Notes: generated from the sequence alone by a model not told the origin. Shown: positions 1 to 64,000, counted from the first letter of the stretch. The stretch: 64,000 bases of DNA from an uncultured Nitrososphaerota archaeon (GCA_963838925.1 CAWISW010000003.1:576001-640000); one strand, 5' to 3'. Program-made: numbers and translations.

Positions 1-2
1 GA

Positions 3-293
3 AGGCGGGACGTCAAAGCGATCGTCTCCAGGGGCGGAAGGCCAGATCTCGCTTGGGACTACCTCGACCGCGTCGAGGCCCCCACGCTGCTCATCGTGGG
101 AGGGAGCGACGATGAGGCTGTCTTAGACCTCAACGAACGGGCCCTTCAAAGGCTCAACGCGGCCGGGAAGAGGAAGGACAACAAGCTCGTCATAATCCCC
201 GGAGCCACGCACCTCTTTGAAGAACCGGGGACGCTCGAGGAGGTCGCAAGAGCGGCTGCGGCGTGGTTCCTGAAGTTCACAGGTGGATGCTGA
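3..293 (+). CDS. Dienelactone hydrolase-like alpha/beta hydrolase, C-terminal part (truncated by window edge)
   Basis: Frame open from base 3: AIVSRGGRPDL...PTLLIVGG.D...IPGATHLFEEPGTL, typical of the hydrolase usually paired or fused with the downstream PRTase. Confidence 0.8.
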   Translation, partial: RRDVKAIVSRGGRPDLAWDYLDRVEAPTLLIVGGSDDEAVLDLNERALQRLNAAGKRKDNKLVIIPGATHLFEEPGTLEEVARAAAAWFLKFTGGC

Positions 294-947
294 GTGTTCA
301 AAGACAGGGCTGAGGCTGGAAGGATGCTAGCTGGCGCTCTTGCCTTCCTCAAGGGCGATAGAGACGTGGTAGTGCTCGCGATCCCGCGCGGCGGGGTGCC
401 CGTGGCCAAGGAGGTCGCGGACGCTCTAGGCGCCCCGATGGACTTGGTCGTGACGCGGAAGATAGGCGCCCCTGAGGAGCCGGAGCTTGCCGTGGGGGCC
501 GTCACGCAGGACGGCGAGATGATCGTTGACGCTGGAACGATTAGGCTGCTCCGAGTACCGGCCGATTATCTGAAGCGAGAGTCAGCGAGGCAGATCAAGG
601 AGATAGGCAACAGGATGAAGAAGTACCGAGGAGACCGACCCTACCCTGCTTTGAGCGGGAAGACCGTGGTCATAGTGGACGACGGGATAGCGACCGGCCT
701 CACAATCAGAGCGGCTATCCAGTCCGTGAGGGCAAGGAACCCCGCGAAGATCATCGTGGCAGCCCCGGTGGGACCTCCCGACTGCGTGGAGGAGCTCTCG
801 AAGCTCGTGGACAGAGTCGTCTGCCTGAGCACGCCTCAGGACCTCGAGGCCATAGGACAATTCTATGAGCAGTTCGAGCAGGTCCAGGACGAGGTCGTAG
901 AAGCGCTCATGGCTGGCACAGCCCACGCCGGACGGGAAGCGGCCTAG
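294..947 (+). CDS. Phosphoribosyltransferase family protein
   Basis: FKDRAEAGR, LAIPRGGVPVA, RKIGAP and the PRPP-binding motif VVIVDDGIATG. Confidence 0.9.
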   Translation: MFKDRAEAGRMLAGALAFLKGDRDVVVLAIPRGGVPVAKEVADALGAPMDLVVTRKIGAPEEPELAVGAVTQDGEMIVDAGTIRLLRVPADYLKRESARQIKEIGNRMKKYRGDRPYPALSGKTVVIVDDGIATGLTIRAAIQSVRARNPAKIIVAAPVGPPDCVEELSKLVDRVVCLSTPQDLEAIGQFYEQFEQVQDEVVEALMAGTAHAGREAA

Positions 948-976
948 GCTCCCTCGCACTCCCGGGGGCCCGCGCC

Positions 977-2245
977 CTACTGCTTTCCCTGCTCCCAGCG
1001 CAGCGTCGGCGAGACCGAGTTCACCTTCTTCACCAGGGCCCTTGTCCTGTCCCTGAGGTCATCAAGAGGGGCGAACTTCCGGACGATCTCACCGTCCCTG
1101 ATGAGCGGGCTAAGGAGCGGGACGTACCCTCCTTCGGGAGCTTTGTCGCTGGTCGTCACTACGTCGCTCATGGTCTCTGGGTCTCGATACACGTTCTTCT
1201 TGCCCGCCAGGTCTCCCCTCTTCGCGCGCGGAACCCATTTCCCGCTGCCATCCTGAATCTGGACTATCTTGCAGCAGAAGTCGATTACCGGGGCAGCAGA
1301 GACGCTCGTCCCTATCCCGAACCCGTCCACCCAGTCCCTGAGCTCGACCACGTCCTTCTCGTCGATGCCGCCGGACACGATTATCTTGACGTTCTCACCT
1401 CCGCGTAGCTTGAGCTCCCACCTGACCTCCTGGACGAGCTTCCTCATGTCTCCCCTCCTCGAGCCTGGAGTGTCAAGCCTGACGCCGTAGAGCCTGCTCC
1501 CGAGCGTTTGTAGGGCGAGTATCGAGGCGAACTTCTCGTCGCTGATGGTGTCGACCAGCACTATCCTCGGGATGTCCTCGGGGAGGGCGCGGTCGAAGAT
1601 CCTCCACGCCTCGGCTTCGTCTCCGACGCACAGGATGAAGGCGTGGGGCATGGTTCCGCTCGCCTTCCTCTTCATCAGCCTCGCCCCGAGCACGTTCGAG
1701 ACGCTGTCGAGCCCGCCCAGTATCGAGCTTCTTTCCACGATGGGGGCCAGCGCAGGGTGCACCCTCCTCGTCCCGAAGCCGATTATCATCTTCCCCTCGG
1801 CTAGGTAGACGAGCCGGGCGGCCTTCGTGCAGATTCCGCTCGCCTGGCAAAGGAATCCGAGCACCGGGTTCTCGTACACCCCGAAGTCCCCGTAGCGGCC
1901 GGTGATCCTAAGGACCGGTTCGTTGACAGCAAGCTCGGGGTCGGTCAGGAACACCTCGCCCTCCTCCATCGCGTCGACGTCGACGGGGAGTCCTTGCAGG
2001 AGCTTCGCAACCTCGTAGATGCCAGAGACGACCGCCCACTTGGAGCCGTAGGGGTTCTTCCGGGTGAAGACCTCCATCGTAACCATGGGGTTGATCCCCG
2101 CGGACTTCAACGCGTCCCTCGCGTACTCGAAGTAGACGTCGGTCGTCACCCCGCCCTTGATCTCCTCTTCGTTAGGCATCCAGAAGAGACGGTCTTCCAG
2201 GTCGCTCTTCCTTGTCGTCGACCGCTGAGGAGTCGAAGAACTCAC
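977..2245 (-). CDS. pncB: Nicotinate phosphoribosyltransferase
   Basis: TTDVYF, FGTRRVHP, SGTMPHA, GVRLDTPGSRRG, VSGGI, GFGIGTS; archaeal-type NAPRTase. Confidence 0.92.
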   Translation of the reverse strand: MSSSTPQRSTTRKSDLEDRLFWMPNEEEIKGGVTTDVYFEYARDALKSAGINPMVTMEVFTRKNPYGSKWAVVSGIYEVAKLLQGLPVDVDAMEEGEVFLTDPELAVNEPVLRITGRYGDFGVYENPVLGFLCQASGICTKAARLVYLAEGKMIIGFGTRRVHPALAPIVERSSILGGLDSVSNVLGARLMKRKASGTMPHAFILCVGDEAEAWRIFDRALPEDIPRIVLVDTISDEKFASILALQTLGSRLYGVRLDTPGSRRGDMRKLVQEVRWELKLRGGENVKIIVSGGIDEKDVVELRDWVDGFGIGTSVSAAPVIDFCCKIVQIQDGSGKWVPRAKRGDLAGKKNVYRDPETMSDVVTTSDKAPEGGYVPLLSPLIRDGEIVRKFAPLDDLRDRTRALVKKVNSVSPTLRWEQGKQ

Positions 2246-2263
2246 CCTTCCCGAGCCCGCAGC

Positions 2264-2707
2264 CTACTTCACGACCAGGACGTCGCACTTGGCGTGGTTG
2301 ATGACAGCCGTCGAGACGCTTCCCATCAGGAACCTCTCGACTCCTCGCATCCCTCGCCTGCCCACCACTATCAGGTTCACCTTGTACTCGGTGGCTATGG
2401 TGAGGATCATGTCCGCCGGTTGGCCCTCTTCGGCCGACGCGTAGGTGTCTTTGAGTCCAGAGCTCTTGGCGATGTCGAGGGCGGTGCTGGTAAGGTCCTC
2501 GGCATTCTCCTTCGTCTGCTCGTTGAACCGCTTGTATATCGCTCCGCTTGCGTACGCTGCGTAGCTCACGGTATCTGCAACCACAACGACTCTCAGCTCT
2601 CCCTTTGACTGCCTTGCGAGCTCGATCGCCCTGCGGAGCGCCCTCTCGGCGTTTTCTGAGCCATCAAATCCGACCAGAATCCTATCGTAGACTACCTTTT
2701 GGCTCAA
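2264..2707 (-). CDS. Universal stress protein (UspA family)
   Basis: ILVGFDGSENA...LIVVGRRG...FLMGSVS..VINHAKCDVLVVK. Confidence 0.95.
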   Translation of the reverse strand: MSQKVVYDRILVGFDGSENAERALRRAIELARQSKGELRVVVVADTVSYAAYASGAIYKRFNEQTKENAEDLTSTALDIAKSSGLKDTYASAEEGQPADMILTIATEYKVNLIVVGRRGMRGVERFLMGSVSTAVINHAKCDVLVVK

Positions 2708-2771
2708 GCGACGCCTTCCCCCTTCGAGATGATATTCAAGTCAGTCATTGGCCGTGTCTGAGGGCAGCCGC

Positions 2772-2808
2772 ATATTTAACATCCGTAAACGATTCTCAAG
2801 ATTGATTT
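2772..2808 (-). promoter_or_regulatory. Promoter of usp-pncB: AAATCA-ATCT-TGAGAA box, 13 bp, then TATA (TTAAATAT)
   Basis: Minus strand reads aaatca atct TGAGAA tcgtttacggatg TTAAATAT; same motif and spacing at four other promoters. Confidence 0.65.
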
Positions 2809-2851
2809 CGTGGCGTTGGGAATCGCTTAGCCGTCTGCCTCCTTCTCGCCT

Positions 2852-3988
2852 CTACTCTATGACGTGGATGTTCTTCCTTTCGCACATGTCCTTCAGGATC
2901 TTGGGCCAGACGCTGACGGTGACCTCGCCCAGGTGGGCCTTCTTGAGGAGCAGCATGTATGTCCGGGCCTGCCCGATCCCCCCGCCTACGCTGAGAGGCA
3001 GCTCGTTCTTGATTATCCCCTGGTGGTAGGGGAACTTCAGGAAGTCAAGCTGGCCGCTCATCTCTAGCTGCTTCCTCAGGGTCTGAGCATCGACGCGGAT
3101 GCCCATCGAGGTCAGCTCGTGGCGGCGCTTCGTGACCGGGTTCCAGACGAGGATGTCTCCGTTGAGCCCGTGCATGGGCCTGCCGTCCTCCGAGACTGTA
3201 GGAGTAGCCCAGTCGTCGTAGTCGGCCGCCCGCATCTCGTGCGGGAAGCCGTCCTTGAGAGTCCATCCGATCCCGATGATGAAGACCGCCGGATGCTCCT
3301 GGAGGATCGCGGTCTCCCTCTGCTTCCGAGGCAGGTCGGGGTACTCCTCGAGTATGTCCTCGGCGTGGATGAACTCGATCTCGTCCGGTAGGCTCTGGTA
3401 CCTGTCGGTCGCGAGCTGGGGGAACTCCTGCTGTATGTGGTTCTCGGCTCCTTTCAGGACCTTCCATATCTTCCTGACCACTTCCTTGAGGTATCCGACG
3501 TCCCGCTGGTCGGCAGTGATCGCCCTCTCCCAGTCCCACTGGTCCACGTAAGCGCTGTGGTCGTGGTCGAGGAAGTAGTCCTTGCGAACGGCCCTCATGT
3601 CGGTGCAGAGGCCTTCGCCCGGCTTCATCCCGAATTGCTTCAGCGCGATGCGCTTCCACTTCGTGGCGGCCTGAACCACCTGGGCGTCGACAGGATGCTT
3701 GTCGCGGTCGTTCGAGATGTGGAACTGCACCGGCGTCCGCGAAAGGTCGCGGTCGAGTAGGTCGTTCACTCCGCTCTCGGCGTCCACTATGAGCGGGACT
3801 TGGACCATCATGAGGTTCAGCTCCCTGCAGAGGTTTCGCTCGATGTAGTTTTTCACGTCGAAGACCGCGCTCTGCGTGTCCTTCGGATTCAGCAGGGAGG
3901 AGTAGTCGGCCGGGAGCACCTTCTCCAGCTCCTCGTACGAGCCTATTCCAGGGCCTGCCAGGTCGGCTCTCTTGGCTTTCTCAGACAA
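2852..3988 (-). CDS. asnA: Aspartate--ammonia ligase (asparagine synthetase A)
   Basis: QAATKWKR, GEGLCTDMRAVR, HSAYVDQWDWE, RAADYDDW, LNGDIL, SMGIRV, GGGIGQAR; likely TTG start at 3988 (ORF extends to 4069). Confidence 0.9.
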   Translation of the reverse strand: MSEKAKRADLAGPGIGSYEELEKVLPADYSSLLNPKDTQSAVFDVKNYIERNLCRELNLMMVQVPLIVDAESGVNDLLDRDLSRTPVQFHISNDRDKHPVDAQVVQAATKWKRIALKQFGMKPGEGLCTDMRAVRKDYFLDHDHSAYVDQWDWERAITADQRDVGYLKEVVRKIWKVLKGAENHIQQEFPQLATDRYQSLPDEIEFIHAEDILEEYPDLPRKQRETAILQEHPAVFIIGIGWTLKDGFPHEMRAADYDDWATPTVSEDGRPMHGLNGDILVWNPVTKRRHELTSMGIRVDAQTLRKQLEMSGQLDFLKFPYHQGIIKNELPLSVGGGIGQARTYMLLLKKAHLGEVTVSVWPKILKDMCERKNIHVIE

Positions 3989-4062
3989 TTCGCTCGTAGC
4001 GGCGGATGCACGGCGCGGTATATTGATTTGGGATGCCGGCACCGACTCAAGGCGCCTCAGGA

Positions 4063-4098
4063 TTGCCAAGCTTGAGAATCGTGCCTCTGCTTTTTAAG
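4063..4098 (+). promoter_or_regulatory. Promoter of CBS gene: TTGCCA-AGCT-TGAGAA box, 12-13 bp, then TATA (TTTTTAAG)
   Basis: ttgcca agct TGAGAA tcgtgcctctgc TTTTTAAG, about 33 bp before the TTG start. Confidence 0.65.
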
Positions 4099-4130
4099 AC
4101 CGCAACTCGCTCCGCGCGACGAAGATACAA

Positions 4131-4637
4131 TTGTCGCTAATCGATGCGCCAGTGAGAAGCGCCATGACCAAGAACGTCAAGACGGTCGAGGCAACGAAGA
4201 CGCTCGCAGACTGCGTGAAGTCGATGCGGGATGCAGACATCGGGTGCATGGTCGTGGTCGGGAAGGACCAAACACCCGTCGGAATATTCACCGAGAGGGA
4301 TCTGGTGAACAAGATTGCGGAAAAAGGTCACGCAGTCCTTAGCCAACAGATGGCGCAGGTCATGAACAAGCCCCTGACGATCATCTCCCCGGTTGCGACG
4401 ATCTGGGATGCGGTGACGCTCATGGGGCGTGCCAACATCAGGCGGCTTCCGGTGGTGGAGAACGGCCACTTGGTCGGAATACTGACTGAGAGGGACGTGT
4501 TCCGACTCATACTGGCTCAACAGAACCTGCTGTTGGAGACCGTGTCCGAGTCCCTTCCTGCTGCCACCAGAGAGCAGGTGAGGGGAATAGCCGGTCGCTT
4601 CGGCCTTGAGAGACCCCCCGGCCGAGCGAGCGCTTGA
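4131..4637 (+). CDS. CBS-domain pair protein
   Basis: Two CBS repeats: MTKNVKTV...PVGIFTERDL and MNKPLTII...IRRLPVVENGHLVGILTERD. Confidence 0.92.
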   Translation: MSLIDAPVRSAMTKNVKTVEATKTLADCVKSMRDADIGCMVVVGKDQTPVGIFTERDLVNKIAEKGHAVLSQQMAQVMNKPLTIISPVATIWDAVTLMGRANIRRLPVVENGHLVGILTERDVFRLILAQQNLLLETVSESLPAATREQVRGIAGRFGLERPPGRASA

Positions 4638-4662
4638 TCGAAGCTCTTTGAGAGTAGCAACA

Positions 4663-6273
4663 TCACAGCCAAGTTACCGAGAAGTGGTCGCCTCGAGAGA
4701 CCAGCGGGGCGAACGGCGTCCCTGTCCCGGCGTAGAACTGCGAAAGCCACTCGTACAGCTGCAGCCTCATGTCCTGGATGTAGACGATTACGCCCTCCAG
4801 GCTTATCACCGCGACGTTGAGGATTACGGCGACGACCACGCCGGCGGCTCCGTATGACAGGACGCCGCCCACCAAGCTCCCCAGCAGCGTGGTCGTGATC
4901 AGTAGTACCCCAAGCCGAATGTAGCTGAGCGTGTTCAGGAAGAACTCGAAGGGCTTCGCTACCGATTCAAGGAGGCCCTCGCCCAACCCCCTTGCCGCTC
5001 TCCGCAGACTTCGAGTTGACAGATATTCGCGAACCGGGTGCCCCACCACCATGAAGAGCAACGTTGCGACTATCACAGGCAGAGACACGCCTGCAGTGAC
5101 CGCGATGGGGACGCTCAGACCCAAGAGATTATTGAATATGGGCGTCGGCGCGGTGCTAGTAAGCAAGACCCCGAAGTTCAGGCCTGTTCCTGCCACGGCG
5201 AAGCCGAACGGAATGAAGAAGGCGTAGAGTACGATGGTTGGGAGCCTATCCAGGAAGGCGTCGAGGTAGTTCCCGGCCCTCTCTTGGTTGACAAAGGCGA
5301 TCGAGTATCCGCTCGCCAGATGGAATGCGCCGATTAGTATCGCCACCTCAAGAAGAAAGGGTATCGACGAGAGCGTGAAGCTGGCGCTTAGGGCAGGCGG
5401 GAGAGGAATCACCTTCTGCAAAGGCGACTGGAAGGGCACGCCGAAGAACGACCCCCTGACGAAGCCGAACACCGTCGTCGAGAAGCTGAGGATGAAGATG
5501 AGCTCTCCCCAAGCCTTGTATGCAGTCCGGTAGACCAGATACAGCCCGAAAGCGAGCAGCGCGATGCCGTGGCCCACGTCAGCAAACATCACACCGAAGA
5601 AGAACGGGAAGACAAACGCAAGGATAGGGGTCGGGTCGACCTCTCCATACTTGGGGAGGCCGCGCTCGAGCGTGAGGCTCTCGAAGACCGAGACTAGTCG
5701 AGGGTTCACGAGCAGAGTCGGGATGTATGCCACATCTTTGCCCTGCGTCTTGACCGGCTCGGCTGCGACGAGGTAGCTTCCCATCGAGTCCTTGAACGAG
5801 TCAAGCGCGTGCGCGGGGACGAATCCCTCGGTCCTCAGCTTCGCGTCCTCAGAGGGGTACACGAAGATCCTCTGGAGGTCGCTGAATACCATGAGAGACG
5901 CTTCCTGGATAGCCAAGAGGACTTGCGTCACCCCCCACTTGTCGTCCGACTCGGTGAACAACGAGAGGTTCTTCTCGATTATCTCAATGTACTCCTCCAG
6001 CACTCTCACGAGTTCGTCTACGTCGTGCGCTTCGAACTTCTCGACCTGCTTCCCTCGGTTGGCAGTCTTGAACAGGCCTTCCCCGAGCAGCTCGCTGGCC
6101 TGCGCGTAGATCTCGTGAGCCTTGGAGCCCGTCAGAAGCAGGCCGATGTCCTGTACCATCCCTCCCTTCCTTGACGGGTGGAATGCGATGAACTTGATCA
6201 CCTTCGCCATCAGCCGGCCCGCCTCGGACTTGGGCGCCTCCAGAGTCACCCTGACGAGACGAGCCACCGCCAA
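4663..6273 (-). CDS. A/V-type ATPase subunit I (a) homolog, stand-alone
   Basis: PKYGEVDPTP..FPFFFGVMFADVGHG, NTLSYIRL (essential Arg), IQDMRLQLYEWLSQFY.G.G.PF.P; shortened N-terminal domain; no other ATPase subunits adjacent. Confidence 0.85.
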   Translation of the reverse strand: MAVARLVRVTLEAPKSEAGRLMAKVIKFIAFHPSRKGGMVQDIGLLLTGSKAHEIYAQASELLGEGLFKTANRGKQVEKFEAHDVDELVRVLEEYIEIIEKNLSLFTESDDKWGVTQVLLAIQEASLMVFSDLQRIFVYPSEDAKLRTEGFVPAHALDSFKDSMGSYLVAAEPVKTQGKDVAYIPTLLVNPRLVSVFESLTLERGLPKYGEVDPTPILAFVFPFFFGVMFADVGHGIALLAFGLYLVYRTAYKAWGELIFILSFSTTVFGFVRGSFFGVPFQSPLQKVIPLPPALSASFTLSSIPFLLEVAILIGAFHLASGYSIAFVNQERAGNYLDAFLDRLPTIVLYAFFIPFGFAVAGTGLNFGVLLTSTAPTPIFNNLLGLSVPIAVTAGVSLPVIVATLLFMVVGHPVREYLSTRSLRRAARGLGEGLLESVAKPFEFFLNTLSYIRLGVLLITTTLLGSLVGGVLSYGAAGVVVAVILNVAVISLEGVIVYIQDMRLQLYEWLSQFYAGTGTPFAPLVSRGDHFSVTWL

Positions 6274-6297
6274 CTTACAGCGCCTTCAGGATTGCTC

Positions 6298-6759
6298 TCA
6301 GCGTATCACGAGTACCGCGCACCCGGAGTACTCTACAAGGCCTGACGCCACGCTCCCCACGAGGATCCTCCTCGAAGGTGTAGTCCCACGAGTTCCGGTA
6401 ACGATGAGGTCTGCCTTCATCGTCTCCGCATAACCGAGGATTGCGTCCACGACGGAATACGCACCCACGACAATCTCAGTCTTGACGCCGATTCCGTGTC
6501 TCGCGGCTATCTCCTCAACATCTTTCATCCACTTCTTCGCGTTCCTCCTTGCGTTCGCGTAGTTGTCGGCGAGCCCTCCCTGCAGCTCGAATTGCGGGGC
6601 CGGCACGACGTGGAGAGCCAGAAGCTCCGCCCCGTCCTGCCGAGCGATGCGCGCCGCGTGCTCCGCTCCCCTCAGTGACACTTCCGAGCCATCCACGGCG
6701 ACCACAATCCGAGTGAAGCCTTTCTTGCCTGTCGACGGCGCAGACATGCGTGCTTCCAT
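6298..6759 (-). CDS. Universal stress protein (UspA family)
   Basis: IVVAVDGSEVS...ADLIVTGTRG...LVGSVASGLV..SGCAVLVIR. Confidence 0.93.
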   Translation of the reverse strand: MEARMSAPSTGKKGFTRIVVAVDGSEVSLRGAEHAARIARQDGAELLALHVVPAPQFELQGGLADNYANARRNAKKWMKDVEEIAARHGIGVKTEIVVGAYSVVDAILGYAETMKADLIVTGTRGTTPSRRILVGSVASGLVEYSGCAVLVIR

Positions 6760-6771
6760 CGGCCCTTTCGT

Positions 6772-6806
6772 ATTTAATCAGGCGGTGGCTTTCTCAATCG
6801 TGAGAA
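6772..6806 (-). promoter_or_regulatory. Promoter of usp-subunit I: perfect TTCTCA-N4-TGAGAA palindrome, 13 bp, then TATA (TTAAATA)
   Basis: Palindrome at 6791-6806; minus strand TGAGAA agccaccgcctga TTAAATA. Confidence 0.75.
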
Positions 6807-6892
6807 TGGTCGGTAGGAATCTGGAATCGCTCTCCTCGCCTTAGGACGCCAAATTAAAGGCCAAAATAGTCTGCCCTCTAGGCTGCATAGCA

Positions 6893-7189
6893 ATGAGCTC
6901 CGACAACGAAGAGGAAGAGGCGGTCGTCCAAGAACGCGAGGTGACCGCAGAGCCTGACGCCAAGTCAGTCGAAGAGGCGGAGGAAGAAGTCGACGAGCTC
7001 GAAGAAGAGGTAGAGGAGGAGACCGAAGAGAAGGAGTCGGAGAAGATCGAAGACAGGCTGGACGAAAAACAGAGCGGCAGCAGCACCGCCGCCGCAAGAA
7101 GGCGACGAAGCAAGAAGAAGGCCAAGCCGAAGCCGAAGAAGCCTCCTCAGAAGAAGGTCAGACGCGGGTCCAAGACAAAGCGCCGTTGA
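6893..7189 (+). CDS. Small charge-segregated protein (Glu-rich N-terminus, Lys/Arg-rich C-terminus)
   Basis: ATG start downstream of an AT-rich box at about 6851; fills the intergenic gap; low complexity, no recognised family. Confidence 0.65.
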   Translation: MSSDNEEEEAVVQEREVTAEPDAKSVEEAEEEVDELEEEVEEETEEKESEKIEDRLDEKQSGSSTAAARRRRSKKKAKPKPKKPPQKKVRRGSKTKRR

Positions 7190-7198
7190 TCGGCGCAG

Positions 7199-7235
7199 TT
7201 CTCAAATCTGAGAATCGCCTTCGCGCGTTATATAT
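7199..7235 (+). promoter_or_regulatory. Promoter of flavoprotein operon: perfect TTCTCA-AATC-TGAGAA, 13 bp, then TATA (TTATATAT)
   Basis: TTCTCA aatc TGAGAA tcgccttcgcgcg TTATATAT, 22 bp before ATG 7258. Confidence 0.75.
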
Positions 7236-7257
7236 TAGAGAACGCACGAAGAATCCC

Positions 7258-9018
7258 ATGTCTGAAGCAGAGAAAAAGGGACCAGAGACTCCTACCAGCA
7301 AGGGAGTGTCGAGAAGACAGCTCCTCACAGGGGCGGTGGGCGGTCTCATCGTAGGCGCAGTGGCTGGCACAGCGATCGGTTCCCTTGGTTTCCCCAAGAC
7401 CGTCACCAAGACACAAACGGAAACATCTACTTCTACGACAACGTCCGTTTCTCAACCATGGCTCCCGGCTTCATGGGACTACGTCGCGGACGTGGTCGTC
7501 GTCGGCTTCGGCGGGGCTGGAGGAGTGGCGGCATTGAACGCTAACAAGGCGGGAGCCAAGGTTCTCATTTTGGAGAAGGCGCCCCAGGCTTATGCGGGGG
7601 GGAACACGAGCGTTTCGGGTGGAAACATATTCACGCCCTCGCCTGTAGCTGATGCGGTCACCTATCTCAACGCAATGGCGGGTCCGTATCCAATCCCGCA
7701 GGACATGGTCCAGACATGGGCGCAGCAGATGAGCCAGAACTTGGCCTCGCTCACAAGCCTCGGCGCCACTGCTTATCAGCAGGACACCTCAAGCGAGGTT
7801 CCGTCAGGATACGTAACTGCGCCCGCGAGCTTCCTCCCCGAGTTTTCAGCGCTTCCAGGCTCGGACTGCGCGCACGAGATTTGCTGCGGAGCTGCTCCCG
7901 GCCGAGGCTTGGACTATTTCAATGATGTCGCAAGCCTCGTCCAGAAGGCCGGAATACAGGTGCTCTACCAGACTCCGGCAACCGGTCTGGTTCAAAACCC
8001 CCAGACAGGGGAGATACTGGGAGTGATAGCGACCACCGCCACTGGAGGCACGGCCACAACCCCTGGCACGAACGGCGGCACTCCAATCCACGTCAAGGCC
8101 AGCAAGGCGGTGATCCTGACCCTCGGGGGATATGAGAACAACCCTCAGATGCTTCGCGATTTCTGTCAGCTCGCCAATGGTGGTCCGCACGGAACTCCGT
8201 ACAACACGGGAGACGGAATACCAATAGTGCAGAGTGTCGGTGCAGCTCTCTGGCACATGGACAACATATCGGGCTCTGGATTTGGCTTCCAGCCCACTCC
8301 CACCTCGCCGTTCTTCGGATTGTCGATGCCTGCACAAGGGTACATCTACATAGGAGCCGACGGCGCGCGGTTCGTCAACGAGAACGTCTCGAACCACCAC
8401 GGCAAGATCCCGTTCAACTATGTGGCCAACCCCACGGTCACGGCGAGCACCACCTGGATACCATACCCGACGCCATTCCCCATACAGGTAATCTTCGACG
8501 ACACAACGAGAGCGGCCGGTCCCATCACGCCTCTGCCAAACCCCGCCAGTCTGGGTTGGAACGTGGTCCGTGGCGTATACACTTGGAGCAGCGACAACAG
8601 CGTCGAGATAGGAAATGGCTGGATTACGAAAGCGGCAACTCTTCAGGAACTGGCTCCCCTTATCAACCGAGACCCCACCCAACTATCGAACGTGGTCGCC
8701 CAGTACAACAGTTACTGCGCAGCGGGCGTCGATGCGCAGTTCGGGAGGCCCAAGACAGACCTCATACCGATTCAGACTGCGCCGTACTACGCGGTCAGTC
8801 TGCAGTTCCATATGTTCAACACCCAAGGCGGTGCGAAGCGAAACACAAAGGCGCAGGTGGTGGACGCCGAGAACAACCCGATTCCGAGGCTCTATAGCGC
8901 GGGAGAATTCGGATCCATCTACAGCTGGGAGTACAACGGCGGCGGCAACCTAGGAGAGACTGTGGCCTTCGGCACCATCGCGGGCCAGACCGCGGCACAA
9001 GAGACTCCCTGGGGCTAG
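7258..9018 (+). CDS. Tat-exported FAD-binding oxidoreductase (FAD_binding_2; flavocytochrome c/KstD-like)
   Basis: SRRQLL Tat motif plus hydrophobic helix and Thr-rich linker; DVVVVGFGGAG, GGNTSVSGG, NTGDG, GARFVNE, NTQGG, IPRLYSAGE, GGGNL; ATG at 7258. Confidence 0.88.
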   Translation: MSEAEKKGPETPTSKGVSRRQLLTGAVGGLIVGAVAGTAIGSLGFPKTVTKTQTETSTSTTTSVSQPWLPASWDYVADVVVVGFGGAGGVAALNANKAGAKVLILEKAPQAYAGGNTSVSGGNIFTPSPVADAVTYLNAMAGPYPIPQDMVQTWAQQMSQNLASLTSLGATAYQQDTSSEVPSGYVTAPASFLPEFSALPGSDCAHEICCGAAPGRGLDYFNDVASLVQKAGIQVLYQTPATGLVQNPQTGEILGVIATTATGGTATTPGTNGGTPIHVKASKAVILTLGGYENNPQMLRDFCQLANGGPHGTPYNTGDGIPIVQSVGAALWHMDNISGSGFGFQPTPTSPFFGLSMPAQGYIYIGADGARFVNENVSNHHGKIPFNYVANPTVTASTTWIPYPTPFPIQVIFDDTTRAAGPITPLPNPASLGWNVVRGVYTWSSDNSVEIGNGWITKAATLQELAPLINRDPTQLSNVVAQYNSYCAAGVDAQFGRPKTDLIPIQTAPYYAVSLQFHMFNTQGGAKRNTKAQVVDAENNPIPRLYSAGEFGSIYSWEYNGGGNLGETVAFGTIAGQTAAQETPWG

Positions 9019-9045
9019 GTAGGCGGCCGAGGGGTTGAACGATGA

Positions 9046-10005
9046 GTGCAGGCCGTGACCAAATCAAGCAGAGAAGGATTTGGACGGTTTGTCCTCGTCG
9101 TCGCCGTCCTGTCTCTACTAGCAGTGGCTTTTGAAAGCACAGCACACACAGCGGCCGCCGTAACGACCGTCACTGCATACAAGGCGCAGGTACCGGTCAA
9201 TGTTACTGCGCCATATCAGCCGAGCGAATGGAGTGACACGCTACAGTTCTCCGAAAAAAGCTCGGAGATGGCGGTAGCCTTCAAGCAGAACGGTACAGGA
9301 CTTCTTTTCATGATGAGATGGAACGAGTCATCCACCGCTTGCTACGACACCTACTGCTTCGGCGGGATTGAGCTTGGGTACTTGAATAACACGGAAGAGA
9401 TGGGAACACCCTCAACACCCACCATCATGATTCTAGTCAGTCAATCCTCTACCAACCATGTAGACGAATTCGTCTCCACGGGAGACCAGACCCCAAGCGC
9501 GGTTGAGGGCTACGGCTACAGCACACAGTCGACCTGTGGATTGGATGTCATCAGCAATGAGTACATCGCGACATGCTATCGCCCGTTTGCTCTCCACAAT
9601 GCCTCGCCCTACGACCCTTTTCCCAGCTTGGTAGCAGGCTCGCCGATAGAGATCGCATTCGCTGTGGGTGAATTCACAGTCCCAGGACTCCACGACGCTA
9701 GCGACATGAGCACCTACGTCCTACAGATTAGCAACTCACTATACACCGCCACATCAACCGCGTCATCTTCTACGTCTTCTTCCACGACAGTTGCCGCCTC
9801 AAATGAGACCTCTTCGTCTTCGACGTCTTCATCCGCATCTTCCAAGTCGTCTTCGAGCGAGACCACAACTTCCACGACCAGCATAATCACGACTTCCGCT
9901 CCTTCGACGCCGAGCGCCAGCGTCTACGCGGAGGAGCTCGCGGTCATCGTCGTGGGATTCTCCGTCTTGATGCTGGTCGTCCTGACAAAGTACAGGAGTA
10001 GATGA
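9046..10005 (+). CDS. Membrane-anchored extracellular beta-rich protein, DOMON-like (possible heme b)
   Basis: Signal peptide, LLFMMRW, EEMG, YRPF, IEIAFAVG...GLH, Ser/Thr linker, C-terminal TM; the DOMON assignment is inference. Confidence 0.55.
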   Translation: MQAVTKSSREGFGRFVLVVAVLSLLAVAFESTAHTAAAVTTVTAYKAQVPVNVTAPYQPSEWSDTLQFSEKSSEMAVAFKQNGTGLLFMMRWNESSTACYDTYCFGGIELGYLNNTEEMGTPSTPTIMILVSQSSTNHVDEFVSTGDQTPSAVEGYGYSTQSTCGLDVISNEYIATCYRPFALHNASPYDPFPSLVAGSPIEIAFAVGEFTVPGLHDASDMSTYVLQISNSLYTATSTASSSTSSSTTVAASNETSSSSTSSSASSKSSSSETTTSTTSIITTSAPSTPSASVYAEELAVIVVGFSVLMLVVLTKYRSR

Positions 10006-10649
10006 GAGTCTTGGAATTCGCCGGAATCCAGATGCTGACGTGGCACGACTTCGTCGTGGAGCTGCACACAGGGGTCGTCGTCTTCGTGATTGTAGCGATA
10101 GTCCTCCGCCTTGCCGTTGACGCCGGACAGAGGGGGAAGGTCACAGCGTCGGCGCGGGTCCAGGAAATCCGCCAGGGCACCGACTTCGTCGCGTATTTGG
10201 GCGCCATCCTCGCCGTAGTCTTTCTTGCAATCTCAGGGATCACCGGCTATCTCCTTCTCCCATATTCGACCCTTAGCGGTCAGTCCATCTACCTCAACAA
10301 GGCCTTTGTGGCATTGGCCGCCCTCTTCTTCTGGGCGGCATTCGCGTTCCTCCGCTACTGGTCGGGCACTACGATGTGGCAGAAGAGGGGGCTGTACGCT
10401 CTCGCCGTCATAACCGCGTTCTTCGGTCTCCTATTCACCACGCTGGCTGGCTCGATCGGCGCCGAGCTCACGATAGGCCAGTCCGTGCTCACCCCGGTCT
10501 ACAACGCCTTCTCGATAAACTTCAGCCAGCTGACCCTTCAGCCGCTTGACGTGGAGGTCACGGCCGTCCTGGTCATCGTGGCCATCGTTATCGTGGCCTT
10601 CCTCAAGCCGTCACGAAGAGCCGCGTCGAAGCCTCAGCCGGCCCCGTAG
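10002..10649 (+). CDS. Multi-pass membrane protein (DUF2231-like N-terminal H..VVELH helix)
   Basis: About 5 TM segments, two His in the first helix, SGITG and GSIGAEL motifs; overlaps upstream stop. Confidence 0.6.
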   Translation: MRVLEFAGIQMLTWHDFVVELHTGVVVFVIVAIVLRLAVDAGQRGKVTASARVQEIRQGTDFVAYLGAILAVVFLAISGITGYLLLPYSTLSGQSIYLNKAFVALAALFFWAAFAFLRYWSGTTMWQKRGLYALAVITAFFGLLFTTLAGSIGAELTIGQSVLTPVYNAFSINFSQLTLQPLDVEVTAVLVIVAIVIVAFLKPSRRAASKPQPAP

Positions 10650-10798
10650 TACTGGACGACTCCCACCGCGCCCGTTTCAGCGCCAACTCTCTCGTTAACA
10701 CATTTGTTTGATATTCGCACGGAAAAGTAGCTAAACGTTAGGGAAATGTTCACTAAATTTATATATCATTACGCAGAAAGAGGTGACGACTTAACAAG

Positions 10799-11185
10799 AT
10801 GTCCGAATCTGGCATGCGACAAATCGAGGCGATATTGAGGAGCGAAAAGTTCCCCAACGTCGACATGGCGCTGAGGGATTTGGGAGTGAGCGGAGTCACA
10901 ATGGTGGAGGCAAAAGGGAGAGGAAGAGACAAGATCATCACGACCTCCTTCATCAGGGGCAAGTGGACCTTCACGACTGACGTCATCCACAGAGTGATAG
11001 TCAACGTTGTCGTGGACGCCGGCGACGTCGACAGAGTCGTGGACGCCATAGTCAAGGCCGCAAGCACAAAGAAGGTCGGAGACGGGAAGATATTCGTCTA
11101 CCCGATAGAGAGGTCGATAGACATCAGCACGGGCGAAAGCGACGACCACTCCCTGAACACCGCCCGGGGCACGTCAAAGAAGTAG
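10799..11185 (+). CDS. P-II family nitrogen regulatory protein
   Basis: IEAILR.EK, GVSGVTMVEAKGRG, VGDGKIFVYP...I.TGE. Confidence 0.92.
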   Translation: MSESGMRQIEAILRSEKFPNVDMALRDLGVSGVTMVEAKGRGRDKIITTSFIRGKWTFTTDVIHRVIVNVVVDAGDVDRVVDAIVKAASTKKVGDGKIFVYPIERSIDISTGESDDHSLNTARGTSKK

Positions 11186-11230
11186 AGAACGGTCTCAAGG
11201 GAGTCGGTCCCTCTTCAGTAGCCGACCAGG

Positions 11231-12052
11231 TCAGGTAGAGAGGCCGACCAGCTTTGACGTCTCGACCCACAGAAGGCGAGCTTTCTCCTCGTCGTAGGAC
11301 TCGTCAGAGGACTTCTTCGCCGACTTGTCATCGAAGTACTCGCCGGTAACCTTCTCGACCTCAGGCGACGACGCAAGGAAGATCGCGGTCTGCGCCCCGT
11401 CCTTAGCGCTCTTCAAGAACGGCCTCACCAGCGCGGGCGGGACCCTCCAGATGCCGGTGGCGACGCCTCCCGGGTGCAGGCAGTTGGCGGTCACCCCCGT
11501 CCCTCGGAGCCTCCTGGCGAGCTCGTAAGTGAACATGACCAGGGCCAGCTTGGACGTCGAGTAGGCGCCCCACCCCGAGGGGGTCTCCTTCTTCTCGATC
11601 GCCGCCAGGTCGATGTGCCCGCCGAAGTGTGTCACGGAGGAGACGTTGACGACGCGAGAGGGAGCGCTGGACTTCAGAAGCTCAAGCAGGAGGTTCGTGA
11701 GCAGAAACGGGGCGAGGTAGTTCACGGCGAAAGTGGTCTCGAACCCGTCAGCCGTCCTTCCTGAGAGGCTGAAGACACCTGCGTTGTTCACCAGGACGTG
11801 GAGCTTGCCGTACCTGTTCCTCACCTCCGCCGCGAGTCCCCGCACCTCGGCGAGGGATGACAGGTCGCAGAGCAGGAGGTCGACGGAATCGTTCCCGCTC
11901 TTCTTCGAGATCTCTCGCCTAGCGGCCTCGCCCTTCCTCTTGTTTCGACAAACCATCACCACGGTAGCATTCATCTGGGCCAGCGCGAGAGCCGTCTCCC
12001 TGCCCATCCCTGAGTTCGCCCCGGTGACGATGCAGGTCTTGCCTTCGAGCAC
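11231..12052 (-). CDS. SDR family oxidoreductase (retinol dehydrogenase-like)
   Basis: TGANSGMG, LVNNAG, YSTSK catalytic YxxxK, LHPGGVAT. Confidence 0.93.
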   Translation of the reverse strand: MLEGKTCIVTGANSGMGRETALALAQMNATVVMVCRNKRKGEAARREISKKSGNDSVDLLLCDLSSLAEVRGLAAEVRNRYGKLHVLVNNAGVFSLSGRTADGFETTFAVNYLAPFLLTNLLLELLKSSAPSRVVNVSSVTHFGGHIDLAAIEKKETPSGWGAYSTSKLALVMFTYELARRLRGTGVTANCLHPGGVATGIWRVPPALVRPFLKSAKDGAQTAIFLASSPEVEKVTGEYFDDKSAKKSSDESYDEEKARLLWVETSKLVGLST

Positions 12053-12130
12053 GAAAAGTCAGAGGTCGCACTTCCCTTTAAGGGGATGCGGGCGGAGGCG
12101 AACAGAAGCGCCTCCTTGACACGCGCGTAT

Positions 12131-12280
12131 CTAGTGCGCGTGGCCGTATCTGTGCGGGTCCTTGTCGAAGGCGGCCTTGCAGCCAGCCGAGCAGAAGTAG
12201 AACACAGCGCCGTCGTGCTCGGACTTCAGCTTCGTCTTCTTTTCGTCCACCGTCATTCCGCAGACCGGGTCCCGCGCCAT
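12131..12280 (-). CDS. YHS-domain small protein (putative copper chaperone), missed by the ORF track
   Basis: Manual translation: MARDPVCGMTVDEKKTKLKSEHDGAVFYFCSAGCKAAFDKDPHRYGHAH*; divergent from copA. Confidence 0.9.
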   Translation of the reverse strand: MARDPVCGMTVDEKKTKLKSEHDGAVFYFCSAGCKAAFDKDPHRYGHAH

Positions 12281-12380
12281 TGCTCTCTGGGCGCTCGATC
12301 GCCAAACCCCACTATATGAAATCTAAGTTCCGAGTTCGTCACTTGCCGGGTTTAAGTCACCCCACAGGTCTCGGCCATCG

Positions 12381-14465
12381 ATGGCCAAGGATCCCATCTG
12401 TGGAATGTTCGTCGACGAGTCCTCAGCGGAGCTGAAGGCTCAGGTCCGAGGCGTCACCTACTACTTCTGCAGCGAGAGCTGCATGCGCGAGTTCCTGGCA
12501 CCCGAGGAGGAGCTCCGGAAGCTCAAGGTCGAAGTCGCGTCGGCGGCGCTGCTCTCCATCCCTATACTCCTCCTCACCTACGCGTCCCCAATCCCGCTGC
12601 AGGCCTCGAACTACCTCCTCTTTCTCTTGGAGACGCCCATCCAGTTCGTCATCGGATGGCGCTTCTACAAGGGGACCTACGACAGCATCAAGAACAAGAT
12701 GGGAAACATGGACGCGCTCATCGCGCTCGGCACCTCTGCAGCGTGGGCCTACTCGTCGGCGGTCACCTTCGACCCCGGCCTCTTCCACACCTCCGGCGTC
12801 TTCTTCGACACGGCCGCGGTGATAATCACCCTGGTCCTTACGGGGCGCCTCCTCGAGCACCTCACGAAGAGCAGGGCCTCCGCCTCGGTGAGGAAGCTCC
12901 TTGAGCTGCAACCCACGATGGCCCGCAGGATTGGCCCCGACGGCTCGGAGGCCGAGGTCCCGGTCGAGCAAGTCAGGGTCGGGGACGCGTTGGCAGTCAG
13001 GCCGGGCGAGAAGATACCGGTGGACGGGATAGTCGTAGAAGGAACGTCAGCGGTGGACGAGTCCCTGATCACAGGCGAGAGCGTCCCTGCTGACAAGGGG
13101 CCGGGCGACGAGGTGATAGGAGCCACCATCAACAAGTCGGGCCTCCTGAAGCTCCGGGCGGAGAGGGTCGGCCAGGACACCGCCCTCTTTCAGATCGTCA
13201 GGCTCGTCGAGGAGGCGCGGGTCGGAAGGGCGCCCATCCAGCGGCTCGCAGACAGGATCGCCTCTTATTTCGTCCCCTTGGTAGTCGCGGCCGCGGCGGT
13301 CGCAGGCCTCTCGTGGTATTTCTTCGGTCACCTAGGCCTCGACTTCTCTATGCTGGCCTTCGTGTCCGTCGTGGTGATCGCGTGTCCCTGCGCCCTAGGC
13401 GTAGCCACGCCCGCCGCGCTCCTGGTGGGGACCAGCGTGGGGGCTCGATGCGGCGTCCTGATCAAGGGCGGAGAGTACCTGGAGCGCGCTGCGAAGGTCG
13501 ACACCGTGGTCTTCGACAAGACCGGCACCCTTACCGTTGGGAAGCCTTCTGTCACCGACGTCTTCCCGTTTGGCGGTCTAGCTCCGGAGGACCTCCTCCA
13601 CCTCGCGGCTTCTGCCGAGAAGGGCTCGGAGCACCCGCTCGGTGAGGCAATCATCAACGAAGCGAGGAGCCGCTCTCTCAGCGTGTCGGAGCCCCAGGGC
13701 TTCGAGGCCTTCCCTGGAAGAGGCGTCAAGGCGACCGTGGGAGGGCGCAGCGTCCTCGTGGGAAACAGACTGCTGGCGGCCCAGAGCGGGCTCGACCTCT
13801 CCGTCGCCGAGCCTGCGCTCATCCGGTGCGAGGAGGGAGGAAAGACCGCAATGATAGTGGTCGTAGACGGCGAGGTGAGAGGGGTCCTGGCCGTCGCCGA
13901 CACGCTGAAGCCTTCGGCGAGGCGCGCGGTCGACGCCCTCAAGGGAATGGGCATCGAGGTGGTGATGCTCACCGGCGACAACAAGCGCACCGCCTCTTCG
14001 ATCGCCCGAGAGTTGGGCATCAAGAGATTCGTGGCCGAGGTGCTACCTCAGCAGAAGGAGGCTGCAATCGAGTCCCTGCAGAAGGAAGGGAGGGTCGTCG
14101 CCATGGTGGGCGACGGCATCAACGACGCGCCCGCTTTGGCGCGGGCTGACGTCGGGATGGCGATCGGAGGGGGCGCAGACATCGCAAAAGAGACGGGCGG
14201 GATAGTCCTCATCAAGGACGACCTCATGAACGTCGTGGTGGCTATGAGGCTAAGCCGCAAGACGCTGTCGAAGATCCGGCAGAACCTCTTCTGGGCCTTT
14301 GCCTACAACGTCGTGCTGATCCCCATCGCCGCAGGAGCGCTGGTTCCGTTCTTCGGGGGCCAGGTGTACGACGTCCTGCCCTTCCTTGCCGCTAGCGCGA
14401 TGGCGATAAGCTCGGTAACGGTAATCGGCAACTCGCTCCTTCTCTTCCGCTTCAAGTCACTCTGA
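12381..14465 (+). CDS. copA: Cu(I)-transporting P1B-type ATPase with N-terminal YHS domain
   Basis: DPICGM..YYFCS..C, TGES, CPCALG, DKTGT, SEHP, GDGINDAP, YN and MAISS Cu(I) ligands. Confidence 0.93.
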   Translation: MAKDPICGMFVDESSAELKAQVRGVTYYFCSESCMREFLAPEEELRKLKVEVASAALLSIPILLLTYASPIPLQASNYLLFLLETPIQFVIGWRFYKGTYDSIKNKMGNMDALIALGTSAAWAYSSAVTFDPGLFHTSGVFFDTAAVIITLVLTGRLLEHLTKSRASASVRKLLELQPTMARRIGPDGSEAEVPVEQVRVGDALAVRPGEKIPVDGIVVEGTSAVDESLITGESVPADKGPGDEVIGATINKSGLLKLRAERVGQDTALFQIVRLVEEARVGRAPIQRLADRIASYFVPLVVAAAAVAGLSWYFFGHLGLDFSMLAFVSVVVIACPCALGVATPAALLVGTSVGARCGVLIKGGEYLERAAKVDTVVFDKTGTLTVGKPSVTDVFPFGGLAPEDLLHLAASAEKGSEHPLGEAIINEARSRSLSVSEPQGFEAFPGRGVKATVGGRSVLVGNRLLAAQSGLDLSVAEPALIRCEEGGKTAMIVVVDGEVRGVLAVADTLKPSARRAVDALKGMGIEVVMLTGDNKRTASSIARELGIKRFVAEVLPQQKEAAIESLQKEGRVVAMVGDGINDAPALARADVGMAIGGGADIAKETGGIVLIKDDLMNVVVAMRLSRKTLSKIRQNLFWAFAYNVVLIPIAAGALVPFFGGQVYDVLPFLAASAMAISSVTVIGNSLLLFRFKSL

Positions 14466-15056
14466 GGAAGACTCTGCCAACTCGCCTTGGCCGGAGATCT
14501 GCGCCAGAGTCTTGCGGCTGACCGCCGAGAAGTCATGGTCGTTGGCGTCGTATCCGGGCTTGGAGTACCTGTCGCGGTGCTTGATCAGCAGCCACGACTC
14601 CTTCCCGCCGAACCCGCTGGTCCTGACAAGGGCGAAAGAGCCCTGGAGCTTCTTCCCGTATAGCTTGAACTTCAGGTTGCCCTCTTGGAGGCTCTTCTCA
14701 GCGACCTCCTCGGCCTCCTCCTTCCCGAGGACCTCCCTTCGGACGCCCTTGCTCACCTCGACCTCCGGGTTGTAGGTCCCCTCGTCCCAGATCATGACCG
14801 GTCCCGCGCCGTAGTTGCCCTCGAGCACTCCTTCAAAGTGCCTGTACTCGAGCTGGTGGTCCGAGGTCGGCATCGCGAGGCGCCTCACGCCGCTATCGAG
14901 CGTCGGGCCCTTTGGGATCGCCCAGGAGGGCATGACGCCTCCGACCTCGAGCCGGAAGTCGTAGTGGAGGGCCGTCGCCTTGTGCTTCTGGACGACAAAC
15001 GCGAGCCGCCCCTTCGGCCTTCTCGCCCGGGCCTTATCGTCTCGCCTTGATTTCAT
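14457..15056 (-). CDS. LigD 3'-phosphoesterase domain protein (NHEJ-type end healing)
   Basis: FVVQKH.A..LHYDFRLE, SWAIPKGP, RRLA..T.DH..EY..FEG, YGAG.VMIWDEG, WLLIK.RD. Confidence 0.92.
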   Translation of the reverse strand: MKSRRDDKARARRPKGRLAFVVQKHKATALHYDFRLEVGGVMPSWAIPKGPTLDSGVRRLAMPTSDHQLEYRHFEGVLEGNYGAGPVMIWDEGTYNPEVEVSKGVRREVLGKEEAEEVAEKSLQEGNLKFKLYGKKLQGSFALVRTSGFGGKESWLLIKHRDRYSKPGYDANDHDFSAVSRKTLAQISGQGELAESSSE

Positions 15057-15065
15057 TTCGTTTGG

Positions 15066-15395
15066 CTAGCTCGCAGCGGGCCTCTGGTCGCCCTCGTTCA
15101 GGAACCGCTTGATCCCGGTGCCGAACATCAGCATCATCAGCCAGAACCCGACGAGCAGCGCGACGAGGGCGTAGCTGCTGTAGAGGTTGAGCGCGATCAG
15201 TCCGGCGGCGATTATCGTGGCGCCGACGAAGTTCGAGAGCCCCCACAGTATGTTGGTCCTCGGAGAGGACTTTTGCCCGAAGGGGCTCCTGAACACCTTC
15301 CCTGCCGCTCCGAACGTGAAGTGGGGCACGCCGTTTCCCAAGAGAAACCCCAGCACGAAGTACCAGATGAGGAAGAGCTGCACCATTGCATGCAC
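15066..15395 (-). CDS. Small membrane protein, hypothetical
   Basis: Three hydrophobic helices; NGVPHF..G..G..F.SPF motif. Confidence 0.7.
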   Translation of the reverse strand: MHAMVQLFLIWYFVLGFLLGNGVPHFTFGAAGKVFRSPFGQKSSPRTNILWGLSNFVGATIIAAGLIALNLYSSYALVALLVGFWLMMLMFGTGIKRFLNEGDQRPAAS

Positions 15396-15447
15396 AAGAT
15401 TCGGTCTTCCTTATCTGGATTATGCGGCCGAGTCGCCAGCGAGAGCC

Positions 15448-17052
15448 TCAAAGGTCCTCCCTCGCACTGAGGGACCTGCCCGCGGCCGACAGCAAGTAGT
15501 TCAGCATGAGCACGGTGTAGGCGAGGGCGACGCAGAGAAGGCCGACCGCGAGGGGGACGAACGACGAAGGTGGGAGGGCGCCGGCGACCGGCCCGGCGAC
15601 CAGGACGAGCGCCATGATCGGGGAGACCAACAGCAGGTTGATGATCGTCTGATAGAGGAACCTCTTCACGTCGGTGAGGTCCTGCCCCTGCGACAGCAGG
15701 AGGTCGTCCGACGTGCTCTGCCCGTACCTCGCGGCGAAGTACATTCCTCCCGCCATCATTATCGCCGCCACCTCGAGTGCGCCCGGCAGCGACAGCCCAA
15801 CCGCGAGGAAGGAGGTCGGGTGCCCAAGGTCGCCCAGAAGGAGAGGAGCGCCGACCGCCGCGGCGACCGGGGAGAGCAGGAGAAGCAGCGGGGTGACCCT
15901 CGCCCGGTAGGCCTCCCTGACGTATCTCGCAAGGTCGAGCGAGGACGTCTTGATTATCCACAGCCTCTCCTTCTCCAGCCACCTCGCCGCGCTCCCCGAC
16001 CCGAAGGAGCCGATGATGAAGAGGATGAACAGGAACGAGGTGGGCGAGGACTGGAAGACGCCCGAGAGCGAGTAGATGACCATGAACCCCGCGAGGAACA
16101 GCGTGTTGATCAGCATGCTCCGCATCTCCTTAGTCCTGCTCATCATCACCCTCTCCTTCGACCTCACCACAGCCCACACGGTCCTCCCACTGGTCTCGAG
16201 CCTCGAGGTGACCTTCATCCCCTTGTCCCCGGCCCCGGTCGCCTCCTGGTCCTCGAGCTGGAGCACCTCGTAGAACTGACCCCTCGACATCCTCACCCCC
16301 ACCGCGAGGAGGCCGACGAACCACGCGGCGAGGGCAGCGACGCCTAGCCCCGTCCCGTAGCTCAGGCGTTCGCCGCTCACGAGGCTGTAGCTCACCTGTG
16401 CCGCGAGCCCGCTGGGAAGCACGCTGACGACCTGCCCCAGCGACGGGGGAGCGCCGGGGATGAGGAGCGTGAGGGGTACGAGGCTGATCGCGACGACCGC
16501 GGCCATCAGCCCGTTCCTGAAGATCCTCAGCCGGGGCGCAATCCTCGAGTTCAGCGAGAGCGTGATGTCGGCGCTCAAGAAGAGGCCCATGACGAAGAAC
16601 GAGAGCGTCACCATCCCGGCCAGGACTGCGGAGGAGACTGGCGTCCCGTACGACTCGGCGAACCTGAGGTAGAGGACGAAGATGGGCGGGAACGACAGCA
16701 GGACGGTCGTCACGGAGTTCATGAGCACCTTGGCCGAGAAGACCTCGCTGGGTCTCACCGGGGCGGTGAAGATGTAATCGACGTCCGCCGAGGAGACGGG
16801 GAGCCCGCTCCCGTTGAACCCGCTCTGGATCAGGCCCACGAGGAAGAGCGCGAAGAGTAGGCTCAGGCCGGTGTCCGAGATGCTCCCTCCGAGGTTGAAC
16901 TTCGAGGAGAACGAGAGGAACGTCCCTCCAGCGAACAGGACGAACACGACCCCGAAGGACTCTCCGACGAGCATCCACACCGCGACGGCCCTCGTGAGCC
17001 GGCCCTTCATCCAGTACCGGACGAGCGTGAGCACGGTGCTCCAGCTATTCAA
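15448..17052 (-). CDS. ABC exporter permease
   Basis: About 12 TM segments, ADVDYIFTAPV motif; follows the ABC ATPase. Confidence 0.8.
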   Translation of the reverse strand: MNSWSTVLTLVRYWMKGRLTRAVAVWMLVGESFGVVFVLFAGGTFLSFSSKFNLGGSISDTGLSLLFALFLVGLIQSGFNGSGLPVSSADVDYIFTAPVRPSEVFSAKVLMNSVTTVLLSFPPIFVLYLRFAESYGTPVSSAVLAGMVTLSFFVMGLFLSADITLSLNSRIAPRLRIFRNGLMAAVVAISLVPLTLLIPGAPPSLGQVVSVLPSGLAAQVSYSLVSGERLSYGTGLGVAALAAWFVGLLAVGVRMSRGQFYEVLQLEDQEATGAGDKGMKVTSRLETSGRTVWAVVRSKERVMMSRTKEMRSMLINTLFLAGFMVIYSLSGVFQSSPTSFLFILFIIGSFGSGSAARWLEKERLWIIKTSSLDLARYVREAYRARVTPLLLLLSPVAAAVGAPLLLGDLGHPTSFLAVGLSLPGALEVAAIMMAGGMYFAARYGQSTSDDLLLSQGQDLTDVKRFLYQTIINLLLVSPIMALVLVAGPVAGALPPSSFVPLAVGLLCVALAYTVLMLNYLLSAAGRSLSAREDL

Positions 17053-17072
17053 CCGGGTTCAACTCTTCGGAG

Positions 17073-17819
17073 CTACGCCGTCTCCGCGGTGAGCTTCAGG
17101 AAGACCTCGTCGAGCCTCGCGTCCTTCCCAGCGTCGGCCATCCTGCGGAGGCTCTCGAGGGCTCCCAGGGCTATGATGCTCCCCCTGTCGATTATCGCGA
17201 TCCTGGTCGCGTGGTCCTGGGCGATCTCCAGGTTGTGAGTCGAGAGGAGCACCGTCGTCCCGCTCTTCCCCTGCGCGGCGATCCAACTGTTGACGAACAC
17301 CTGCGACTTGGGGTCGAGGGCGGTGAGCGGCTCGTCCAGCACGAGGACCTTCGGGTCGTGGAGCGTCGCCGCGATGAGCGCGACCTTCTGCTTCATCCCC
17401 TTCGAGAGCGTGCCAAGCAGCGTATCGGCCTTCTCCTCGAGCGAGAACGTCATCAATGCCTCCGAGATCTTGTCCCTCAGCCGGTCGTCGGGCACGTCCC
17501 TGATCTTGCCGAGGAACCTCAGGAACTCGCTGACGGTCAGCCCCGTGTAGAGCGAGGGGTTCTCGGGGAGGTACCCCACGTTCCTCTTCGCGGCCTCCGG
17601 CTCCTTCGCGATGTCGCTCCCTCCGACCCTGACGCTGCCGCTCGTGGGGCGCAGGATCCCGACGACTATCTTCATCAGCGTGCTCTTGCCCGCGCCGTTC
17701 GGCCCCAGGAGGCCCAGGATCTCCCCCGCTCCCACCTCGAGGGAGACGCCGTTCAACGCCACGACCTTCCCGTAGACCTTGGTGAGGTTCTCGATCTCGA
17801 TCTTGTTCTCTGGCAGCAT
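17073..17819 (-). CDS. ABC transporter ATP-binding protein
   Basis: GPNGAGKST, LSKGMKQK, LVLDEP, STH; ATG at 17819 (TTG at 17864 is possible). Confidence 0.95.
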   Translation of the reverse strand: MLPENKIEIENLTKVYGKVVALNGVSLEVGAGEILGLLGPNGAGKSTLMKIVVGILRPTSGSVRVGGSDIAKEPEAAKRNVGYLPENPSLYTGLTVSEFLRFLGKIRDVPDDRLRDKISEALMTFSLEEKADTLLGTLSKGMKQKVALIAATLHDPKVLVLDEPLTALDPKSQVFVNSWIAAQGKSGTTVLLSTHNLEIAQDHATRIAIIDRGSIIALGALESLRRMADAGKDARLDEVFLKLTAETA

Positions 17820-17902
17820 CTCCTCCTCCTTGCTATGTGCGCAGGTCAGACAGAAGTTCGCCAATCAAGGGGCGTGTGCTCTCCTCTGGGGCTTGGCTGC
17901 TG

Positions 17903-18256
17903 CTAGCGGCTCGCCAGCGGCTTGCCGGATGCGGGGGCCGCGACCCTCGTCTCGTTGAATATCTCCCCAAAGGCCCGCTCGAAGTATGCGAGGGACCTTT
18001 CGAAGGTCGCCCTGCCCTCCTTCGTGATCTCGTAGACCGAGTTTCGGCCTTTCGGGCTCGCCACGATGAGTTCGCGGGCCGCCAGCTCCTTGAGGGCGGG
18101 GTATATCGTCCCGGGGTTCGGCTTGTCCCCCCTGCGGTTCCCTATCTCGGTCGCGAGCTCCTGCCCGTACATCGGTCGCTTGGACAGGAGCCAAAGAATC
18201 GTGAAAGAGAGCATTCCTCTCATGTCGCACATCTCCCCCGGATCTTCTTCCTTCAC
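17903..18256 (-). CDS. PadR family transcriptional regulator
   Basis: ILWLLSKRPMYGQEL...PGTIYPALKEL...YEITKEGR; start uncertain. Confidence 0.9.
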   Translation of the reverse strand: MKEEDPGEMCDMRGMLSFTILWLLSKRPMYGQELATEIGNRRGDKPNPGTIYPALKELAARELIVASPKGRNSVYEITKEGRATFERSLAYFERAFGEIFNETRVAAPASGKPLASR

Positions 18257-18375
18257 TCTCTGTGACCAGCATCTAAGGTCACGTCCGCGATTATAAGGAT
18301 ATGGGGTGACCAATAGAGGGACGACAGGACGGTCGCTCGAACTGCTTATAGGGCGCAGAAGGGCAGTTTGACGAG

Positions 18376-19233
18376 ATGCCGAGCATCGACGTCGGCGGCG
18401 TGTCGCTCTTCTACGAACGCGCCGGCAGCGGGGAGCCGGTCGTCTTCGCCCACGGCATCCCGACGGACTACCGCGCGTGGGGGAGCCAGGCCGAGGCCTT
18501 CTCCAAGAGGTTCTCGACGATAGCCTACAGCAGGAGGTACGCGGCCCCTAACCAGAGGGCGGGGGACGTCACCGACAGCACCGTCGGCGCAAACGCGGCC
18601 GACCTGAAGGGGCTGATCGAGAGGCTCGGGTTGGGGCCCGTCCACCTCGTTGGCCATTCCTATGGCGGGTTCGCGGCTGCCTATCTCGCGGCCGACCACC
18701 CAGACCTCGTCCGCACCCTCGTCCTCGTGGAGCCGGCCATCGCGACCCTCCTGGTGGAGGACCCAGACAGCTCGGGTCAGATGCTCTCGCTCCTCATCCG
18801 AAGCCCCTCGGTGGCGCTGTCCGCGAGGCGCTTCCAGACGGGCTCCCTCGTGCCTTCGCTGAAGGCCCTCGACTCGGGCAAGGACGAGAAGGCGATTCAG
18901 CTCAACGTCGACGGCATCCAGAACAAGATTGGAGCCTTCGCCTCGATGCCGGACTCGACGAAGAAGATGATGCTCGACAACGCCAAGACCATCGCCGAGC
19001 TCCGGACAAAGCTCCCGCCGTTCAAGGCCAGCGCCGGCAAGATCTCCTGCCGGACGCTCGTCGTCAACGGCCAGGACAGCGCCGTGTGGCTCCGGCGCAT
19101 CGGAGAGCTCGTCGCGCGCGCCGTCCCGAACAGCGAGGCCTTGTCGATAGCGGGCGCCAGGCACTTCCCCCACATGGAGAACCCGTCCGAGTTCAACTCG
19201 AACGTCCTCAAGTTCGTCTCGAAGCGCGAATAA
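18376..19233 (+). CDS. Alpha/beta fold hydrolase
   Basis: VVFAHG, GHSYGG nucleophile elbow, GARHFPHME. Confidence 0.9.
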   Translation: MPSIDVGGVSLFYERAGSGEPVVFAHGIPTDYRAWGSQAEAFSKRFSTIAYSRRYAAPNQRAGDVTDSTVGANAADLKGLIERLGLGPVHLVGHSYGGFAAAYLAADHPDLVRTLVLVEPAIATLLVEDPDSSGQMLSLLIRSPSVALSARRFQTGSLVPSLKALDSGKDEKAIQLNVDGIQNKIGAFASMPDSTKKMMLDNAKTIAELRTKLPPFKASAGKISCRTLVVNGQDSAVWLRRIGELVARAVPNSEALSIAGARHFPHMENPSEFNSNVLKFVSKRE

Positions 19234-19244
19234 GCGCGCCCGCC

Positions 19245-19646
19245 CTACGAGGAGAGCTTCTTCCTGATCTCGTCGGGGATGGCCTTCGCCTTGCCGTCGC
19301 TCCCTATGAACACGTGCACGGTGTGCCCCGTGCAGAGCAGCTCCTTCCCGGGCAGCTTGGTGACCACGTAGTCTAAGCGGACGCTCGACCTCCCGACCTT
19401 GGCCGCCCGCGCATTCACGACCACCTCGTCGTCGTACCTCGCTGACGCCTTGTAGTCGGCGACCGCACGGACGACCGGGGTGTGGAAGCCCATCTTCTGC
19501 ACCTCGCTGTAGGGCAGTCCGACCGACCTGAAGAGCTCCGTCCTCGCCACCTCGAACCAGACGAAGTACTCGGCATAGTAGGCCACCTGCATCGCGTCCG
19601 TCTCCGCGAACCTGACGCGGACCTTCACAGAGTGCTCGGCTGGCAT
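19245..19646 (-). CDS. Acyl-CoA thioesterase (YbgC/4HBT hotdog), probable DHNA-CoA thioesterase
   Basis: VRVRFAETDAMQVAYYAEYFVWFEVAR; directly downstream of menC. Confidence 0.85.
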   Translation of the reverse strand: MPAEHSVKVRVRFAETDAMQVAYYAEYFVWFEVARTELFRSVGLPYSEVQKMGFHTPVVRAVADYKASARYDDEVVVNARAAKVGRSSVRLDYVVTKLPGKELLCTGHTVHVFIGSDGKAKAIPDEIRKKLSS

Positions 19647-19728
19647 GCGCCCGCTCCGTGAGGCGGGCTTCGGCTTTTTACATCCTCGCTTTCCTCGGCC
19701 GCCCGTCGGGCCGGGGGACAACCGCGCC

Positions 19729-20820
19729 CTAGAAGATGTCCCAGGTCTTCAGAGTGGCCTTTGCAAGGAGCTCTCTGTCCAGCTCGACCCCGATGCCAGG
19801 GCCGCGGTTCGGCCTGACCGTCCCGCGTTCCATGACGAAAGGGTTCTTGACGAGGTCCTTCTCGAAGTACCTGTCGTTGGGCGAGGTGTCCCCGGGAAAG
19901 TCGACGCTTCCTTGGGCGGCGAGCGCTACGTTGAACGCCCTCCCCACGCCGGTCTCCAGCATGCCCCCCACCCAGACGTGCGCCCCCATGCTCCTCGCGT
20001 TCCTCGCGATCTCCATCGAGGAAGTCAGGCCGCCGACCCTGCCTGGCTTGATGTTGATGACCTTCGCCGCGCCGGAGCGTACGGCCTCCTCCGCCCTCTC
20101 CAAGCTGGTCACTGACTCGTCCAGGCAGATGGGCGTGGAGATCTCCTTCGCGAGCGCCGCGTGGTCTGCGATGTCGTCGAACGCGAGCGGCTGCTCCAGG
20201 TACTGCAGCCCGAACCTGTCGATTCCCTTCAGCTCTGCCAAGTCCCTCCGAAGCCCGAAGCACCCGTTCGCGTCCGCGCTCAGCGGGATCTCAGGAAAGT
20301 CGTCCCTGATCCGCCTCAGCCTCTCGAGCGCCGTCTCCCTCTCGATTTTCACCTTGATCCTCATGTATCCTCGCTCAATCGCGCTCTCGATCAGGGACCT
20401 CACATGCCCCTCGTTGCCTAGCCCGATGGCGACGCCGGCCTCCGCGTGCCCCCTCGAATCTCCCAACTGCAGGTCGAGGGGTCGGCTGCCAGACTTGGCC
20501 ATGTAGTCCCAGAGGAGCATCTCGACGGCGGACTTCGCCATCACGTGACCCTTCACACGCCACACGGCCTCGCGGAACTTCCCAGGCGTGGGCGGCTCAG
20601 CCCGAATCTCGCCGGCGAAGAGCTCCCTGATGGCCCGCAGCGCGGTCCCGTTGTCCTCCCCCGTGAAAGACGGGGCCTCGTCGGTGATGCACTCGGAGAG
20701 CGCCTCAATGCCGCCGTGCTCCAGCCGGAGAATCAGCGCGTTCCTAGCTCGCATCGTGTGGGTGGAGTCGGAGAACGGGGAGCGCAAAGGCATCCTGACG
20801 AGGCTTACCCTGAAGCTCAA
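19729..20820 (-). CDS. menC: o-Succinylbenzoate synthase (OSBS/NAAAR type)
   Basis: RIKVKI, SADAN, LEQP, ICLDES, INIKPGRVGG, WVGGMLETGVGR, PGD; TTG start at 20820 about 27 bp after TTAAAG. Confidence 0.9.
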   Translation of the reverse strand: MSFRVSLVRMPLRSPFSDSTHTMRARNALILRLEHGGIEALSECITDEAPSFTGEDNGTALRAIRELFAGEIRAEPPTPGKFREAVWRVKGHVMAKSAVEMLLWDYMAKSGSRPLDLQLGDSRGHAEAGVAIGLGNEGHVRSLIESAIERGYMRIKVKIERETALERLRRIRDDFPEIPLSADANGCFGLRRDLAELKGIDRFGLQYLEQPLAFDDIADHAALAKEISTPICLDESVTSLERAEEAVRSGAAKVINIKPGRVGGLTSSMEIARNARSMGAHVWVGGMLETGVGRAFNVALAAQGSVDFPGDTSPNDRYFEKDLVKNPFVMERGTVRPNRGPGIGVELDRELLAKATLKTWDIF

Positions 20821-20923
20821 CCTGGGGGCTCGGTCATCCCTCCGCGCTTTAACGTTTGGGCTCTCGATGTCCTGCAAACGCTTAATACCACTGAGCCGTG
20901 GTAATCGGAAAGCAGGAACGAGC

Positions 20924-22393
20924 ATGCCTCCCCATCGAAGCGCCTCCTTGTCGCTCGCCGAGCCCCTCCAGCGCTCGCTCCTCCAAGAGTGGGTCGACCG
21001 CTCGATCTCTGAAGCCATCTTGGAGGCCAGGAAGAGGGGCGCGCCCGTGCTGCACGTCAGCCGCAGCAGAGTCGAGTGGGGGCTGCCTCTTTGCGCGTTC
21101 GATTCTTCGGTCGAGGACGTCAACTTCTTCGGAGGCCGCGAGGCGACCGTCTTGGGGGTCGGGACCGCTGAGGTGCTGGAGCCTGGCTCTCCGAGGCTCT
21201 TGGGCAGCGGGGCGACGAGGAGCCTGCTCGGGCAGGGCATCGTCTCGACGGAGGACGCCTCCAAGATCGTGGTTATGGGGGGCTGGGGGTTCCCTCCTCG
21301 GCGCGGGCAGAAGGAATCCGGAATCTGGCGCGACTTTCAGCCGTCTCGCTGGGTCATCCCCGCGTTCACCCTCACCGCCAGGGGCGAGGACGTCGAGCTA
21401 GCGCTTTCAGTCCGTGCAGCGCCCTCCTCCAAGGAGGCGCCGCTGCGCGCGCGGTACCGTGCCATGGTCGCCGCGATGCGGCCGCTCCCGTCCAACGAGA
21501 CCGGCAGACCTCCTGCCGCGGAGGCGAGCATTCCGAAGGTGGCTAGCGCGAGGAGCATACCTTCTCGAAAGAGCTGGGTCTCTCTCGCTCAGGATGCAAT
21601 CGATTCCATCTCGAGGGACGAGCTGAAGAAGGTCGTGCTTTCGCGCGCCGTCTCCCTCACTTTCCACGACGACGTCCCTGCCTCCGCGGTCCTGGAGAGG
21701 CTGATCTCGCTCAACCCCGACTCGACGGTCTTTGCCGTGAAGAGGAGAGGCTCGGTCTTCCTCGGAGCCAGCCCAGAGAGCCTCGTCTCGGTGAAGAACG
21801 GGGATGTCGAGGTCGACTGCCTCGCTGCCTCCACGCCGAGGAGCAGCGATTGGGAGAAGGACGAGAGCCTGGGGGCGCGCCTGCTGGAGGACTCAAAGTC
21901 CAGCAGGGAGCACCAATTCGTCGTAAGGGCGGCGGTCAGGGCGCTCTCTCCCATCAGCTCGAAGGTCGATGTCCCCGACGAGCCCGTCCTGAAGAAGCTG
22001 ACGACGATCCAGCACCTCTACACTCCTGTGAAGGCAAAGCTGCTCGACGGGAAGGACGTGTGGGACGCCGCGCAGGCGCTCTGGCCGAACCCCGCCATCG
22101 GAGGGGAGCCCAAGGACAAGGCGGTGGCCTGGATCCGCAGGTTCGAGGAGCTGGGCAGAGGCTGGTACTCGGGCGTTGTGGGCATTCTGAGCGCGAGCCT
22201 CGACGAAGCGAGCATGGTGGTGGGCATCAGGTCTGGCGTGATCAGGGGAAGGCAGGCGGTCATCTACGCGGGCGCTGGGCTCGTCGCCGGCTCGGAGCCC
22301 CAAGAGGAGTTCGAGGAGACAGCCTGGAAGCTCAGGACAATGGGCAGGGCGCTGGGAATGCGCGATGGCGACGACGCCATCGGCGAAGGGTGA
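20924..22393 (+). CDS. menF: Isochorismate synthase
   Basis: LKKVVLSR, FLGASPE, CLAAS, KSSREHQFVV, IQHLYT, PNPAIGGEP, RGWYSG, YAGAGLV.GS.P..EFEET. Confidence 0.88.
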   Translation: MPPHRSASLSLAEPLQRSLLQEWVDRSISEAILEARKRGAPVLHVSRSRVEWGLPLCAFDSSVEDVNFFGGREATVLGVGTAEVLEPGSPRLLGSGATRSLLGQGIVSTEDASKIVVMGGWGFPPRRGQKESGIWRDFQPSRWVIPAFTLTARGEDVELALSVRAAPSSKEAPLRARYRAMVAAMRPLPSNETGRPPAAEASIPKVASARSIPSRKSWVSLAQDAIDSISRDELKKVVLSRAVSLTFHDDVPASAVLERLISLNPDSTVFAVKRRGSVFLGASPESLVSVKNGDVEVDCLAASTPRSSDWEKDESLGARLLEDSKSSREHQFVVRAAVRALSPISSKVDVPDEPVLKKLTTIQHLYTPVKAKLLDGKDVWDAAQALWPNPAIGGEPKDKAVAWIRRFEELGRGWYSGVVGILSASLDEASMVVGIRSGVIRGRQAVIYAGAGLVAGSEPQEEFEETAWKLRTMGRALGMRDGDDAIGEG

Positions 22394-22399
22394 CCGCAG

Positions 22400-24151
22400 A
22401 CGAGCGACTTCGAGGCGTACGCGCAGTCATTCGTCGACGGGCTGATTGACGCCGGCGTCAAGAACGCCGTGATCTGCCCAGGCTCGAGGTCGACGCCCAT
22501 CGCTATCGCGTTTGCAAAGAGGGCGGGCGACGTCAAGCTGTGGGTCCTCTACGACGAGAGGTCTGCAGCCTTCTTCGCCCTCGGGATGGCAAGGAGCTCC
22601 TCGCTCCCGGTGGCCATCGTCTGCACGTCTGGAACGGCGGCCGCAAACCTCTTTCCCGCTGTCGCCGAGTCCAAGCTGGCCCGCGCCCCCCTCATCGCGG
22701 TGACGGCCGACAGGCCCCCCGAGGCGCGAGACTTCGGCGGTGCCCAGACGATCGACCAGGTCGGCCTCTTCACCTCCCACGTGAAGTGGTCTCAGGACAT
22801 GCCCGTTGCTGCAGACTCCGACTCCCTCATCCGTTACGCCCGCCTTGTGGGCGCCCGCGCGTCGGACACCGCGAGGTCCGTCCCCCAAGGACCAGTCCAG
22901 GTCAACTTCTCGTTCAGGGAGCCCCTGGTGTCAGGCCCCTCGTCTCCTACGGGAGACGAGCCACGGAGCGGGGCCGGGATCACCGTCGTCGGCGCCAAGT
23001 CCTACGCAGATGATGAGGAGGTCAAACGCGCTGCCGAGAAGCTGAGGGCTCATCCCAAGGGAATCATTGTAGCCGGGCCCGGACACTACAGCGCTCCTTT
23101 GCGCGAAGAGCTCTCGAAGCTCTCCGAGCGGCTGGGCTGGCCCATCGTCGCGGACGTCCTCTCCAACCTGAGGCAGGACGGCGCGCTCCGCTCGGGGCTC
23201 GTGAGGTCATACGAGCCGCTGGTCCGCAGCGCGGGCTTCAAGGCGAACAGGCCCGAGTGCGTCGTGCGCCTGGGCGGGGTCCCCACCTCGAAGGAGTTGA
23301 ACTCCTTCTGCCAGGGCGTCCCGACCTTCCTGCTCGACGACGGGAACGGGTGGCGAGACCCAGACTTCGGGGCGTCGACCATGATATTCGGCGACCTCGA
23401 GCACTCGGTCTCCTGCCTGAGCGACGCGCTCGCGGGCTCGCGCGCACCCGCCTCGGACTGGCTGAACCTCTGGCTCAGCGCAGGGGCGGACGCCGAGGCC
23501 AGCGCGGAGTCGCTGATGGGGCCGATGGAGGAGCTGTTCGAGGGCAAGCTGTTCCACCTGCTGTCCAAGAACCTGGACCCCTCATCTCCGCTAACGGTCG
23601 TCGTTGGGAGCAGCATGCCGGTCCGCGACCTCGACTACTTCTTCCTCCGCGGCAGCAAGCACGTCCGATTCCTAGCAAACCGCGGTGCAAACGGGATCGA
23701 CGGGGTCGTTTCCACCGCCATGGGGGTCTCAGCCTCGGAGGGCAACGTCCTCCTGGTGCTGGGAGACATCTCGTTCTACCACGACATGAACGGCCTGCTG
23801 GCCTCAAAGCTCCACAAGCTCAACGCGACGGTCGTGGTCGTCAACAACAGGGGCGGCGGGATCTTCTCCTTCCTCCCCCAGCACTCCCTCCCCAAGGGCC
23901 TCTTCGAGAAGCTCTTCGGCGAGGCGCACGACCTCGACTTCTCTGGCGTCAGGCTGATCTACGGCGGCGAGTTCACCCGCGTCTCCGACTGGGACTCGTT
24001 CAACCGCGCGCTGGCGTCCGCCATCAAGGGAAAGGGGCTCAAGGTCATCGAGCTCATGTCCCCGGACAGGGAACGGAACCTAGAGCTGCACAAGAAGGCC
24101 TTCCAGGCGCTCTCCTGGTCTTCTTCCGCAACGAGGGAGGTGCCGCGGTGA
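22400..24151 (+). CDS. menD: SEPHCHC synthase
   Basis: CPGSRSTP, DERSAAFFALG, CTSGTAAAN, TADRP, SSMPVRD, NRGANGIDG, GDISFYHD, NN.GGGIF; conserved N-terminal helix lies upstream of GTG 22469, so an ACG start at 22400 is proposed. Confidence 0.9.
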   Translation, partial: TSDFEAYAQSFVDGLIDAGVKNAVICPGSRSTPIAIAFAKRAGDVKLWVLYDERSAAFFALGMARSSSLPVAIVCTSGTAAANLFPAVAESKLARAPLIAVTADRPPEARDFGGAQTIDQVGLFTSHVKWSQDMPVAADSDSLIRYARLVGARASDTARSVPQGPVQVNFSFREPLVSGPSSPTGDEPRSGAGITVVGAKSYADDEEVKRAAEKLRAHPKGIIVAGPGHYSAPLREELSKLSERLGWPIVADVLSNLRQDGALRSGLVRSYEPLVRSAGFKANRPECVVRLGGVPTSKELNSFCQGVPTFLLDDGNGWRDPDFGASTMIFGDLEHSVSCLSDALAGSRAPASDWLNLWLSAGADAEASAESLMGPMEELFEGKLFHLLSKNLDPSSPLTVVVGSSMPVRDLDYFFLRGSKHVRFLANRGANGIDGVVSTAMGVSASEGNVLLVLGDISFYHDMNGLLASKLHKLNATVVVVNNRGGGIFSFLPQHSLPKGLFEKLFGEAHDLDFSGVRLIYGGEFTRVSDWDSFNRALASAIKGKGLKVIELMSPDRERNLELHKKAFQALSWSSSATREVPR

Positions 24152-24152
24152 G

Positions 24153-25007
24153 ATGCCCGAGCTGAAGGCGAGCAGAGGCAGGCCGGAAATCTGGTACGAC
24201 ACCTTTGGGAACCGCTCCGACGACCCGCTCGTCCTGCTCCACGGGTTCACGGGGACGCACCACACCTGGGACGCCCTGCGCGAGCGGCTCGGTGCGGCCA
24301 ACCTGCTGATCCTCCCAGACCTACCGGGCCACGGCAAGTCGGGCGTCTCTTCCTCGAGCGCCGAGATGGGCGTGCAGGCGACCTCCGACGCCGTGGCCGA
24401 GGTCGCAAGGCTCGCCTCCGGCGGGAGGAAGGCCGCGCTCCTCGGGTACTCCCTGGGGGGCAGAGTCGCCCTCGACCTCGCCTGCAGGCACCAAGGGCTC
24501 CTGAGCTGCCTCATCCTCGAGGGAGCCTCGCCCGGCATCGAGCGCGACGACGAAAGGCGTGCGAGGAGGGCCGAGGACGAGGCCCTGGCGGATGAGATAG
24601 AGAAGCGAGGGGTCGAGTGGTTCGTCGACCACTGGCAGGATACCCCACTCTTCGCGACCCAGAAGGAGCTCCCCGCGCCGATCTTCGAGGGGATAAGGCG
24701 CGACCGCCTCTCCAACTCCCCCCACGGCCTCGCGATGAGCCTCCGCGCCGCTGGCGTGGGAGAGATGGTCCCCCTCTGGAAGTCGATGGAGGCCGTCAGG
24801 ATACCTGTACTCATAGTGGTCGGGAAGAGAGACAAGAAGTACGCGGAGAGCGGCGAGGCCATGCGAAGGAGGATACCCGGAAGCGTCGTGGCGGAGGTGG
24901 AAGGCGCTGGGCACTGCGTCCACTTGGAGAAGCCCATGGAGTTCGCGGTCTTGGTGGAGCGGTTTCTCAAGGACCGCTCCGTGATGTTGCGGGCGGCGGA
25001 GGAGTGA
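24153..25007 (+). CDS. menH: SHCHC synthase
   Basis: LLHGFTG, DLPGHG, GYSLGGRVA, SPGIE..ERRARR..D, W...PLFATQ, GAGHCVHLE. Confidence 0.9.
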   Translation: MPELKASRGRPEIWYDTFGNRSDDPLVLLHGFTGTHHTWDALRERLGAANLLILPDLPGHGKSGVSSSSAEMGVQATSDAVAEVARLASGGRKAALLGYSLGGRVALDLACRHQGLLSCLILEGASPGIERDDERRARRAEDEALADEIEKRGVEWFVDHWQDTPLFATQKELPAPIFEGIRRDRLSNSPHGLAMSLRAAGVGEMVPLWKSMEAVRIPVLIVVGKRDKKYAESGEAMRRRIPGSVVAEVEGAGHCVHLEKPMEFAVLVERFLKDRSVMLRAAEE

Positions 25008-25016
25008 GCCGGAGCC

Positions 25017-25886
25017 ATGCCCGCGCGTGTTGCGATGAAAAACAACGGCAGAGAAAAGCAGCGAAAGGCGCCGGGCGGCTGGGAGACGGTGAAGGAGTAC
25101 GAGGACATACTCTTCCAACGCAGAGGGGGGATCGCGAAGCTCACCATCAACCGGCCCAAGGTGAGGAACGCGTTCAGGCCTGAGACCCTCTTCGAGCTCT
25201 CAGACGCCTTCTCCACCGTCCGAAACGACCCGACCCTCGGCGTGGCCATCTTCACCGGCGCCGGGGACAAGGCGTTCTGCTCAGGAGGGGACCAGAGGGT
25301 CAGGGGTCACTCGGGCTATGTGGACAAGCAGGGAGTCCCCCGTCTCAACGTACTCGAACTCCAGAAGCAGATCCGGAGCCTCCCGAAGCCGGTGATCGCG
25401 ATGGTCGCCGGGTACGCCATCGGGGGCGGGCACGTCCTCCACCTCGTCTGCGACCTCACGATCGCCGCCGACAACGCGGTCTTCGGACAGACCGGCCCGA
25501 AGGTGGGCAGCTTCGACGCCGGATTCGGGGCGGGGCTCCTCGCGCGAATGGTGGGGCCCAAGAAGGCGAAGGAGATCTGGTACCTCTGCAGGCGATACGA
25601 CGCGCAGGAGGCCCTCGACATGGGCCTCGTGAACACGGTCGTCCCCCTCGCCCGCCTCGAGGAGGAGACCCTGAAATGGAGCGAGGAGATACTACAGATG
25701 AGCCCGACCGCCATCCGGCTGATGAAGGCGGCCTTCAACGCGGACACCGACGGCCTCGCCGGGCTACAAGAGCTCGCAGGGGACGCCACGATGCTATACT
25801 ACATGACGGAGGAGGCGAAGGAAGGGAGGGACGCCTTCCTCCAGAAGAGGAAGCCGAACTTCAAGAAGTATCCGTGGCTGCCTTGA
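25017..25886 (+). CDS. menB: 1,4-dihydroxy-2-naphthoyl-CoA synthase
   Basis: [43 protein letters not shown]; alternative start ATG 25035. Confidence 0.97.
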
Positions 25887-27481
25887 AGGAAGCACTAGGC
25901 AGGGAGGGACCGCAGGCGCCGGACTGGCTTCTTTGGCGGTCAGGCGTCTCCCCAGAGGCGCTGGCCGTGAAGGTCGGGTCGCTCGAGTGGTCCTACGGGG
26001 AGCTTCAGAAGCACGTGAGCACCCTCTCCGCAGCCCTCCTTTCGAAGGGGGTCGAGAGAGGGGGCAGGGTGGCCCTTCTCATGGCCCCCTCCGAGCGCTA
26101 CATCGCCATCGTGCACGCAATCGCGAGGGTCGGGGCGGTCGGCGTCCCCCTCAACCACAGGCAATCGACGCCCGAGCTGCTCGCCCAGCTAAGAGACTCG
26201 GCTCCCTCTCTGGTGGTCCATGACGGCTCCCTCGGCGACAGGACGAAGGAGCTCAAGGCTGCCTCCCCAAGCGGCAGGGGCAAGGCGAAGGGAGCAACCC
26301 ATCGGCCCCGATGGGTGCTCGCGGCTGAGCTCGCGCACGGAGCGGCCTCGGCTCGCGCGAAACGGATCCCAGGCGACCAACTCGACCTCGCCGCCCCGCA
26401 CGCCATCATCTACACCTCGGGCTCGAGCGGGGCCCCGAAGGGCGTCGAGCTCACGCTCTCGAACCTCATGTGGAACGCGATATCGGTGGGGTTCCGGACA
26501 GGCGCATCCCCCAAGGACAGATGGCTGCTGTGCATGCCCCTCTTCCACGTGGGAGGGTACGCCATCATCTTCCGCAGCGTCCTGCACGGGAGCGGGATGG
26601 TGTTGCACCCCAAGTTCGACCCGAAGCTCGTCTCTAGGTCGCTCGACGTCGACGGGGTAACCATGGCCTCCTTCGTCCCCACGATGCTCGCCGACCTGCT
26701 CGAGGCCCGAGGAGGCAAGCCCTTCGACCCGAGGGTGAGGCTCATCTTCCTCGGTGGCGGCCGCCCGCCAGCCAAGCTGGTCACGGCCATCAGGGAACGC
26801 CGGCTCCCAGTGCTGTTGACCTACGGCATGACGGAGACCTGCTCCCAGGTTGCCGTCTCGAACGCCTGGTTGTCCTCGGATGGACCCGCCTACAAGCCGG
26901 TCTTCCCCAGCGAGGTCGCCGTGATGAGGCCGGTGAGAAATGCCCGCCCGTCCTTCGCGGAGCCAGACGAGGTCGGCGAGGTGGCGGTGCGAGGGCCGAC
27001 CCTCTTCAAGGGCTACTGGCGGAAGCCGAAGCTCACTGCCGACCGGCTGAGGGGCGGGTGGTTCTTCACCGGCGACCTCGGGAAGCTCCAGCGCAGCGCG
27101 TCGCTGCACGGACGGACCGCGGGCGGGATCGTGATACTAGGCAGGAGGGAGGAGACGATAGTCAGCGGAGGGGAGAAGGTCTTCCCGGCAGAGGTCGAGT
27201 CGGCTCTTCGAGACCACCCCGCGGTGAGGGACGCGGTGGTGTTCGGCGTCGACGACGAGAGGTGGGGCCAGAGGGTCGTGGCTGTCGTCGAGGCCAACTC
27301 GGAGCTCCCGAGCGGCCGACCAACAGCGTCGGAGCTCAGCACCTTCCTGAGGGAGAGGGTGGGTCGCTACAAGATACCGAAGGAGTACCACTTCTTGGCA
27401 GCGTTTCCCCGCACCCACACTGGCAAGACGAGGAGGGCGGCGGTCCGTCTGCTCCTCGAGGGCAGGGTGGGCCAAAGCTGA
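25883..27481 (+). CDS. menE: o-Succinylbenzoate--CoA ligase
   Basis: [46 protein letters not shown]; TTG start overlaps menB stop. Confidence 0.9.
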
Positions 27482-28347
27482 AGCTGGGCCAGTTCGTCAG
27501 GCTCATCCGCGTACCTACCCTCGCGGCCACGGCCGTCCCCATGATGGTCGGCGGCGCCCTGGCAACCAACAGCGGGAGATTCGGCCTCGCGAGCTGGCTC
27601 GACATCCTGCTCGTGGCGCTGCTCATGCAGATCGCGACCAACGCCCTCAACGAATACGGCGACTACCGCCACGCGGTGGACACCGTGCCCTCGGCTGGGT
27701 TCGCAGGGATAATCGTCTCGGGCGAGGTCCGCGCGAGCGAGGTCCTCTACACGGCTTCAGCGTGCTACGGGCTGGCCTTCGTCCTCGGGATACTGCTCGT
27801 CCTCGAAAGAGGGGTCGCGCTCCTCGTCCTCGGCGTCGTCGCCATCCTGGCGGGCGTCCTCTACTCCGAGGGCCCCCTCCCGGTCTCCTCGACCCCGTTC
27901 GGAGAGGTGCTCGTAGGCGTGATAATGGGGCCCATCGAGGTGGTCTCCGCGAACATCGCCGCCTCGGGAGCCTACGCTTCGCTCTCGCTCACCTACTCGA
28001 TCCCGGTCGGGCTGATGGTGACCTCAATCCTCCTCGCGAACAACCTTCGGGACGTTGACAAGGACCGAGAGCACGGGCGCAGGACGATTGCCGTCATGGT
28101 CGGGAGGAGGCGCGGCTCGATCATCCTGCTCGGTCTCATCGCCTCGGCCTTCCTCTGGTCGGTGCCCGCGTTCCTCATCTACTCCGCGCCGACCTCCGTC
28201 TTCCTGCTGTGGCTCGCGCTCCCGGTCGCGGTCAAGGGCTGCGCGGAGCTCATGGAAGGAAAGGCTTGGGACAACTCGGTGACGGTGGTGGCGAGGATCC
28301 ACGTCCTCGTCGGGCTGCTGCTCGCAGTTTCGCTTCTGAAGATCTAG
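27478..28347 (+). CDS. menA: DHNA polyprenyltransferase (UbiA family)
   Basis: R.PTL, QIATNALNEYGDY, ILLANNLRDVDKD...GRRT; homology begins at CTG 27478 overlapping the menE stop. Confidence 0.88.
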   Translation: MKLGQFVRLIRVPTLAATAVPMMVGGALATNSGRFGLASWLDILLVALLMQIATNALNEYGDYRHAVDTVPSAGFAGIIVSGEVRASEVLYTASACYGLAFVLGILLVLERGVALLVLGVVAILAGVLYSEGPLPVSSTPFGEVLVGVIMGPIEVVSANIAASGAYASLSLTYSIPVGLMVTSILLANNLRDVDKDREHGRRTIAVMVGRRRGSIILLGLIASAFLWSVPAFLIYSAPTSVFLLWLALPVAVKGCAELMEGKAWDNSVTVVARIHVLVGLLLAVSLLKI

Positions 28348-28362
28348 GAGGGCAGGGCCGCT

Positions 28363-28788
28363 CTACATCGCGTCGAGGGCCTTCGCGTCTTCGTCGGCGA
28401 CCTTGACGAAGGAGTCCTTGGCCCGCCCCTTGATGAAGAAGCCCATGGCCCCGAACTCCATCTCAGCCCAGTAGTGCATCTCCGTGCCCGTCGGGACCTG
28501 CTTGAGCTCGATGGTTATCTTGCTGCCCTTCCCGTCGCCCTCAAGCGTGTCGACCACGAACTTGTTGTTCGCGCTGTCCCACACCATCGTGTTGACGGCC
28601 TTCAGCTTCCTTCCCATCATCTCCATCTGCTGCTCGAGCTTGACGGTGTTGCCGTCCCTGCTGATTATCTTGACGTCCTTCACAAAGTCGGGGTGAACCT
28701 TAGGCAGGTTCTCCGGATGCGAGTAGTATTCGATCGCCTTGCTGAGGGGAGCCTTCGTCTGCTTGACCACGTCGTACTTGGTGGGCAT
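28363..28788 (-). CDS. SRPBCC/START-fold protein
   Basis: APLSKAIEYYSHPENLPKVHP...beta strands and C-terminal helix. Confidence 0.7.
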   Translation of the reverse strand: MPTKYDVVKQTKAPLSKAIEYYSHPENLPKVHPDFVKDVKIISRDGNTVKLEQQMEMMGRKLKAVNTMVWDSANNKFVVDTLEGDGKGSKITIELKQVPTGTEMHYWAEMEFGAMGFFIKGRAKDSFVKVADEDAKALDAM

Positions 28789-28935
28789 AACGTTTCTCCG
28801 CCTTTCGCATTATATAACGAGTTGGCCGCTGGCGCTCGGGCGACCGCGCTGACGCTGCCGAACCACCAAGAAGGAAGCCCCCCGCGACCTGGACGGAGTC
28901 GGTCGTCGGCCTGCGTAGCCGATTGAGCAGAAGTG

Positions 28936-28969
28936 GTGTATATTACACACCAGCTTTAAATAACGCACT
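28936..28969 (+). promoter_or_regulatory. Operator+TATA module, copy 1 (GTGTA-TAT-TACAC...TTTAAATAA)
   Basis: GTGTATATTACACACCAGCTTTAAATAACGCACT; 31/34 identical to 32828-32861. Confidence 0.75.
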
Positions 28970-28985
28970 GATTCGGTGCAGAACG

Positions 28986-29348
28986 ATGTCCAACAATGTG
29001 GAGTCCGCTCAGCAAGGCTTCGTCGTAGCCGCGAAGACGAGCGATGTCGTTGAGGGTTCAATGGTCGGTTTAACGGTCGCTGGCAATCAGATTCTGCTCT
29101 CACGCATAGGCGGCATGTTCTATGCGACGGATGCGATTTGCTCTCACTTCTACGGCTACCTACCAAAGGGCGCGCTCAAAGAAAACATCGTGATTTGCCC
29201 CGTCCACAAAGCCCAATACAATGTCCACACAGGGAAGGTCGTCAAGAACGTCAACGGGCTGTTGAAGCTCGCCACCGGTCGGCAAGCCACGGACTTGCGC
29301 ATCTATGAAGTCCGCCTTGCAGGCGACAGCATTCTAATCAAGGTCTAG
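28986..29348 (+). CDS. Rieske [2Fe-2S] ferredoxin
   Basis: CSH...CPVHKAQYNVHTG; ATG 28986 about 25 bp after TATA. Confidence 0.9.
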   Translation: MSNNVESAQQGFVVAAKTSDVVEGSMVGLTVAGNQILLSRIGGMFYATDAICSHFYGYLPKGALKENIVICPVHKAQYNVHTGKVVKNVNGLLKLATGRQATDLRIYEVRLAGDSILIKV

Positions 29349-29457
29349 TCAGGATCGACTGATTCACTCGATTTCAAGGCGACACAACTTTGGTGCTTGC
29401 GTATTGGGGTAACCGCTCCCATCGCAAACCGGCGAGAAGGGAAAAGAGGCCAGTGGA

Positions 29458-32028
29458 TTGTCAAAGATGAGCGCCAACCATTCGCGGTTTGACTCCCTGA
29501 ACGGCTTCATCAGGAAGAGGCGTCGGGTGGTTATCATGGTCTGGGTGCTTGCCCTAGTGCTCTCGGCTCCGCTCATCGCGAGTTTCTTCTCGTCAATCTC
29601 ATTTAACGTCGCCAATGGGGGCGCCGCCCTCACCGTCCCGAACTCGGAGTCGGAGAGGGCCCAGACGATAGTCAGCGCCCAGTTCCCCGCGAGCAACGTT
29701 GCCGCTGGTGCAGGTCCGATAATCGTGGTGTTCCAGAACCAGGACGTCTACTCGAGCTCTGTCAAGGCGGACATCCTCTCGCTGAACCGGACGCTCGGCT
29801 CGGACTTCAAATCGGCAGGCTTCACGGGTGTCGTGGGCCTTTACTCTGAGGAGGGAAGCCTGCTAGATTCTACGGTCCCGGTCTACCTGGCCCAGATAGC
29901 GCAGATGCCTGGCTCCGCAAATGGCACGGTGGCGTGGGACGCCGCTGTGCAGGTCTTCGTCAACGAGACCTCAAGCGCGTTCGCATCATCTCCGCTCTTC
30001 ACGGTAAACGCCTCGTCGCTCTACGGCCTTCTCTCCGGACTGAACCCCAGCAGCACCCCCAGCCAGGTCCGGGCATCGGTCGCAAACATCCTCTCGGCAG
30101 GCAGCCTCGCAGACTATCCCTACAGGCTCTCATCTTCCATCACGAAGGACTTCGTGAGTCCCGACAACAGGACGATGATCTTCCAACTGGGCTTCTCGTC
30201 AACGCCCAACGCCAGCGTTATCACCCAGACGCGAGCGGCGGTGCACAGCTCTAGCCTATCTCAACTCGGGACCATCTACGTCACCGGTGCTCCGGTCCTG
30301 ACGGTGGACTTCGCCAACACCGCCCAGCCCGCTCTGGGCGACAGCATCGTGCCCGGCATTGCCATTTCCCTTCTCGTCGCCGGGCTTCTGTTCCTCTCGC
30401 CCGTGGCCGCCTTGCTTCCGCTCCTGATCGGCGGCCTCGCGGTCGGGATATCGCTCGGCGCGGTGTATGGCCTTGTGGTCGTAGTCCAGCAGGGCCAGAT
30501 CAATTTCGCCGTCCCGTTCCTCATGATTCTGACGATGCTGGGCCTTGCGGTGGACTACTCCGTGCTGCAGCTGAGAAGGACGAAGGAAGAGCGGGCCAAG
30601 GGCAAGTCCCTGGAAGAGAGCGTGGCCATTTCCGTGAGGTGGGCGGGGCAGGCCATCCTTACTGCGGGGTCGACCGTGGTCGTGGCCTACGTCGTCCTGT
30701 CGGTGACCAACGTGCCCTTCTTTGGAAGCGTGGGGACGGCGATCGCCATCGGGGTGGTCATCCTGCTGGCGGCGTCGCTCACGCTGATGCCGGCTCTCGA
30801 GCTGATGATGGGCGACAGGCTCTTCTGGCCGAACCGCGGAAGGCTGACACGGCAGAGCCGCATCGGCAAGGGTCGGTTGGAGAAGGTGGCCGAAGCGACC
30901 ATGCACCGAAGGGTCGCGATCGTAGTGGTGTTCACGCTCTTGGCCGTGGGTTCGTTCTACGTGGCCTACGAGACGCCAACCGGGATCGACATTACGAAGC
31001 TGATCCCGAACTTCGAGAGCAACCAGGGACTCACGGCGATTACCAACAACCTCGGAGGGTCGGTCGTCGCGCCGACACAGATCGTCGTGACGTTCCCGTC
31101 CCCAGTCGTCTACGGCCAGGACCAGTTCAACCAAACCCTGCTCAAGCAGCTGGATGCGGTCTCGTCGACCATCTCGAGTTCCGGCGGGGTAGCCAGCGTC
31201 AGCGGCCCGACGCGGCCCTACGGCGCTCCGTTCAACTATACCCACCTGGGGGTCCTCTCGCCTCCGGTCAGGTCGCAATACCTGATCGGCATCCTTTCGC
31301 AGATTGGGAAAGACAACAGGACGGCGCTCATCACGGTCGGGCTCTCCGTGTCGGCGCAGAGCTCGAAGGCGGTCTCCGACCTGACGGGTATCGAGGCGGC
31401 CGTCAGCGGCATCCCGCTCCCCGCGGGCACCACGGTCTACTTCGGCGGGTCCACGCAGTCCACTGTCGACTCACTGAACCTCATAAACGGGGTTCTCCCT
31501 CTGGTAGTGCTGATCCTTGCGCTCGGGGTGTTCTTCATCCTCTTCGCCCAGCTGCGCTCCGTCTTTACGCCCCTGCGCCTGATCTTCACCATCCTCTGCA
31601 GCGTCGCCTTCGCCCTGGCTTTGCTCTCGATCGCGTTCTACTACCTGCTTCAGACGCCGGTCGTGAGCCTCGCCCCGCTGTTCGTCATCGTCACGATGCT
31701 GGGGGTAGGCATAGACTACGACATATTCCTCGTCACCAGGATCAGAGAGGAGGCGGTGGCCGGGATGTCAGACCGCGACGCAATCAAGACGGCGGTGAGC
31801 AAGATATGGGTCACGCTCGTCGGCCTGGGCCTGATACTGTCGAGCGTCTTCGCGTCTCTGGCAGCGAGCGGGATAGGCCTGCTCGAGGAGATAGGGGTCA
31901 GCGTCGCCTCTGCCATCATGGTCGATGTCGGGCTGGTCATCCTGTTCTTTGTGCCCGCTCTGATGGCGATTGCGCAGAAGTACAACTGGTGGCCGACAAA
32001 GATTGAGCGGGCCGAATCCTCCACCTGA
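29458..32028 (+). CDS. MMPL family (RND) transporter
   Basis: Duplicated membrane domains with GLAVDY and GVGIDYDIFL..RIREE, NWWP terminus. Confidence 0.9.
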   Translation: MSKMSANHSRFDSLNGFIRKRRRVVIMVWVLALVLSAPLIASFFSSISFNVANGGAALTVPNSESERAQTIVSAQFPASNVAAGAGPIIVVFQNQDVYSSSVKADILSLNRTLGSDFKSAGFTGVVGLYSEEGSLLDSTVPVYLAQIAQMPGSANGTVAWDAAVQVFVNETSSAFASSPLFTVNASSLYGLLSGLNPSSTPSQVRASVANILSAGSLADYPYRLSSSITKDFVSPDNRTMIFQLGFSSTPNASVITQTRAAVHSSSLSQLGTIYVTGAPVLTVDFANTAQPALGDSIVPGIAISLLVAGLLFLSPVAALLPLLIGGLAVGISLGAVYGLVVVVQQGQINFAVPFLMILTMLGLAVDYSVLQLRRTKEERAKGKSLEESVAISVRWAGQAILTAGSTVVVAYVVLSVTNVPFFGSVGTAIAIGVVILLAASLTLMPALELMMGDRLFWPNRGRLTRQSRIGKGRLEKVAEATMHRRVAIVVVFTLLAVGSFYVAYETPTGIDITKLIPNFESNQGLTAITNNLGGSVVAPTQIVVTFPSPVVYGQDQFNQTLLKQLDAVSSTISSSGGVASVSGPTRPYGAPFNYTHLGVLSPPVRSQYLIGILSQIGKDNRTALITVGLSVSAQSSKAVSDLTGIEAAVSGIPLPAGTTVYFGGSTQSTVDSLNLINGVLPLVVLILALGVFFILFAQLRSVFTPLRLIFTILCSVAFALALLSIAFYYLLQTPVVSLAPLFVIVTMLGVGIDYDIFLVTRIREEAVAGMSDRDAIKTAVSKIWVTLVGLGLILSSVFASLAASGIGLLEEIGVSVASAIMVDVGLVILFFVPALMAIAQKYNWWPTKIERAESST

Positions 32029-32076
32029 GAGAATCTCCGACTTGGAATCAGAGACGCTCCCATATCGTGACACAAG

Positions 32077-32301
32077 ATGAGTTCCGTCAATCAAGAGTGG
32101 GTACTCGAACACGTGAGCAAGCTGGGTGGGCAGGCGCAGGTCAGAGAATTATACTCGGCCGCACAGTCGGAGGGTCTCCAGGAAGAAGAGTCGAGAGCAG
32201 GCGGCAACATCTCGAAGAGGCTAAGCCAGCTGGCAAAATGGGGGCTAGTGATTAAGGTCAAGCGCGGGCTCTACCGTCTGCCGAGCTATCGAGGTGTGTG
32301 A
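32077..32301 (+). CDS. Small winged-helix protein
   Basis: 74 aa; NISKRLSQLAKWGLVIKVKRGLYRL wHTH pattern. Confidence 0.6.
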   Translation: MSSVNQEWVLEHVSKLGGQAQVRELYSAAQSEGLQEEESRAGGNISKRLSQLAKWGLVIKVKRGLYRLPSYRGV

Positions 32302-32340
32302 GTGCGGCCAGCGACAGAAAACGGAACATCAAATGAATGC

Positions 32341-32772
32341 TCATTCGTGCTTGTGCACATGGTAAAGGAGGGGGAGGCTAGAAAGCGCTATTGCCCTGCC
32401 TCTTGTCGTTAGCGAGTACGTGACTCTCACGGGGCCCCTACTCATGACGCTCCTTGTCAGGACTCCGTGCCTCTGAAGCATCCTGAGTTTGTCCGTCAGC
32501 GTCCTGGAGCTTATCCCTTGCAGCAGATCCCTCAACTCATTGAACTTGAGGTCCCGCATATAGAGAAGAAATATTATTCCTAGCGACCACCGCTGAGACA
32601 GCACATTCAGGATAGCCGACACGCGCCTCATTTCCCCCTCTATCTCCTCGAGGCTCCACTCATTTTTCTCTGTTGTCTGGTGTTTCGAGATTGTGCGAGT
32701 GAGGTTTGCGAGGAAATCTTCCGTCAGCCGTGCCACTTCCTTCTCGAATGCTTTATGCGACGTAGACATCAC
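32341..32772 (-). CDS. HxlR family transcriptional regulator
   Basis: RWSLGII..L...KFNELR..L.GISSRTLTDKLR.L...G...R......PVRVTYSLT.RG. Confidence 0.9.
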   Translation of the reverse strand: MMSTSHKAFEKEVARLTEDFLANLTRTISKHQTTEKNEWSLEEIEGEMRRVSAILNVLSQRWSLGIIFLLYMRDLKFNELRDLLQGISSRTLTDKLRMLQRHGVLTRSVMSRGPVRVTYSLTTRGRAIALSSLPLLYHVHKHE

Positions 32773-32827
32773 GCACGTGCGGAATGCGCTCTTACTTGCT
32801 TAAAAGATTACGACGGCCTGCTATCAA

Positions 32828-32861
32828 GTGTATATTGCACACCACCTTTAAATAAAGCACT
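32828..32861 (+). promoter_or_regulatory. Operator+TATA module, copy 2
   Basis: GTGTATATTGCACACCACCTTTAAATAAAGCACT, between the divergent HxlR gene and a small membrane protein gene. Confidence 0.75.
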
Positions 32862-32894
32862 AAGGGAAACCGCCCTAAGCGAGGGAGAGTCGGA

Positions 32895-33155
32895 TTGCCG
32901 GAGCGCAGATTTGCTTTGATTATTGCCGGGTTCTTATTCCTGATTATTGGAACCGTTTTCGCGTTGCAGGGCGCCGACGTCTTGAAGGGGAGCGCGGTCA
33001 TGAGCGGAAATTCTGCGTACATCTATGTCGGAGGCGTGCTTGACGTCGTTGGACTCGTCCTGATAATCGCGGGCGCAACGCGAGGATACAGGCCGGCCTC
33101 TGCCCGGGCTGGTTTAGACCCCACCCAATCCAAGACTTTGAGCTCATCAACCTAG
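32895..33155 (+). CDS. Small two-TM membrane protein
   Basis: Two hydrophobic helices with G.VFALQG....GS.MSG loop. Confidence 0.7.
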   Translation: MPERRFALIIAGFLFLIIGTVFALQGADVLKGSAVMSGNSAYIYVGGVLDVVGLVLIIAGATRGYRPASARAGLDPTQSKTLSSST

Positions 33156-33165
33156 GCGTAGGTCA

Positions 33166-34623
33166 TTGGCCGCGGAAAAGCCGGTTTTCAATCAGTCTTA
33201 CGCGAACAGGGTGCTCGTACTCTTCTCGCTGCTCGCGGCGTTCGTCCTCTACGTCGACATAATGCTCACGCCGTCGCTTCCCAGGATCGCCTCCGACTAC
33301 AACGTGACCATCGCGGAGGTGAGCCTTGTTATCTCGCTCTACACCGTCTTCGGGACTGCCGTTAACCCCGTGATAGGGAAGCTCGGCGACATCATGGGGA
33401 AGAAGCGGGTCCTGATCTACGTCCTGGTGATCTACTGCGCCATGGTCGCGGTGACATCCTTCGCCTCGAGCTTCACGGTCCTCCTGGTCTCGAGGACCGT
33501 TCAGGGAATCGGGCTCGGGATATTCCCGCTCGCATTCAGCTTGGTCAGGGAGGAGTTCCCGCGCGAGCTGGTCCCTCGTGCCCAGGGGATACTCAGCGCG
33601 ATGTTCGGCGCCGGGGCCGCCTTCGGCCTCCCCATCGGCGCCCTGATCGCGAACTCGTACGGGTGGCAGGCGAACTACCACATCGCCCTCCCATTCATCG
33701 TGGTCCTCACGGTCCTCATCTTCTACACCGTGAAGGAGTCCTCGGTCACGGACCCCAACGCGAAGCTGGACTATGTCGGGGCGACCTGGCTGGGCGCAGC
33801 CCTCGGCGCGATAGTCCTGGGCCTCTCCGAGGGATCGACCTGGGGGTGGACCTCCCTGCCGGTTCTTGGCATGGTCTTCGGCGGCTTCTTCTTCCTGATA
33901 CCGCTCGTCGTCTACGAGAGGAGGGTCGCCGAGCCCATCCTCAACCTCAAACTGCTCGCGATCAGGAACGTCATCGTCGCCAACGTGGTCGGAATCACTT
34001 CCGGAGCAGCGCTCTTCATCGCCTTCCAAGCGATAAGCTTCCAGCTCGAGCTGGCGCCGCCCAGCGGATACGGCTTTGACATCCTGACCACCGGGCTCTA
34101 CCTTCTTCCGCTAGCCGTCGCGATACTGATCGTCGCAATACCTGTGGGCCGCCTGACCCCCAAGTACGGGGTCAAGCCCTTCCTGTACCTCGGCAGCGTC
34201 CTGGGTGCGTTCGGGTTCCTCTTGATCTCCACCGCGACGACCGCAGCCCAGATAGCGGAGTACCTGATCGTCGCGTCTGCAGGCTTGGGGATGCTGCTGG
34301 TCGCGACCCAGAACCTCCTCGTCCTGTCGGTCAAGAAGAGGGAGATGGGGCTCGCCACCTCCCTGAACACGGTCTTCAGGAACATCGGGTCGAGCCTCGG
34401 AGCGCCTATAGCAGGTTCGCTTATGACCACGTTCGTCGTTGCTTACGTCATCGGCGGCCAGACCATCTCCCTCCCGACCCACACCGCCTTTCACTACGCC
34501 TACTACATCGCCGTCGTGGGATTCATGGTATCCCTTGTGATCGCCATCTTCGCCCAAGAGGTTATGGGGAAGAGGGCCGTAGCGCCGGTCGTGGACAAGT
34601 CCGCGGAGGCCCCAGCCGTTTGA
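33166..34623 (+). CDS. MFS transporter (14-TM drug:H+ antiporter-like)
   Basis: GKLGDIMGKKR motif A, LDYVGA, RNIGSSLG. Confidence 0.92.
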   Translation: MAAEKPVFNQSYANRVLVLFSLLAAFVLYVDIMLTPSLPRIASDYNVTIAEVSLVISLYTVFGTAVNPVIGKLGDIMGKKRVLIYVLVIYCAMVAVTSFASSFTVLLVSRTVQGIGLGIFPLAFSLVREEFPRELVPRAQGILSAMFGAGAAFGLPIGALIANSYGWQANYHIALPFIVVLTVLIFYTVKESSVTDPNAKLDYVGATWLGAALGAIVLGLSEGSTWGWTSLPVLGMVFGGFFFLIPLVVYERRVAEPILNLKLLAIRNVIVANVVGITSGAALFIAFQAISFQLELAPPSGYGFDILTTGLYLLPLAVAILIVAIPVGRLTPKYGVKPFLYLGSVLGAFGFLLISTATTAAQIAEYLIVASAGLGMLLVATQNLLVLSVKKREMGLATSLNTVFRNIGSSLGAPIAGSLMTTFVVAYVIGGQTISLPTHTAFHYAYYIAVVGFMVSLVIAIFAQEVMGKRAVAPVVDKSAEAPAV

Positions 34624-35015
34624 CCCGGAGCTACGAACGGATCCTCCTGGCCTACGACGGTTCCAAGAACGCGGAGAGCGCGCTTGCGAGGGCGGCTTCC
34701 TTGGCGGAGGCCTGCGGCGCGCGGCTCGCCATAGTCGTGGTGGTCCCTCCTTCAGCCTACGAGGAGACCGTGCAGAGCGGCAGGGAAGTCCTCGGAAAGG
34801 CGGTCGCGAAGGCCAAGCGGACGGTCGGCGACGTCACAGGGGTTCTGAGGGATGGACAGGCCGCGGACGAGATACTCACTGCCTCAGAGGAGCAGGGGGC
34901 CGACCTGGTGGTGATAGGCAGGAGGGGCCTGTCGGCCGCCCAGCGCCTTCTCATGGGAGGCACCTCGTCCGCGGTCGTCGCACACTCGAAGTGCGACGTC
35001 CTCGTCGTGAAGTGA
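34620..35015 (+). CDS. Universal stress protein
   Basis: ILLAYDGSKNA...DLVVIGRRG...LMGGTSSAVVAHSKCDVLVVK. Confidence 0.93.
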   Translation: MTRSYERILLAYDGSKNAESALARAASLAEACGARLAIVVVVPPSAYEETVQSGREVLGKAVAKAKRTVGDVTGVLRDGQAADEILTASEEQGADLVVIGRRGLSAAQRLLMGGTSSAVVAHSKCDVLVVK

Positions 35016-35082
35016 GCAGAAGGCCGTCATCTCCAATCAACATAATAATCTCTCCCGGAGACGCTCGCCCGCTTAGCAAAAC

Positions 35083-36669
35083 TTGGTCGACGAGACAAGA
35101 TTCATCCCGAAGACGATGACGACGCAGCATCCCGACAACGCGAACACGCCCCCGTGGACGTCTTCGACAAACGGGGTCATCGAGGGAGAGACGGAGCTGG
35201 ACGAGGCCTTCATCGCGTACAGCAAGCTGGCCTGCAGCGAGGTCATGTGGGACTCGGAGGGGAAGGACGTCGACACCAACGTCGTCAGGAAGCTTCTCAG
35301 CAAGTACCCCGACTATTTCATGGACAACGTCTTCGGCCGAGACATCTTCCTCACCTACCGCATCCCGAACCCGCTGGTGGAGAAGGCCGAGAGGAAGATA
35401 GTCACCCAGACGCTCCAGTCCATCCCGCTCCAATCAGACGTCGCGAGCGCGTTCTACGAGAAGGAGACGGTTCCGGTCTCGTCCGTGATACTCCCATTCA
35501 CCACGAAGGGGGCGGAGCTCCTGTGGCTCGACAGGTGCTACGGCAGGGCGATAGCGGGCATCGAGGACGTCAGCCTGGGCGGCACCATGAAGGTCAAGGA
35601 CTGGGTGGGTCACTTCCTCCCCAAGAAGATCGACGCAATCCCCCTCGTCGAGGACGCCCCGAGCCTGATGACCATGGACAAGATCGTGGGCGAGTACATC
35701 ACGACGGTCAAGCCGAAGATGATGCGCGTCTTCATCGCAAGGTCCGACCCCGCGCTCAACTACGGCCTGATCACGGCGGTCCTCCTCTCGAAGGTGGCCC
35801 TCGGCAAGCTCTCGCAGGTCCAGAAGAAGACCGGAGTGAAGATCAACCCGATACTGGGCGTCGGGACGATGCCCTTCAGGGGGCACCTGAACCCTGACAA
35901 CATCGACAACTTCCTCCTCGAGTACAGGGGGCTCTCGACGGTCACCATCCAGTCGGCCTTCCGCTACGACTATCCCAGCGACGTGGTCGAGAGGGGCATC
36001 GCCTCCCTCAACCAGCAGCTCCCGAACGGGGAGCTCGCCCAGATCGACGAGGACCAGGTGACGCAGGTCGAGAGCGCCATGAAGAAGCTGATACCCGTCT
36101 TCCAGGCACGGGTCGAGATTCTCGCGCCTCTGATCAACTACGTCGCCTCGTTCATCCCCACGAGGAGGGCGCGCAAGCTCCACATCGGGCTCTTCGGCTA
36201 CAGCAGGAGGGTCAAGGGCGTGACCATGCCGAGGGCGATACCCTTCGCGGCCGCGTTCTACTCGCTGGGCATCCCGCCCGAGTTCATCGGAGCGCAGGCC
36301 CTTCGCTCGCTCACCGACAAGGAGCTCGACACCGTGAGGGAGTGCTACAGGGGAATCCAGTTCGACTACCGCTTCGCTGGGGCGCTCGTCTCCTGGGAGA
36401 CAGTCCACCTCCTAGTCGACAAGTACGACGTGATGGCGAAGATCACCCAGATGAACAAGGAGAAGCTGAAGACCGCCCTGAGGTACGTGATGGCGGACCT
36501 CTCCACCATCGAGGAGACCCTCTCGCTTCCTCTCGGCCCGTCCGACAACAGGTCGAAGAAGCACGAGAACTTCGTCAACACGTTCATGATGTCCGCGATG
36601 GACGGCGAAAGGTCCAGCGCCTCAAACGCTTTCATAGAGGCGGCCAAGCTCAGACGATGCCTGGGCTAG
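35083..36669 (+). CDS. ppcA: Archaeal-type phosphoenolpyruvate carboxylase
   Basis: IPKTMTTQHPDN, MWDSEGK, RIPNP, RVFIARSDPALNYG, PFRGHL, QSAFRYD, RARKLHIGLFGYSR, PRAI.F. Confidence 0.95.
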   Translation: MVDETRFIPKTMTTQHPDNANTPPWTSSTNGVIEGETELDEAFIAYSKLACSEVMWDSEGKDVDTNVVRKLLSKYPDYFMDNVFGRDIFLTYRIPNPLVEKAERKIVTQTLQSIPLQSDVASAFYEKETVPVSSVILPFTTKGAELLWLDRCYGRAIAGIEDVSLGGTMKVKDWVGHFLPKKIDAIPLVEDAPSLMTMDKIVGEYITTVKPKMMRVFIARSDPALNYGLITAVLLSKVALGKLSQVQKKTGVKINPILGVGTMPFRGHLNPDNIDNFLLEYRGLSTVTIQSAFRYDYPSDVVERGIASLNQQLPNGELAQIDEDQVTQVESAMKKLIPVFQARVEILAPLINYVASFIPTRRARKLHIGLFGYSRRVKGVTMPRAIPFAAAFYSLGIPPEFIGAQALRSLTDKELDTVRECYRGIQFDYRFAGALVSWETVHLLVDKYDVMAKITQMNKEKLKTALRYVMADLSTIEETLSLPLGPSDNRSKKHENFVNTFMMSAMDGERSSASNAFIEAAKLRRCLG

Positions 36670-36684
36670 GTCAGTGTTGACGGG

Positions 36685-37569
36685 ATGACAAAGGAGAACA
36701 AACGAGCGCGCAGCGGCGGCGACGCCCCGCCCCGGAGGGTGACCCTGGGGCTCGTCCAGATGTCGATGGACGACGACCAGGACGCGAACATCTCCAAGGC
36801 CGTCGCGATGGTAGGGGAGGCCTCGCGCAAGGGCGCCTCGATCGTCTGCCTCCCAGAGCTCTTCGCCTCGCGCTACTTCCCACAGGAGAAGGGGGCCAAG
36901 CCGCGAGCCGAGCCCATCCCGGGCCAGACGACCAAGCGCCTATCCGAGGCCGCCCGCGACTCCAAGGTCGCGCTCGTGGGAGGCTCGCTCTACGAGAAGG
37001 CCACGAAAGGCCGGTACTACAACACCTCCGTGGTCTTCAACGAGAGCGGCAGGCTGCTCGGGAAGTACAGGAAGGTCCAGGTCCCGCAGGACGAGTCCTT
37101 CTACGAGAAGGACTACTTCTCCAGCGGGGACTCGTACAGCGTCTTCAAGACCGCCGCCGCGAGGGTGGGCGTCCTGATCTGCTTCGACCAGTGGTACCCC
37201 GAGCCTGCGAGGGTGAACAAGCTCATGGGCGCCGAGGTGTTGTTCTATCCGACCGCGATCGGCAGGGTCGACGGCATCGACGAGACCGAGGGCGACTGGA
37301 AGGGCGCCTGGGAGGCAGTCCAGCGCGGGCACGCGATATCCAACAGCATCGTGGTGGCCGCCGCCAACCGCGTCGGGAGGGAGGACCGGATGAGCTTCTG
37401 GGGAGGCTCGTTCGTCTGCGACCAGTTCGGGACCGTTCTCGCCCGGGCCGGTGACAAGGAGGAGGTGCTCCTCGCCACCTGCGACCTCGACCTGGGCAGG
37501 CAGGTCGAGGAGGGCTGGGGGTTCTTGAGGAACAGGAAGCCCTCTACCTACCGCAAGATCACGGGCTAG
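36685..37569 (+). CDS. aguB: N-carbamoylputrescine amidase (carbon-nitrogen hydrolase)
   Basis: CLPELF, YRK, FYEKDYF, ICFDQWYPE, YPTAIG, QRGHAI.N, NRVG, FWGGSF; adjacent to aguA. Confidence 0.88.
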   Translation: MTKENKRARSGGDAPPRRVTLGLVQMSMDDDQDANISKAVAMVGEASRKGASIVCLPELFASRYFPQEKGAKPRAEPIPGQTTKRLSEAARDSKVALVGGSLYEKATKGRYYNTSVVFNESGRLLGKYRKVQVPQDESFYEKDYFSSGDSYSVFKTAAARVGVLICFDQWYPEPARVNKLMGAEVLFYPTAIGRVDGIDETEGDWKGAWEAVQRGHAISNSIVVAAANRVGREDRMSFWGGSFVCDQFGTVLARAGDKEEVLLATCDLDLGRQVEEGWGFLRNRKPSTYRKITG

Positions 37570-37579
37570 GGAGACCAGC

Positions 37580-38629
37580 GTGTCCAAGAAAGGAGAGACG
37601 CCGTCCGGGTTAGGCTTCTCGATGCCGGCCGAGTGGGCCAAGCACGACTCCACCTGGCTATCCTGGCCCAAGAACCCCCTGACCTTCCCGCCGAAGGTCC
37701 TGCCCAAGGTCGAGGCGGCGTACGTTGAGATGGCTGAGGCCCTCGCGAAGGGCGAGCGCGTGGACATGCTCGTCGACGACGAACGCGCCGAGGAGCACGT
37801 GAGGTCGATGCTGTCCACCAAGAACGTCGCTTATCACAGGATCAGGAGCGCCGACGTCTGGATGCGCGACTACGGGCCGATCTTCGTGAAGAAGGGGACG
37901 GGCCGGGGACAAGTAGCGGCCACCAAGTGGGAGTTCAACGCCTGGGGAGAGAAGTACGACGACCTCCTCATGGACAACGCAACCGGGCTCGAGGTCGCGC
38001 GGTCGACGGGGCTGAGGGTCTTCGAGACGGGAGTGGTGCTCGAAGGGGGCTCGATAGACGTGAACGGCAGGGGCGCCCTGCTCACCAGCGAGCAGTGCCT
38101 CCTCAACAAGAACCGCAACCCGCGCCTCGGGAAGCCCCAGCTCGAGCGACTTCTCAGCGACTACCTGGGCGCAAAGAGCGTCGTGTGGCTGGAGAAGGGG
38201 GTAGCAGGTGACGACACCGACGGCCACGTCGACGACGTCGCGCGATTCGTCGACGAGAACACCGTGGTCTGCATGTCGGAGCCGGACTCCGGAGACGTCA
38301 ACCACGCCGTGCTGGAGAGGAACTTGGAGATCCTTTCCAACCACAAGGACGACGAGGGCCGCCGCCTGGAGGTCGTGCCGATCAGGATGCCCCGGCAGGT
38401 CGAGGTGGACGACGGGCGGCTGCCCGCCAGCTACGCGAACTTCTACATCGGGAACTCCGCGGTCCTTGTCCCGGTCTTCGGAGACGCGAGGAGGGACAGC
38501 GCGGCCCTCGAGACCCTGTCAGAGTACTTCCCGGGCAGAAAGGTCATGCCTGTGAATTGCAAGGAGCTCGTCTACGGCTTCGGGGGCATCCACTGCGTCA
38601 GCCAGCAGCAGCCCGCCTACTCAGCCTAG
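37580..38629 (+). CDS. aguA: Agmatine deiminase
   Basis: MPAEW, WMRDYGP, FNAWG.KY, EGGSIDVNG, NRNP, DDTDGHVD, ASYANFYI, GGIHCVSQQ. Confidence 0.93.
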   Translation: MSKKGETPSGLGFSMPAEWAKHDSTWLSWPKNPLTFPPKVLPKVEAAYVEMAEALAKGERVDMLVDDERAEEHVRSMLSTKNVAYHRIRSADVWMRDYGPIFVKKGTGRGQVAATKWEFNAWGEKYDDLLMDNATGLEVARSTGLRVFETGVVLEGGSIDVNGRGALLTSEQCLLNKNRNPRLGKPQLERLLSDYLGAKSVVWLEKGVAGDDTDGHVDDVARFVDENTVVCMSEPDSGDVNHAVLERNLEILSNHKDDEGRRLEVVPIRMPRQVEVDDGRLPASYANFYIGNSAVLVPVFGDARRDSAALETLSEYFPGRKVMPVNCKELVYGFGGIHCVSQQQPAYSA

Positions 38630-39018
38630 CGGAAGCCCCAACTGCGCTTCACCAGCGGCGTCACCTTCACGTAGGAGCGGCCCCCCTCCTTTCCGACCTC
38701 AGCGACGCCCCTGACCTCGAGCCCGCGCGGCCGCCACGGGCTGACCGTGACTACGTCGTCTATCACCAGAGCCACCCTCTCGTTCTCGAGCAGGTTCCGG
38801 AACTTCAGGCTCTTCTCCAAGTTCCACCCTGTGAAGTAGAAGGCCATCCCGTCGAACTCGTACACGACCGGGACCACGTGAGGCTGGCCCTCCCTCGATG
38901 CCGTCGCCACCCTGGCTAACCGACTCTGGGTAAGGAACGCGACCTCGTCGTCCGTGAAGGAGACAGGCTTGGCGCCGACGCCGTTCTTGCTAGCGAGGCC
39001 CCTGCTCCTCATGGGCAT
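38626..39018 (-). CDS. PPOX-class (pyridoxamine 5'-phosphate oxidase-like, probably F420-dependent) protein
   Basis: LARVATAS..GQPHVVPV, KFRNL..N.RVALVIDD, WRPRGLEVRG. Confidence 0.85.
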   Translation of the reverse strand: MPMRSRGLASKNGVGAKPVSFTDDEVAFLTQSRLARVATASREGQPHVVPVVYEFDGMAFYFTGWNLEKSLKFRNLLENERVALVIDDVVTVSPWRPRGLEVRGVAEVGKEGGRSYVKVTPLVKRSWGFR

Positions 39019-39082
39019 CGCTTGGGCCGCGGCCGGCTAATATGTTGGGCAGTTGCGCGATTGTGAGTAGGTCTCGCCGGCG

Positions 39083-39448
39083 CTACTTGACCTTGGCGTC
39101 TTGAGCGTGCGGCTTTTCCCACTTGACCGCCCACTCGGCAAACTGAGCCAGGATCGCGTGGAGCTCCCATCCCTTCTTGGTGAGCGAGTACTCCACCCTC
39201 GGGGGCGAGTCGGGGAAGACCTTCCTCTCCACGATGCTCTGGCGCTCGAGCTCCGAGAGCCTCTCGGTCAGGCTCGTCGCGCTTATCCCGGATGTCCTTC
39301 TCTTCAGCTCGTTGAACCTCGCCGGCTCCTTGAGCCCGAGGCTGTGGATCACCGGCAGCGTCCAGACCTTGGTAAGCTGGTTCCAAGTGGCGTGGACGAC
39401 CTTGCATCCGTCGAGAACGTCCTGAGCTATCTGATTCGTCTCAATCAA
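39083..39448 (-). CDS. HxlR family transcriptional regulator
   Basis: WTLPVI..L....ARFNELKR...GISATSLTERL.ELE...IVER.VFP..PPRVEYSLT.KG. Confidence 0.92.
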   Translation of the reverse strand: MIETNQIAQDVLDGCKVVHATWNQLTKVWTLPVIHSLGLKEPARFNELKRRTSGISATSLTERLSELERQSIVERKVFPDSPPRVEYSLTKKGWELHAILAQFAEWAVKWEKPHAQDAKVK

Positions 39449-39464
39449 CTAACACGCACCTATC

Positions 39465-39483
39465 TAGTAAGTATATGTTACTA
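39465..39483. promoter_or_regulatory. Inverted repeat TAGTAA-N7-TTACTA, probable autoregulatory operator
   Basis: Perfect 6-7-6 palindrome between the TATA-like TTTATATA (minus strand, about 39486-39493) and the HxlR start. Confidence 0.55.
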
Positions 39484-39652
39484 AGTATATAAACGTGATT
39501 GCGCGCACGCTACCCACCACTCTCCACGCAGAATCCTCTCGGAGGCCTTCAAAAGTGAGAATTCTTCTAACTTTACGTCTGACTTCCAAGGAGAATGCTC
39601 AAAACTCCAATTCCACTCTGCGAGGCCTAATATTCTCCTCACACCCATCCAT

Positions 39653-41119
39653 GTGACCAGTGAAAGAGAGATGGACCGAAGAGCGTTCCTCAGGCTCTCC
39701 GCGGCGACGGCCGGCGTGGCCGCCCTCTCGGTCTACGGCTCCGGCCTCCTCAAGGTGGTCAACGCCTCGACGTCCACGGCGACGACACCTTCTCCCGATC
39801 CAACGGCCCCGATGCCCTCCCAGCTCCAGATCCCCCACCTCCTGCGGAGGGCCGGCTTCGGAGGAGGTCCAGCGGAGCAGGCGAAGTACCAGGCGATGGG
39901 CTACGACGCGGCTGTCCAGTACCTCCTGAACTACAGCCAGATCGACAACAGCGCCCTCAACGCGGTGACGCCCAACATCAGGACCTCCTACTCGGGCACA
40001 GTCCCCACCGGGCAGAACGAGGAGAACAACCTCGCGACCTGGTGGCTCAACAGGATGGTCAAGACCCCGAGGCCCCTCGAGGAGAAGATGACGCTCTTCT
40101 GGCACAACCACTTCGCGACGGCGATCTCCAAAGTCCAGAACGGGTACCTGATGTACCAGCAGAACCAGTTCCTCCGCGCCAACGCCCTGGGGAACTTCCA
40201 CGACCTCCTCACGGGAATAACCTGGGACGGCGCCATGCTCGTCTGGCTGGACGGGGTGATGAACCTTGAGAAGAACCCCAACCAGAACTACGCCAGGGAA
40301 GTGATGGAGGTCTTCTCGACAGGGAGAGGCCCCTACACCCAGAACGACGTGATAGAGGGTGCGGCGGCCTTCACAGGCTTCTCGATCAACTCAACCGGGC
40401 AGGGAGTATACAACCCGGCCAAACACGACAACAGCGTCAAGACCTTCCTGGGCCAGACCGGCGCCTTCGGCCCGCAGGACATCATCGACATCCTCGTGGC
40501 GCGCCCCGAGACGGCCGCGAACCTGTCGACCGAGCTCTTCCAGTTCTTCGGCTACCCGAACCCCAGCGCCGACATGATACAGAGGCTGTCCGCGGTCTAC
40601 TTCGACAGCGGCTACGGCATAGGGTCGATGGTCGAGGCGATACTTACATCCCCCGAGTTCGTCTCGAACCAGGCGTACCTCGCGAACGTGAAGAGCCCGA
40701 CGGAGTACATCGTCACGGCCCTCCGCTCGCTCAACGCGACGTCCACCCCTAACGCGCTCATCGGGACGAGCAACAACCAGGGGCAGCTGCTCTTCGATCC
40801 CCCCAGCGTGTTCGGATGGCCCATCGGCATGCTATGGATAAACACCGGCTCGCTGATGGAGCGCTACAACTTTCCCATCAACGTCCAGACCACACCGGAG
40901 AACAGCGCCAGCGGTCTGAACCCCTCGCAGTACTTCGGGAGCGGGAACTCCCTGAGCACGGGCGTCTCATCAATCGCCAACTCCCTCTTCCCCGACGGGC
41001 TGCCGACCAACGTGCTCTCCGAGATCCAATCCGCGACCGGCACATACACCAATGCAATCCTCATGACCAAGGAAACGGTCCGCCTCACGATGGCGAGCCC
41101 GTTCTACAACCTGAATTAA
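39653..41119 (+). CDS. DUF1800 family protein with Tat signal
   Basis: DRRAFL Tat; HLLRRAGFG, EKMTLFWHNHFAT, AML.WLD, PNQNYAREVME, KSP.E, PPSVFGW. Confidence 0.9.
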   Translation: MTSEREMDRRAFLRLSAATAGVAALSVYGSGLLKVVNASTSTATTPSPDPTAPMPSQLQIPHLLRRAGFGGGPAEQAKYQAMGYDAAVQYLLNYSQIDNSALNAVTPNIRTSYSGTVPTGQNEENNLATWWLNRMVKTPRPLEEKMTLFWHNHFATAISKVQNGYLMYQQNQFLRANALGNFHDLLTGITWDGAMLVWLDGVMNLEKNPNQNYAREVMEVFSTGRGPYTQNDVIEGAAAFTGFSINSTGQGVYNPAKHDNSVKTFLGQTGAFGPQDIIDILVARPETAANLSTELFQFFGYPNPSADMIQRLSAVYFDSGYGIGSMVEAILTSPEFVSNQAYLANVKSPTEYIVTALRSLNATSTPNALIGTSNNQGQLLFDPPSVFGWPIGMLWINTGSLMERYNFPINVQTTPENSASGLNPSQYFGSGNSLSTGVSSIANSLFPDGLPTNVLSEIQSATGTYTNAILMTKETVRLTMASPFYNLN

Positions 41120-41130
41120 GGTGAAATGAA

Positions 41131-42387
41131 ATGAAGAACGCCCGAAGAGACCTGTTGAGGCAGCTGGCCGCGAGAGTGGCCGGCATTCCTTCCGTCACGC
41201 CGCTTAGCCTCGGCCCCACAGTGGTCGAGGCGACGGACGCGAACCAGGCGGCGACGGCGTCGCTGCAGAACGCCTCCAACAAGACCCTCGTCGTGATCCA
41301 GCTGATGGGCGGGAACGACGGGCTCAACACGGTGGTCCCCTACGGCCAGCCGGCCTACCTCCAAAACAGGCCGACCATAGGCCTGACGTCGAGCGAGATC
41401 CTCCCCATCGACGGAGACGTCGCGCTCAACTCGCAGATGTCGGGCCTCATGAACCTCTACAAGAGCAACCGCGTCGCAATCATCCAAGGCGTCAGCTATC
41501 CGAGCCCCAACCTGTCGCACTTCGAGGCCACCGCGATATGGGAGAGCGCGTCGCCCGAGCTCCCGTTCTCGAACGGGTGGCTCGGCAGGTACATGGACGT
41601 AGCCAACCAGCTCGAGTCGCCCGCCACCGCCGTCAACCTGCAGGAGCTCGTCCCCCAGACCCTCCTCGGGGTCACCGCGCAGCCGCTCTCGTTCAACACG
41701 GTCGCGGGCTTCAAGATCGCGCCGCTGACCAAGACCGACATAACGAGCACGGCCTTCATCCAGCAGCTCAACGAGACCGCCTGCAACGCGTGCGGCGAGT
41801 ACAACGCCCTCGTCAACCAGATGATGCAGTCGGGGCTGGACGCCATGTCAGCCTCCGCGGTGATACAGGCCGCCGCGAGCAGCTACAACCCGCAGGTGAC
41901 GTACCCCACAGACGACTTCTCCCAGAGGCTCAAGCTGGCCGCCGGCATCATAGTCTCCAGCCTCAATCCCAAGATAGTGTACGTGACCCTAGGCGGGTTC
42001 GACACTCACGGGAACGAGAGGGCCGTGCAGGACCCACTCCTCAAGCAGCTCTCAGACGGCGTCAGCGCCTTCTACAACGACCTCGCCGCGCAGGGGCGCG
42101 CCAACGACACGCTCATGATGACCTTCTCGGAGTTCGGGAGGCGGGTCATAGAGAACGGGAGCAAAGGGACGGACCACGGCACCGCCCTGCCCCAGTTCAT
42201 GATAGGCGGGTCGGTGAGCCCCGGCCTCTACGGGACATATCCCAGCCTTACCGACCTGGACTCGTCGGGCAACCTGCTCTGGAACATCGACTTTAGGCAG
42301 ACCTACGCCACGGTCCTCCAGGATTGGTTCGGGATCCAGCAGACCGAGGTCCTCGACTCGACCTACGAGACCCTGTCAGTCGTCTAG
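41131..42387 (+). CDS. DUF1501 family protein with Tat-like signal
   Basis: RRDLL; LVVIQL.GGNDGLNTVVP, SHF, GWLGR, GGFDTH, FSEFGRR..EN...GTDHG, DFRQ.YA. Confidence 0.92.
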   Translation: MKNARRDLLRQLAARVAGIPSVTPLSLGPTVVEATDANQAATASLQNASNKTLVVIQLMGGNDGLNTVVPYGQPAYLQNRPTIGLTSSEILPIDGDVALNSQMSGLMNLYKSNRVAIIQGVSYPSPNLSHFEATAIWESASPELPFSNGWLGRYMDVANQLESPATAVNLQELVPQTLLGVTAQPLSFNTVAGFKIAPLTKTDITSTAFIQQLNETACNACGEYNALVNQMMQSGLDAMSASAVIQAAASSYNPQVTYPTDDFSQRLKLAAGIIVSSLNPKIVYVTLGGFDTHGNERAVQDPLLKQLSDGVSAFYNDLAAQGRANDTLMMTFSEFGRRVIENGSKGTDHGTALPQFMIGGSVSPGLYGTYPSLTDLDSSGNLLWNIDFRQTYATVLQDWFGIQQTEVLDSTYETLSVV

Positions 42388-42414
42388 CCGAAGCAGGTAA
42401 GGCTCGCAGCGACC

Positions 42415-43179
42415 ATGAGTCACAAGATGCTCGCAAGAAAGTCGCCCGGGGTCGCCGGGCGGCTCTCCACCGTCGCCCTGATAGCCGGGCTCGTCCTTCT
42501 CCTCCTCGCAGGCGCATTCGCCGCGGACCTGATCCTCCAGCCGACCTCGGAGGCGTCAACGACCAGCAGCACGCGGTCGGCGTCATCCACGCAGGTCACC
42601 ACTCCCACCTCCTCGTCCGAGGGAGAGAGCACGTCAATCAGCACCAGTCTCGCGACCTCCTCTAGCACCCAGGCGACGTCCGCCTCGACGACCAACTCCC
42701 TCACATCAACGACCTCCTCGACCCCCTCGGAGACGAGCACTTCGGCCGTCACCACGTCGACAGCGACGCCAACCAGCAGCACGACGTCGACGAGCACGAC
42801 CTCGAGCAGCTCCACGAGCTCGGCCACCACTTCCTCGACGAGCACCATCTCCACCACCACGACGACGACCTCCACCCAGCCCGGCACGGTCCAGATCGTC
42901 CTGCCCGTCGACGTCGGGAACAACGAGTCGCTCAACTTCACTCCGGCGAAGGTCACCGTAGTAATCGGTGTGAACAACACCATCGTCTGGAACGACCTGG
43001 ACTACGTCCAGCACACGGTCCAGTCCGTGGTAGTGCCGACCGGGGCGACTCCCTGGAAGTCCGGGATCCTCAACGAAGGCCAGCTATTCACCGTAACCCT
43101 CACCGTCCCGGGGAACTACAAGTACGACTGCTCCATCCACCCGGACTGGATGGTCGGGACCATCAAGGTAGTCCAGTGA
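42415..43179 (+). CDS. Membrane-tethered cupredoxin (plastocyanin-like) with Ser/Thr stalk
   Basis: N-terminal TM, about 110 aa Ser/Thr linker, F.P..V, W.N.D..QHTV, YDCSIHPDWM.G type-1 Cu ligands. Confidence 0.88.
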   Translation: MSHKMLARKSPGVAGRLSTVALIAGLVLLLLAGAFAADLILQPTSEASTTSSTRSASSTQVTTPTSSSEGESTSISTSLATSSSTQATSASTTNSLTSTTSSTPSETSTSAVTTSTATPTSSTTSTSTTSSSSTSSATTSSTSTISTTTTTTSTQPGTVQIVLPVDVGNNESLNFTPAKVTVVIGVNNTIVWNDLDYVQHTVQSVVVPTGATPWKSGILNEGQLFTVTLTVPGNYKYDCSIHPDWMVGTIKVVQ

Positions 43180-43233
43180 CCATCCGCATCGACCCGAGGA
43201 ACCGATTTTAAGGGGCCGGCACCGCTCCCGACC

Positions 43234-43878
43234 ATGCCCGCACCCCGCGGCCAGACGCGCCCTCCTCGGGTGAATCTGGAAGCGAAACAAGCCCTCATCG
43301 TCGTCGACATACAAAGGGACTTCTGCCCTGGCGGAGCTCTACCTGTCGCCGACGGGGACAAGATAATCCCTGCCGTCAACGAGCTGGCCCACGCGTTCGA
43401 GAGGGCGGGCCTGCCCGTCTTCTTCACGCGAGACTGGCATCCGAGGAACCACGTCTCGTTCAAGGCCTACGGAGGGCCGTGGCCGCCCCACTGCATCCAG
43501 AACACTCAGGGAGCTAGGTTCCACCAGTCGCTCGCGGTTCCCAAAGAAGCGGAAGTGATAGACAAGGGAACCCTGCAAGCCGAGGACGCCTACTCGGGAT
43601 TTCAGGGGACCGACCTGGCGCAAAGACTTCGCGAGCTTCGCGTGAAACAGATCTATGTCGCTGGGCTCGCGACAGACTACTGCGTCAAGAACACGGTGCT
43701 CGACGGGGCAGCGGAGGGCTTCGAGACCTACGTCATAGCCGACTGCGTAAAGGGAGTCAACGTCAAGCGCACCGACTCTGCAACCGCCCTGCGTGTCATG
43801 CTCTCGCGGGGGGCCATCCGCACGACGAGCGGCCGAGTTTTGAAAAGCCTGGGAATGCGAGTGGCGGTTTCGGCCTAG
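43234..43878 (+). CDS. pncA: Nicotinamidase/pyrazinamidase
   Basis: VDIQRDFCPGGAL, TRDWHP..H.SF, WPPHC, KG....AYSGF, GLATDYCV. Confidence 0.93.
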   Translation: MPAPRGQTRPPRVNLEAKQALIVVDIQRDFCPGGALPVADGDKIIPAVNELAHAFERAGLPVFFTRDWHPRNHVSFKAYGGPWPPHCIQNTQGARFHQSLAVPKEAEVIDKGTLQAEDAYSGFQGTDLAQRLRELRVKQIYVAGLATDYCVKNTVLDGAAEGFETYVIADCVKGVNVKRTDSATALRVMLSRGAIRTTSGRVLKSLGMRVAVSA

Positions 43879-43901
43879 TCCTCAGGAACCCAGACTCACG
43901 A

Positions 43902-45272
43902 CTAGCGGACTATCGCCCGCATCGCGAGGTCTCCGGCCCGCAGAACCATCGCGTCCTCGCCTAGCCCGCCCGCGAGCTGGATCGCAGTGGGGAGTTCCGA
44001 CCTCCCAGGGTTCGAAGGGATGCTGAGCGCTGGGAAGCCGTTGAGGTTGAAGACCTCGGTGTTCTGCAGGAGCAGGCGCCTGAGCCTCCCCGCCTCGTTG
44101 CCAACCACGTCCGAGAGCTTCGGAGCGACCACCCTGGTCGTGGGCGTAGCCAGCACGTCGAGACCCTTCAGGAGCTGCCCGAAGACCTTGATGCACTCCA
44201 GCCTCACCAGGTTCCCACCGAGATAGCGGAGCTGCCCGAGCCTCATCCCGCGCCTAAGCAGGGTGAGGACGTCCTGGTTCATGTGCGAGGCGACCCTCTC
44301 AGACTTCACGAGCTCCCCGTAGAACCAGGCGGCCTCCTTTAGCTGGATGTACCCCCTCGCCTTTGTGAACCTCTCGTAGCCAGAGTCTGTCGGGACCTCC
44401 ACGGCGACGAAGTCCCCCGACGCCTCCATCAGGTCGATGGCCTTCCAGAAGCTCTTCGCGACCTTCTCCTCCGTCTCCTCGAGGAAGTGCTGGGTCAGGA
44501 CGCCGACCCTGACCTTCCCGCCCTGGCGGCCCGGCTTGCGCGGCCCGGGCGCCCCCCCAAGCTGCTCGAAGGCCCTGACCATGTCTGGCATCGTCTTCGT
44601 CAGCAGCCCCGTGTGGTCCAGGGTCGCGCTCAGCGGGAGTATCCCCTCGAGGCTAAGCGACCCGAGCGTGGGCTTGAAGCCCATAATCCCGCAGAGGGCG
44701 GCGGGGATCCTGATCGACCCGCCGGTGTCCGTCCCGAAGCCCAGGACCGCCCCCTTGGAGAGCGCGACCGCGACCGCCGAGCCGCCGCTCGACCCGCCCG
44801 CCACCCTCTCCACGTCGTGCGGGTTCCTCACCGGCCCGAAGTAAGACGCAGCGGAGGTCCCTCCTAGGGCGAGCTCGTGCAGGTTCGTCTTGCCGAGGGG
44901 GATGCAGCCGAGCCCCATCGCGTCGTCGACGACCTGGGCGTTGAGGCTCGGGACGAAGTCCTTGAAGTAGTACGTCGCGCCCGTGGTTGGGAACCCGCCG
45001 AAGAACATGTTGTCCTTTATCGCCAGCGGTATCCCGAAGAGCCCGGAGGCGCCTTTCCCCTTCCCCGGGCGGAGCCTCCCGTCGAGCGCGCGCCCCCGCG
45101 AGAGCGCCATCCCGCTGTGTCCACCGAAGACCGTGATGAAGGCGTTGAGCCGCTCGTTGTATCGCCCAATGTTGTCAAGCTCCTCGCCGACCCGCTTCTC
45201 GCACGTCGTCCTTCCTTCGTTGAGGGCATCGTGATACGCCGAGAACTCAGACTCGAGGATGCCGGATTTCGT
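43902..45272 (-). CDS. Amidase signature family protein
   Basis: GIPLAIKD, GKTNLHE, GGSSGGSA, GTDTGGSIRIPA; frame stays open upstream of ATG 45110 with the conserved RLNAFIT; proposed ACG start at 45272. Confidence 0.85.
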   Translation of the reverse strand, partial: TKSGILESEFSAYHDALNEGRTTCEKRVGEELDNIGRYNERLNAFITVFGGHSGMALSRGRALDGRLRPGKGKGASGLFGIPLAIKDNMFFGGFPTTGATYYFKDFVPSLNAQVVDDAMGLGCIPLGKTNLHELALGGTSAASYFGPVRNPHDVERVAGGSSGGSAVAVALSKGAVLGFGTDTGGSIRIPAALCGIMGFKPTLGSLSLEGILPLSATLDHTGLLTKTMPDMVRAFEQLGGAPGPRKPGRQGGKVRVGVLTQHFLEETEEKVAKSFWKAIDLMEASGDFVAVEVPTDSGYERFTKARGYIQLKEAAWFYGELVKSERVASHMNQDVLTLLRRGMRLGQLRYLGGNLVRLECIKVFGQLLKGLDVLATPTTRVVAPKLSDVVGNEAGRLRRLLLQNTEVFNLNGFPALSIPSNPGRSELPTAIQLAGGLGEDAMVLRAGDLAMRAIVR

Positions 45273-45367
45273 AGCCCTCGAACCTCTGCCGGCCTATTAA
45301 TCCGTATTCGATTAAGAAAAAAGGGTAGGAGGCAAGGCCGAAATCTCGGCCTTCCCCCGGTGGATGC

Positions 45368-46105
45368 CTATCGCTTCTGTCCAGAGTGACCCTGGTCGCC
45401 CTGGTTAGACTGCGGATTGCTGGTGCTCGGGGTTGGGAACGGAGGAGAGACTATCGTGCCCTGCCCGGTCTGGAGCACCAAGGTGCTCTGGCCTGGAGTT
45501 GACGATGTGTCGAAGATCTGGAGAGATACGACGTATGTCCCCGTCTTGAGGAGGACCTGGTTCTGTATCTGGCCAGCGCCGTCCTGCCCTGTCACCATGC
45601 TTCCCAGCGCGTAGTTCGTCCCGTTAGCGACGAGCACGACGTTGTACTGGGTCACCGGCTTCGCATACCGCAGAATGACTTGGACGTTGAAGACGCCCCC
45701 GACCGAAGTTATCGATGCGACGCACCCTCTGCTGTCCGAGAAGGAGATGCTTCCCTTGACGGGCTGGGTGGTGGGCGTGATCGGGAGGACTAGCCTACCG
45801 ACCGTTGCCGCTGTCGTTGGGGGAGTGCATAGCGTGTAGTTCGCGGTTGTCGTGGTCGAAGTCGCCGTGGTCGTGGCGGTCACCGTACTCGTGACCGTCG
45901 TGGTGCTGCCAGTCGAAGACGTCGATGACGTGGAAGTCGTGGACGTCGAGTCCGTGCTGTCTGCCAGCGCGATTGGCGACGCGCCGGCTGGTGCGATGGA
46001 TGAAGATGCTGGTTGGTTTTGCGCGTACGCGGCGATCCCGCCTGAGAGCAGGACGAGCATCGCTGCGACCGTCAGAATCTGGAGTTTGCCTGTGCTTACT
46101 TGCAT
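45368..46105 (-). CDS. Secreted hypothetical protein with Ser/Thr linker
   Basis: Signal peptide, Thr-rich tract, beta-rich C-terminal domain; ATG 46105 about 30 bp after a TATA-like box. Confidence 0.7.
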   Translation of the reverse strand: MQVSTGKLQILTVAAMLVLLSGGIAAYAQNQPASSSIAPAGASPIALADSTDSTSTTSTSSTSSTGSTTTVTSTVTATTTATSTTTTANYTLCTPPTTAATVGRLVLPITPTTQPVKGSISFSDSRGCVASITSVGGVFNVQVILRYAKPVTQYNVVLVANGTNYALGSMVTGQDGAGQIQNQVLLKTGTYVVSLQIFDTSSTPGQSTLVLQTGQGTIVSPPFPTPSTSNPQSNQGDQGHSGQKR

Positions 46106-46222
46106 GTTACATCGGAGATGTACTGTCCGGGACGCGATATAATGAGCCGCATCCTGGAAGTGGAATTCCACAATAGTTGCATGTCTTAACAGGAAATCGT
46201 CTGGATTATGGCCGTAGCCCGG

Positions 46223-46759
46223 CTAACAGCACTGGGCAGGCTCGCCGCCCTGCGCCTCGAACCTGAATTCCACGTACGAGTTGGGGGGCAGCCCGAAGAT
46301 CGACGGGCTTACCTGACCCCGGAGCTCGTAGGTGGGCGCCGTGGGCCCCCAGGACGCGATGTAGTTGCTGTCGTATTGGTGCGCCCACACCGTGTCGTTG
46401 TCCTCCCATGGGAGGATGGCGGAGTGCCCGCTAATCGTCATCGAGATCTGGTTGGTGGATATCGTATAGTTGGTTATCGATATGAGGTCGCTCTGGATGA
46501 CGTTCTTGCCCGAGAGGAAGGTGAAGAGTATCGAGCCGTTCCCGCTCTTCGCGGTCAGCGTCGCGTTGTAGGAGGCCGTGACGCTCGCGGTGGCGTTCGA
46601 GTAGCCGCCTTCGTTGACGAAGAGAGTCCCGAAGAGCGTCCCGTTGGACGACGGGGACAGGGCCTCGTAGGCGACCCCGATGAAGGCGAGGGAGATTATT
46701 ATCGCTCCGACCGAGAGAACGAGGAGCCACCTCCCGCTCACCTTGCGCGCTGGGACCAA
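46223..46759 (-). CDS. Membrane-anchored hypothetical protein
   Basis: N-terminal TM then beta-rich domain with N-x-S/T sequons. Confidence 0.7.
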   Translation of the reverse strand: MVPARKVSGRWLLVLSVGAIIISLAFIGVAYEALSPSSNGTLFGTLFVNEGGYSNATASVTASYNATLTAKSGNGSILFTFLSGKNVIQSDLISITNYTISTNQISMTISGHSAILPWEDNDTVWAHQYDSNYIASWGPTAPTYELRGQVSPSIFGLPPNSYVEFRFEAQGGEPAQCC

Positions 46760-47035
46760 CGGAATCTCCTTGGCGCCAAATTGCCTAGCACATTAATATT
46801 CCTGAGGCTGCGGTTCCGGCTTCATGCCGGGTCAGGCCAAGCGGGCCGGGCGCAAGGCGGCTGGCGGGTCGGCCCGGTCGAGGACGTGGGAGAGGAGTCG
46901 AGACCATCAAGGCTACGTGAGGGAGGCCGTCGCCTCGGCCAAGGCGCCTCCCAGGTGAATCGACCAGAACTTCGCCCTCTTGTTGAGGAAACCTGACTCA
47001 GATGGCTATCGGCATATCGGCGACTACCTAATGTA

Positions 47036-47434
47036 ATGCCAGAGGCACACCCGGCTCCGAAGCAGCCACAACCCCAGACGGCCCAGGTCTCCAAGTTCAA
47101 GAAGATCGAGTGGTACGCCACCCACCTCGTCAACGAGGCGGTCTCTAAGGAGAAGGCGGGGAGGTACGGCGACGCGATAGTGGACTACCTTCAGGCCGCG
47201 GACCTGCTCCTACTTCTGGCGAAGGGCACCCAGGACTACACCCCGTGGAAGGCGTTCAGCGACAGGGCGATTGCCTGCCAGCAGAGGGTAAGGATCTTGA
47301 TAGCGAAGCGGAAGCTCGCCGAGGAGGCCGCAGAGGCCGCGCCCAGAGCCCCGGCACCCGCACCGGCTCCAGCTCCGACCGTCGTCGCCCCCAGCACGAC
47401 TGCGATAGTCCCGGCAGCCCAAGTCAAGGTTTAG
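47036..47434 (+). CDS. Stand-alone MIT-domain protein
   Basis: IEWYA..LVNEAV..EKAGRY.DAI..YLQAADLL..L............F.DRA..CQQRV..L three-helix pattern like the Vps4/CdvC N-terminus; Pro/Ala tail. Confidence 0.7.
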   Translation: MPEAHPAPKQPQPQTAQVSKFKKIEWYATHLVNEAVSKEKAGRYGDAIVDYLQAADLLLLLAKGTQDYTPWKAFSDRAIACQQRVRILIAKRKLAEEAAEAAPRAPAPAPAPAPTVVAPSTTAIVPAAQVKV

Positions 47435-47460
47435 ATTAAGCCGGAGAGGGCCGAGGCCCG

Positions 47461-47730
47461 ATGCCCCTCGCCGTGACGGTGGTCTCGAGGAAGGGCTGCC
47501 ACCTCTGCGAAAGGGTCGTCGACGCCCTGAGCTCCATGTCCCCCAGATACGACCTGGAGGTGCGTGTGCTCGACATCAGCCACGACGCGAAGCTCATGAA
47601 CAAGTACTTCCTCATCATCCCGGTCGTCCAGGTCGGCGGGAAGGACGTCTTCGACGGGAGGGACATGACGGTGGACGCGGGCTTCGTGAGCAAGCTCGAG
47701 AAGGTCCTAGAGTCGCAGGGCCAGCCTTAG
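47461..47730 (+). CDS. Glutaredoxin-like protein (DUF836)
   Basis: SRKGCHLCE...DI..D..L..KY...IPVV. Confidence 0.85.
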   Translation: MPLAVTVVSRKGCHLCERVVDALSSMSPRYDLEVRVLDISHDAKLMNKYFLIIPVVQVGGKDVFDGRDMTVDAGFVSKLEKVLESQGQP

Positions 47731-47735
47731 CCCGG

Positions 47736-48116
47736 TCAGCCTGAGAGGAGCTCTATCCAGATCCCGTCCGGGTCCTTGACGTACACCTCGGTCCCGTTCG
47801 ACTCCTTGGGGGAGACCGCCGAGGTCGCGCCGTTCGCGATGAGCGCCTTGTATGCCTTGGCGGCGTCCTTCACGACGAATGCGAGGTGGTCCATCTCCTC
47901 CCCGGGGGCGTATTCGATGTAGAACCTGGTCCCGCGCGGGTACCAGTTCAGTTCGAGCGTCTGGTCTGACCCCTTCCCCCTGAGCTGGACGAACTTGCCC
48001 CCGTGAGGCATCGTCCCTTTGTTCACGACCTTCATCCCCAAAGCGTCCGTGTAGAACTCGAGAGACTTCTTCAGGTCCCTGACCCTTATTCCGGCGTAGT
48101 AAAATCGGAACTTCAT
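47736..48116 (-). CDS. VOC/glyoxalase family protein
   Basis: GIRVRDLKKSLEFYT.ALGM, LELNWY, DHLAF, KDPDGIWIEL. Confidence 0.9.
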   Translation of the reverse strand: MKFRFYYAGIRVRDLKKSLEFYTDALGMKVVNKGTMPHGGKFVQLRGKGSDQTLELNWYPRGTRFYIEYAPGEEMDHLAFVVKDAAKAYKALIANGATSAVSPKESNGTEVYVKDPDGIWIELLSG

Positions 48117-48169
48117 CAGGCCCGAGAAGACAGGACGTTCGAATAAAGGAGTTTGGGGGCTAGGTGATC

Positions 48170-49189
48170 TCAGAGCTTCGTCGTGGCCGGCTGACCATAG
48201 TTCTTGGCGACGCTCCTTCTCCACATAACCAGCCCGACCGCCGCCAGAATTACTATGACGGCTGCCACGATGACGTAGGTCAGCGAGCCCAGCCCTCCGC
48301 CCGACGAAGATGAGCTGCTCGTCGTGGTCGACGTGCTGCTCGAGGTCGGCGACGAAACAACCACGGTCTGAGTGACCGTGGTTACAGTCGTGCTGCTCGA
48401 GGTCGTCGACGATGTCGATGACGTCGTAGAGCTTGTGCTCGTCGTCGTGCTCGATGTGCTGCTCGTCGACGACGAGGACGTGGTCGTAGTCGCCGTCACG
48501 GTGACGCTGCCCGTGCCCGAGCTCGCCGCGTTGTTCGAGTCACCCGGATAGGACGCCTTTACCGTCGCGCTTCCCGCTGTCGCTCCAGTGACGTTGAGTG
48601 AGCAACTCGCTGCTGAGGAGATGCTGCACGTGGGCGTTGACGGAAGAGTAACAGACCCGGAGCCGCCCGGCTGATTGGAGAATGTTATCGTCTCACCAGC
48701 GACCGAGCCCTGGGCGCCAATCACCGTCGCCGTGCACGCCGAGGTAGCACCCACCGCGATGGGTGAAGCGCAAGACAACGAGGTCGTAGTGTTGACCAAA
48801 GGCTTCACGTAAGCGAAAGTGGTGGTCATGGTAGCAGATCCACCAGGCCCGCCCCAAGTGGCGTTGACGTTGTAGGTGCCCGTCGTCCAGTTTCCTGTGC
48901 CTCCAGGGCGGGTCACGCTGCTGTATGCTCCCGTGTTAGGATCTGCCGGCACGCTATTGATGTCGACTACTGCTCCGCTTGGACCCTTCACCACGATCAC
49001 GACACCCGTGCTGGGCCCAGGCGCGGGCGACACGACTCCGCTGACTGTGATAGGCTGGGTGCCGGAGTAGCTGGCGGCGTCGGTCTGGACGGTGATGGTA
49101 TAGGTCACAGCGACGGCAGGCACGACGAAGAATACAAGCGCAAAGGCAACGAACGCCAATAGAGGTGCCTTTCGAAGATGTTTGCTCAA
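48170..49189 (-). CDS. Cell-surface Ig-like protein with Ser/Thr stalk and C-terminal TM
   Basis: Signal peptide; VQTD..SY....I.VSG.V...GTYNV.AT domain; A.YPGDSNN..S Big-like domain; TTG 49189. Confidence 0.8.
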   Translation of the reverse strand: MSKHLRKAPLLAFVAFALVFFVVPAVAVTYTITVQTDAASYSGTQPITVSGVVSPAPGPSTGVVIVVKGPSGAVVDINSVPADPNTGAYSSVTRPGGTGNWTTGTYNVNATWGGPGGSATMTTTFAYVKPLVNTTTSLSCASPIAVGATSACTATVIGAQGSVAGETITFSNQPGGSGSVTLPSTPTCSISSAASCSLNVTGATAGSATVKASYPGDSNNAASSGTGSVTVTATTTTSSSSTSSTSSTTTSTSSTTSSTSSTTSSSTTVTTVTQTVVVSSPTSSSTSTTTSSSSSSGGGLGSLTYVIVAAVIVILAAVGLVMWRRSVAKNYGQPATTKL

Positions 49190-49302
49190 GGCGCTAGTTC
49201 CTCCTAGGCCTGACAAGCAGACGACATAGGGTATAAGTTTATGGATAGAGTGTTCCACTTTCCGGGCATTCTTTTAAGACAGGAGAGTGCAAATAATCGG
49301 TC

Positions 49303-52149
49303 TTGCTACGGCCAGCGAGCCATCGCATTCAGCCTTTGCTCCTGCTCGCCCTCCTTGTGGCGTCGCCGCTAGCCTCGCTTGCCCTCGTTTCGCAAGCGGA
49401 TGCGTCGCCTCAATCTTCCGCCCTCCCGTCTGAGCATGGAATCTCCGTGGTCGGCGACGAGATAGTCGTCCAGACCTCGACCGTATCAATGGTCTTGAGC
49501 ATCCCGGAGAAGGGGGCCATCATCAACGTCACGGACGCCCTCACAGGCCAGTACCTCAGGCTCAACCAGAGCATCACGAACTTCCTCTGGGGAGTGGACA
49601 ACTTCGACACCATCACGACGAGCTCGATGGCTGACCAGTTCAACTACACGATCGTGCAGGAGTCGAACTCCACCGATCTCCTCCTGGACTGGCACGTGCC
49701 GGCCCTCTACGAGGTGCACGCGCTGGTGGAGGCCAGGTCTGACGGCTACATCGGGATGAAGCTCAACGTCACGAACCTGAACTCCGCAACGGAGATCAGG
49801 CGCGTCATCTTCCCGTACATCGGCGGGATACAGAGCATGGGCGCCAGCTCGGGCGACGACCTCCTCTCCATCCCCGAGAGGGAGGGCTACGTCATCCAGA
49901 ACGTCACGCAGTCGGTCGTCGCCGACCCGACCACGCTCGAGTACCCCGGCACCCTGAGCATGCAGTACGTCTACTTCTACGAGCAGGGAAGGGGCGGGAT
50001 TTACCTCGGCATGCAGGACAGCCAGAGCAACTACAAGGGGCTCGAGCTCCTGAAGGCCGCCCCGGACGCGTACAGCTTCGACTGGTACCAGTACGCCGCC
50101 AACATCACGCTGGGCAACAGCTACCAGATGGGGTACTTCGCCATGTTCAAGGGGGTCGCGGGGGCGGACTGGTCCGCCGGCGCGCAGGTCTACAAGGAGT
50201 GGGCGCTGAAGCAGTGGTACGTCTCCGCGGGGCCCATCGCGCAGAGGTCGGACATCCCGACCTGGGTGAAGGACCTCGACCTCGTCTGGGGGACAGAGGA
50301 GTACGCGACCAACCAGACCAACGACCAGGTCTATCTCGAGGGGACCAACTCGTCGCAGATGGGCGCCTTCATGGGCCAGGTGAGGAGCATGCTCCCCAAC
50401 GCCAACATGATGCTCTACTGGTTCGGCTGGAACCAGGGCGGCTTCGACAGGGGATACCCGGACTTCTTCCCCCCGCGCGACGGGTCCCAGGCGTTCCAGC
50501 AGGCGATCAACGCCACGCACGCCCTCGGCATCAAGGTCATGCTCTACTTCAACGGCAGGCTGGTCGACGTCTCGACTCCCGCATACCAGCAGAGCCTGCC
50601 GTACTTGACCGTCGACCAGAGCGGCGCCCCCTACATCGTCAGCTACGACAACGGGACCCTCACCGGGGCCATCCCCTCCCCTACGACCTCGTGGTGGATC
50701 GACCAAGTGGAGAACTTCACCACCACCGCGGTGAAGGACTACGGGGTCGACGGCGTCTACCTCGACCAGAACACCGTGGCCGGCCCCGTGCTCGACATGT
50801 CGACGACCAACGGCCACTTGCCGGGGGGCGGCTCGTGGTGGTGGCAGGCGGAGAGCAGCCTCCTCGAGGGAGTCCGGACCTCCATCAGGCAGTACAACCC
50901 TCAGGCGATAGTCTCCTCGGAGAACGTGAACGAGGTCTACCTCAAGGACGTCGACGTCTTCCAGAGCTACGACTATGAGTACGACTTTGAGAACCTCTAC
51001 CCTCAGGGGTTCAGCGCTCCGCTCTTCGCCTACGTCTACCACGGATACGAGCTCCAGTTCACCGGCTACCTCCTCCCATTCGGGGTCTCGGACTACGCCG
51101 AGGGTTCGTACCTGCACGGCATCTCCCAGTCCATCGCGAACGGCTACATCCCGGGCGTCAACACGGGGCTGGCTCCCTCCGACGTCTGGTGGTTCACCAG
51201 GACGACGAAGAGCGTCCTCGAGACCATCGTCAACACGAGGGAGGCCTACAGGCAGTTCCTGACCTACGGGACGACGTCCCAGCTTCCCCCGTTCCAGACG
51301 AGCTCCTCCTTCTTCTTGGGCGCCCCCGTCTTCGCCAGAAACCTCACCGCCCCCTCGATCACGAGCGGGGCCTATGCCCTCCCGGACGGTCGGGAGGCGA
51401 TCGTCCTGGCAAACATGGCGGGAGGACGCCAGACCGAGTCGGGCACATTCCCGGACGGCTTGGCTCAGGGCAGCGAGAGCTACCTCGTGACTGAGGCCCT
51501 GGACAACAAGACGACCTCCGTGTTCGTGATGAAGGGGTCTGCCCCATTTAGCGTGACGATTCCGCCGCTATCAGTGGAAACCCTCACGCTGGAGCCAGAG
51601 CCCACCACGACGATCCTGACCCCGGCGGCGCAGAGGGGCTCGAGCGCCGCGCCCCTCTACCCTCTGTTGTTCTCTTCCTCTTCTGTAGTTCAGAGCATAG
51701 GGCTCGACTCCACCGAGAGCCCCTCGTCCGCCACCAGCGTCGTCTCCGGCCCGTTGAGCATCTCCATCGACCAGCCTTCGGGCCACGGGTTCGTCCACCT
51801 CGTCCTCCCCAACGCCCTCCTCGGGCTATCGACCTCGGAGGCGGGCGCCCCCGGCGCGTTCCTCGACGGGACCCTCGCGAACGCGACCGTCTTCCAGAAC
51901 TCGACCACGACCTCCGTCCTGATGACCTATGGGAGCGGAGACCACGAGATCACGATCGACGGGCCCGTCCCCCAGGCGCCGGTCCCTGCCACGGCGGTCA
52001 AGCAGTCTTTCTTCTCCAGCCTGACGCAGCAGCTTCACCAGAACGCGACGACGGCGCTGGGAGTGGGTGGCCTCCTGGTCGCGATTGGCGTCGCAGCCGT
52101 GGGCTCCTTCACCGTCACGCGGCAGGACAGGCGAAGACTGGGCGCGTGA
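49303..52149 (+). CDS. Large membrane-anchored glycoside-hydrolase-like protein (DUF6259-like)
   Basis: YPG.LSMQ, YKEWA..QW, GFDRGYPDFFP, DGVYLDQ, GH.PGGG.WW, SE..NE.Y, PLF.YVYH; signal peptide and C-terminal TM. Confidence 0.75.
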   Translation: MLRPASHRIQPLLLLALLVASPLASLALVSQADASPQSSALPSEHGISVVGDEIVVQTSTVSMVLSIPEKGAIINVTDALTGQYLRLNQSITNFLWGVDNFDTITTSSMADQFNYTIVQESNSTDLLLDWHVPALYEVHALVEARSDGYIGMKLNVTNLNSATEIRRVIFPYIGGIQSMGASSGDDLLSIPEREGYVIQNVTQSVVADPTTLEYPGTLSMQYVYFYEQGRGGIYLGMQDSQSNYKGLELLKAAPDAYSFDWYQYAANITLGNSYQMGYFAMFKGVAGADWSAGAQVYKEWALKQWYVSAGPIAQRSDIPTWVKDLDLVWGTEEYATNQTNDQVYLEGTNSSQMGAFMGQVRSMLPNANMMLYWFGWNQGGFDRGYPDFFPPRDGSQAFQQAINATHALGIKVMLYFNGRLVDVSTPAYQQSLPYLTVDQSGAPYIVSYDNGTLTGAIPSPTTSWWIDQVENFTTTAVKDYGVDGVYLDQNTVAGPVLDMSTTNGHLPGGGSWWWQAESSLLEGVRTSIRQYNPQAIVSSENVNEVYLKDVDVFQSYDYEYDFENLYPQGFSAPLFAYVYHGYELQFTGYLLPFGVSDYAEGSYLHGISQSIANGYIPGVNTGLAPSDVWWFTRTTKSVLETIVNTREAYRQFLTYGTTSQLPPFQTSSSFFLGAPVFARNLTAPSITSGAYALPDGREAIVLANMAGGRQTESGTFPDGLAQGSESYLVTEALDNKTTSVFVMKGSAPFSVTIPPLSVETLTLEPEPTTTILTPAAQRGSSAAPLYPLLFSSSSVVQSIGLDSTESPSSATSVVSGPLSISIDQPSGHGFVHLVLPNALLGLSTSEAGAPGAFLDGTLANATVFQNSTTTSVLMTYGSGDHEITIDGPVPQAPVPATAVKQSFFSSLTQQLHQNATTALGVGGLLVAIGVAAVGSFTVTRQDRRRLGA

Positions 52150-52217
52150 GACCGTATTCAAGCGCGAATATTCCAATCAGTGTCTCTAATATAGTAGGAA
52201 TATACCCCAAGAGAATA

Positions 52218-52415
52218 ATGCGAAGCCTGGTCGTAGTAGCCACAACGTCTGCGGGAGCGGTCAACAAGTTCCCGAAGAGCTCACTTACCGAGGCGCGGAA
52301 CCTGAAGGACTTCTTGGAGCAGACCGGGGAGTATGCGAGCGTGGACCTCTACGAGCTCGAGAAATCCCTCGGGCCCATGTCGCAGTGGGCGAAGCTCGAA
52401 GAAGTCGTCGAATAA
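52218..52415 (+). CDS. Small hypothetical protein
   Basis: ATG 52218 after an AT-rich box; coding-like codon usage. Confidence 0.55.
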   Translation: MRSLVVVATTSAGAVNKFPKSSLTEARNLKDFLEQTGEYASVDLYELEKSLGPMSQWAKLEEVVE

Positions 52416-52428
52416 GACGGCGCCGACG

Positions 52429-52815
52429 TCACCCGACTATCCGGGTGATCCTGCTTGCTATCTGTCCCTCGACGTGAAGAGTCCAGAGCGCCTCCGGGAC
52501 GTCGACCGCTATGAAGAGCCACGATAGGAGTATCACCTCGACGGCGACCACCGCGAGGCCCTGTATCCACTTGCCGATGCCCAGGTGGACCGAAAAGTCG
52601 TTCGAATCTCCTGTGAGCATGATTGTGAAACACCTGTCTGCCACGATTATGTCGCGCAGGAAACCGGCCTTCTGCGCCTGGATGACGCGGCCGAGCGGAG
52701 GGCTCGCATACTGGGTCTTGTACCCGTCTGCCTGAAGCTGCTGCTGGATCTGCGACGCCAGCTGGTCCAGGTCCTTGTTCTTGTTCTGAAAACGCATGAC
52801 TTTCTCTGAAACCAA
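52429..52815 (-). CDS. Hypothetical protein with C-terminal hydrophobic segment
   Basis: 128 aa ORF filling the gap; no recognised family. Confidence 0.7.
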   Translation of the reverse strand: MVSEKVMRFQNKNKDLDQLASQIQQQLQADGYKTQYASPPLGRVIQAQKAGFLRDIIVADRCFTIMLTGDSNDFSVHLGIGKWIQGLAVVAVEVILLSWLFIAVDVPEALWTLHVEGQIASRITRIVG

Positions 52816-52949
52816 GGTCTATCCTTTGCCGCGGGCACCGTGTGACCTTATACAGGTTTCCTAAGATTCATCGACGAAGTCGCCTGAGAAGGACGAACCG
52901 AAGCGAGACTTCAGCTAAAATACCAAAGCGGCGGTTCATCTGCCGAAGG

Positions 52950-54239
52950 ATGAGCTCGGAGAAAGACCGGCAGCCGGATGGAGGGCCCTCGTCGAGCTCG
53001 CCCGCGGGGCTTTGGCGCCACTACGACTTTTTGAAGCTGTGGTCGGGCGAGACGGTGTCTCTGGTCGGGGACCAGTTCACGGCCCTCGCCTTCCCCCTCA
53101 CGGCAGTCCTCATCCTGCATGCGTCTGCCGGCCAGATGGGCATCTTGCAGGCCCTGGGCACCCTCCCGTTCCTCATCCTCGGTCTCGTCGCCGGCGTCTG
53201 GGCTGACCGGTACCGGAGGCGGAGGCTCATGATAGTGAGCGACGTGTCCCGCGCCCTCCTCCTGCTCAGCATCCCCGCCGCATACCTCCTGGGAGGGCTG
53301 AGCGTCTACCTGCTCTACGTCGTCAGCTTCGGGACGGGGATGTTCACCGTCGTCTTCGACGTGACCTACCAGTCCTACCTCCCCGCTCTCGTCGAGAGAG
53401 ACCAGCTCATCGACGCCAACGGCAAGCTCCAAGCCAGTGCGTCGGTGGCGTCCGTCGTAGGTCCGAGCCTGGCTGGCGGCCTGATCAATTTCGTCGTCGC
53501 ACCCTTCGCCATCCTGATTGACTCCTTCTCGTTCGTCTGGTCGGCGGTCTCTCTCAGCTGGATCAGGAAGAAGGAAGTGCCGGTCGCAAGGGACTCGCGG
53601 AGGCCAATGGTGGAGGAGATCAAGGAAGGCCTCGCGGTCGTACTGCACAGTCGCGAGCTCCGGGCGATTGCGGGCTGCACGGCCACCTTCAACTTCTTCT
53701 CGAGCATGATAAGCGCGATCTTGATCCTCTACGCGGTCGACCGGCTCGGGCTGACCCCCTTCCTGATTGGCGTGACGATCGCCCTCGCGAGCCTTGGCTC
53801 GCTGCTTGGAGCCCTCATCACGGCGAGGCTCGGCAAGCTCGTCAGGGTGGGCTGGCTGATCATACTGTCGGTCGCAATCTCCTCGGCGGGATGGCTCCTC
53901 GTGATCCCCGCCGTCCCGCCATACGGCATCTACTACTTGGTGCCCGCTTATTTCATCGTCGCCTTCGGAGGGGTTGTCTACAACATCAACCAGCTAAGCT
54001 ACCGACAGGCCCTCGTCCCGATAAGGCTGCAAGGGAGGCTTAACGCGACGATGCGCTTCATCGTCTGGGGCACCCTCCCCGTCGGCGCGCTCATGGGGGG
54101 TGCAATCGGGCAGGTCTACGGCCTCTACCCTGCCCTCGTCGTGGGTGCTGTGGGCGGGTCGCTCTCGTTCCTGTGGGTCCTATTTTCTCCCGTTCGTCGT
54201 GTCAAGAGCATCCCGACCGCAGAGGAGATGGTGAAGTGA
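52950..54239 (+). CDS. MFS transporter (DHA3/EntS-like)
   Basis: DFLKLWSGETVS..GD, GVWADRYRRRRLMI..D, LQGRLNA. Confidence 0.92.
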   Translation: MSSEKDRQPDGGPSSSSPAGLWRHYDFLKLWSGETVSLVGDQFTALAFPLTAVLILHASAGQMGILQALGTLPFLILGLVAGVWADRYRRRRLMIVSDVSRALLLLSIPAAYLLGGLSVYLLYVVSFGTGMFTVVFDVTYQSYLPALVERDQLIDANGKLQASASVASVVGPSLAGGLINFVVAPFAILIDSFSFVWSAVSLSWIRKKEVPVARDSRRPMVEEIKEGLAVVLHSRELRAIAGCTATFNFFSSMISAILILYAVDRLGLTPFLIGVTIALASLGSLLGALITARLGKLVRVGWLIILSVAISSAGWLLVIPAVPPYGIYYLVPAYFIVAFGGVVYNINQLSYRQALVPIRLQGRLNATMRFIVWGTLPVGALMGGAIGQVYGLYPALVVGAVGGSLSFLWVLFSPVRRVKSIPTAEEMVK

Positions 54240-54511
54240 GATGAGAGGGCCAACGCAGCCACCCAGAGGATGGCAGAGACGAGCACGGGCAGCCAGAACC
54301 CCGGCTTCGAGGTCTTGTGGTGGAAGACCCATCCGCCCACAAAGATCCCGACGAACCCCCCGAAGAGCGCTATCAGCCACAACGTCCTTTCCCTGACTCT
54401 GCTCCACCCTCCCACCGCGAGAAGCTTGTCGACGCCCATAGCGGCGAAGCCGAAGATGCTGACCAATCCAACCCACTCAATCAGCAGCGACGAACCTGGA
54501 CCCAGAGGCAT
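54125..54511 (-). CDS. DUF1294 family membrane protein
   Basis: MGVDK..A....RVRERTL..IAL.GG..G...G..FHHKT.K..F; 3' end overlaps the MFS gene. Confidence 0.85.
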   Translation of the reverse strand: MPLGPGSSLLIEWVGLVSIFGFAAMGVDKLLAVGGWSRVRERTLWLIALFGGFVGIFVGGWVFHHKTSKPGFWLPVLVSAILWVAALALSSHFTISSAVGMLLTRRTGENRTHRNESDPPTAPTTRAG

Positions 54512-54590
54512 CCCAAGACGTCGAAAGCCCGCGGGCGATAATAACCCCACCTTGGCCGGAGGCTAGAGATATAGAGAAGGCAAGCGTTCG

Positions 54591-55670
54591 GTGAATCTGG
54601 GCTCTGACTTGCGATTTGGAACCAGCCGAAGCCTGTCCACGGTCGTGGCCGTCGTCGGGTTGGCACTCATAGGGCTCGTCCTCGTGGCGGCCATCCGCGG
54701 TGGCTCAACTGTGAGCGCCACCACCACCGTGAGCAGCTACACGGCCTCCGGCTCGACGGCGATGAGCTTCGCGGTGCTGGACCAGAGCGCGAGCTACGGG
54801 ATCCCGTCCTACGACGACCAGGCGGTCCAGCAGGCGGACCTCTCGATGCTGCTCTCGACCGGCGCCCAGTGCGTCAGGGTCGACATCGGCTACGGCCCGT
54901 GGCTCTCCAACGACCAGGCCACGATATCCCTGATCACCTCGGTGGTCAACTCGATAAGGAGCGCGGGGAGGTGCCTGATCATCGCGGACGCGAGCTCGGA
55001 GAGCTATCGCAACGGCGGGGGGCTGCCGTGGAGCCAGTTCAAGGTGGCCTGGGTCTCAAGGGTGCAGACGCTGGCTGCCCTCTACCACCCTGACTACTAC
55101 ATCGTGGTCAAGGAGCCGGGGTGGTACGTGCCCATGGTCAGCGACTCGTCGACGAACCCAGAGTTCCAGAACATGAGCGACTGGGTGGCCCTGACCCAGA
55201 ACCTGACGTCGGCGGTCCTCTCCTCCTCGCCGGGGACGAAGGTGGGAGTGGCGATAGCGGCGGACAGCCTGAACTCCGACCAGGCGTCCTACACCGCCTA
55301 CCTCAACCAGGTGCAGGCCATCCCGGGGCTCTCCTTCATCGGCTTCGACGTCTACACGTCGACCGGGCAGACCGCGGCCGAGACCTACCTCTCCCAGAAC
55401 CCTCCCACGAAGGACGTCTGGATCTCGGAGGCGTGGCGCGCAGACGGCGCGCAGATCTACTACCCGGTCAACGCCCAGCCCGACGCGCAGTGGATGAAGT
55501 CGATCTACCAGTTCGCCCAGTCCATAGGCGCGAAGATGCTCATCCCCTTCTACACGGACCTCTTCTCGGGCTACACGGTCCCCACCGACTCCAGCTCGAT
55601 GGTCGCGTTCTACCAGGGGAGGACGCCGGCCTACACGGAGTTCAAGAACGTGGTGTCCGGAAATCCCTAG
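54591..55670 (+). CDS. Membrane-anchored glycoside-hydrolase-like (TIM barrel) protein
   Basis: N-terminal TM, GAQCVRVD, VVKEP (acid/base-like), IGFDVY, VWISE (nucleophile-like); clan GH-A pattern. Confidence 0.65.
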   Translation: MNLGSDLRFGTSRSLSTVVAVVGLALIGLVLVAAIRGGSTVSATTTVSSYTASGSTAMSFAVLDQSASYGIPSYDDQAVQQADLSMLLSTGAQCVRVDIGYGPWLSNDQATISLITSVVNSIRSAGRCLIIADASSESYRNGGGLPWSQFKVAWVSRVQTLAALYHPDYYIVVKEPGWYVPMVSDSSTNPEFQNMSDWVALTQNLTSAVLSSSPGTKVGVAIAADSLNSDQASYTAYLNQVQAIPGLSFIGFDVYTSTGQTAAETYLSQNPPTKDVWISEAWRADGAQIYYPVNAQPDAQWMKSIYQFAQSIGAKMLIPFYTDLFSGYTVPTDSSSMVAFYQGRTPAYTEFKNVVSGNP

Positions 55671-55736
55671 CCTGCCGTCTGGTTGCTCCACGTCTCGACG
55701 TTGAGGCTTTAATACGCGCGCCCCAGTCCCTTTGCA

Positions 55737-55874
55737 TTGTCTTTTTCTGAAGAAACCGAATACGATGACCAGATTGTGATTGTCGACGGCATAGGGATAA
55801 CCCACTTCATACCGAGGCGCTCCCCCGCCCAGAAGGAGGCGCCCGCGAAGAAGCCGAAGAAAAAGAGCCGGTAG
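55737..55874 (+). CDS. Small protein (45 aa), missed by the ORF track
   Basis: TTTAATA at 55708-55714, TTG 55737: MSFSEETEYDDQIVIVDGIGITHFIPRRSPAQKEAPAKKPKKKSR*. Confidence 0.6.
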   Translation: MSFSEETEYDDQIVIVDGIGITHFIPRRSPAQKEAPAKKPKKKSR

Positions 55875-55882
55875 AGCCCGGG

Positions 55883-56224
55883 CTAAGGGCTCCCTGCCAT
55901 TATCCAGACGAGGTTGCCGTCTGGGTCCTTGAACTGCGAAATCTCGCCCCAGGCCTTCTTGGTGTAGTCGATGGCGAACTTCACGCCCTTCTTCTTGAGG
56001 TCAGCGACCGTGCTCTTCAGGTCTGCGCTGTAGAACGCGGCGCCGGTGTTCCCCGGCTCGAGCTCTCCCTCGCATAGATGGAGCTTCCACTTCGCCCCCT
56101 TTGGCGAGACCGTCACCCAGTGTTCCTCGATCTCGGCCACGAAGCCGAGCTTCTCCTTGTACCAAGCCGCGGACTTTTTGGCGTCTGAAACCATTATCGC
56201 CAAGCTGAAGTCTTTTGAAATCAT
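55883..56224 (-). CDS. VOC/glyoxalase family protein
   Basis: AIMVSD.KKS..WY.EKLGF...WG....FKDPDGN. Confidence 0.9.
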   Translation of the reverse strand: MISKDFSLAIMVSDAKKSAAWYKEKLGFVAEIEEHWVTVSPKGAKWKLHLCEGELEPGNTGAAFYSADLKSTVADLKKKGVKFAIDYTKKAWGEISQFKDPDGNLVWIMAGSP

Positions 56225-56271
56225 AGCCGCCCCATGACGGGGTGCCTAATCCCCTTTTCGATTGGGGAGAG

Positions 56272-56793
56272 TCAGGAGAGGTCTGAGGCCTTCAGCCTCT
56301 CGCCGTATCTCTCGCGGAAGGCCAGCTCCTCCAGGGGCTTCCTGTTCTTCTTCCCAAGGATCTTCCTCTTCGAGTAGCCGAACCCGAGGACGGCCGCGGG
56401 CTTGAGCTCCTCGGGAATCGCGTAGTCCTTGCGCAGCGCGACCTCTCCGACCCCCGTGTAGATGCCGGAGGCGACGCCGAAGTTCCACGCGGCGAGCTCC
56501 ATGTCCTGGACGACCCGCCCCGCGTCTATGGAGCTCCCCGGAACCTTGGGGTCGATCAGGATGACGACCGCGAAGTCCGCTCCCTCCACCCACTTGCCCG
56601 TCGTGCTGTCAGCCGCGAGCCTCCTGAGATTCGCGCGGTCTTGGATGACGACGAAGCGCCAGTGCTGCGTGTTCATCGAGGACGCCGTCAGCCTCGCCGC
56701 CTCGAGGATCTTACTCTTGGTCTCGCCCGGGACGCGCTTGGATTGGAACTCTCTCACGTCCAGCTTGGTGGAGATCGCGTCGAAAGTGTCCAT
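56272..56793 (-). CDS. Nitroreductase family protein
   Basis: DAI....VREF, ILEAARLTASSMNTQHWRFVV, IDAG...M.LAA...G. Confidence 0.9.
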   Translation of the reverse strand: MDTFDAISTKLDVREFQSKRVPGETKSKILEAARLTASSMNTQHWRFVVIQDRANLRRLAADSTTGKWVEGADFAVVILIDPKVPGSSIDAGRVVQDMELAAWNFGVASGIYTGVGEVALRKDYAIPEELKPAAVLGFGYSKRKILGKKNRKPLEELAFRERYGERLKASDLS

Positions 56794-56879
56794 TGAGACA
56801 GAAAGAACGCCCGCCCTTAGTTAGGCGTTCCGGTCGGCCTTCGCTAGATATTTAACGAGTGAAACCCGTCGGAGTCGCA

Positions 56880-57260
56880 ATGGCCTCCACCCCCGGGCAG
56901 CCACCGTCATCGCCGAGCCGGACACGGAGGCTGTTCTACGCGATCTCAGGCATCGTCGCGGTGATGGTGGTCGGCACGATAGGCTTCCACCAGATAGAGG
57001 GCATGAGTTGGGTGAACTCCGTCTACTTCGAGAGCATGCTCGCCACCGGCCAGGGACCTCCCATCCAGCTCATGACCGACTCGGGCAAGATCTTCGCGTC
57101 GGTGATGGCCTTCGTCTCCGTAGGCTCGGTGATCACCGCGTTGGTCGTCACCCTCGCCCCCATAATCTCGCAGCTCTGGCGGGAGGGATGGGAGAGGGCA
57201 GAGAAGGACGCGAAGACCCTGGAGCGAGACCTCTCGGGAAAGAAGAAGGCCGACGAGTAG
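56880..57260 (+). CDS. Two-TM ion-channel-like protein (Ion_trans_2 fold) with atypical filter
   Basis: VGTIGFH.IEG.SW.NS.YF...ATGQGP....T.SGKIF; TVGYG replaced by TGQG. Confidence 0.75.
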   Translation: MASTPGQPPSSPSRTRRLFYAISGIVAVMVVGTIGFHQIEGMSWVNSVYFESMLATGQGPPIQLMTDSGKIFASVMAFVSVGSVITALVVTLAPIISQLWREGWERAEKDAKTLERDLSGKKKADE

Positions 57261-57275
57261 CCGCGAGCTCGGCGC

Positions 57276-58679
57276 CTAGTCCTCGAGCCGAGCGAGGAAC
57301 ACGGTCTCCGAGTAAGGCCTCTTGTCCCTCTCGGTCCTGTCCTCCACCGGCCTCTCGAAAGACCTCTCGATGCGCATCCCCGCCTCCTCGAAGATGGACG
57401 GGTAGAGGCCGAGCCGGTCGTTAGCGACGAGGAGGACGGCCGCCCTTGGGGCGAGTCCCTCCCTGACGTTGAGGAGGGACTCCGCCATCCCCTTGGAGTA
57501 CTCTGCCTGCGCCCGCTCTCCCTTCCCTCTGGTCTTCGGCCCTATCTCGAGCTCGTCCCTCCTCTCTATCCCGAAGAGCTCGTACGCGTATCTGTGCTGC
57601 TCGTGGTAGTCTATCTGCCCCACGTACGGGGGCGAGGTGAACACGGCCTCGGCCCGCCTGCCGCCGAGCTCGTCCCCGAGCCTGACCATCCTCGAGTCGC
57701 CCTCGATCACGAGCGAGGTCGCGGGCTTCCTCGCCCTCTGAAACTCCCCGACCCGGCGCAGCGTGTCGACCGAGTACGACCTCAGCCTTGGGACGATCGT
57801 CGTGACCGGCTCGCACGTCTTTCCCATGTGCTTGTAGCAGACGTAGGGAGCCCTGACGGGCTTCTTGGGGGTCGCGAGGTCGTAGTGGTGGACGAGCCTG
57901 CACGAGCGGGCCGTCCTGCTCAGGAGGACCTTCAGGAGGTCCTGGTGCTCGTACTCGGGTATGACGTCGCGGAAGAAGAGCATCTCGCGAAGGCTCCTGG
58001 GCGCGAACCAGGTCGCGAGATAGTCGCCGTCGTCTGCGCTCGCCCTTGCCAGCCTCGCCCCCTTGCCGTCCGGGTACTCCTTCGCGCTGAACTCCGCGGT
58101 CCGCCTCGTGATGTCGGAGACCTCCCTATCCAACTTCGGGACGTCGTACTCAGCGAGCTTCACCCTCGAGATCATCACGTTGAACTCCGAGACCTCGACG
58201 CCGACGGAGTCGATCCCCCTCTCGCTCGCCTCGACCAGCGTCGTCGCCGAGCCGCTGAAGGGGTCCACCACCAACTGCCCCCGCTCGAGGTACCTCTCCA
58301 GGAAGTAGCCCACCAGCTGGGGTATGAACTTCCCGAGGTACGGGTGGAGCCTGTGGACGTGCTTCGTCCTGTCCCTCTCGGGGACGTCTAGGAACGCTAT
58401 CGAGGTGTCGCCAATCTTCAGCGCCTCCATCCTCGACCTGACCCTCTCGTTCCAGCTCTCGACGTAGCCGAGCAGCTCCCTCCTCGAGACCCTGAGCCCT
58501 CCGCTCCCCGCCCGGCTGACGACCCTCCCGCTCGCGTCGTACCTCCTGAGGCGGTTGTACTGGACGAGGTAGGAGATGTTGCTCGGCGTCTTGCCGACTA
58601 GGAGCGCCGCGTCGTCCAGGGTGAGCAGGTCCTCGACCAGCGCGCCCCTCTGCGCTCCCGGGGCAGGTCTCTTCGCCAA
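57276..58679 (-). CDS. Orphan amino-type DNA methyltransferase (SPPY, N4-cytosine-like) with N-terminal HTH
   Basis: HRLHPYLGKFIPQL, DPFSGSATT, FTSPPY; N-terminal LLTLDDAA...GKTPSNISYL HTH. Confidence 0.85.
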   Translation of the reverse strand: MAKRPAPGAQRGALVEDLLTLDDAALLVGKTPSNISYLVQYNRLRRYDASGRVVSRAGSGGLRVSRRELLGYVESWNERVRSRMEALKIGDTSIAFLDVPERDRTKHVHRLHPYLGKFIPQLVGYFLERYLERGQLVVDPFSGSATTLVEASERGIDSVGVEVSEFNVMISRVKLAEYDVPKLDREVSDITRRTAEFSAKEYPDGKGARLARASADDGDYLATWFAPRSLREMLFFRDVIPEYEHQDLLKVLLSRTARSCRLVHHYDLATPKKPVRAPYVCYKHMGKTCEPVTTIVPRLRSYSVDTLRRVGEFQRARKPATSLVIEGDSRMVRLGDELGGRRAEAVFTSPPYVGQIDYHEQHRYAYELFGIERRDELEIGPKTRGKGERAQAEYSKGMAESLLNVREGLAPRAAVLLVANDRLGLYPSIFEEAGMRIERSFERPVEDRTERDKRPYSETVFLARLED

Positions 58680-58874
58680 TGGCTTCCGAGCCCAAAGGCC
58701 GTGTTTTCTATTAATGCCTTCCGCGGCGCGGTTCTGACGCGTCTTAGGGAGAAGAGGCCTTCAGGCCTTCATGTGGTGCAACTTGGGAGATGACGCCTCA
58801 TCGTAGGATAATTGAACAGGAAGGCCGTTCGGGCAAACATATTTCCGGATGGACACGCCAAGGACCGATACGAA

Positions 58875-59534
58875 ATGAGAACTCGAAGGTCTGCAATCGG
58901 AAAGGGGGTCATTACCATGATTGCAGTCGCAGTCATAGTCGGAGCGGTGGGGGTCATCTCGCTTTCGCCGCGGTCGAATGTCTCCACTTCTTCCAATACT
59001 CCTTCTCCTGCTTTGTCCGGCATAGCGCCGTATATCGGGGGGCTATCTGCACAGAATGTCTCTTGTTCCCTCGCAAGCGGCGTTTGCGCCTTCACGATAG
59101 TGAACAACAGCACCACGCCACTGGAACTGGAAGACTTTTGCCAAATGACGGTGATAGCAGCCGTCAACGTGACCTCCACAACGACCTACACTGCCGGCAG
59201 CGAATCGGCGACCACGACCTACATCAGCTTCGGAAATGGGTCGACCTCGACAGTGATTTCCACACCCAACAGCTCTGCCACCGCGTCCACGGCCATCGTG
59301 ACCCTAACGGAATATCTCAACATCAACGGCACGATTAGCGGTCCCGCCGCAACTGGTATCCCCGCTGATTCTCAGGCCGCCGCCACTTGCACAATGCCCA
59401 CCACGCAGCTCGGCCACGAGACGGAAGGGTCGGTTGCCGATGGAGGCCTCCAGGTGAAGATCATCGATTCTGTTGACTCCTACCCGGCTGGAACGGAGAT
59501 ACGCTTTGGCTTCGAAGGCACGTGGAGCCACTGA
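58875..59534 (+). CDS. Membrane-anchored/secreted hypothetical protein
   Basis: RRSAIG plus hydrophobic helix (class III signal-like), Thr-rich beta domain; lower GC than neighbours. Confidence 0.65.
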   Translation: MRTRRSAIGKGVITMIAVAVIVGAVGVISLSPRSNVSTSSNTPSPALSGIAPYIGGLSAQNVSCSLASGVCAFTIVNNSTTPLELEDFCQMTVIAAVNVTSTTTYTAGSESATTTYISFGNGSTSTVISTPNSSATASTAIVTLTEYLNINGTISGPAATGIPADSQAAATCTMPTTQLGHETEGSVADGGLQVKIIDSVDSYPAGTEIRFGFEGTWSH

Positions 59535-59660
59535 AGCGGTCTTTCCATCTCCGGAGTTGCACCACCAAAAATCCTCACGGGCCTATCTCCCTAAGACGCA
59601 CCAGAACCCGCGGCGCGCTCAAGGTCAGCCCCCACCCAATGCATATACTCCGACCGGTGA

Positions 59661-61079
59661 GTGGGGACTGGCAGCTTGGGCCTGCGACGGGACCTCTCCT
59701 ACTTCGACCTGATGAACATCGTCATCGGGGCCATCGTCGGCAGCGACATCTACGTGATCCCCGGGATCACCGCAGGGCTAATCGGACCCTTCGCCATCGT
59801 GATCTGGATAATAGGCGGGGCCACCGCCATGGTGCTTGCTATGGTCTTCGGCTACTGCGCGTACTACGTCCCCAACGTCGGGGGCTCGTACGCCTACGTG
59901 TCCACCGCCTTCAACAGGTTCTACGGCTTCATAGCCGGGTGGAGCATGTGCATCGCCGAGATAGTCGCGCTCCCCGTGTACGCGATCGTGTTCATTACCT
60001 ACCTCCAGTACTTCGTCCCCGTCAACGCGGAGGAGCAGCTTGTCATCAAATCCCTCTTCGTCCTCGCCTTCGTCGCGATAAACGTCCGAGGCGTGAAGGC
60101 CGCCGGCAGGCTGAACGACGTCCTCACCCTCGCCAAGCTCGCCCCTCTGCTCCTCATAATCGTGCTCGGCTTGGGCTCGCTAGCCCTCCACCCCAAGCTC
60201 GTCGGCAACTACACGCCGTTCGCCCCCTTCGGGCTCAACAACTTCGGGACGGTCATGGTCCTGGTCTTCTGGGCGTACGCGGGGTTCGAGCTGGGGAGCC
60301 TGCCGTCGAGCGAAGTCGTCGACCCGAAGAGGAACGTCCCCCGGGCGCTCATCGTGGGGATGGCCATCGTGGTGCTCTTCTACGTGCTGACGAACGTCGC
60401 GGTCTTCGGGCTGGTCGGCTCGGCCAACCTCGCGAAGAGCGCGGTTCCGCTCATACTGGTGAGCACGGTCCTCCTCGGCACCTTGGGATCCGTGATAACG
60501 GGAGTCGGCGCCCTCGCCTCCGTCTCCGGGACTGACGAGACCGAGGTCATGGGGACCGCCCGCCTGATCTACGCGATGTCGGCGGACGGGTTGCTGCCCA
60601 AGGCGCTCGCGAAGGTCCACGCGCGCTTCAAGACCCCGCACGTCGCGATCCTCCTCGAGGGCGGGATAGCGCTCGTGCTCTCGCTCTTCACAGGCATAGC
60701 CCAGCTCATCTCGTTCGCCGTCTTCAACCTCGGAGTGTGCTACCTCCTCGTATGCCTCGCCCTGGTCGTGCTGAAGAGGAAGCGCGAAAAGGGCCTGCCA
60801 GGGCAGGGTGTGATCCCCTGGCTCGGCGCGGCAATCAGCATCTACCTGCTCTACTCCACTTCCCTCCTCGACAAGGTGCTCGGGTCGGCCTTCGTGCTCC
60901 TCGGCATCCCCATCTACCTCTTCTTCTCAAAGGCGAAGGTCCGGGAAGTCGAAGCCGAGCTCATCTCCGATGAAGCGATCCTCCAGGCGGAGCTCGAGAA
61001 GCAGCACGGCTTCCTGGCGAACCTCGTCAGGCTGACGAGGGCCGCCTATCGGCGCCTCAGTCGCAGGCCGAAGAAGTGA
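59661..61079 (+). CDS. APC family amino acid permease
   Basis: LRRDL, IGAIVGS.I, P.VGGSY.Y, FWAYAGFE, EV.DP.RNVPRA, ARLIYAMS.DG. Confidence 0.93.
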   Translation: MGTGSLGLRRDLSYFDLMNIVIGAIVGSDIYVIPGITAGLIGPFAIVIWIIGGATAMVLAMVFGYCAYYVPNVGGSYAYVSTAFNRFYGFIAGWSMCIAEIVALPVYAIVFITYLQYFVPVNAEEQLVIKSLFVLAFVAINVRGVKAAGRLNDVLTLAKLAPLLLIIVLGLGSLALHPKLVGNYTPFAPFGLNNFGTVMVLVFWAYAGFELGSLPSSEVVDPKRNVPRALIVGMAIVVLFYVLTNVAVFGLVGSANLAKSAVPLILVSTVLLGTLGSVITGVGALASVSGTDETEVMGTARLIYAMSADGLLPKALAKVHARFKTPHVAILLEGGIALVLSLFTGIAQLISFAVFNLGVCYLLVCLALVVLKRKREKGLPGQGVIPWLGAAISIYLLYSTSLLDKVLGSAFVLLGIPIYLFFSKAKVREVEAELISDEAILQAELEKQHGFLANLVRLTRAAYRRLSRRPKK

Positions 61080-61138
61080 CTTCTCATGGAGGGGAGATGC
61101 AGAGGGTTTTTCTCGCCGCTTCATCGTGTCCGTCTCAC

Positions 61139-62017
61139 ATGCTCAGCTCGAGGGCGAGGCTAGCCGTCGCCATCCTAGCGGTAGTCGGGATCGCCCTGGC
61201 GGCCGTCGCCTTCCTCTCGCTCCCCGGGACCCAGCAATCAGGACAGCCGAGCGGCTCCGCGGTCACCGCCGTGGTGACCGCCTCCGGCGGAAACGTCACG
61301 TTCACGCAAGGCCCCGGCACCGCCGTCTCCTCGCCCTCGTGCGCCGGGTCGACCGAGACCTACGGGAACCTGACGTGGAGCGTCAGTCCCTGCGTCTCCT
61401 ACGGCTTCCCCTCGGCGCCCCTCAAGAACGCGACCCTCGACTCGCAGCAGGTCCTCGCCTTCATCAAGGGGGCCTACGAGTACCACCTCGTCTACTTCGC
61501 GTTCAGCAAGGCCTACGCGAACGTGATGTACGCCATCCTGAACGTCACCGGGAGCCAGGTCGTGACCGGAAACTGGACGACAGGGTACCAAGTGTCATAC
61601 GTCGGGGACAAGCTGCTCAACGTAACCGTCATCCAGGTGATCCCATCCCACTACCAGGTGACGCACCTCTCGTCGTACTCTCTCCCGGACAGGAACTCGA
61701 CGGTGACCTACACGCCGCAGCAGCGGGACGCAATCCAGGTGGCGCTCTCCGATCCCAAGTCGAAGTCGCTCATGGTGGCGGCTCCCTACTACGTCGAGTT
61801 CGTGGGGTCGTCTGGCAACGGGACGCTCGTCGGCACCTACTTCATCCAGCTCTACCAGGTCGACGGCACAGGCGTCGTGGGCGCATTCGTCAACCCGTCC
61901 ACCGACTCGGTGGTCAGCACTTACTCCGAGCAGAGGATCTCTGGCGAGTGCTGGCCCGGAGGCATAGTCATCACGGACCCGTGGGACGCGACGGGCTACA
62001 GCGGCTGCAGCGGATAG
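61139..62017 (+). CDS. Membrane-anchored hypothetical protein
   Basis: N-terminal TM, Cys pairs, multiple N-x-S/T sequons. Confidence 0.7.
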   Translation: MLSSRARLAVAILAVVGIALAAVAFLSLPGTQQSGQPSGSAVTAVVTASGGNVTFTQGPGTAVSSPSCAGSTETYGNLTWSVSPCVSYGFPSAPLKNATLDSQQVLAFIKGAYEYHLVYFAFSKAYANVMYAILNVTGSQVVTGNWTTGYQVSYVGDKLLNVTVIQVIPSHYQVTHLSSYSLPDRNSTVTYTPQQRDAIQVALSDPKSKSLMVAAPYYVEFVGSSGNGTLVGTYFIQLYQVDGTGVVGAFVNPSTDSVVSTYSEQRISGECWPGGIVITDPWDATGYSGCSG

Positions 62018-62035
62018 TCGCTGCGATAGGCCTCG

Positions 62036-62070
62036 TTATCACGGTTGAGAATCGCACTCATTCTTTAAAG
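62036..62070 (+). promoter_or_regulatory. Promoter: TTATCA-CGGT-TGAGAA box, 12-13 bp, then TATA (TTTAAAG)
   Basis: ttatca cggt TGAGAA tcgcactcattc TTTAAAG, about 30 bp before ATG 62100. Confidence 0.7.
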
Positions 62071-62099
62071 CCCAGGGGCGCACTGGAACACCCGCTATA

Positions 62100-63293
62100 A
62101 TGGCGTCAACGGACGACTCCGGAGAAAGGAAGCTCTCCAGGCGTCGCTTCATCAAGTGGGCCGGAGGCTCGGTGGTCGCGGGGACTGCCGCGGTGGCACT
62201 CGGGGGTGCCGTGGGCGGTCTTCTGAAGGAGAAGGCTCCCTCGTCCTCGCCTGCGCATCAAGCCTTGTCAGGCCTGGCTCCGAGACCGCCTGCCGGGTCC
62301 GGTCTGCTCCCCGACAACACGTTCTCGATATTCTGGATCACGGACACCCAGTTCCTGTCAGAGTCGAACCCGGCCCTGTACAAGATGTTGTGCAACTGGA
62401 TCGTCAGCAACTGGGCCGCGTTCAACGGGAAGATGGTGATCCATACCGGAGACATCGTCCAGACCGGGGCAGTCCAACAAGAGTGGGTGAACGCCAACGA
62501 CGCGATGTCCATACTGATGGCGAATGCCATACCTTACTCCTGGTGTGCGGGGAACCACGATGACCTGGTCCAGGACGACGCGACCTCGGGCTGGATGGGG
62601 AACCAGTGGGCCTCAGCCCTCAACCCCTCGGTCGTCAGCAGCCTTGTGAACGGGCTGCCATACACCCACTGGGTCGGAGACTACCACGATGGGATGAACA
62701 CGGCGGTCAGGTTCTCGGCAAACGGGTTGGACTTCCTCGTCGTGAACGTAGAGTGGAACGCGCAGCCTGACGTGCTGAAGTGGGTCGGCGGGATCTTGGA
62801 CGATCCCGCATACGCAAGCCACCGCGTCATAATCGCGCCGCATGCCTACATAGACGCGTACGGGAGCACCGAAGACCCGAGGTGGGGGCCCACCTTGAAC
62901 GACTTTGTGAGCGGGCTGGGCCCGCTGATGGACAAGCACTCCTCCAACGTGTTCCTGACCCTAAACGGTCACTTTGCCACGGACTGCGGCTACAACACGC
63001 CCGCCCCCGTCAACAACCGAAACCAACTGATGTTCGACAGGCAGGATTGCACGGACAACCCTGGCGACCCCACGGGACGGGGCGTCGACGCATCGACTGC
63101 AACGACGAGCGACACGGACAAGGTAGGGGGCGCGACGGTCACGGTCCTCACCTTCGACACAGACAACAACCGGATCAGGGCAAGCACGTACGACATCTAC
63201 CCGGGCAAGTGGAGGGCAGGTCCCAGTGAGGAGTACTCCGTCGTCATGTTCCCGAACGACACTGCAGTGAAGAGACCGGTCATAGCCGTGTGA
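62100..63293 (+). CDS. Tat-exported calcineurin-like metallophosphoesterase
   Basis: SRRRFI Tat; ITDTQ, HTGDIV, AGNHD, APHAY, LNGH. Confidence 0.88.
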   Translation: MASTDDSGERKLSRRRFIKWAGGSVVAGTAAVALGGAVGGLLKEKAPSSSPAHQALSGLAPRPPAGSGLLPDNTFSIFWITDTQFLSESNPALYKMLCNWIVSNWAAFNGKMVIHTGDIVQTGAVQQEWVNANDAMSILMANAIPYSWCAGNHDDLVQDDATSGWMGNQWASALNPSVVSSLVNGLPYTHWVGDYHDGMNTAVRFSANGLDFLVVNVEWNAQPDVLKWVGGILDDPAYASHRVIIAPHAYIDAYGSTEDPRWGPTLNDFVSGLGPLMDKHSSNVFLTLNGHFATDCGYNTPAPVNNRNQLMFDRQDCTDNPGDPTGRGVDASTATTSDTDKVGGATVTVLTFDTDNNRIRASTYDIYPGKWRAGPSEEYSVVMFPNDTAVKRPVIAV

Positions 63294-63404
63294 CGGCCAG
63301 TCGTCCGTCAGATGACAACGAACGCAAGCGCTCGCCTCTGAGCACAGCCGCTGCGGACCTCGTCGCCGACCTCGTGGAAGAATTCTAGAGTCCGGGTCGC
63401 CGTC

Positions 63405-63998
63405 TCAAGAGGTCGTCAGCGTCAGGTCGAGGGAGCCGACGGTGAGGCTGAGGTTGGGAAGCGTCACGTAGAGCATGAAGTCCACTTCGTTCCCGTTGTT
63501 CGCGACGGTCACCGGGAAGGGCGGGCTGACGCTCGAGATCGAGAAGCCGATCGTCGAGACGAACGCGGAGGTCACGGTCAGGTCTGGGACCACCTCCAGG
63601 ACGATGTCGTCCGTGTTGTAGGGGGTTATCTCCACCTTCACGGGTATGATGTCGGTCGAGTAGTACAGCTCAGAGCTGTTGTTCTGGATGACGGCGGCGA
63701 CGAAATAGTTGCTGTTCGTCGAGTCGGCCTTCCACGTCGCCTTCACCGCGGCTATGCTCGAGACCCAGCGCGAGGGAGAGGGCAGGTCGGTCACGACCAC
63801 GTCGACCCCCTGGCCTGGTATCTTGTACTCGAGCTTGGCGGGATTGTCGCTGTTGGGGACTTGGAACGCGACCTGACCCGCCGCCTGCGTGCCCGTCGCC
63901 AGCGTGGCGTTGGGCAGCGGCGTCCTCACCGCCTTGTCAGGCGTCGCTTGGTAGGAGGCGCCGCCGCTCCCGACCAACGTGAAGTATGATCCTGCAAC
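63405..63998 (-). CDS. DUF4352-like surface protein, C-terminal part (truncated by window edge)
   Basis: YFTLV...G.SY....L..G....GQVAFQVP....LEY pattern; frame open to the window end. Confidence 0.55.
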   Translation of the reverse strand, partial: VAGSYFTLVGSGGASYQATPDKAVRTPLPNATLATGTQAAGQVAFQVPNSDNPAKLEYKIPGQGVDVVVTDLPSPSRWVSSIAAVKATWKADSTNSNYFVAAVIQNNSSELYYSTDIIPVKVEITPYNTDDIVLEVVPDLTVTSAFVSTIGFSISSVSPPFPVTVANNGNEVDFMLYVTLPNLSLTVGSLDLTLTTS

Positions 63999-64000
63999 GG

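Follow-up and report, generated by a model that had tools for sequence, protein, structure and literature searches.

The genome of an uncultured soil archaeon carries an extended palindrome of about 22 bp, (C)GATTCTCA-N4-TGAGAATCG, at 29 promoters, where it is centred two helical turns (21 bp) upstream of the TATA box, counted to the first T of that box. We think it rather probable that this palindrome is the binding site of one sequence-specific and probably dimeric transcription factor, and that it is an upstream activating site; this reading is a prediction from sequence. The register between site and TATA box, which is the decisive evidence that the motif is not due to chance, was first noticed at five promoters of the window (the whole stretch of 64,000 nucleotides that was analysed, with positions counted from its first nucleotide).

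The original prediction had placed five TTCTCA-N4-TGAGAA palindromes in the window, two of them perfect, and a check of the sequence located all five as described: those at 6791–6806 and 7199–7214 have no mismatches, those at 62036–62051 and 4063–4078 have one and two, respectively, and that at 2793–2808 has three, all within its TATA-distal half. The TATA-proximal half was said to be an intact TGAGAA, which is true in 5 of 5 (the TCG extension is present in four, the exception being 6791–6806), and the TATA boxes reported 12–13 nt after the sites are indeed there, namely TTAAATAT, TTTTTAAG, TTAAATA, TTATATAT and TTTAAAG. The gene labels given to the five sites also hold in Pfam/NCBIfam profile searches, as follows.

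The 22-nt operator of site 1 (2789–2810, minus strand; matrix score 27.8) has an intact proximal half TGAGAATCG and a degenerate distal half; its TATA box TTAAATAT (2772–2779, minus strand) begins at an offset of 31 from the first base of the operator and serves an operon (977–2707, minus strand) of a Usp gene (2264–2707; Pfam Usp E 1.1e-36) and a gene for nicotinate phosphoribosyltransferase (NAPRTase; 977–2245; NCBIfam NAPRTase E 1.2e-138). The latter is a regulon-specific paralogue, and a second NAPRTase copy of housekeeping type lies at C3:291595-292809. Site 2 (4061–4082, plus strand; score 30.7) and its TATA box TTTTTAAG (4091–4098, plus strand) precede a CBS-pair protein gene (4131–4637, plus strand; 168 aa from a TTG start, with an ATG at 4165; Pfam CBS E 5.1e-29). 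Site 3 (6787–6808, minus strand), which contains the perfect 16-nt palindrome 6791–6806, has a TATA box in register in the minus orientation only (TTAAATA, 6771–6777, minus strand), and the operon behind it (4663–6759, minus strand) encodes by Pfam a Usp protein (6298–6759; Usp E 7.5e-29) and a V-ATPase subunit I-like membrane protein (4663–6273; V_ATPase_I E 2.7e-24), with NCBIfam matches below their cut-offs. Site 4 (7197–7218, plus strand; perfect palindrome 7199–7214; score 29.1), with TATA box TTATATAT (7228–7235, plus strand), stands before an operon (7258–10649, plus strand) that begins with a twin-arginine FAD_binding_2 flavoprotein (7258–9018; Pfam E 6.6e-34; flavocytochrome c-like in NCBIfam, below cut-off) and continues with two genes without a family (9046–10005 and 10002–10649). 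Site 5 (62034–62055, plus strand; score 28.6) and its TATA box TTTAAAG (62064–62070, plus strand) precede a twin-arginine metallophosphoesterase gene (62100–63293, plus strand; Pfam Metallophos E 6.2e-07). The window also holds the tail of a sixth regulon operon (3–947, plus strand), made up of the end of a 230-aa ORF and a phosphoribosyltransferase gene (294–947; Pribosyltran E 4.8e-21); the promoter of this operon is outside the window, 475 nt ahead of its first nucleotide (C3:575526; score 22.5). An Rfam scan of the window, which bears on whether the palindrome might belong to a known RNA family or repeat, gave no matches at the gathering score.

In the window alone the palindrome is weakly enriched, with 6 matches at two or fewer mismatches against 1.91 expected (3 of 100 shuffles reach 6); two of the six (7562 and 53697), with scores below 11, are no promoter sites. 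Random placement of genome-wide matches relative to TATA boxes had been named as a result that would count against the regulon, and the opposite was found. For each of the 10 perfect TTCTCA-N4-TGAGAA palindromes a TATA-like hexamer is found at +28 to +30 in one orientation or in both; at random positions the frequency is 2.3%. The 9-mer TGAGAATCG occurs 31 times (mean for shuffled 9-mers, 8.5), and a TATA-like hexamer stands at +18 to +20 in 12 of these copies compared with 82 of 2552 (3.2%) for 300 shuffled 9-mers. A matrix that spans the operator only, with the TATA box not included, gave 61 oriented matches scoring at least 13, and 29 of them have a TATA box in register; counted from the first base of the site, the box begins at offset 31 in 22, 30 in six and 29 in one. 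The 12 seeds of the matrix were picked for having a TATA box and the matrix is thus not blind, as the two exact-word tests are; among the 18 promoters outside the matrix-building set the offsets 31, 30 and 29 are found 14, 3 and 1 times. The five sites first proposed as the regulon are therefore real, but the matrix scan of the genome enlarges the set to about 30 promoters.

What does the arrangement of these promoters suggest about how the site works? The TGAGAA half ends 12–13 nt ahead of the TATA box in 29 of 29, and the site overlaps neither TATA, BRE nor start region. Start codons lie 60–75 nt downstream of the site's first base, so that the transcripts would have a short leader or none. 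The TATA boxes look normal, and the spacer that separates them from the sites is rich in C, without the A-rich BRE that ordinary promoters of this genome have: A is present at positions −6 to −4 in 7, 10 and 14% of the 29 regulon promoters versus 31, 40 and 47% of 115 others, the latter being a crude ORF-based sample. Because of this spacer the promoters would be weak on their own. Between the divergent haem operons a single palindrome is flanked on either side by a TATA box at offset 31. An upstream position by itself is no proof of activation; a wholly upstream site at a rigid distance from promoters with no A-rich BRE nevertheless fits an activator, and we propose that the bound factor, acting from one face of the helix, would help to load TBP/TFB and so allow otherwise weak promoters to fire.

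The motif is conserved in relatives. The perfect palindrome is present in 20 of 22 genomes of the genus (reversed control, 0–1 per genome), and in 36 genomes of the family the strict motif has 179 copies against 6 of the reversed control. The site stands at 8 of the 10 best-scoring HSP20 loci, at homologous Tat flavoprotein genes in G007, G015 and G021, and, in degenerate form, at the usp-NAPRTase orthologue in G014; eight sites are in register with TATA boxes in G027. VapB-ferredoxin loci carry it in 7 of 16 cases, and the housekeeping NAPRTase loci, a specificity control, in 0 of 28. Absence of the motif from orthologous promoters, which would also have told against the prediction, is thus not what is seen at the HSP20, Tat flavoprotein, usp-NAPRTase and HTH_10 (below) promoters. 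The five members first claimed fare unevenly, since the Tat flavoprotein and usp-NAPRTase sites recur in relatives and that of the phosphoesterase (site 5) is poorly conserved, being kept at 3 of 17 homologous loci; regulon membership is fluid between genomes.

By profile search, the roughly 30 target promoters of this genome include both divergent haem-synthesis operons, a Rieske/cytochrome b complex with cupredoxin, a 2-oxoacid:ferredoxin oxidoreductase (OFOR), ferredoxins and flavodoxin, DsrE/TusA, two ABC-2 exporters, three Usp proteins, the CBS protein, HSP20, the second NAPRTase paralogue, the exported flavoprotein and phosphoesterase enzymes, and a gene for a four-cysteine HTH_10 regulator; in relatives the site is also present at [NiFe]-hydrogenase genes. 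This gene set reads as a response to energy, redox or oxygen limitation, and one dimeric activator may co-regulate it, perhaps on a signal of hypoxia or dormancy.

No gene in the window or elsewhere in the genome searched could be assigned as the factor, which agrees with the original prediction as far as the window is concerned, and each candidate factor tested fails a phylogenetic-profile check across relatives. The candidate that looks autoregulated, a regulator gene which itself carries the site, is the HTH_10 gene, which lies outside the window (C2:90680-91366). Its product matches Pfam HTH_10 (PF04967; E 1.9e-19, 69.6 bits versus a cut-off of 23.1) at residues 154–206, is of the HTH_10 type without PAS/GAF domains, and has a C-terminal fold resembling LuxR/NarL-type domains (Z 6.5–7.0). 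The site is present at 9 of 9 clade-1 HTH_10 loci with the TATA box at offset 31, and in the eight orthologues in relatives (36–70% identity) it lies 61–71 nt before the start codon. A second palindrome, CCTAAY-N2-RTTAGG, is found at the HTH_10 gene between TATA box and start codon; it has 33 copies in the 8 genomes with a clade-1 orthologue versus 7 in the other 28, the latter about the reversed-control level.

Could the HTH_10 protein itself be the factor, binding TTCTCA-N4-TGAGAA, sensing redox by its cysteines and activating its own gene together with the regulon? Its gene has a top-scoring site (29.3) that all eight orthologues keep, cysteines C31, C92, C102 and C105 are invariant in 28 sequences, and the consulted part of PMC11218638 presents NarO and DmsR, two HTH_10 proteins, as anaerobic activators. 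Within one genus, G036 has the regulator and 6 sites and G030 has no regulator and at most one degenerate site, and the motif count is at least 4 in 18 of 22 family genomes with any homologue versus 3 of 14 without, a comparison that ignores relatedness. However, G027, with its eight sites and 96% completeness, has no HTH_10 domain and no homologue, and G006 and G012, where the N-terminal domain is missing, still have 7 and 6 motif copies. The strict motif averages 5.0 per genome both with a clade-1 orthologue (8 genomes, 40 copies) and without one (28 genomes, 139 copies); it is CCTAAY-N2-RTTAGG that tracks the orthologue. Of seven loci for related 219-aa proteins with the same cysteine spacing, only two carry the TTCTCA site. 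We therefore regard this identity of the factor as unlikely: the gene does carry the site, but its product is more likely a conserved target or second-tier regulator and probably binds a palindrome other than TTCTCA-N4-TGAGAA.

The mode of action can also be read otherwise. A dimer bound at the palindrome could keep the promoters off and be released under stress; palindromic operators of this size are typical for repressors, stress genes are often switched on by derepression and not by activation, and interference with TFB/TBP from an upstream position is compatible with the sequence. Archaeal repressors, however, are generally known to sit on or after the TATA box, unlike the site here, which clears it at every promoter of the set; BRE-poor promoters would be weak even without a repressor, and rigid two-turn phasing suggests protein contact, not occlusion, so that we give repression only a small chance. 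We consider it very improbable that the palindrome, together with the C-rich spacer and the TATA box, is a composite core promoter for a specialised set of TFB/TBP paralogues. The rigid spacing, the C-rich sequence in place of the BRE, the failure to find a dedicated regulator in the genome and the several TFB paralogues that Thaumarchaeota hold would suit it, but TFB's BRE contact does not reach as far as a two-fold symmetric element with its centre 21 bp from the TATA box, and one palindrome serving two divergent promoters is what a symmetric dimer is expected to do.

Upstream activation by a dimer thus being the preferred reading, the HTH_10 gene can be fitted to it, tentatively and with the odds somewhat against it, as part of a two-tier network for redox or oxygen limitation in uncultured soil Thaumarchaeota. 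In its first tier a master activator, acting on TTCTCA-N4-TGAGAA two helical turns upstream of BRE-less promoters, would turn on haem synthesis, respiration, hydrogenase, low-potential electron carriers and a dormancy-like set (Usp, HSP20, CBS and the second NAPRTase). In the second, the same activator would turn on the four-cysteine HTH_10 regulator, which probably binds a metal or Fe-S cluster and would control a small regulon of its own and repress itself through CCTAAY-N2-RTTAGG between TATA box and start site. If true, the network would be an archaeal equivalent of the FNR/DosR programmes, run by a factor from a family that has so far not been connected with them.

Regulatory sites are almost unknown in Nitrososphaeria. 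The operator described here is sharply defined, its phasing to the TATA box is precise to a single base pair, and it occurs at about 30 promoters of one genome and at hundreds in the family as a whole. It offers a test bed for how an archaeal activator compensates for a missing BRE and a set of marker genes by which oxygen or energy limitation could be recognised in soil metatranscriptomes of these uncultured archaea, and a synthetic 22-mer could serve as bait for the factor. The original prediction did not recognise the motif as a described archaeal operator, and in the literature searched we likewise found no publication describing it. The only motif-defined candidate regulon found there for Thaumarchaeota is that of Nitrososphaera viennensis under copper limitation, where the consulted part of PMC7785015 gives promoter motifs 35–70 nt before start codons, TTCSGSMTTTGWACYANT and an AT-rich 27-mer. 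As presented there, these motifs are unrelated in sequence, are not palindromes of this type and belong to copper-related genes.

Among archaeal activators, Ptr2, TrmBL1 (at gluconeogenic promoters) and SurR (at hydrogenase promoters) bind just upstream of BRE/TATA. The promoters described here resemble theirs in having a site directly and wholly upstream of the core promoter, a weak core element (the BRE) and presumed TBP/TFB recruitment; they differ in motif, in the unusual rigidity of the spacing (within 1 bp at 28 of 29 promoters) and in the size of the set, which is large for one genome of about 2 Mb. The haloarchaeal nirK, nor and nos promoters have an inverted repeat with a 4-nt centre 66–79 nt upstream of the ATG, mutation of which lowers activity, and they switch on in anoxia (PMC10062603 in part; PMC11218638, section 8); the same section gives the denitrification semi-palindrome as CGAAYATDKTYG (CGAA-N4-TTCG). 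Like this NarO/DmsR system as those excerpts describe it, the site here has a 4-nt centre and a similar distance to the start codon (60–75 nt), and an HTH_10 gene is among the motif-bearing genes in both. However, the half-site is TTCTCA rather than CGAA and does not match the CGAAYATDKTYG operator, the organisms are Nitrososphaeria rather than Halobacteria, the targets are not denitrification genes, and the HTH_10 protein here probably binds another palindrome.

The bacterial FNR palindrome, TTGAT-N4-ATCAA, shares the 4-nt centre, the fixed distance to the core promoter and a regulon spanning haem synthesis, respiration and low-potential electron carriers; it differs in sequence, and the basal machinery here is archaeal. 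In mycobacteria, Rv2626c is a CBS-pair protein. It belongs to the DosR/DevR regulon with the Usp proteins Rv2623 and Rv2624c, the alpha-crystallin HspX and a second NAPRTase, pncB2 (PMC11203133, Table 2). The gene content listed in that table parallels the three Usp proteins, HSP20, CBS pair, ferredoxins and second NAPRTase found here, where the housekeeping NAPRTase copy lacks the site. DosR/DevR, however, is the response regulator of a bacterial two-component system; its palindrome is different, its promoter context is that of sigma-70, and no receiver-domain regulator is implicated here. The resemblance is a functional analogy of gene content alone. That it extends to a second NAPRTase dedicated to the regulon suggests that persistence programmes have arrived at their design convergently.

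The coordinates and strings of the five TTCTCA-N4-TGAGAA sites in the original prediction were all borne out by reading the sequence, and its gene labels were also correct; extended to ~22 nt, the operators stand at 2789..2810 (−; Usp and NAPRTase), 4061..4082 (+; a CBS pair), 6787..6808 (−; Usp and a V-ATPase-I-like protein), 7197..7218 (+; a twin-arginine flavoprotein) and 62034..62055 (+; a twin-arginine metallophosphoesterase). The palindromes at 6791-6806 and 7199-7214 are perfect, as claimed, and those at 62036-62051, 4063-4078 and 2793-2808 carry one, two and three mismatches, respectively, all three in the last being in the half distal to the TATA box. The TATA-proximal half reads TGAGAA at every site and is followed by TCG at four of the five, again as described. 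Within the window alone the palindrome barely exceeds chance (six matches with two or fewer mismatches versus 1.91 expected, a number that 3 of 100 shuffles reach). A 98-amino-acid ORF between the third and fourth operators (6893-7189, +), Glu-rich in its N-terminal two-thirds, with a Lys/Arg-rich tail and without a family match, has its own AT-rich box without a palindrome in register. The longest predicted start of the AsnA (aspartate-ammonia ligase) gene (2855-4069, −) is the TTG at 4069, and since this overlaps the 4061..4082 operator the true AsnA start is probably further in.

The genome in which the window occupies C3:576001-640000 consists of three contigs (C1 to C3; 1.84 Mb, 61% G+C, 87% complete), and the nearest named records, which contain close relatives of one gene of this genome, bear the titles of Nitrososphaeria/Thaumarchaeota MAGs. 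A sequencing-run search found the stretch or part of it in three DNA entries of one study, labeled soil metagenome, and listed no RNA runs containing it. In this genome the 9-mer TGAGAATCG occurs 31 times compared with a mean of 8.5 for 300 shuffled 9-mers, and a TATA-like hexamer follows 12 of these 31 at a distance of 18–20 nt, versus 82 of 2552 shuffled-word copies. Each of the ten perfect TTCTCA-N4-TGAGAA palindromes is accompanied, to one side or both, by a TATA-like hexamer in register, versus 2.3% of random positions; counts of patterns with up to three mismatches were too noisy for use. A 22-nt matrix, built from only the operator positions of twelve sites, gave 61 oriented matches scoring at least 13. 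The fixed TATA spacing that had been proposed was found at 29 of these, whose TATA boxes start 31 (22 promoters), 30 (6) or 29 (1) nt from the site's first base, and most of the remaining matches are the same palindromes read in reverse. Offsets at the 18 promoters that were not seeds are distributed similarly (31 in 14, 30 in three and 29 in one). The extended consensus is (C)GATTCTCA-N4-TGAGAATCG, its proximal half being the better conserved, and 21 bp separate the palindrome center from the initial T of the TATA box. Counting from where the site begins, most start codons are 60–75 nt away, so leaders would be short or absent. Ten of the regulon promoters cluster in 14 kb that span the window's start, five inside it and five in the preceding 6.5 kb.

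How might a factor bound at such a site act? We compared the 29 regulon promoters with 115 others, chosen as those of long, high-GC3 ORFs with a TATA-like box 18–48 nt before the ATG. The latter have an A-rich BRE (31, 40 and 47% A at positions −6 to −4), and the regulon promoters have only 7, 10 and 14% A and 41–55% C at these positions. The two divergent haem operons share a single intervening palindrome, flanked on either side by a TATA box at offset 31; at two further divergent gene pairs the sites are placed back to back. From the placement of the site wholly upstream of the core promoter, its phasing exact to the base pair, the BRE-poor promoters and the use of the site from both faces, we infer a symmetric dimer that would recruit TBP/TFB, with which this geometry agrees.

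Orthologous promoters in relatives keep the site, as the original prediction had anticipated, although not uniformly, and regulon membership varies among them. Of 22 other genomes of the genus, 20 contain the perfect palindrome, mostly with 2–10 copies each (0–1 for the reversed control), and the stricter word TCA-N4-TGAGAATC occurs 179 times in 36 family genomes versus 6 for the control and 47 times in 24 genomes of other families versus 11. HSP20 genes have the site at eight of the ten best-scoring loci and at none of nine weaker homologues; several twin-arginine flavoproteins retain it in three relatives (G007, G015 and G021), and the usp-NAPRTase operon of a fourth (G014; 81% identical) has a degenerate site 68 nt before usp. 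It is also kept at DsrE, AllG and OFOR-like genes in G027, at Usp and other genes in G036, at 7 of 16 orthologous VapB-ferredoxin loci and at 3 of the 17 metallophosphoesterase loci examined (among 19 matches in all). As a specificity control, no site scoring at least 14 was found at the 28 housekeeping NAPRTase loci of relatives. Motif-rich islands of G008 (L061, G008:C49) and G015 (L059, G015:C8) contain [NiFe]-hydrogenase structural and maturation genes, and in G008 the site is present at the promoters of the hydrogenase small subunit, HypC, NicO and TatA. No [NiFe]-hydrogenase genes were seen among the regulon operons of the window's own genome.

On one side of the haem palindrome lie hemA, C, D and B, a chlorite-dismutase-like protein, hemL and hemE, and on the other ferrochelatase, a radical-SAM/SPASM protein and CopD. 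Respiration is represented by a cupredoxin and a Rieske/cytochrome b operon, electron carriers by ferredoxin with 2-oxoacid:ferredoxin oxidoreductase (OFOR) subunits and by DUF996 with flavodoxin, and sulfur transfer by DsrE, TusA and a pyridine-nucleotide-disulfide oxidoreductase. Other members are two ABC-2 exporters, a PhoU_div protein with a PEP-utilising enzyme and arginine decarboxylase, a short-chain dehydrogenase (SDR), an AllG/AllH/CoA-ligase cluster with an ABC importer, three Usp proteins, the CBS pair, HSP20, the Usp-NAPRTase operon (NAD salvage), the exported flavoprotein and metallophosphoesterase with their twin-arginine signals, and several proteins without a family; possible sensors or regulators are a V4R protein, a VapB-like/[4Fe-4S] fusion and an HTH_10 regulator. 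The genome encodes a pair of NAPRTase paralogues that share 49% identity, one at 977-2245 in the window and one at C3:291595-292809. Only the former, behind Usp, has a regulon site; the latter is of the housekeeping type and is the copy common to most relatives (~50% identity). The putative signal suggested by this gene set is limitation of energy, redox or oxygen: genes for making haem and the respiratory chain are combined with those for hydrogenase and low-potential electron carriers, and also with Usp, HSP20, the CBS pair, cysteine-rich second-tier regulators and a dedicated NAPRTase.

The statement that the factor is not identifiable in the window held up, and the island around it is without a regulator. 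The original prediction had suggested looking for a regulator gene bearing the site, and the clade-1 HTH_10 gene at C2:90680-91366 is one: the gene of this 229-amino-acid protein has a perfect site, and all eight orthologues (36–70% identity, seven genera) have one 61–71 nt before the start codon at a TATA offset of 31. Its N-terminal domain has four invariant cysteines. It nevertheless fails as the universal factor, since G027 (96% complete) has eight sites in register and no HTH_10 domain or homologue, and the motif count per genome is equal with the orthologue (40 copies in 8 genomes) and without it (139 in 28); a link between motif count and the presence of any HTH_10 homologue is subject to confounding by how related and how complete the genomes are. 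The protein has no solved structural relative: its AlphaFold model (mean pLDDT 77.8) had no Foldseek match in the PDB at E ≤ 0.001, a profile search of PDB sequences gave nothing below E 0.07, the best VIA-align Z was 8.5 (Ta1207; the others are generic ferredoxin/ACT/HMA-like folds), and protein-atlas scores of at most 0.83 are leads only. At C3:46853-47563 (L195:1853-2563, −) the genome encodes another HTH_10 protein, rich in cysteines and with an HVO_A0563_N domain; the matrix scan showed no regulon site near its gene.

Other candidates fared no better. The VapB-like/[4Fe-4S] fusion (C2:399498-399920) carries a site, but only 5 of 22 other genus genomes gave a match along its full length (E ≤ 1e-27); an ArsR-type gene beside a G007 site is present in 10 of 61 genomes and absent from G027 and from the window's genome; 219-amino-acid proteins with the same cysteine spacing as the HTH_10 protein fail on distribution; and no DNA-binding domain was found in the V4R proteins. 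Among 68 ORFs, hand-picked from 94 in motif-rich islands of G007, G008, G015 and G021, no regulator recurs, and there were only scattered weak wHTH or AbrB-like matches. Both V4R proteins (L009:5036-5548, −; L051:994-1819, +) are similar to the C-terminal portion of MsvR, a redox regulator; the gene of one is oriented divergently from that of the HTH_10 protein, and the gene of the other lies behind a regulon site. In G007, G010, G001, G011 and G015 a 219-amino-acid four-cysteine HTH_10 paralogue lies 5–6 kb from the Tat metallophosphoesterase gene, a conserved neighborhood not seen in the window's genome.

A second palindrome, CCTAAY-N2-RTTAGG, is common to the orthologous HTH_10 promoters and lies between TATA box and start codon, the usual position for an archaeal repressor. 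There are only four copies in the window's genome (C2:90659-90672, C2:91412-91425, C2:228537-228550 and C1:406590-406603; see also loci L016-L018 and L020), and it is similarly placed in front of the gene for a 450-amino-acid protein that by eye looks like a tail-sheath protein. Across 60 relatives its copy number follows the presence of the HTH_10 orthologue: the 8 genomes with the orthologue contain 33 copies in total and the 28 remaining family genomes 7, about the reversed-control level. On the simplest reading, the HTH_10 protein would bind CCTAAC-N2-GTTAGG and would itself be a conserved target of the TTCTCA factor. A 533-amino-acid ORF at C1:407345-408946 (L052:1345-2943) matches the Pfam outer-membrane beta-barrel domain OMP_b-brl_4 (E 5.9e-75), which is odd for an archaeon, and is preceded both by one copy of the second palindrome and by a weak regulon site.

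Sites upstream of BRE/TATA are an already known mechanism class; the geometry here is unusually rigid and the regulon large and conserved. The present motif was not found in literature on TGAGAA palindromes in archaea, all of which concerned CRISPR, nor in that on Thaumarchaeota promoters and regulons or N. viennensis motifs, and the two motifs reported for N. viennensis in the accessible text of PMC7785015 are different sequences. In haloarchaea, the accessible parts of PMC11218638 describe the HTH_10 proteins NarO and DmsR as anaerobic activators, and those of PMC10062603 and PMC11218638 give a CGAA-N4-TTCG semi-palindrome 66–79 nt before the ATG. In gene content the regulon parallels, by annotation only, the mycobacterial DosR regulon as it appears in the accessible portion of PMC11203133 (Table 2).
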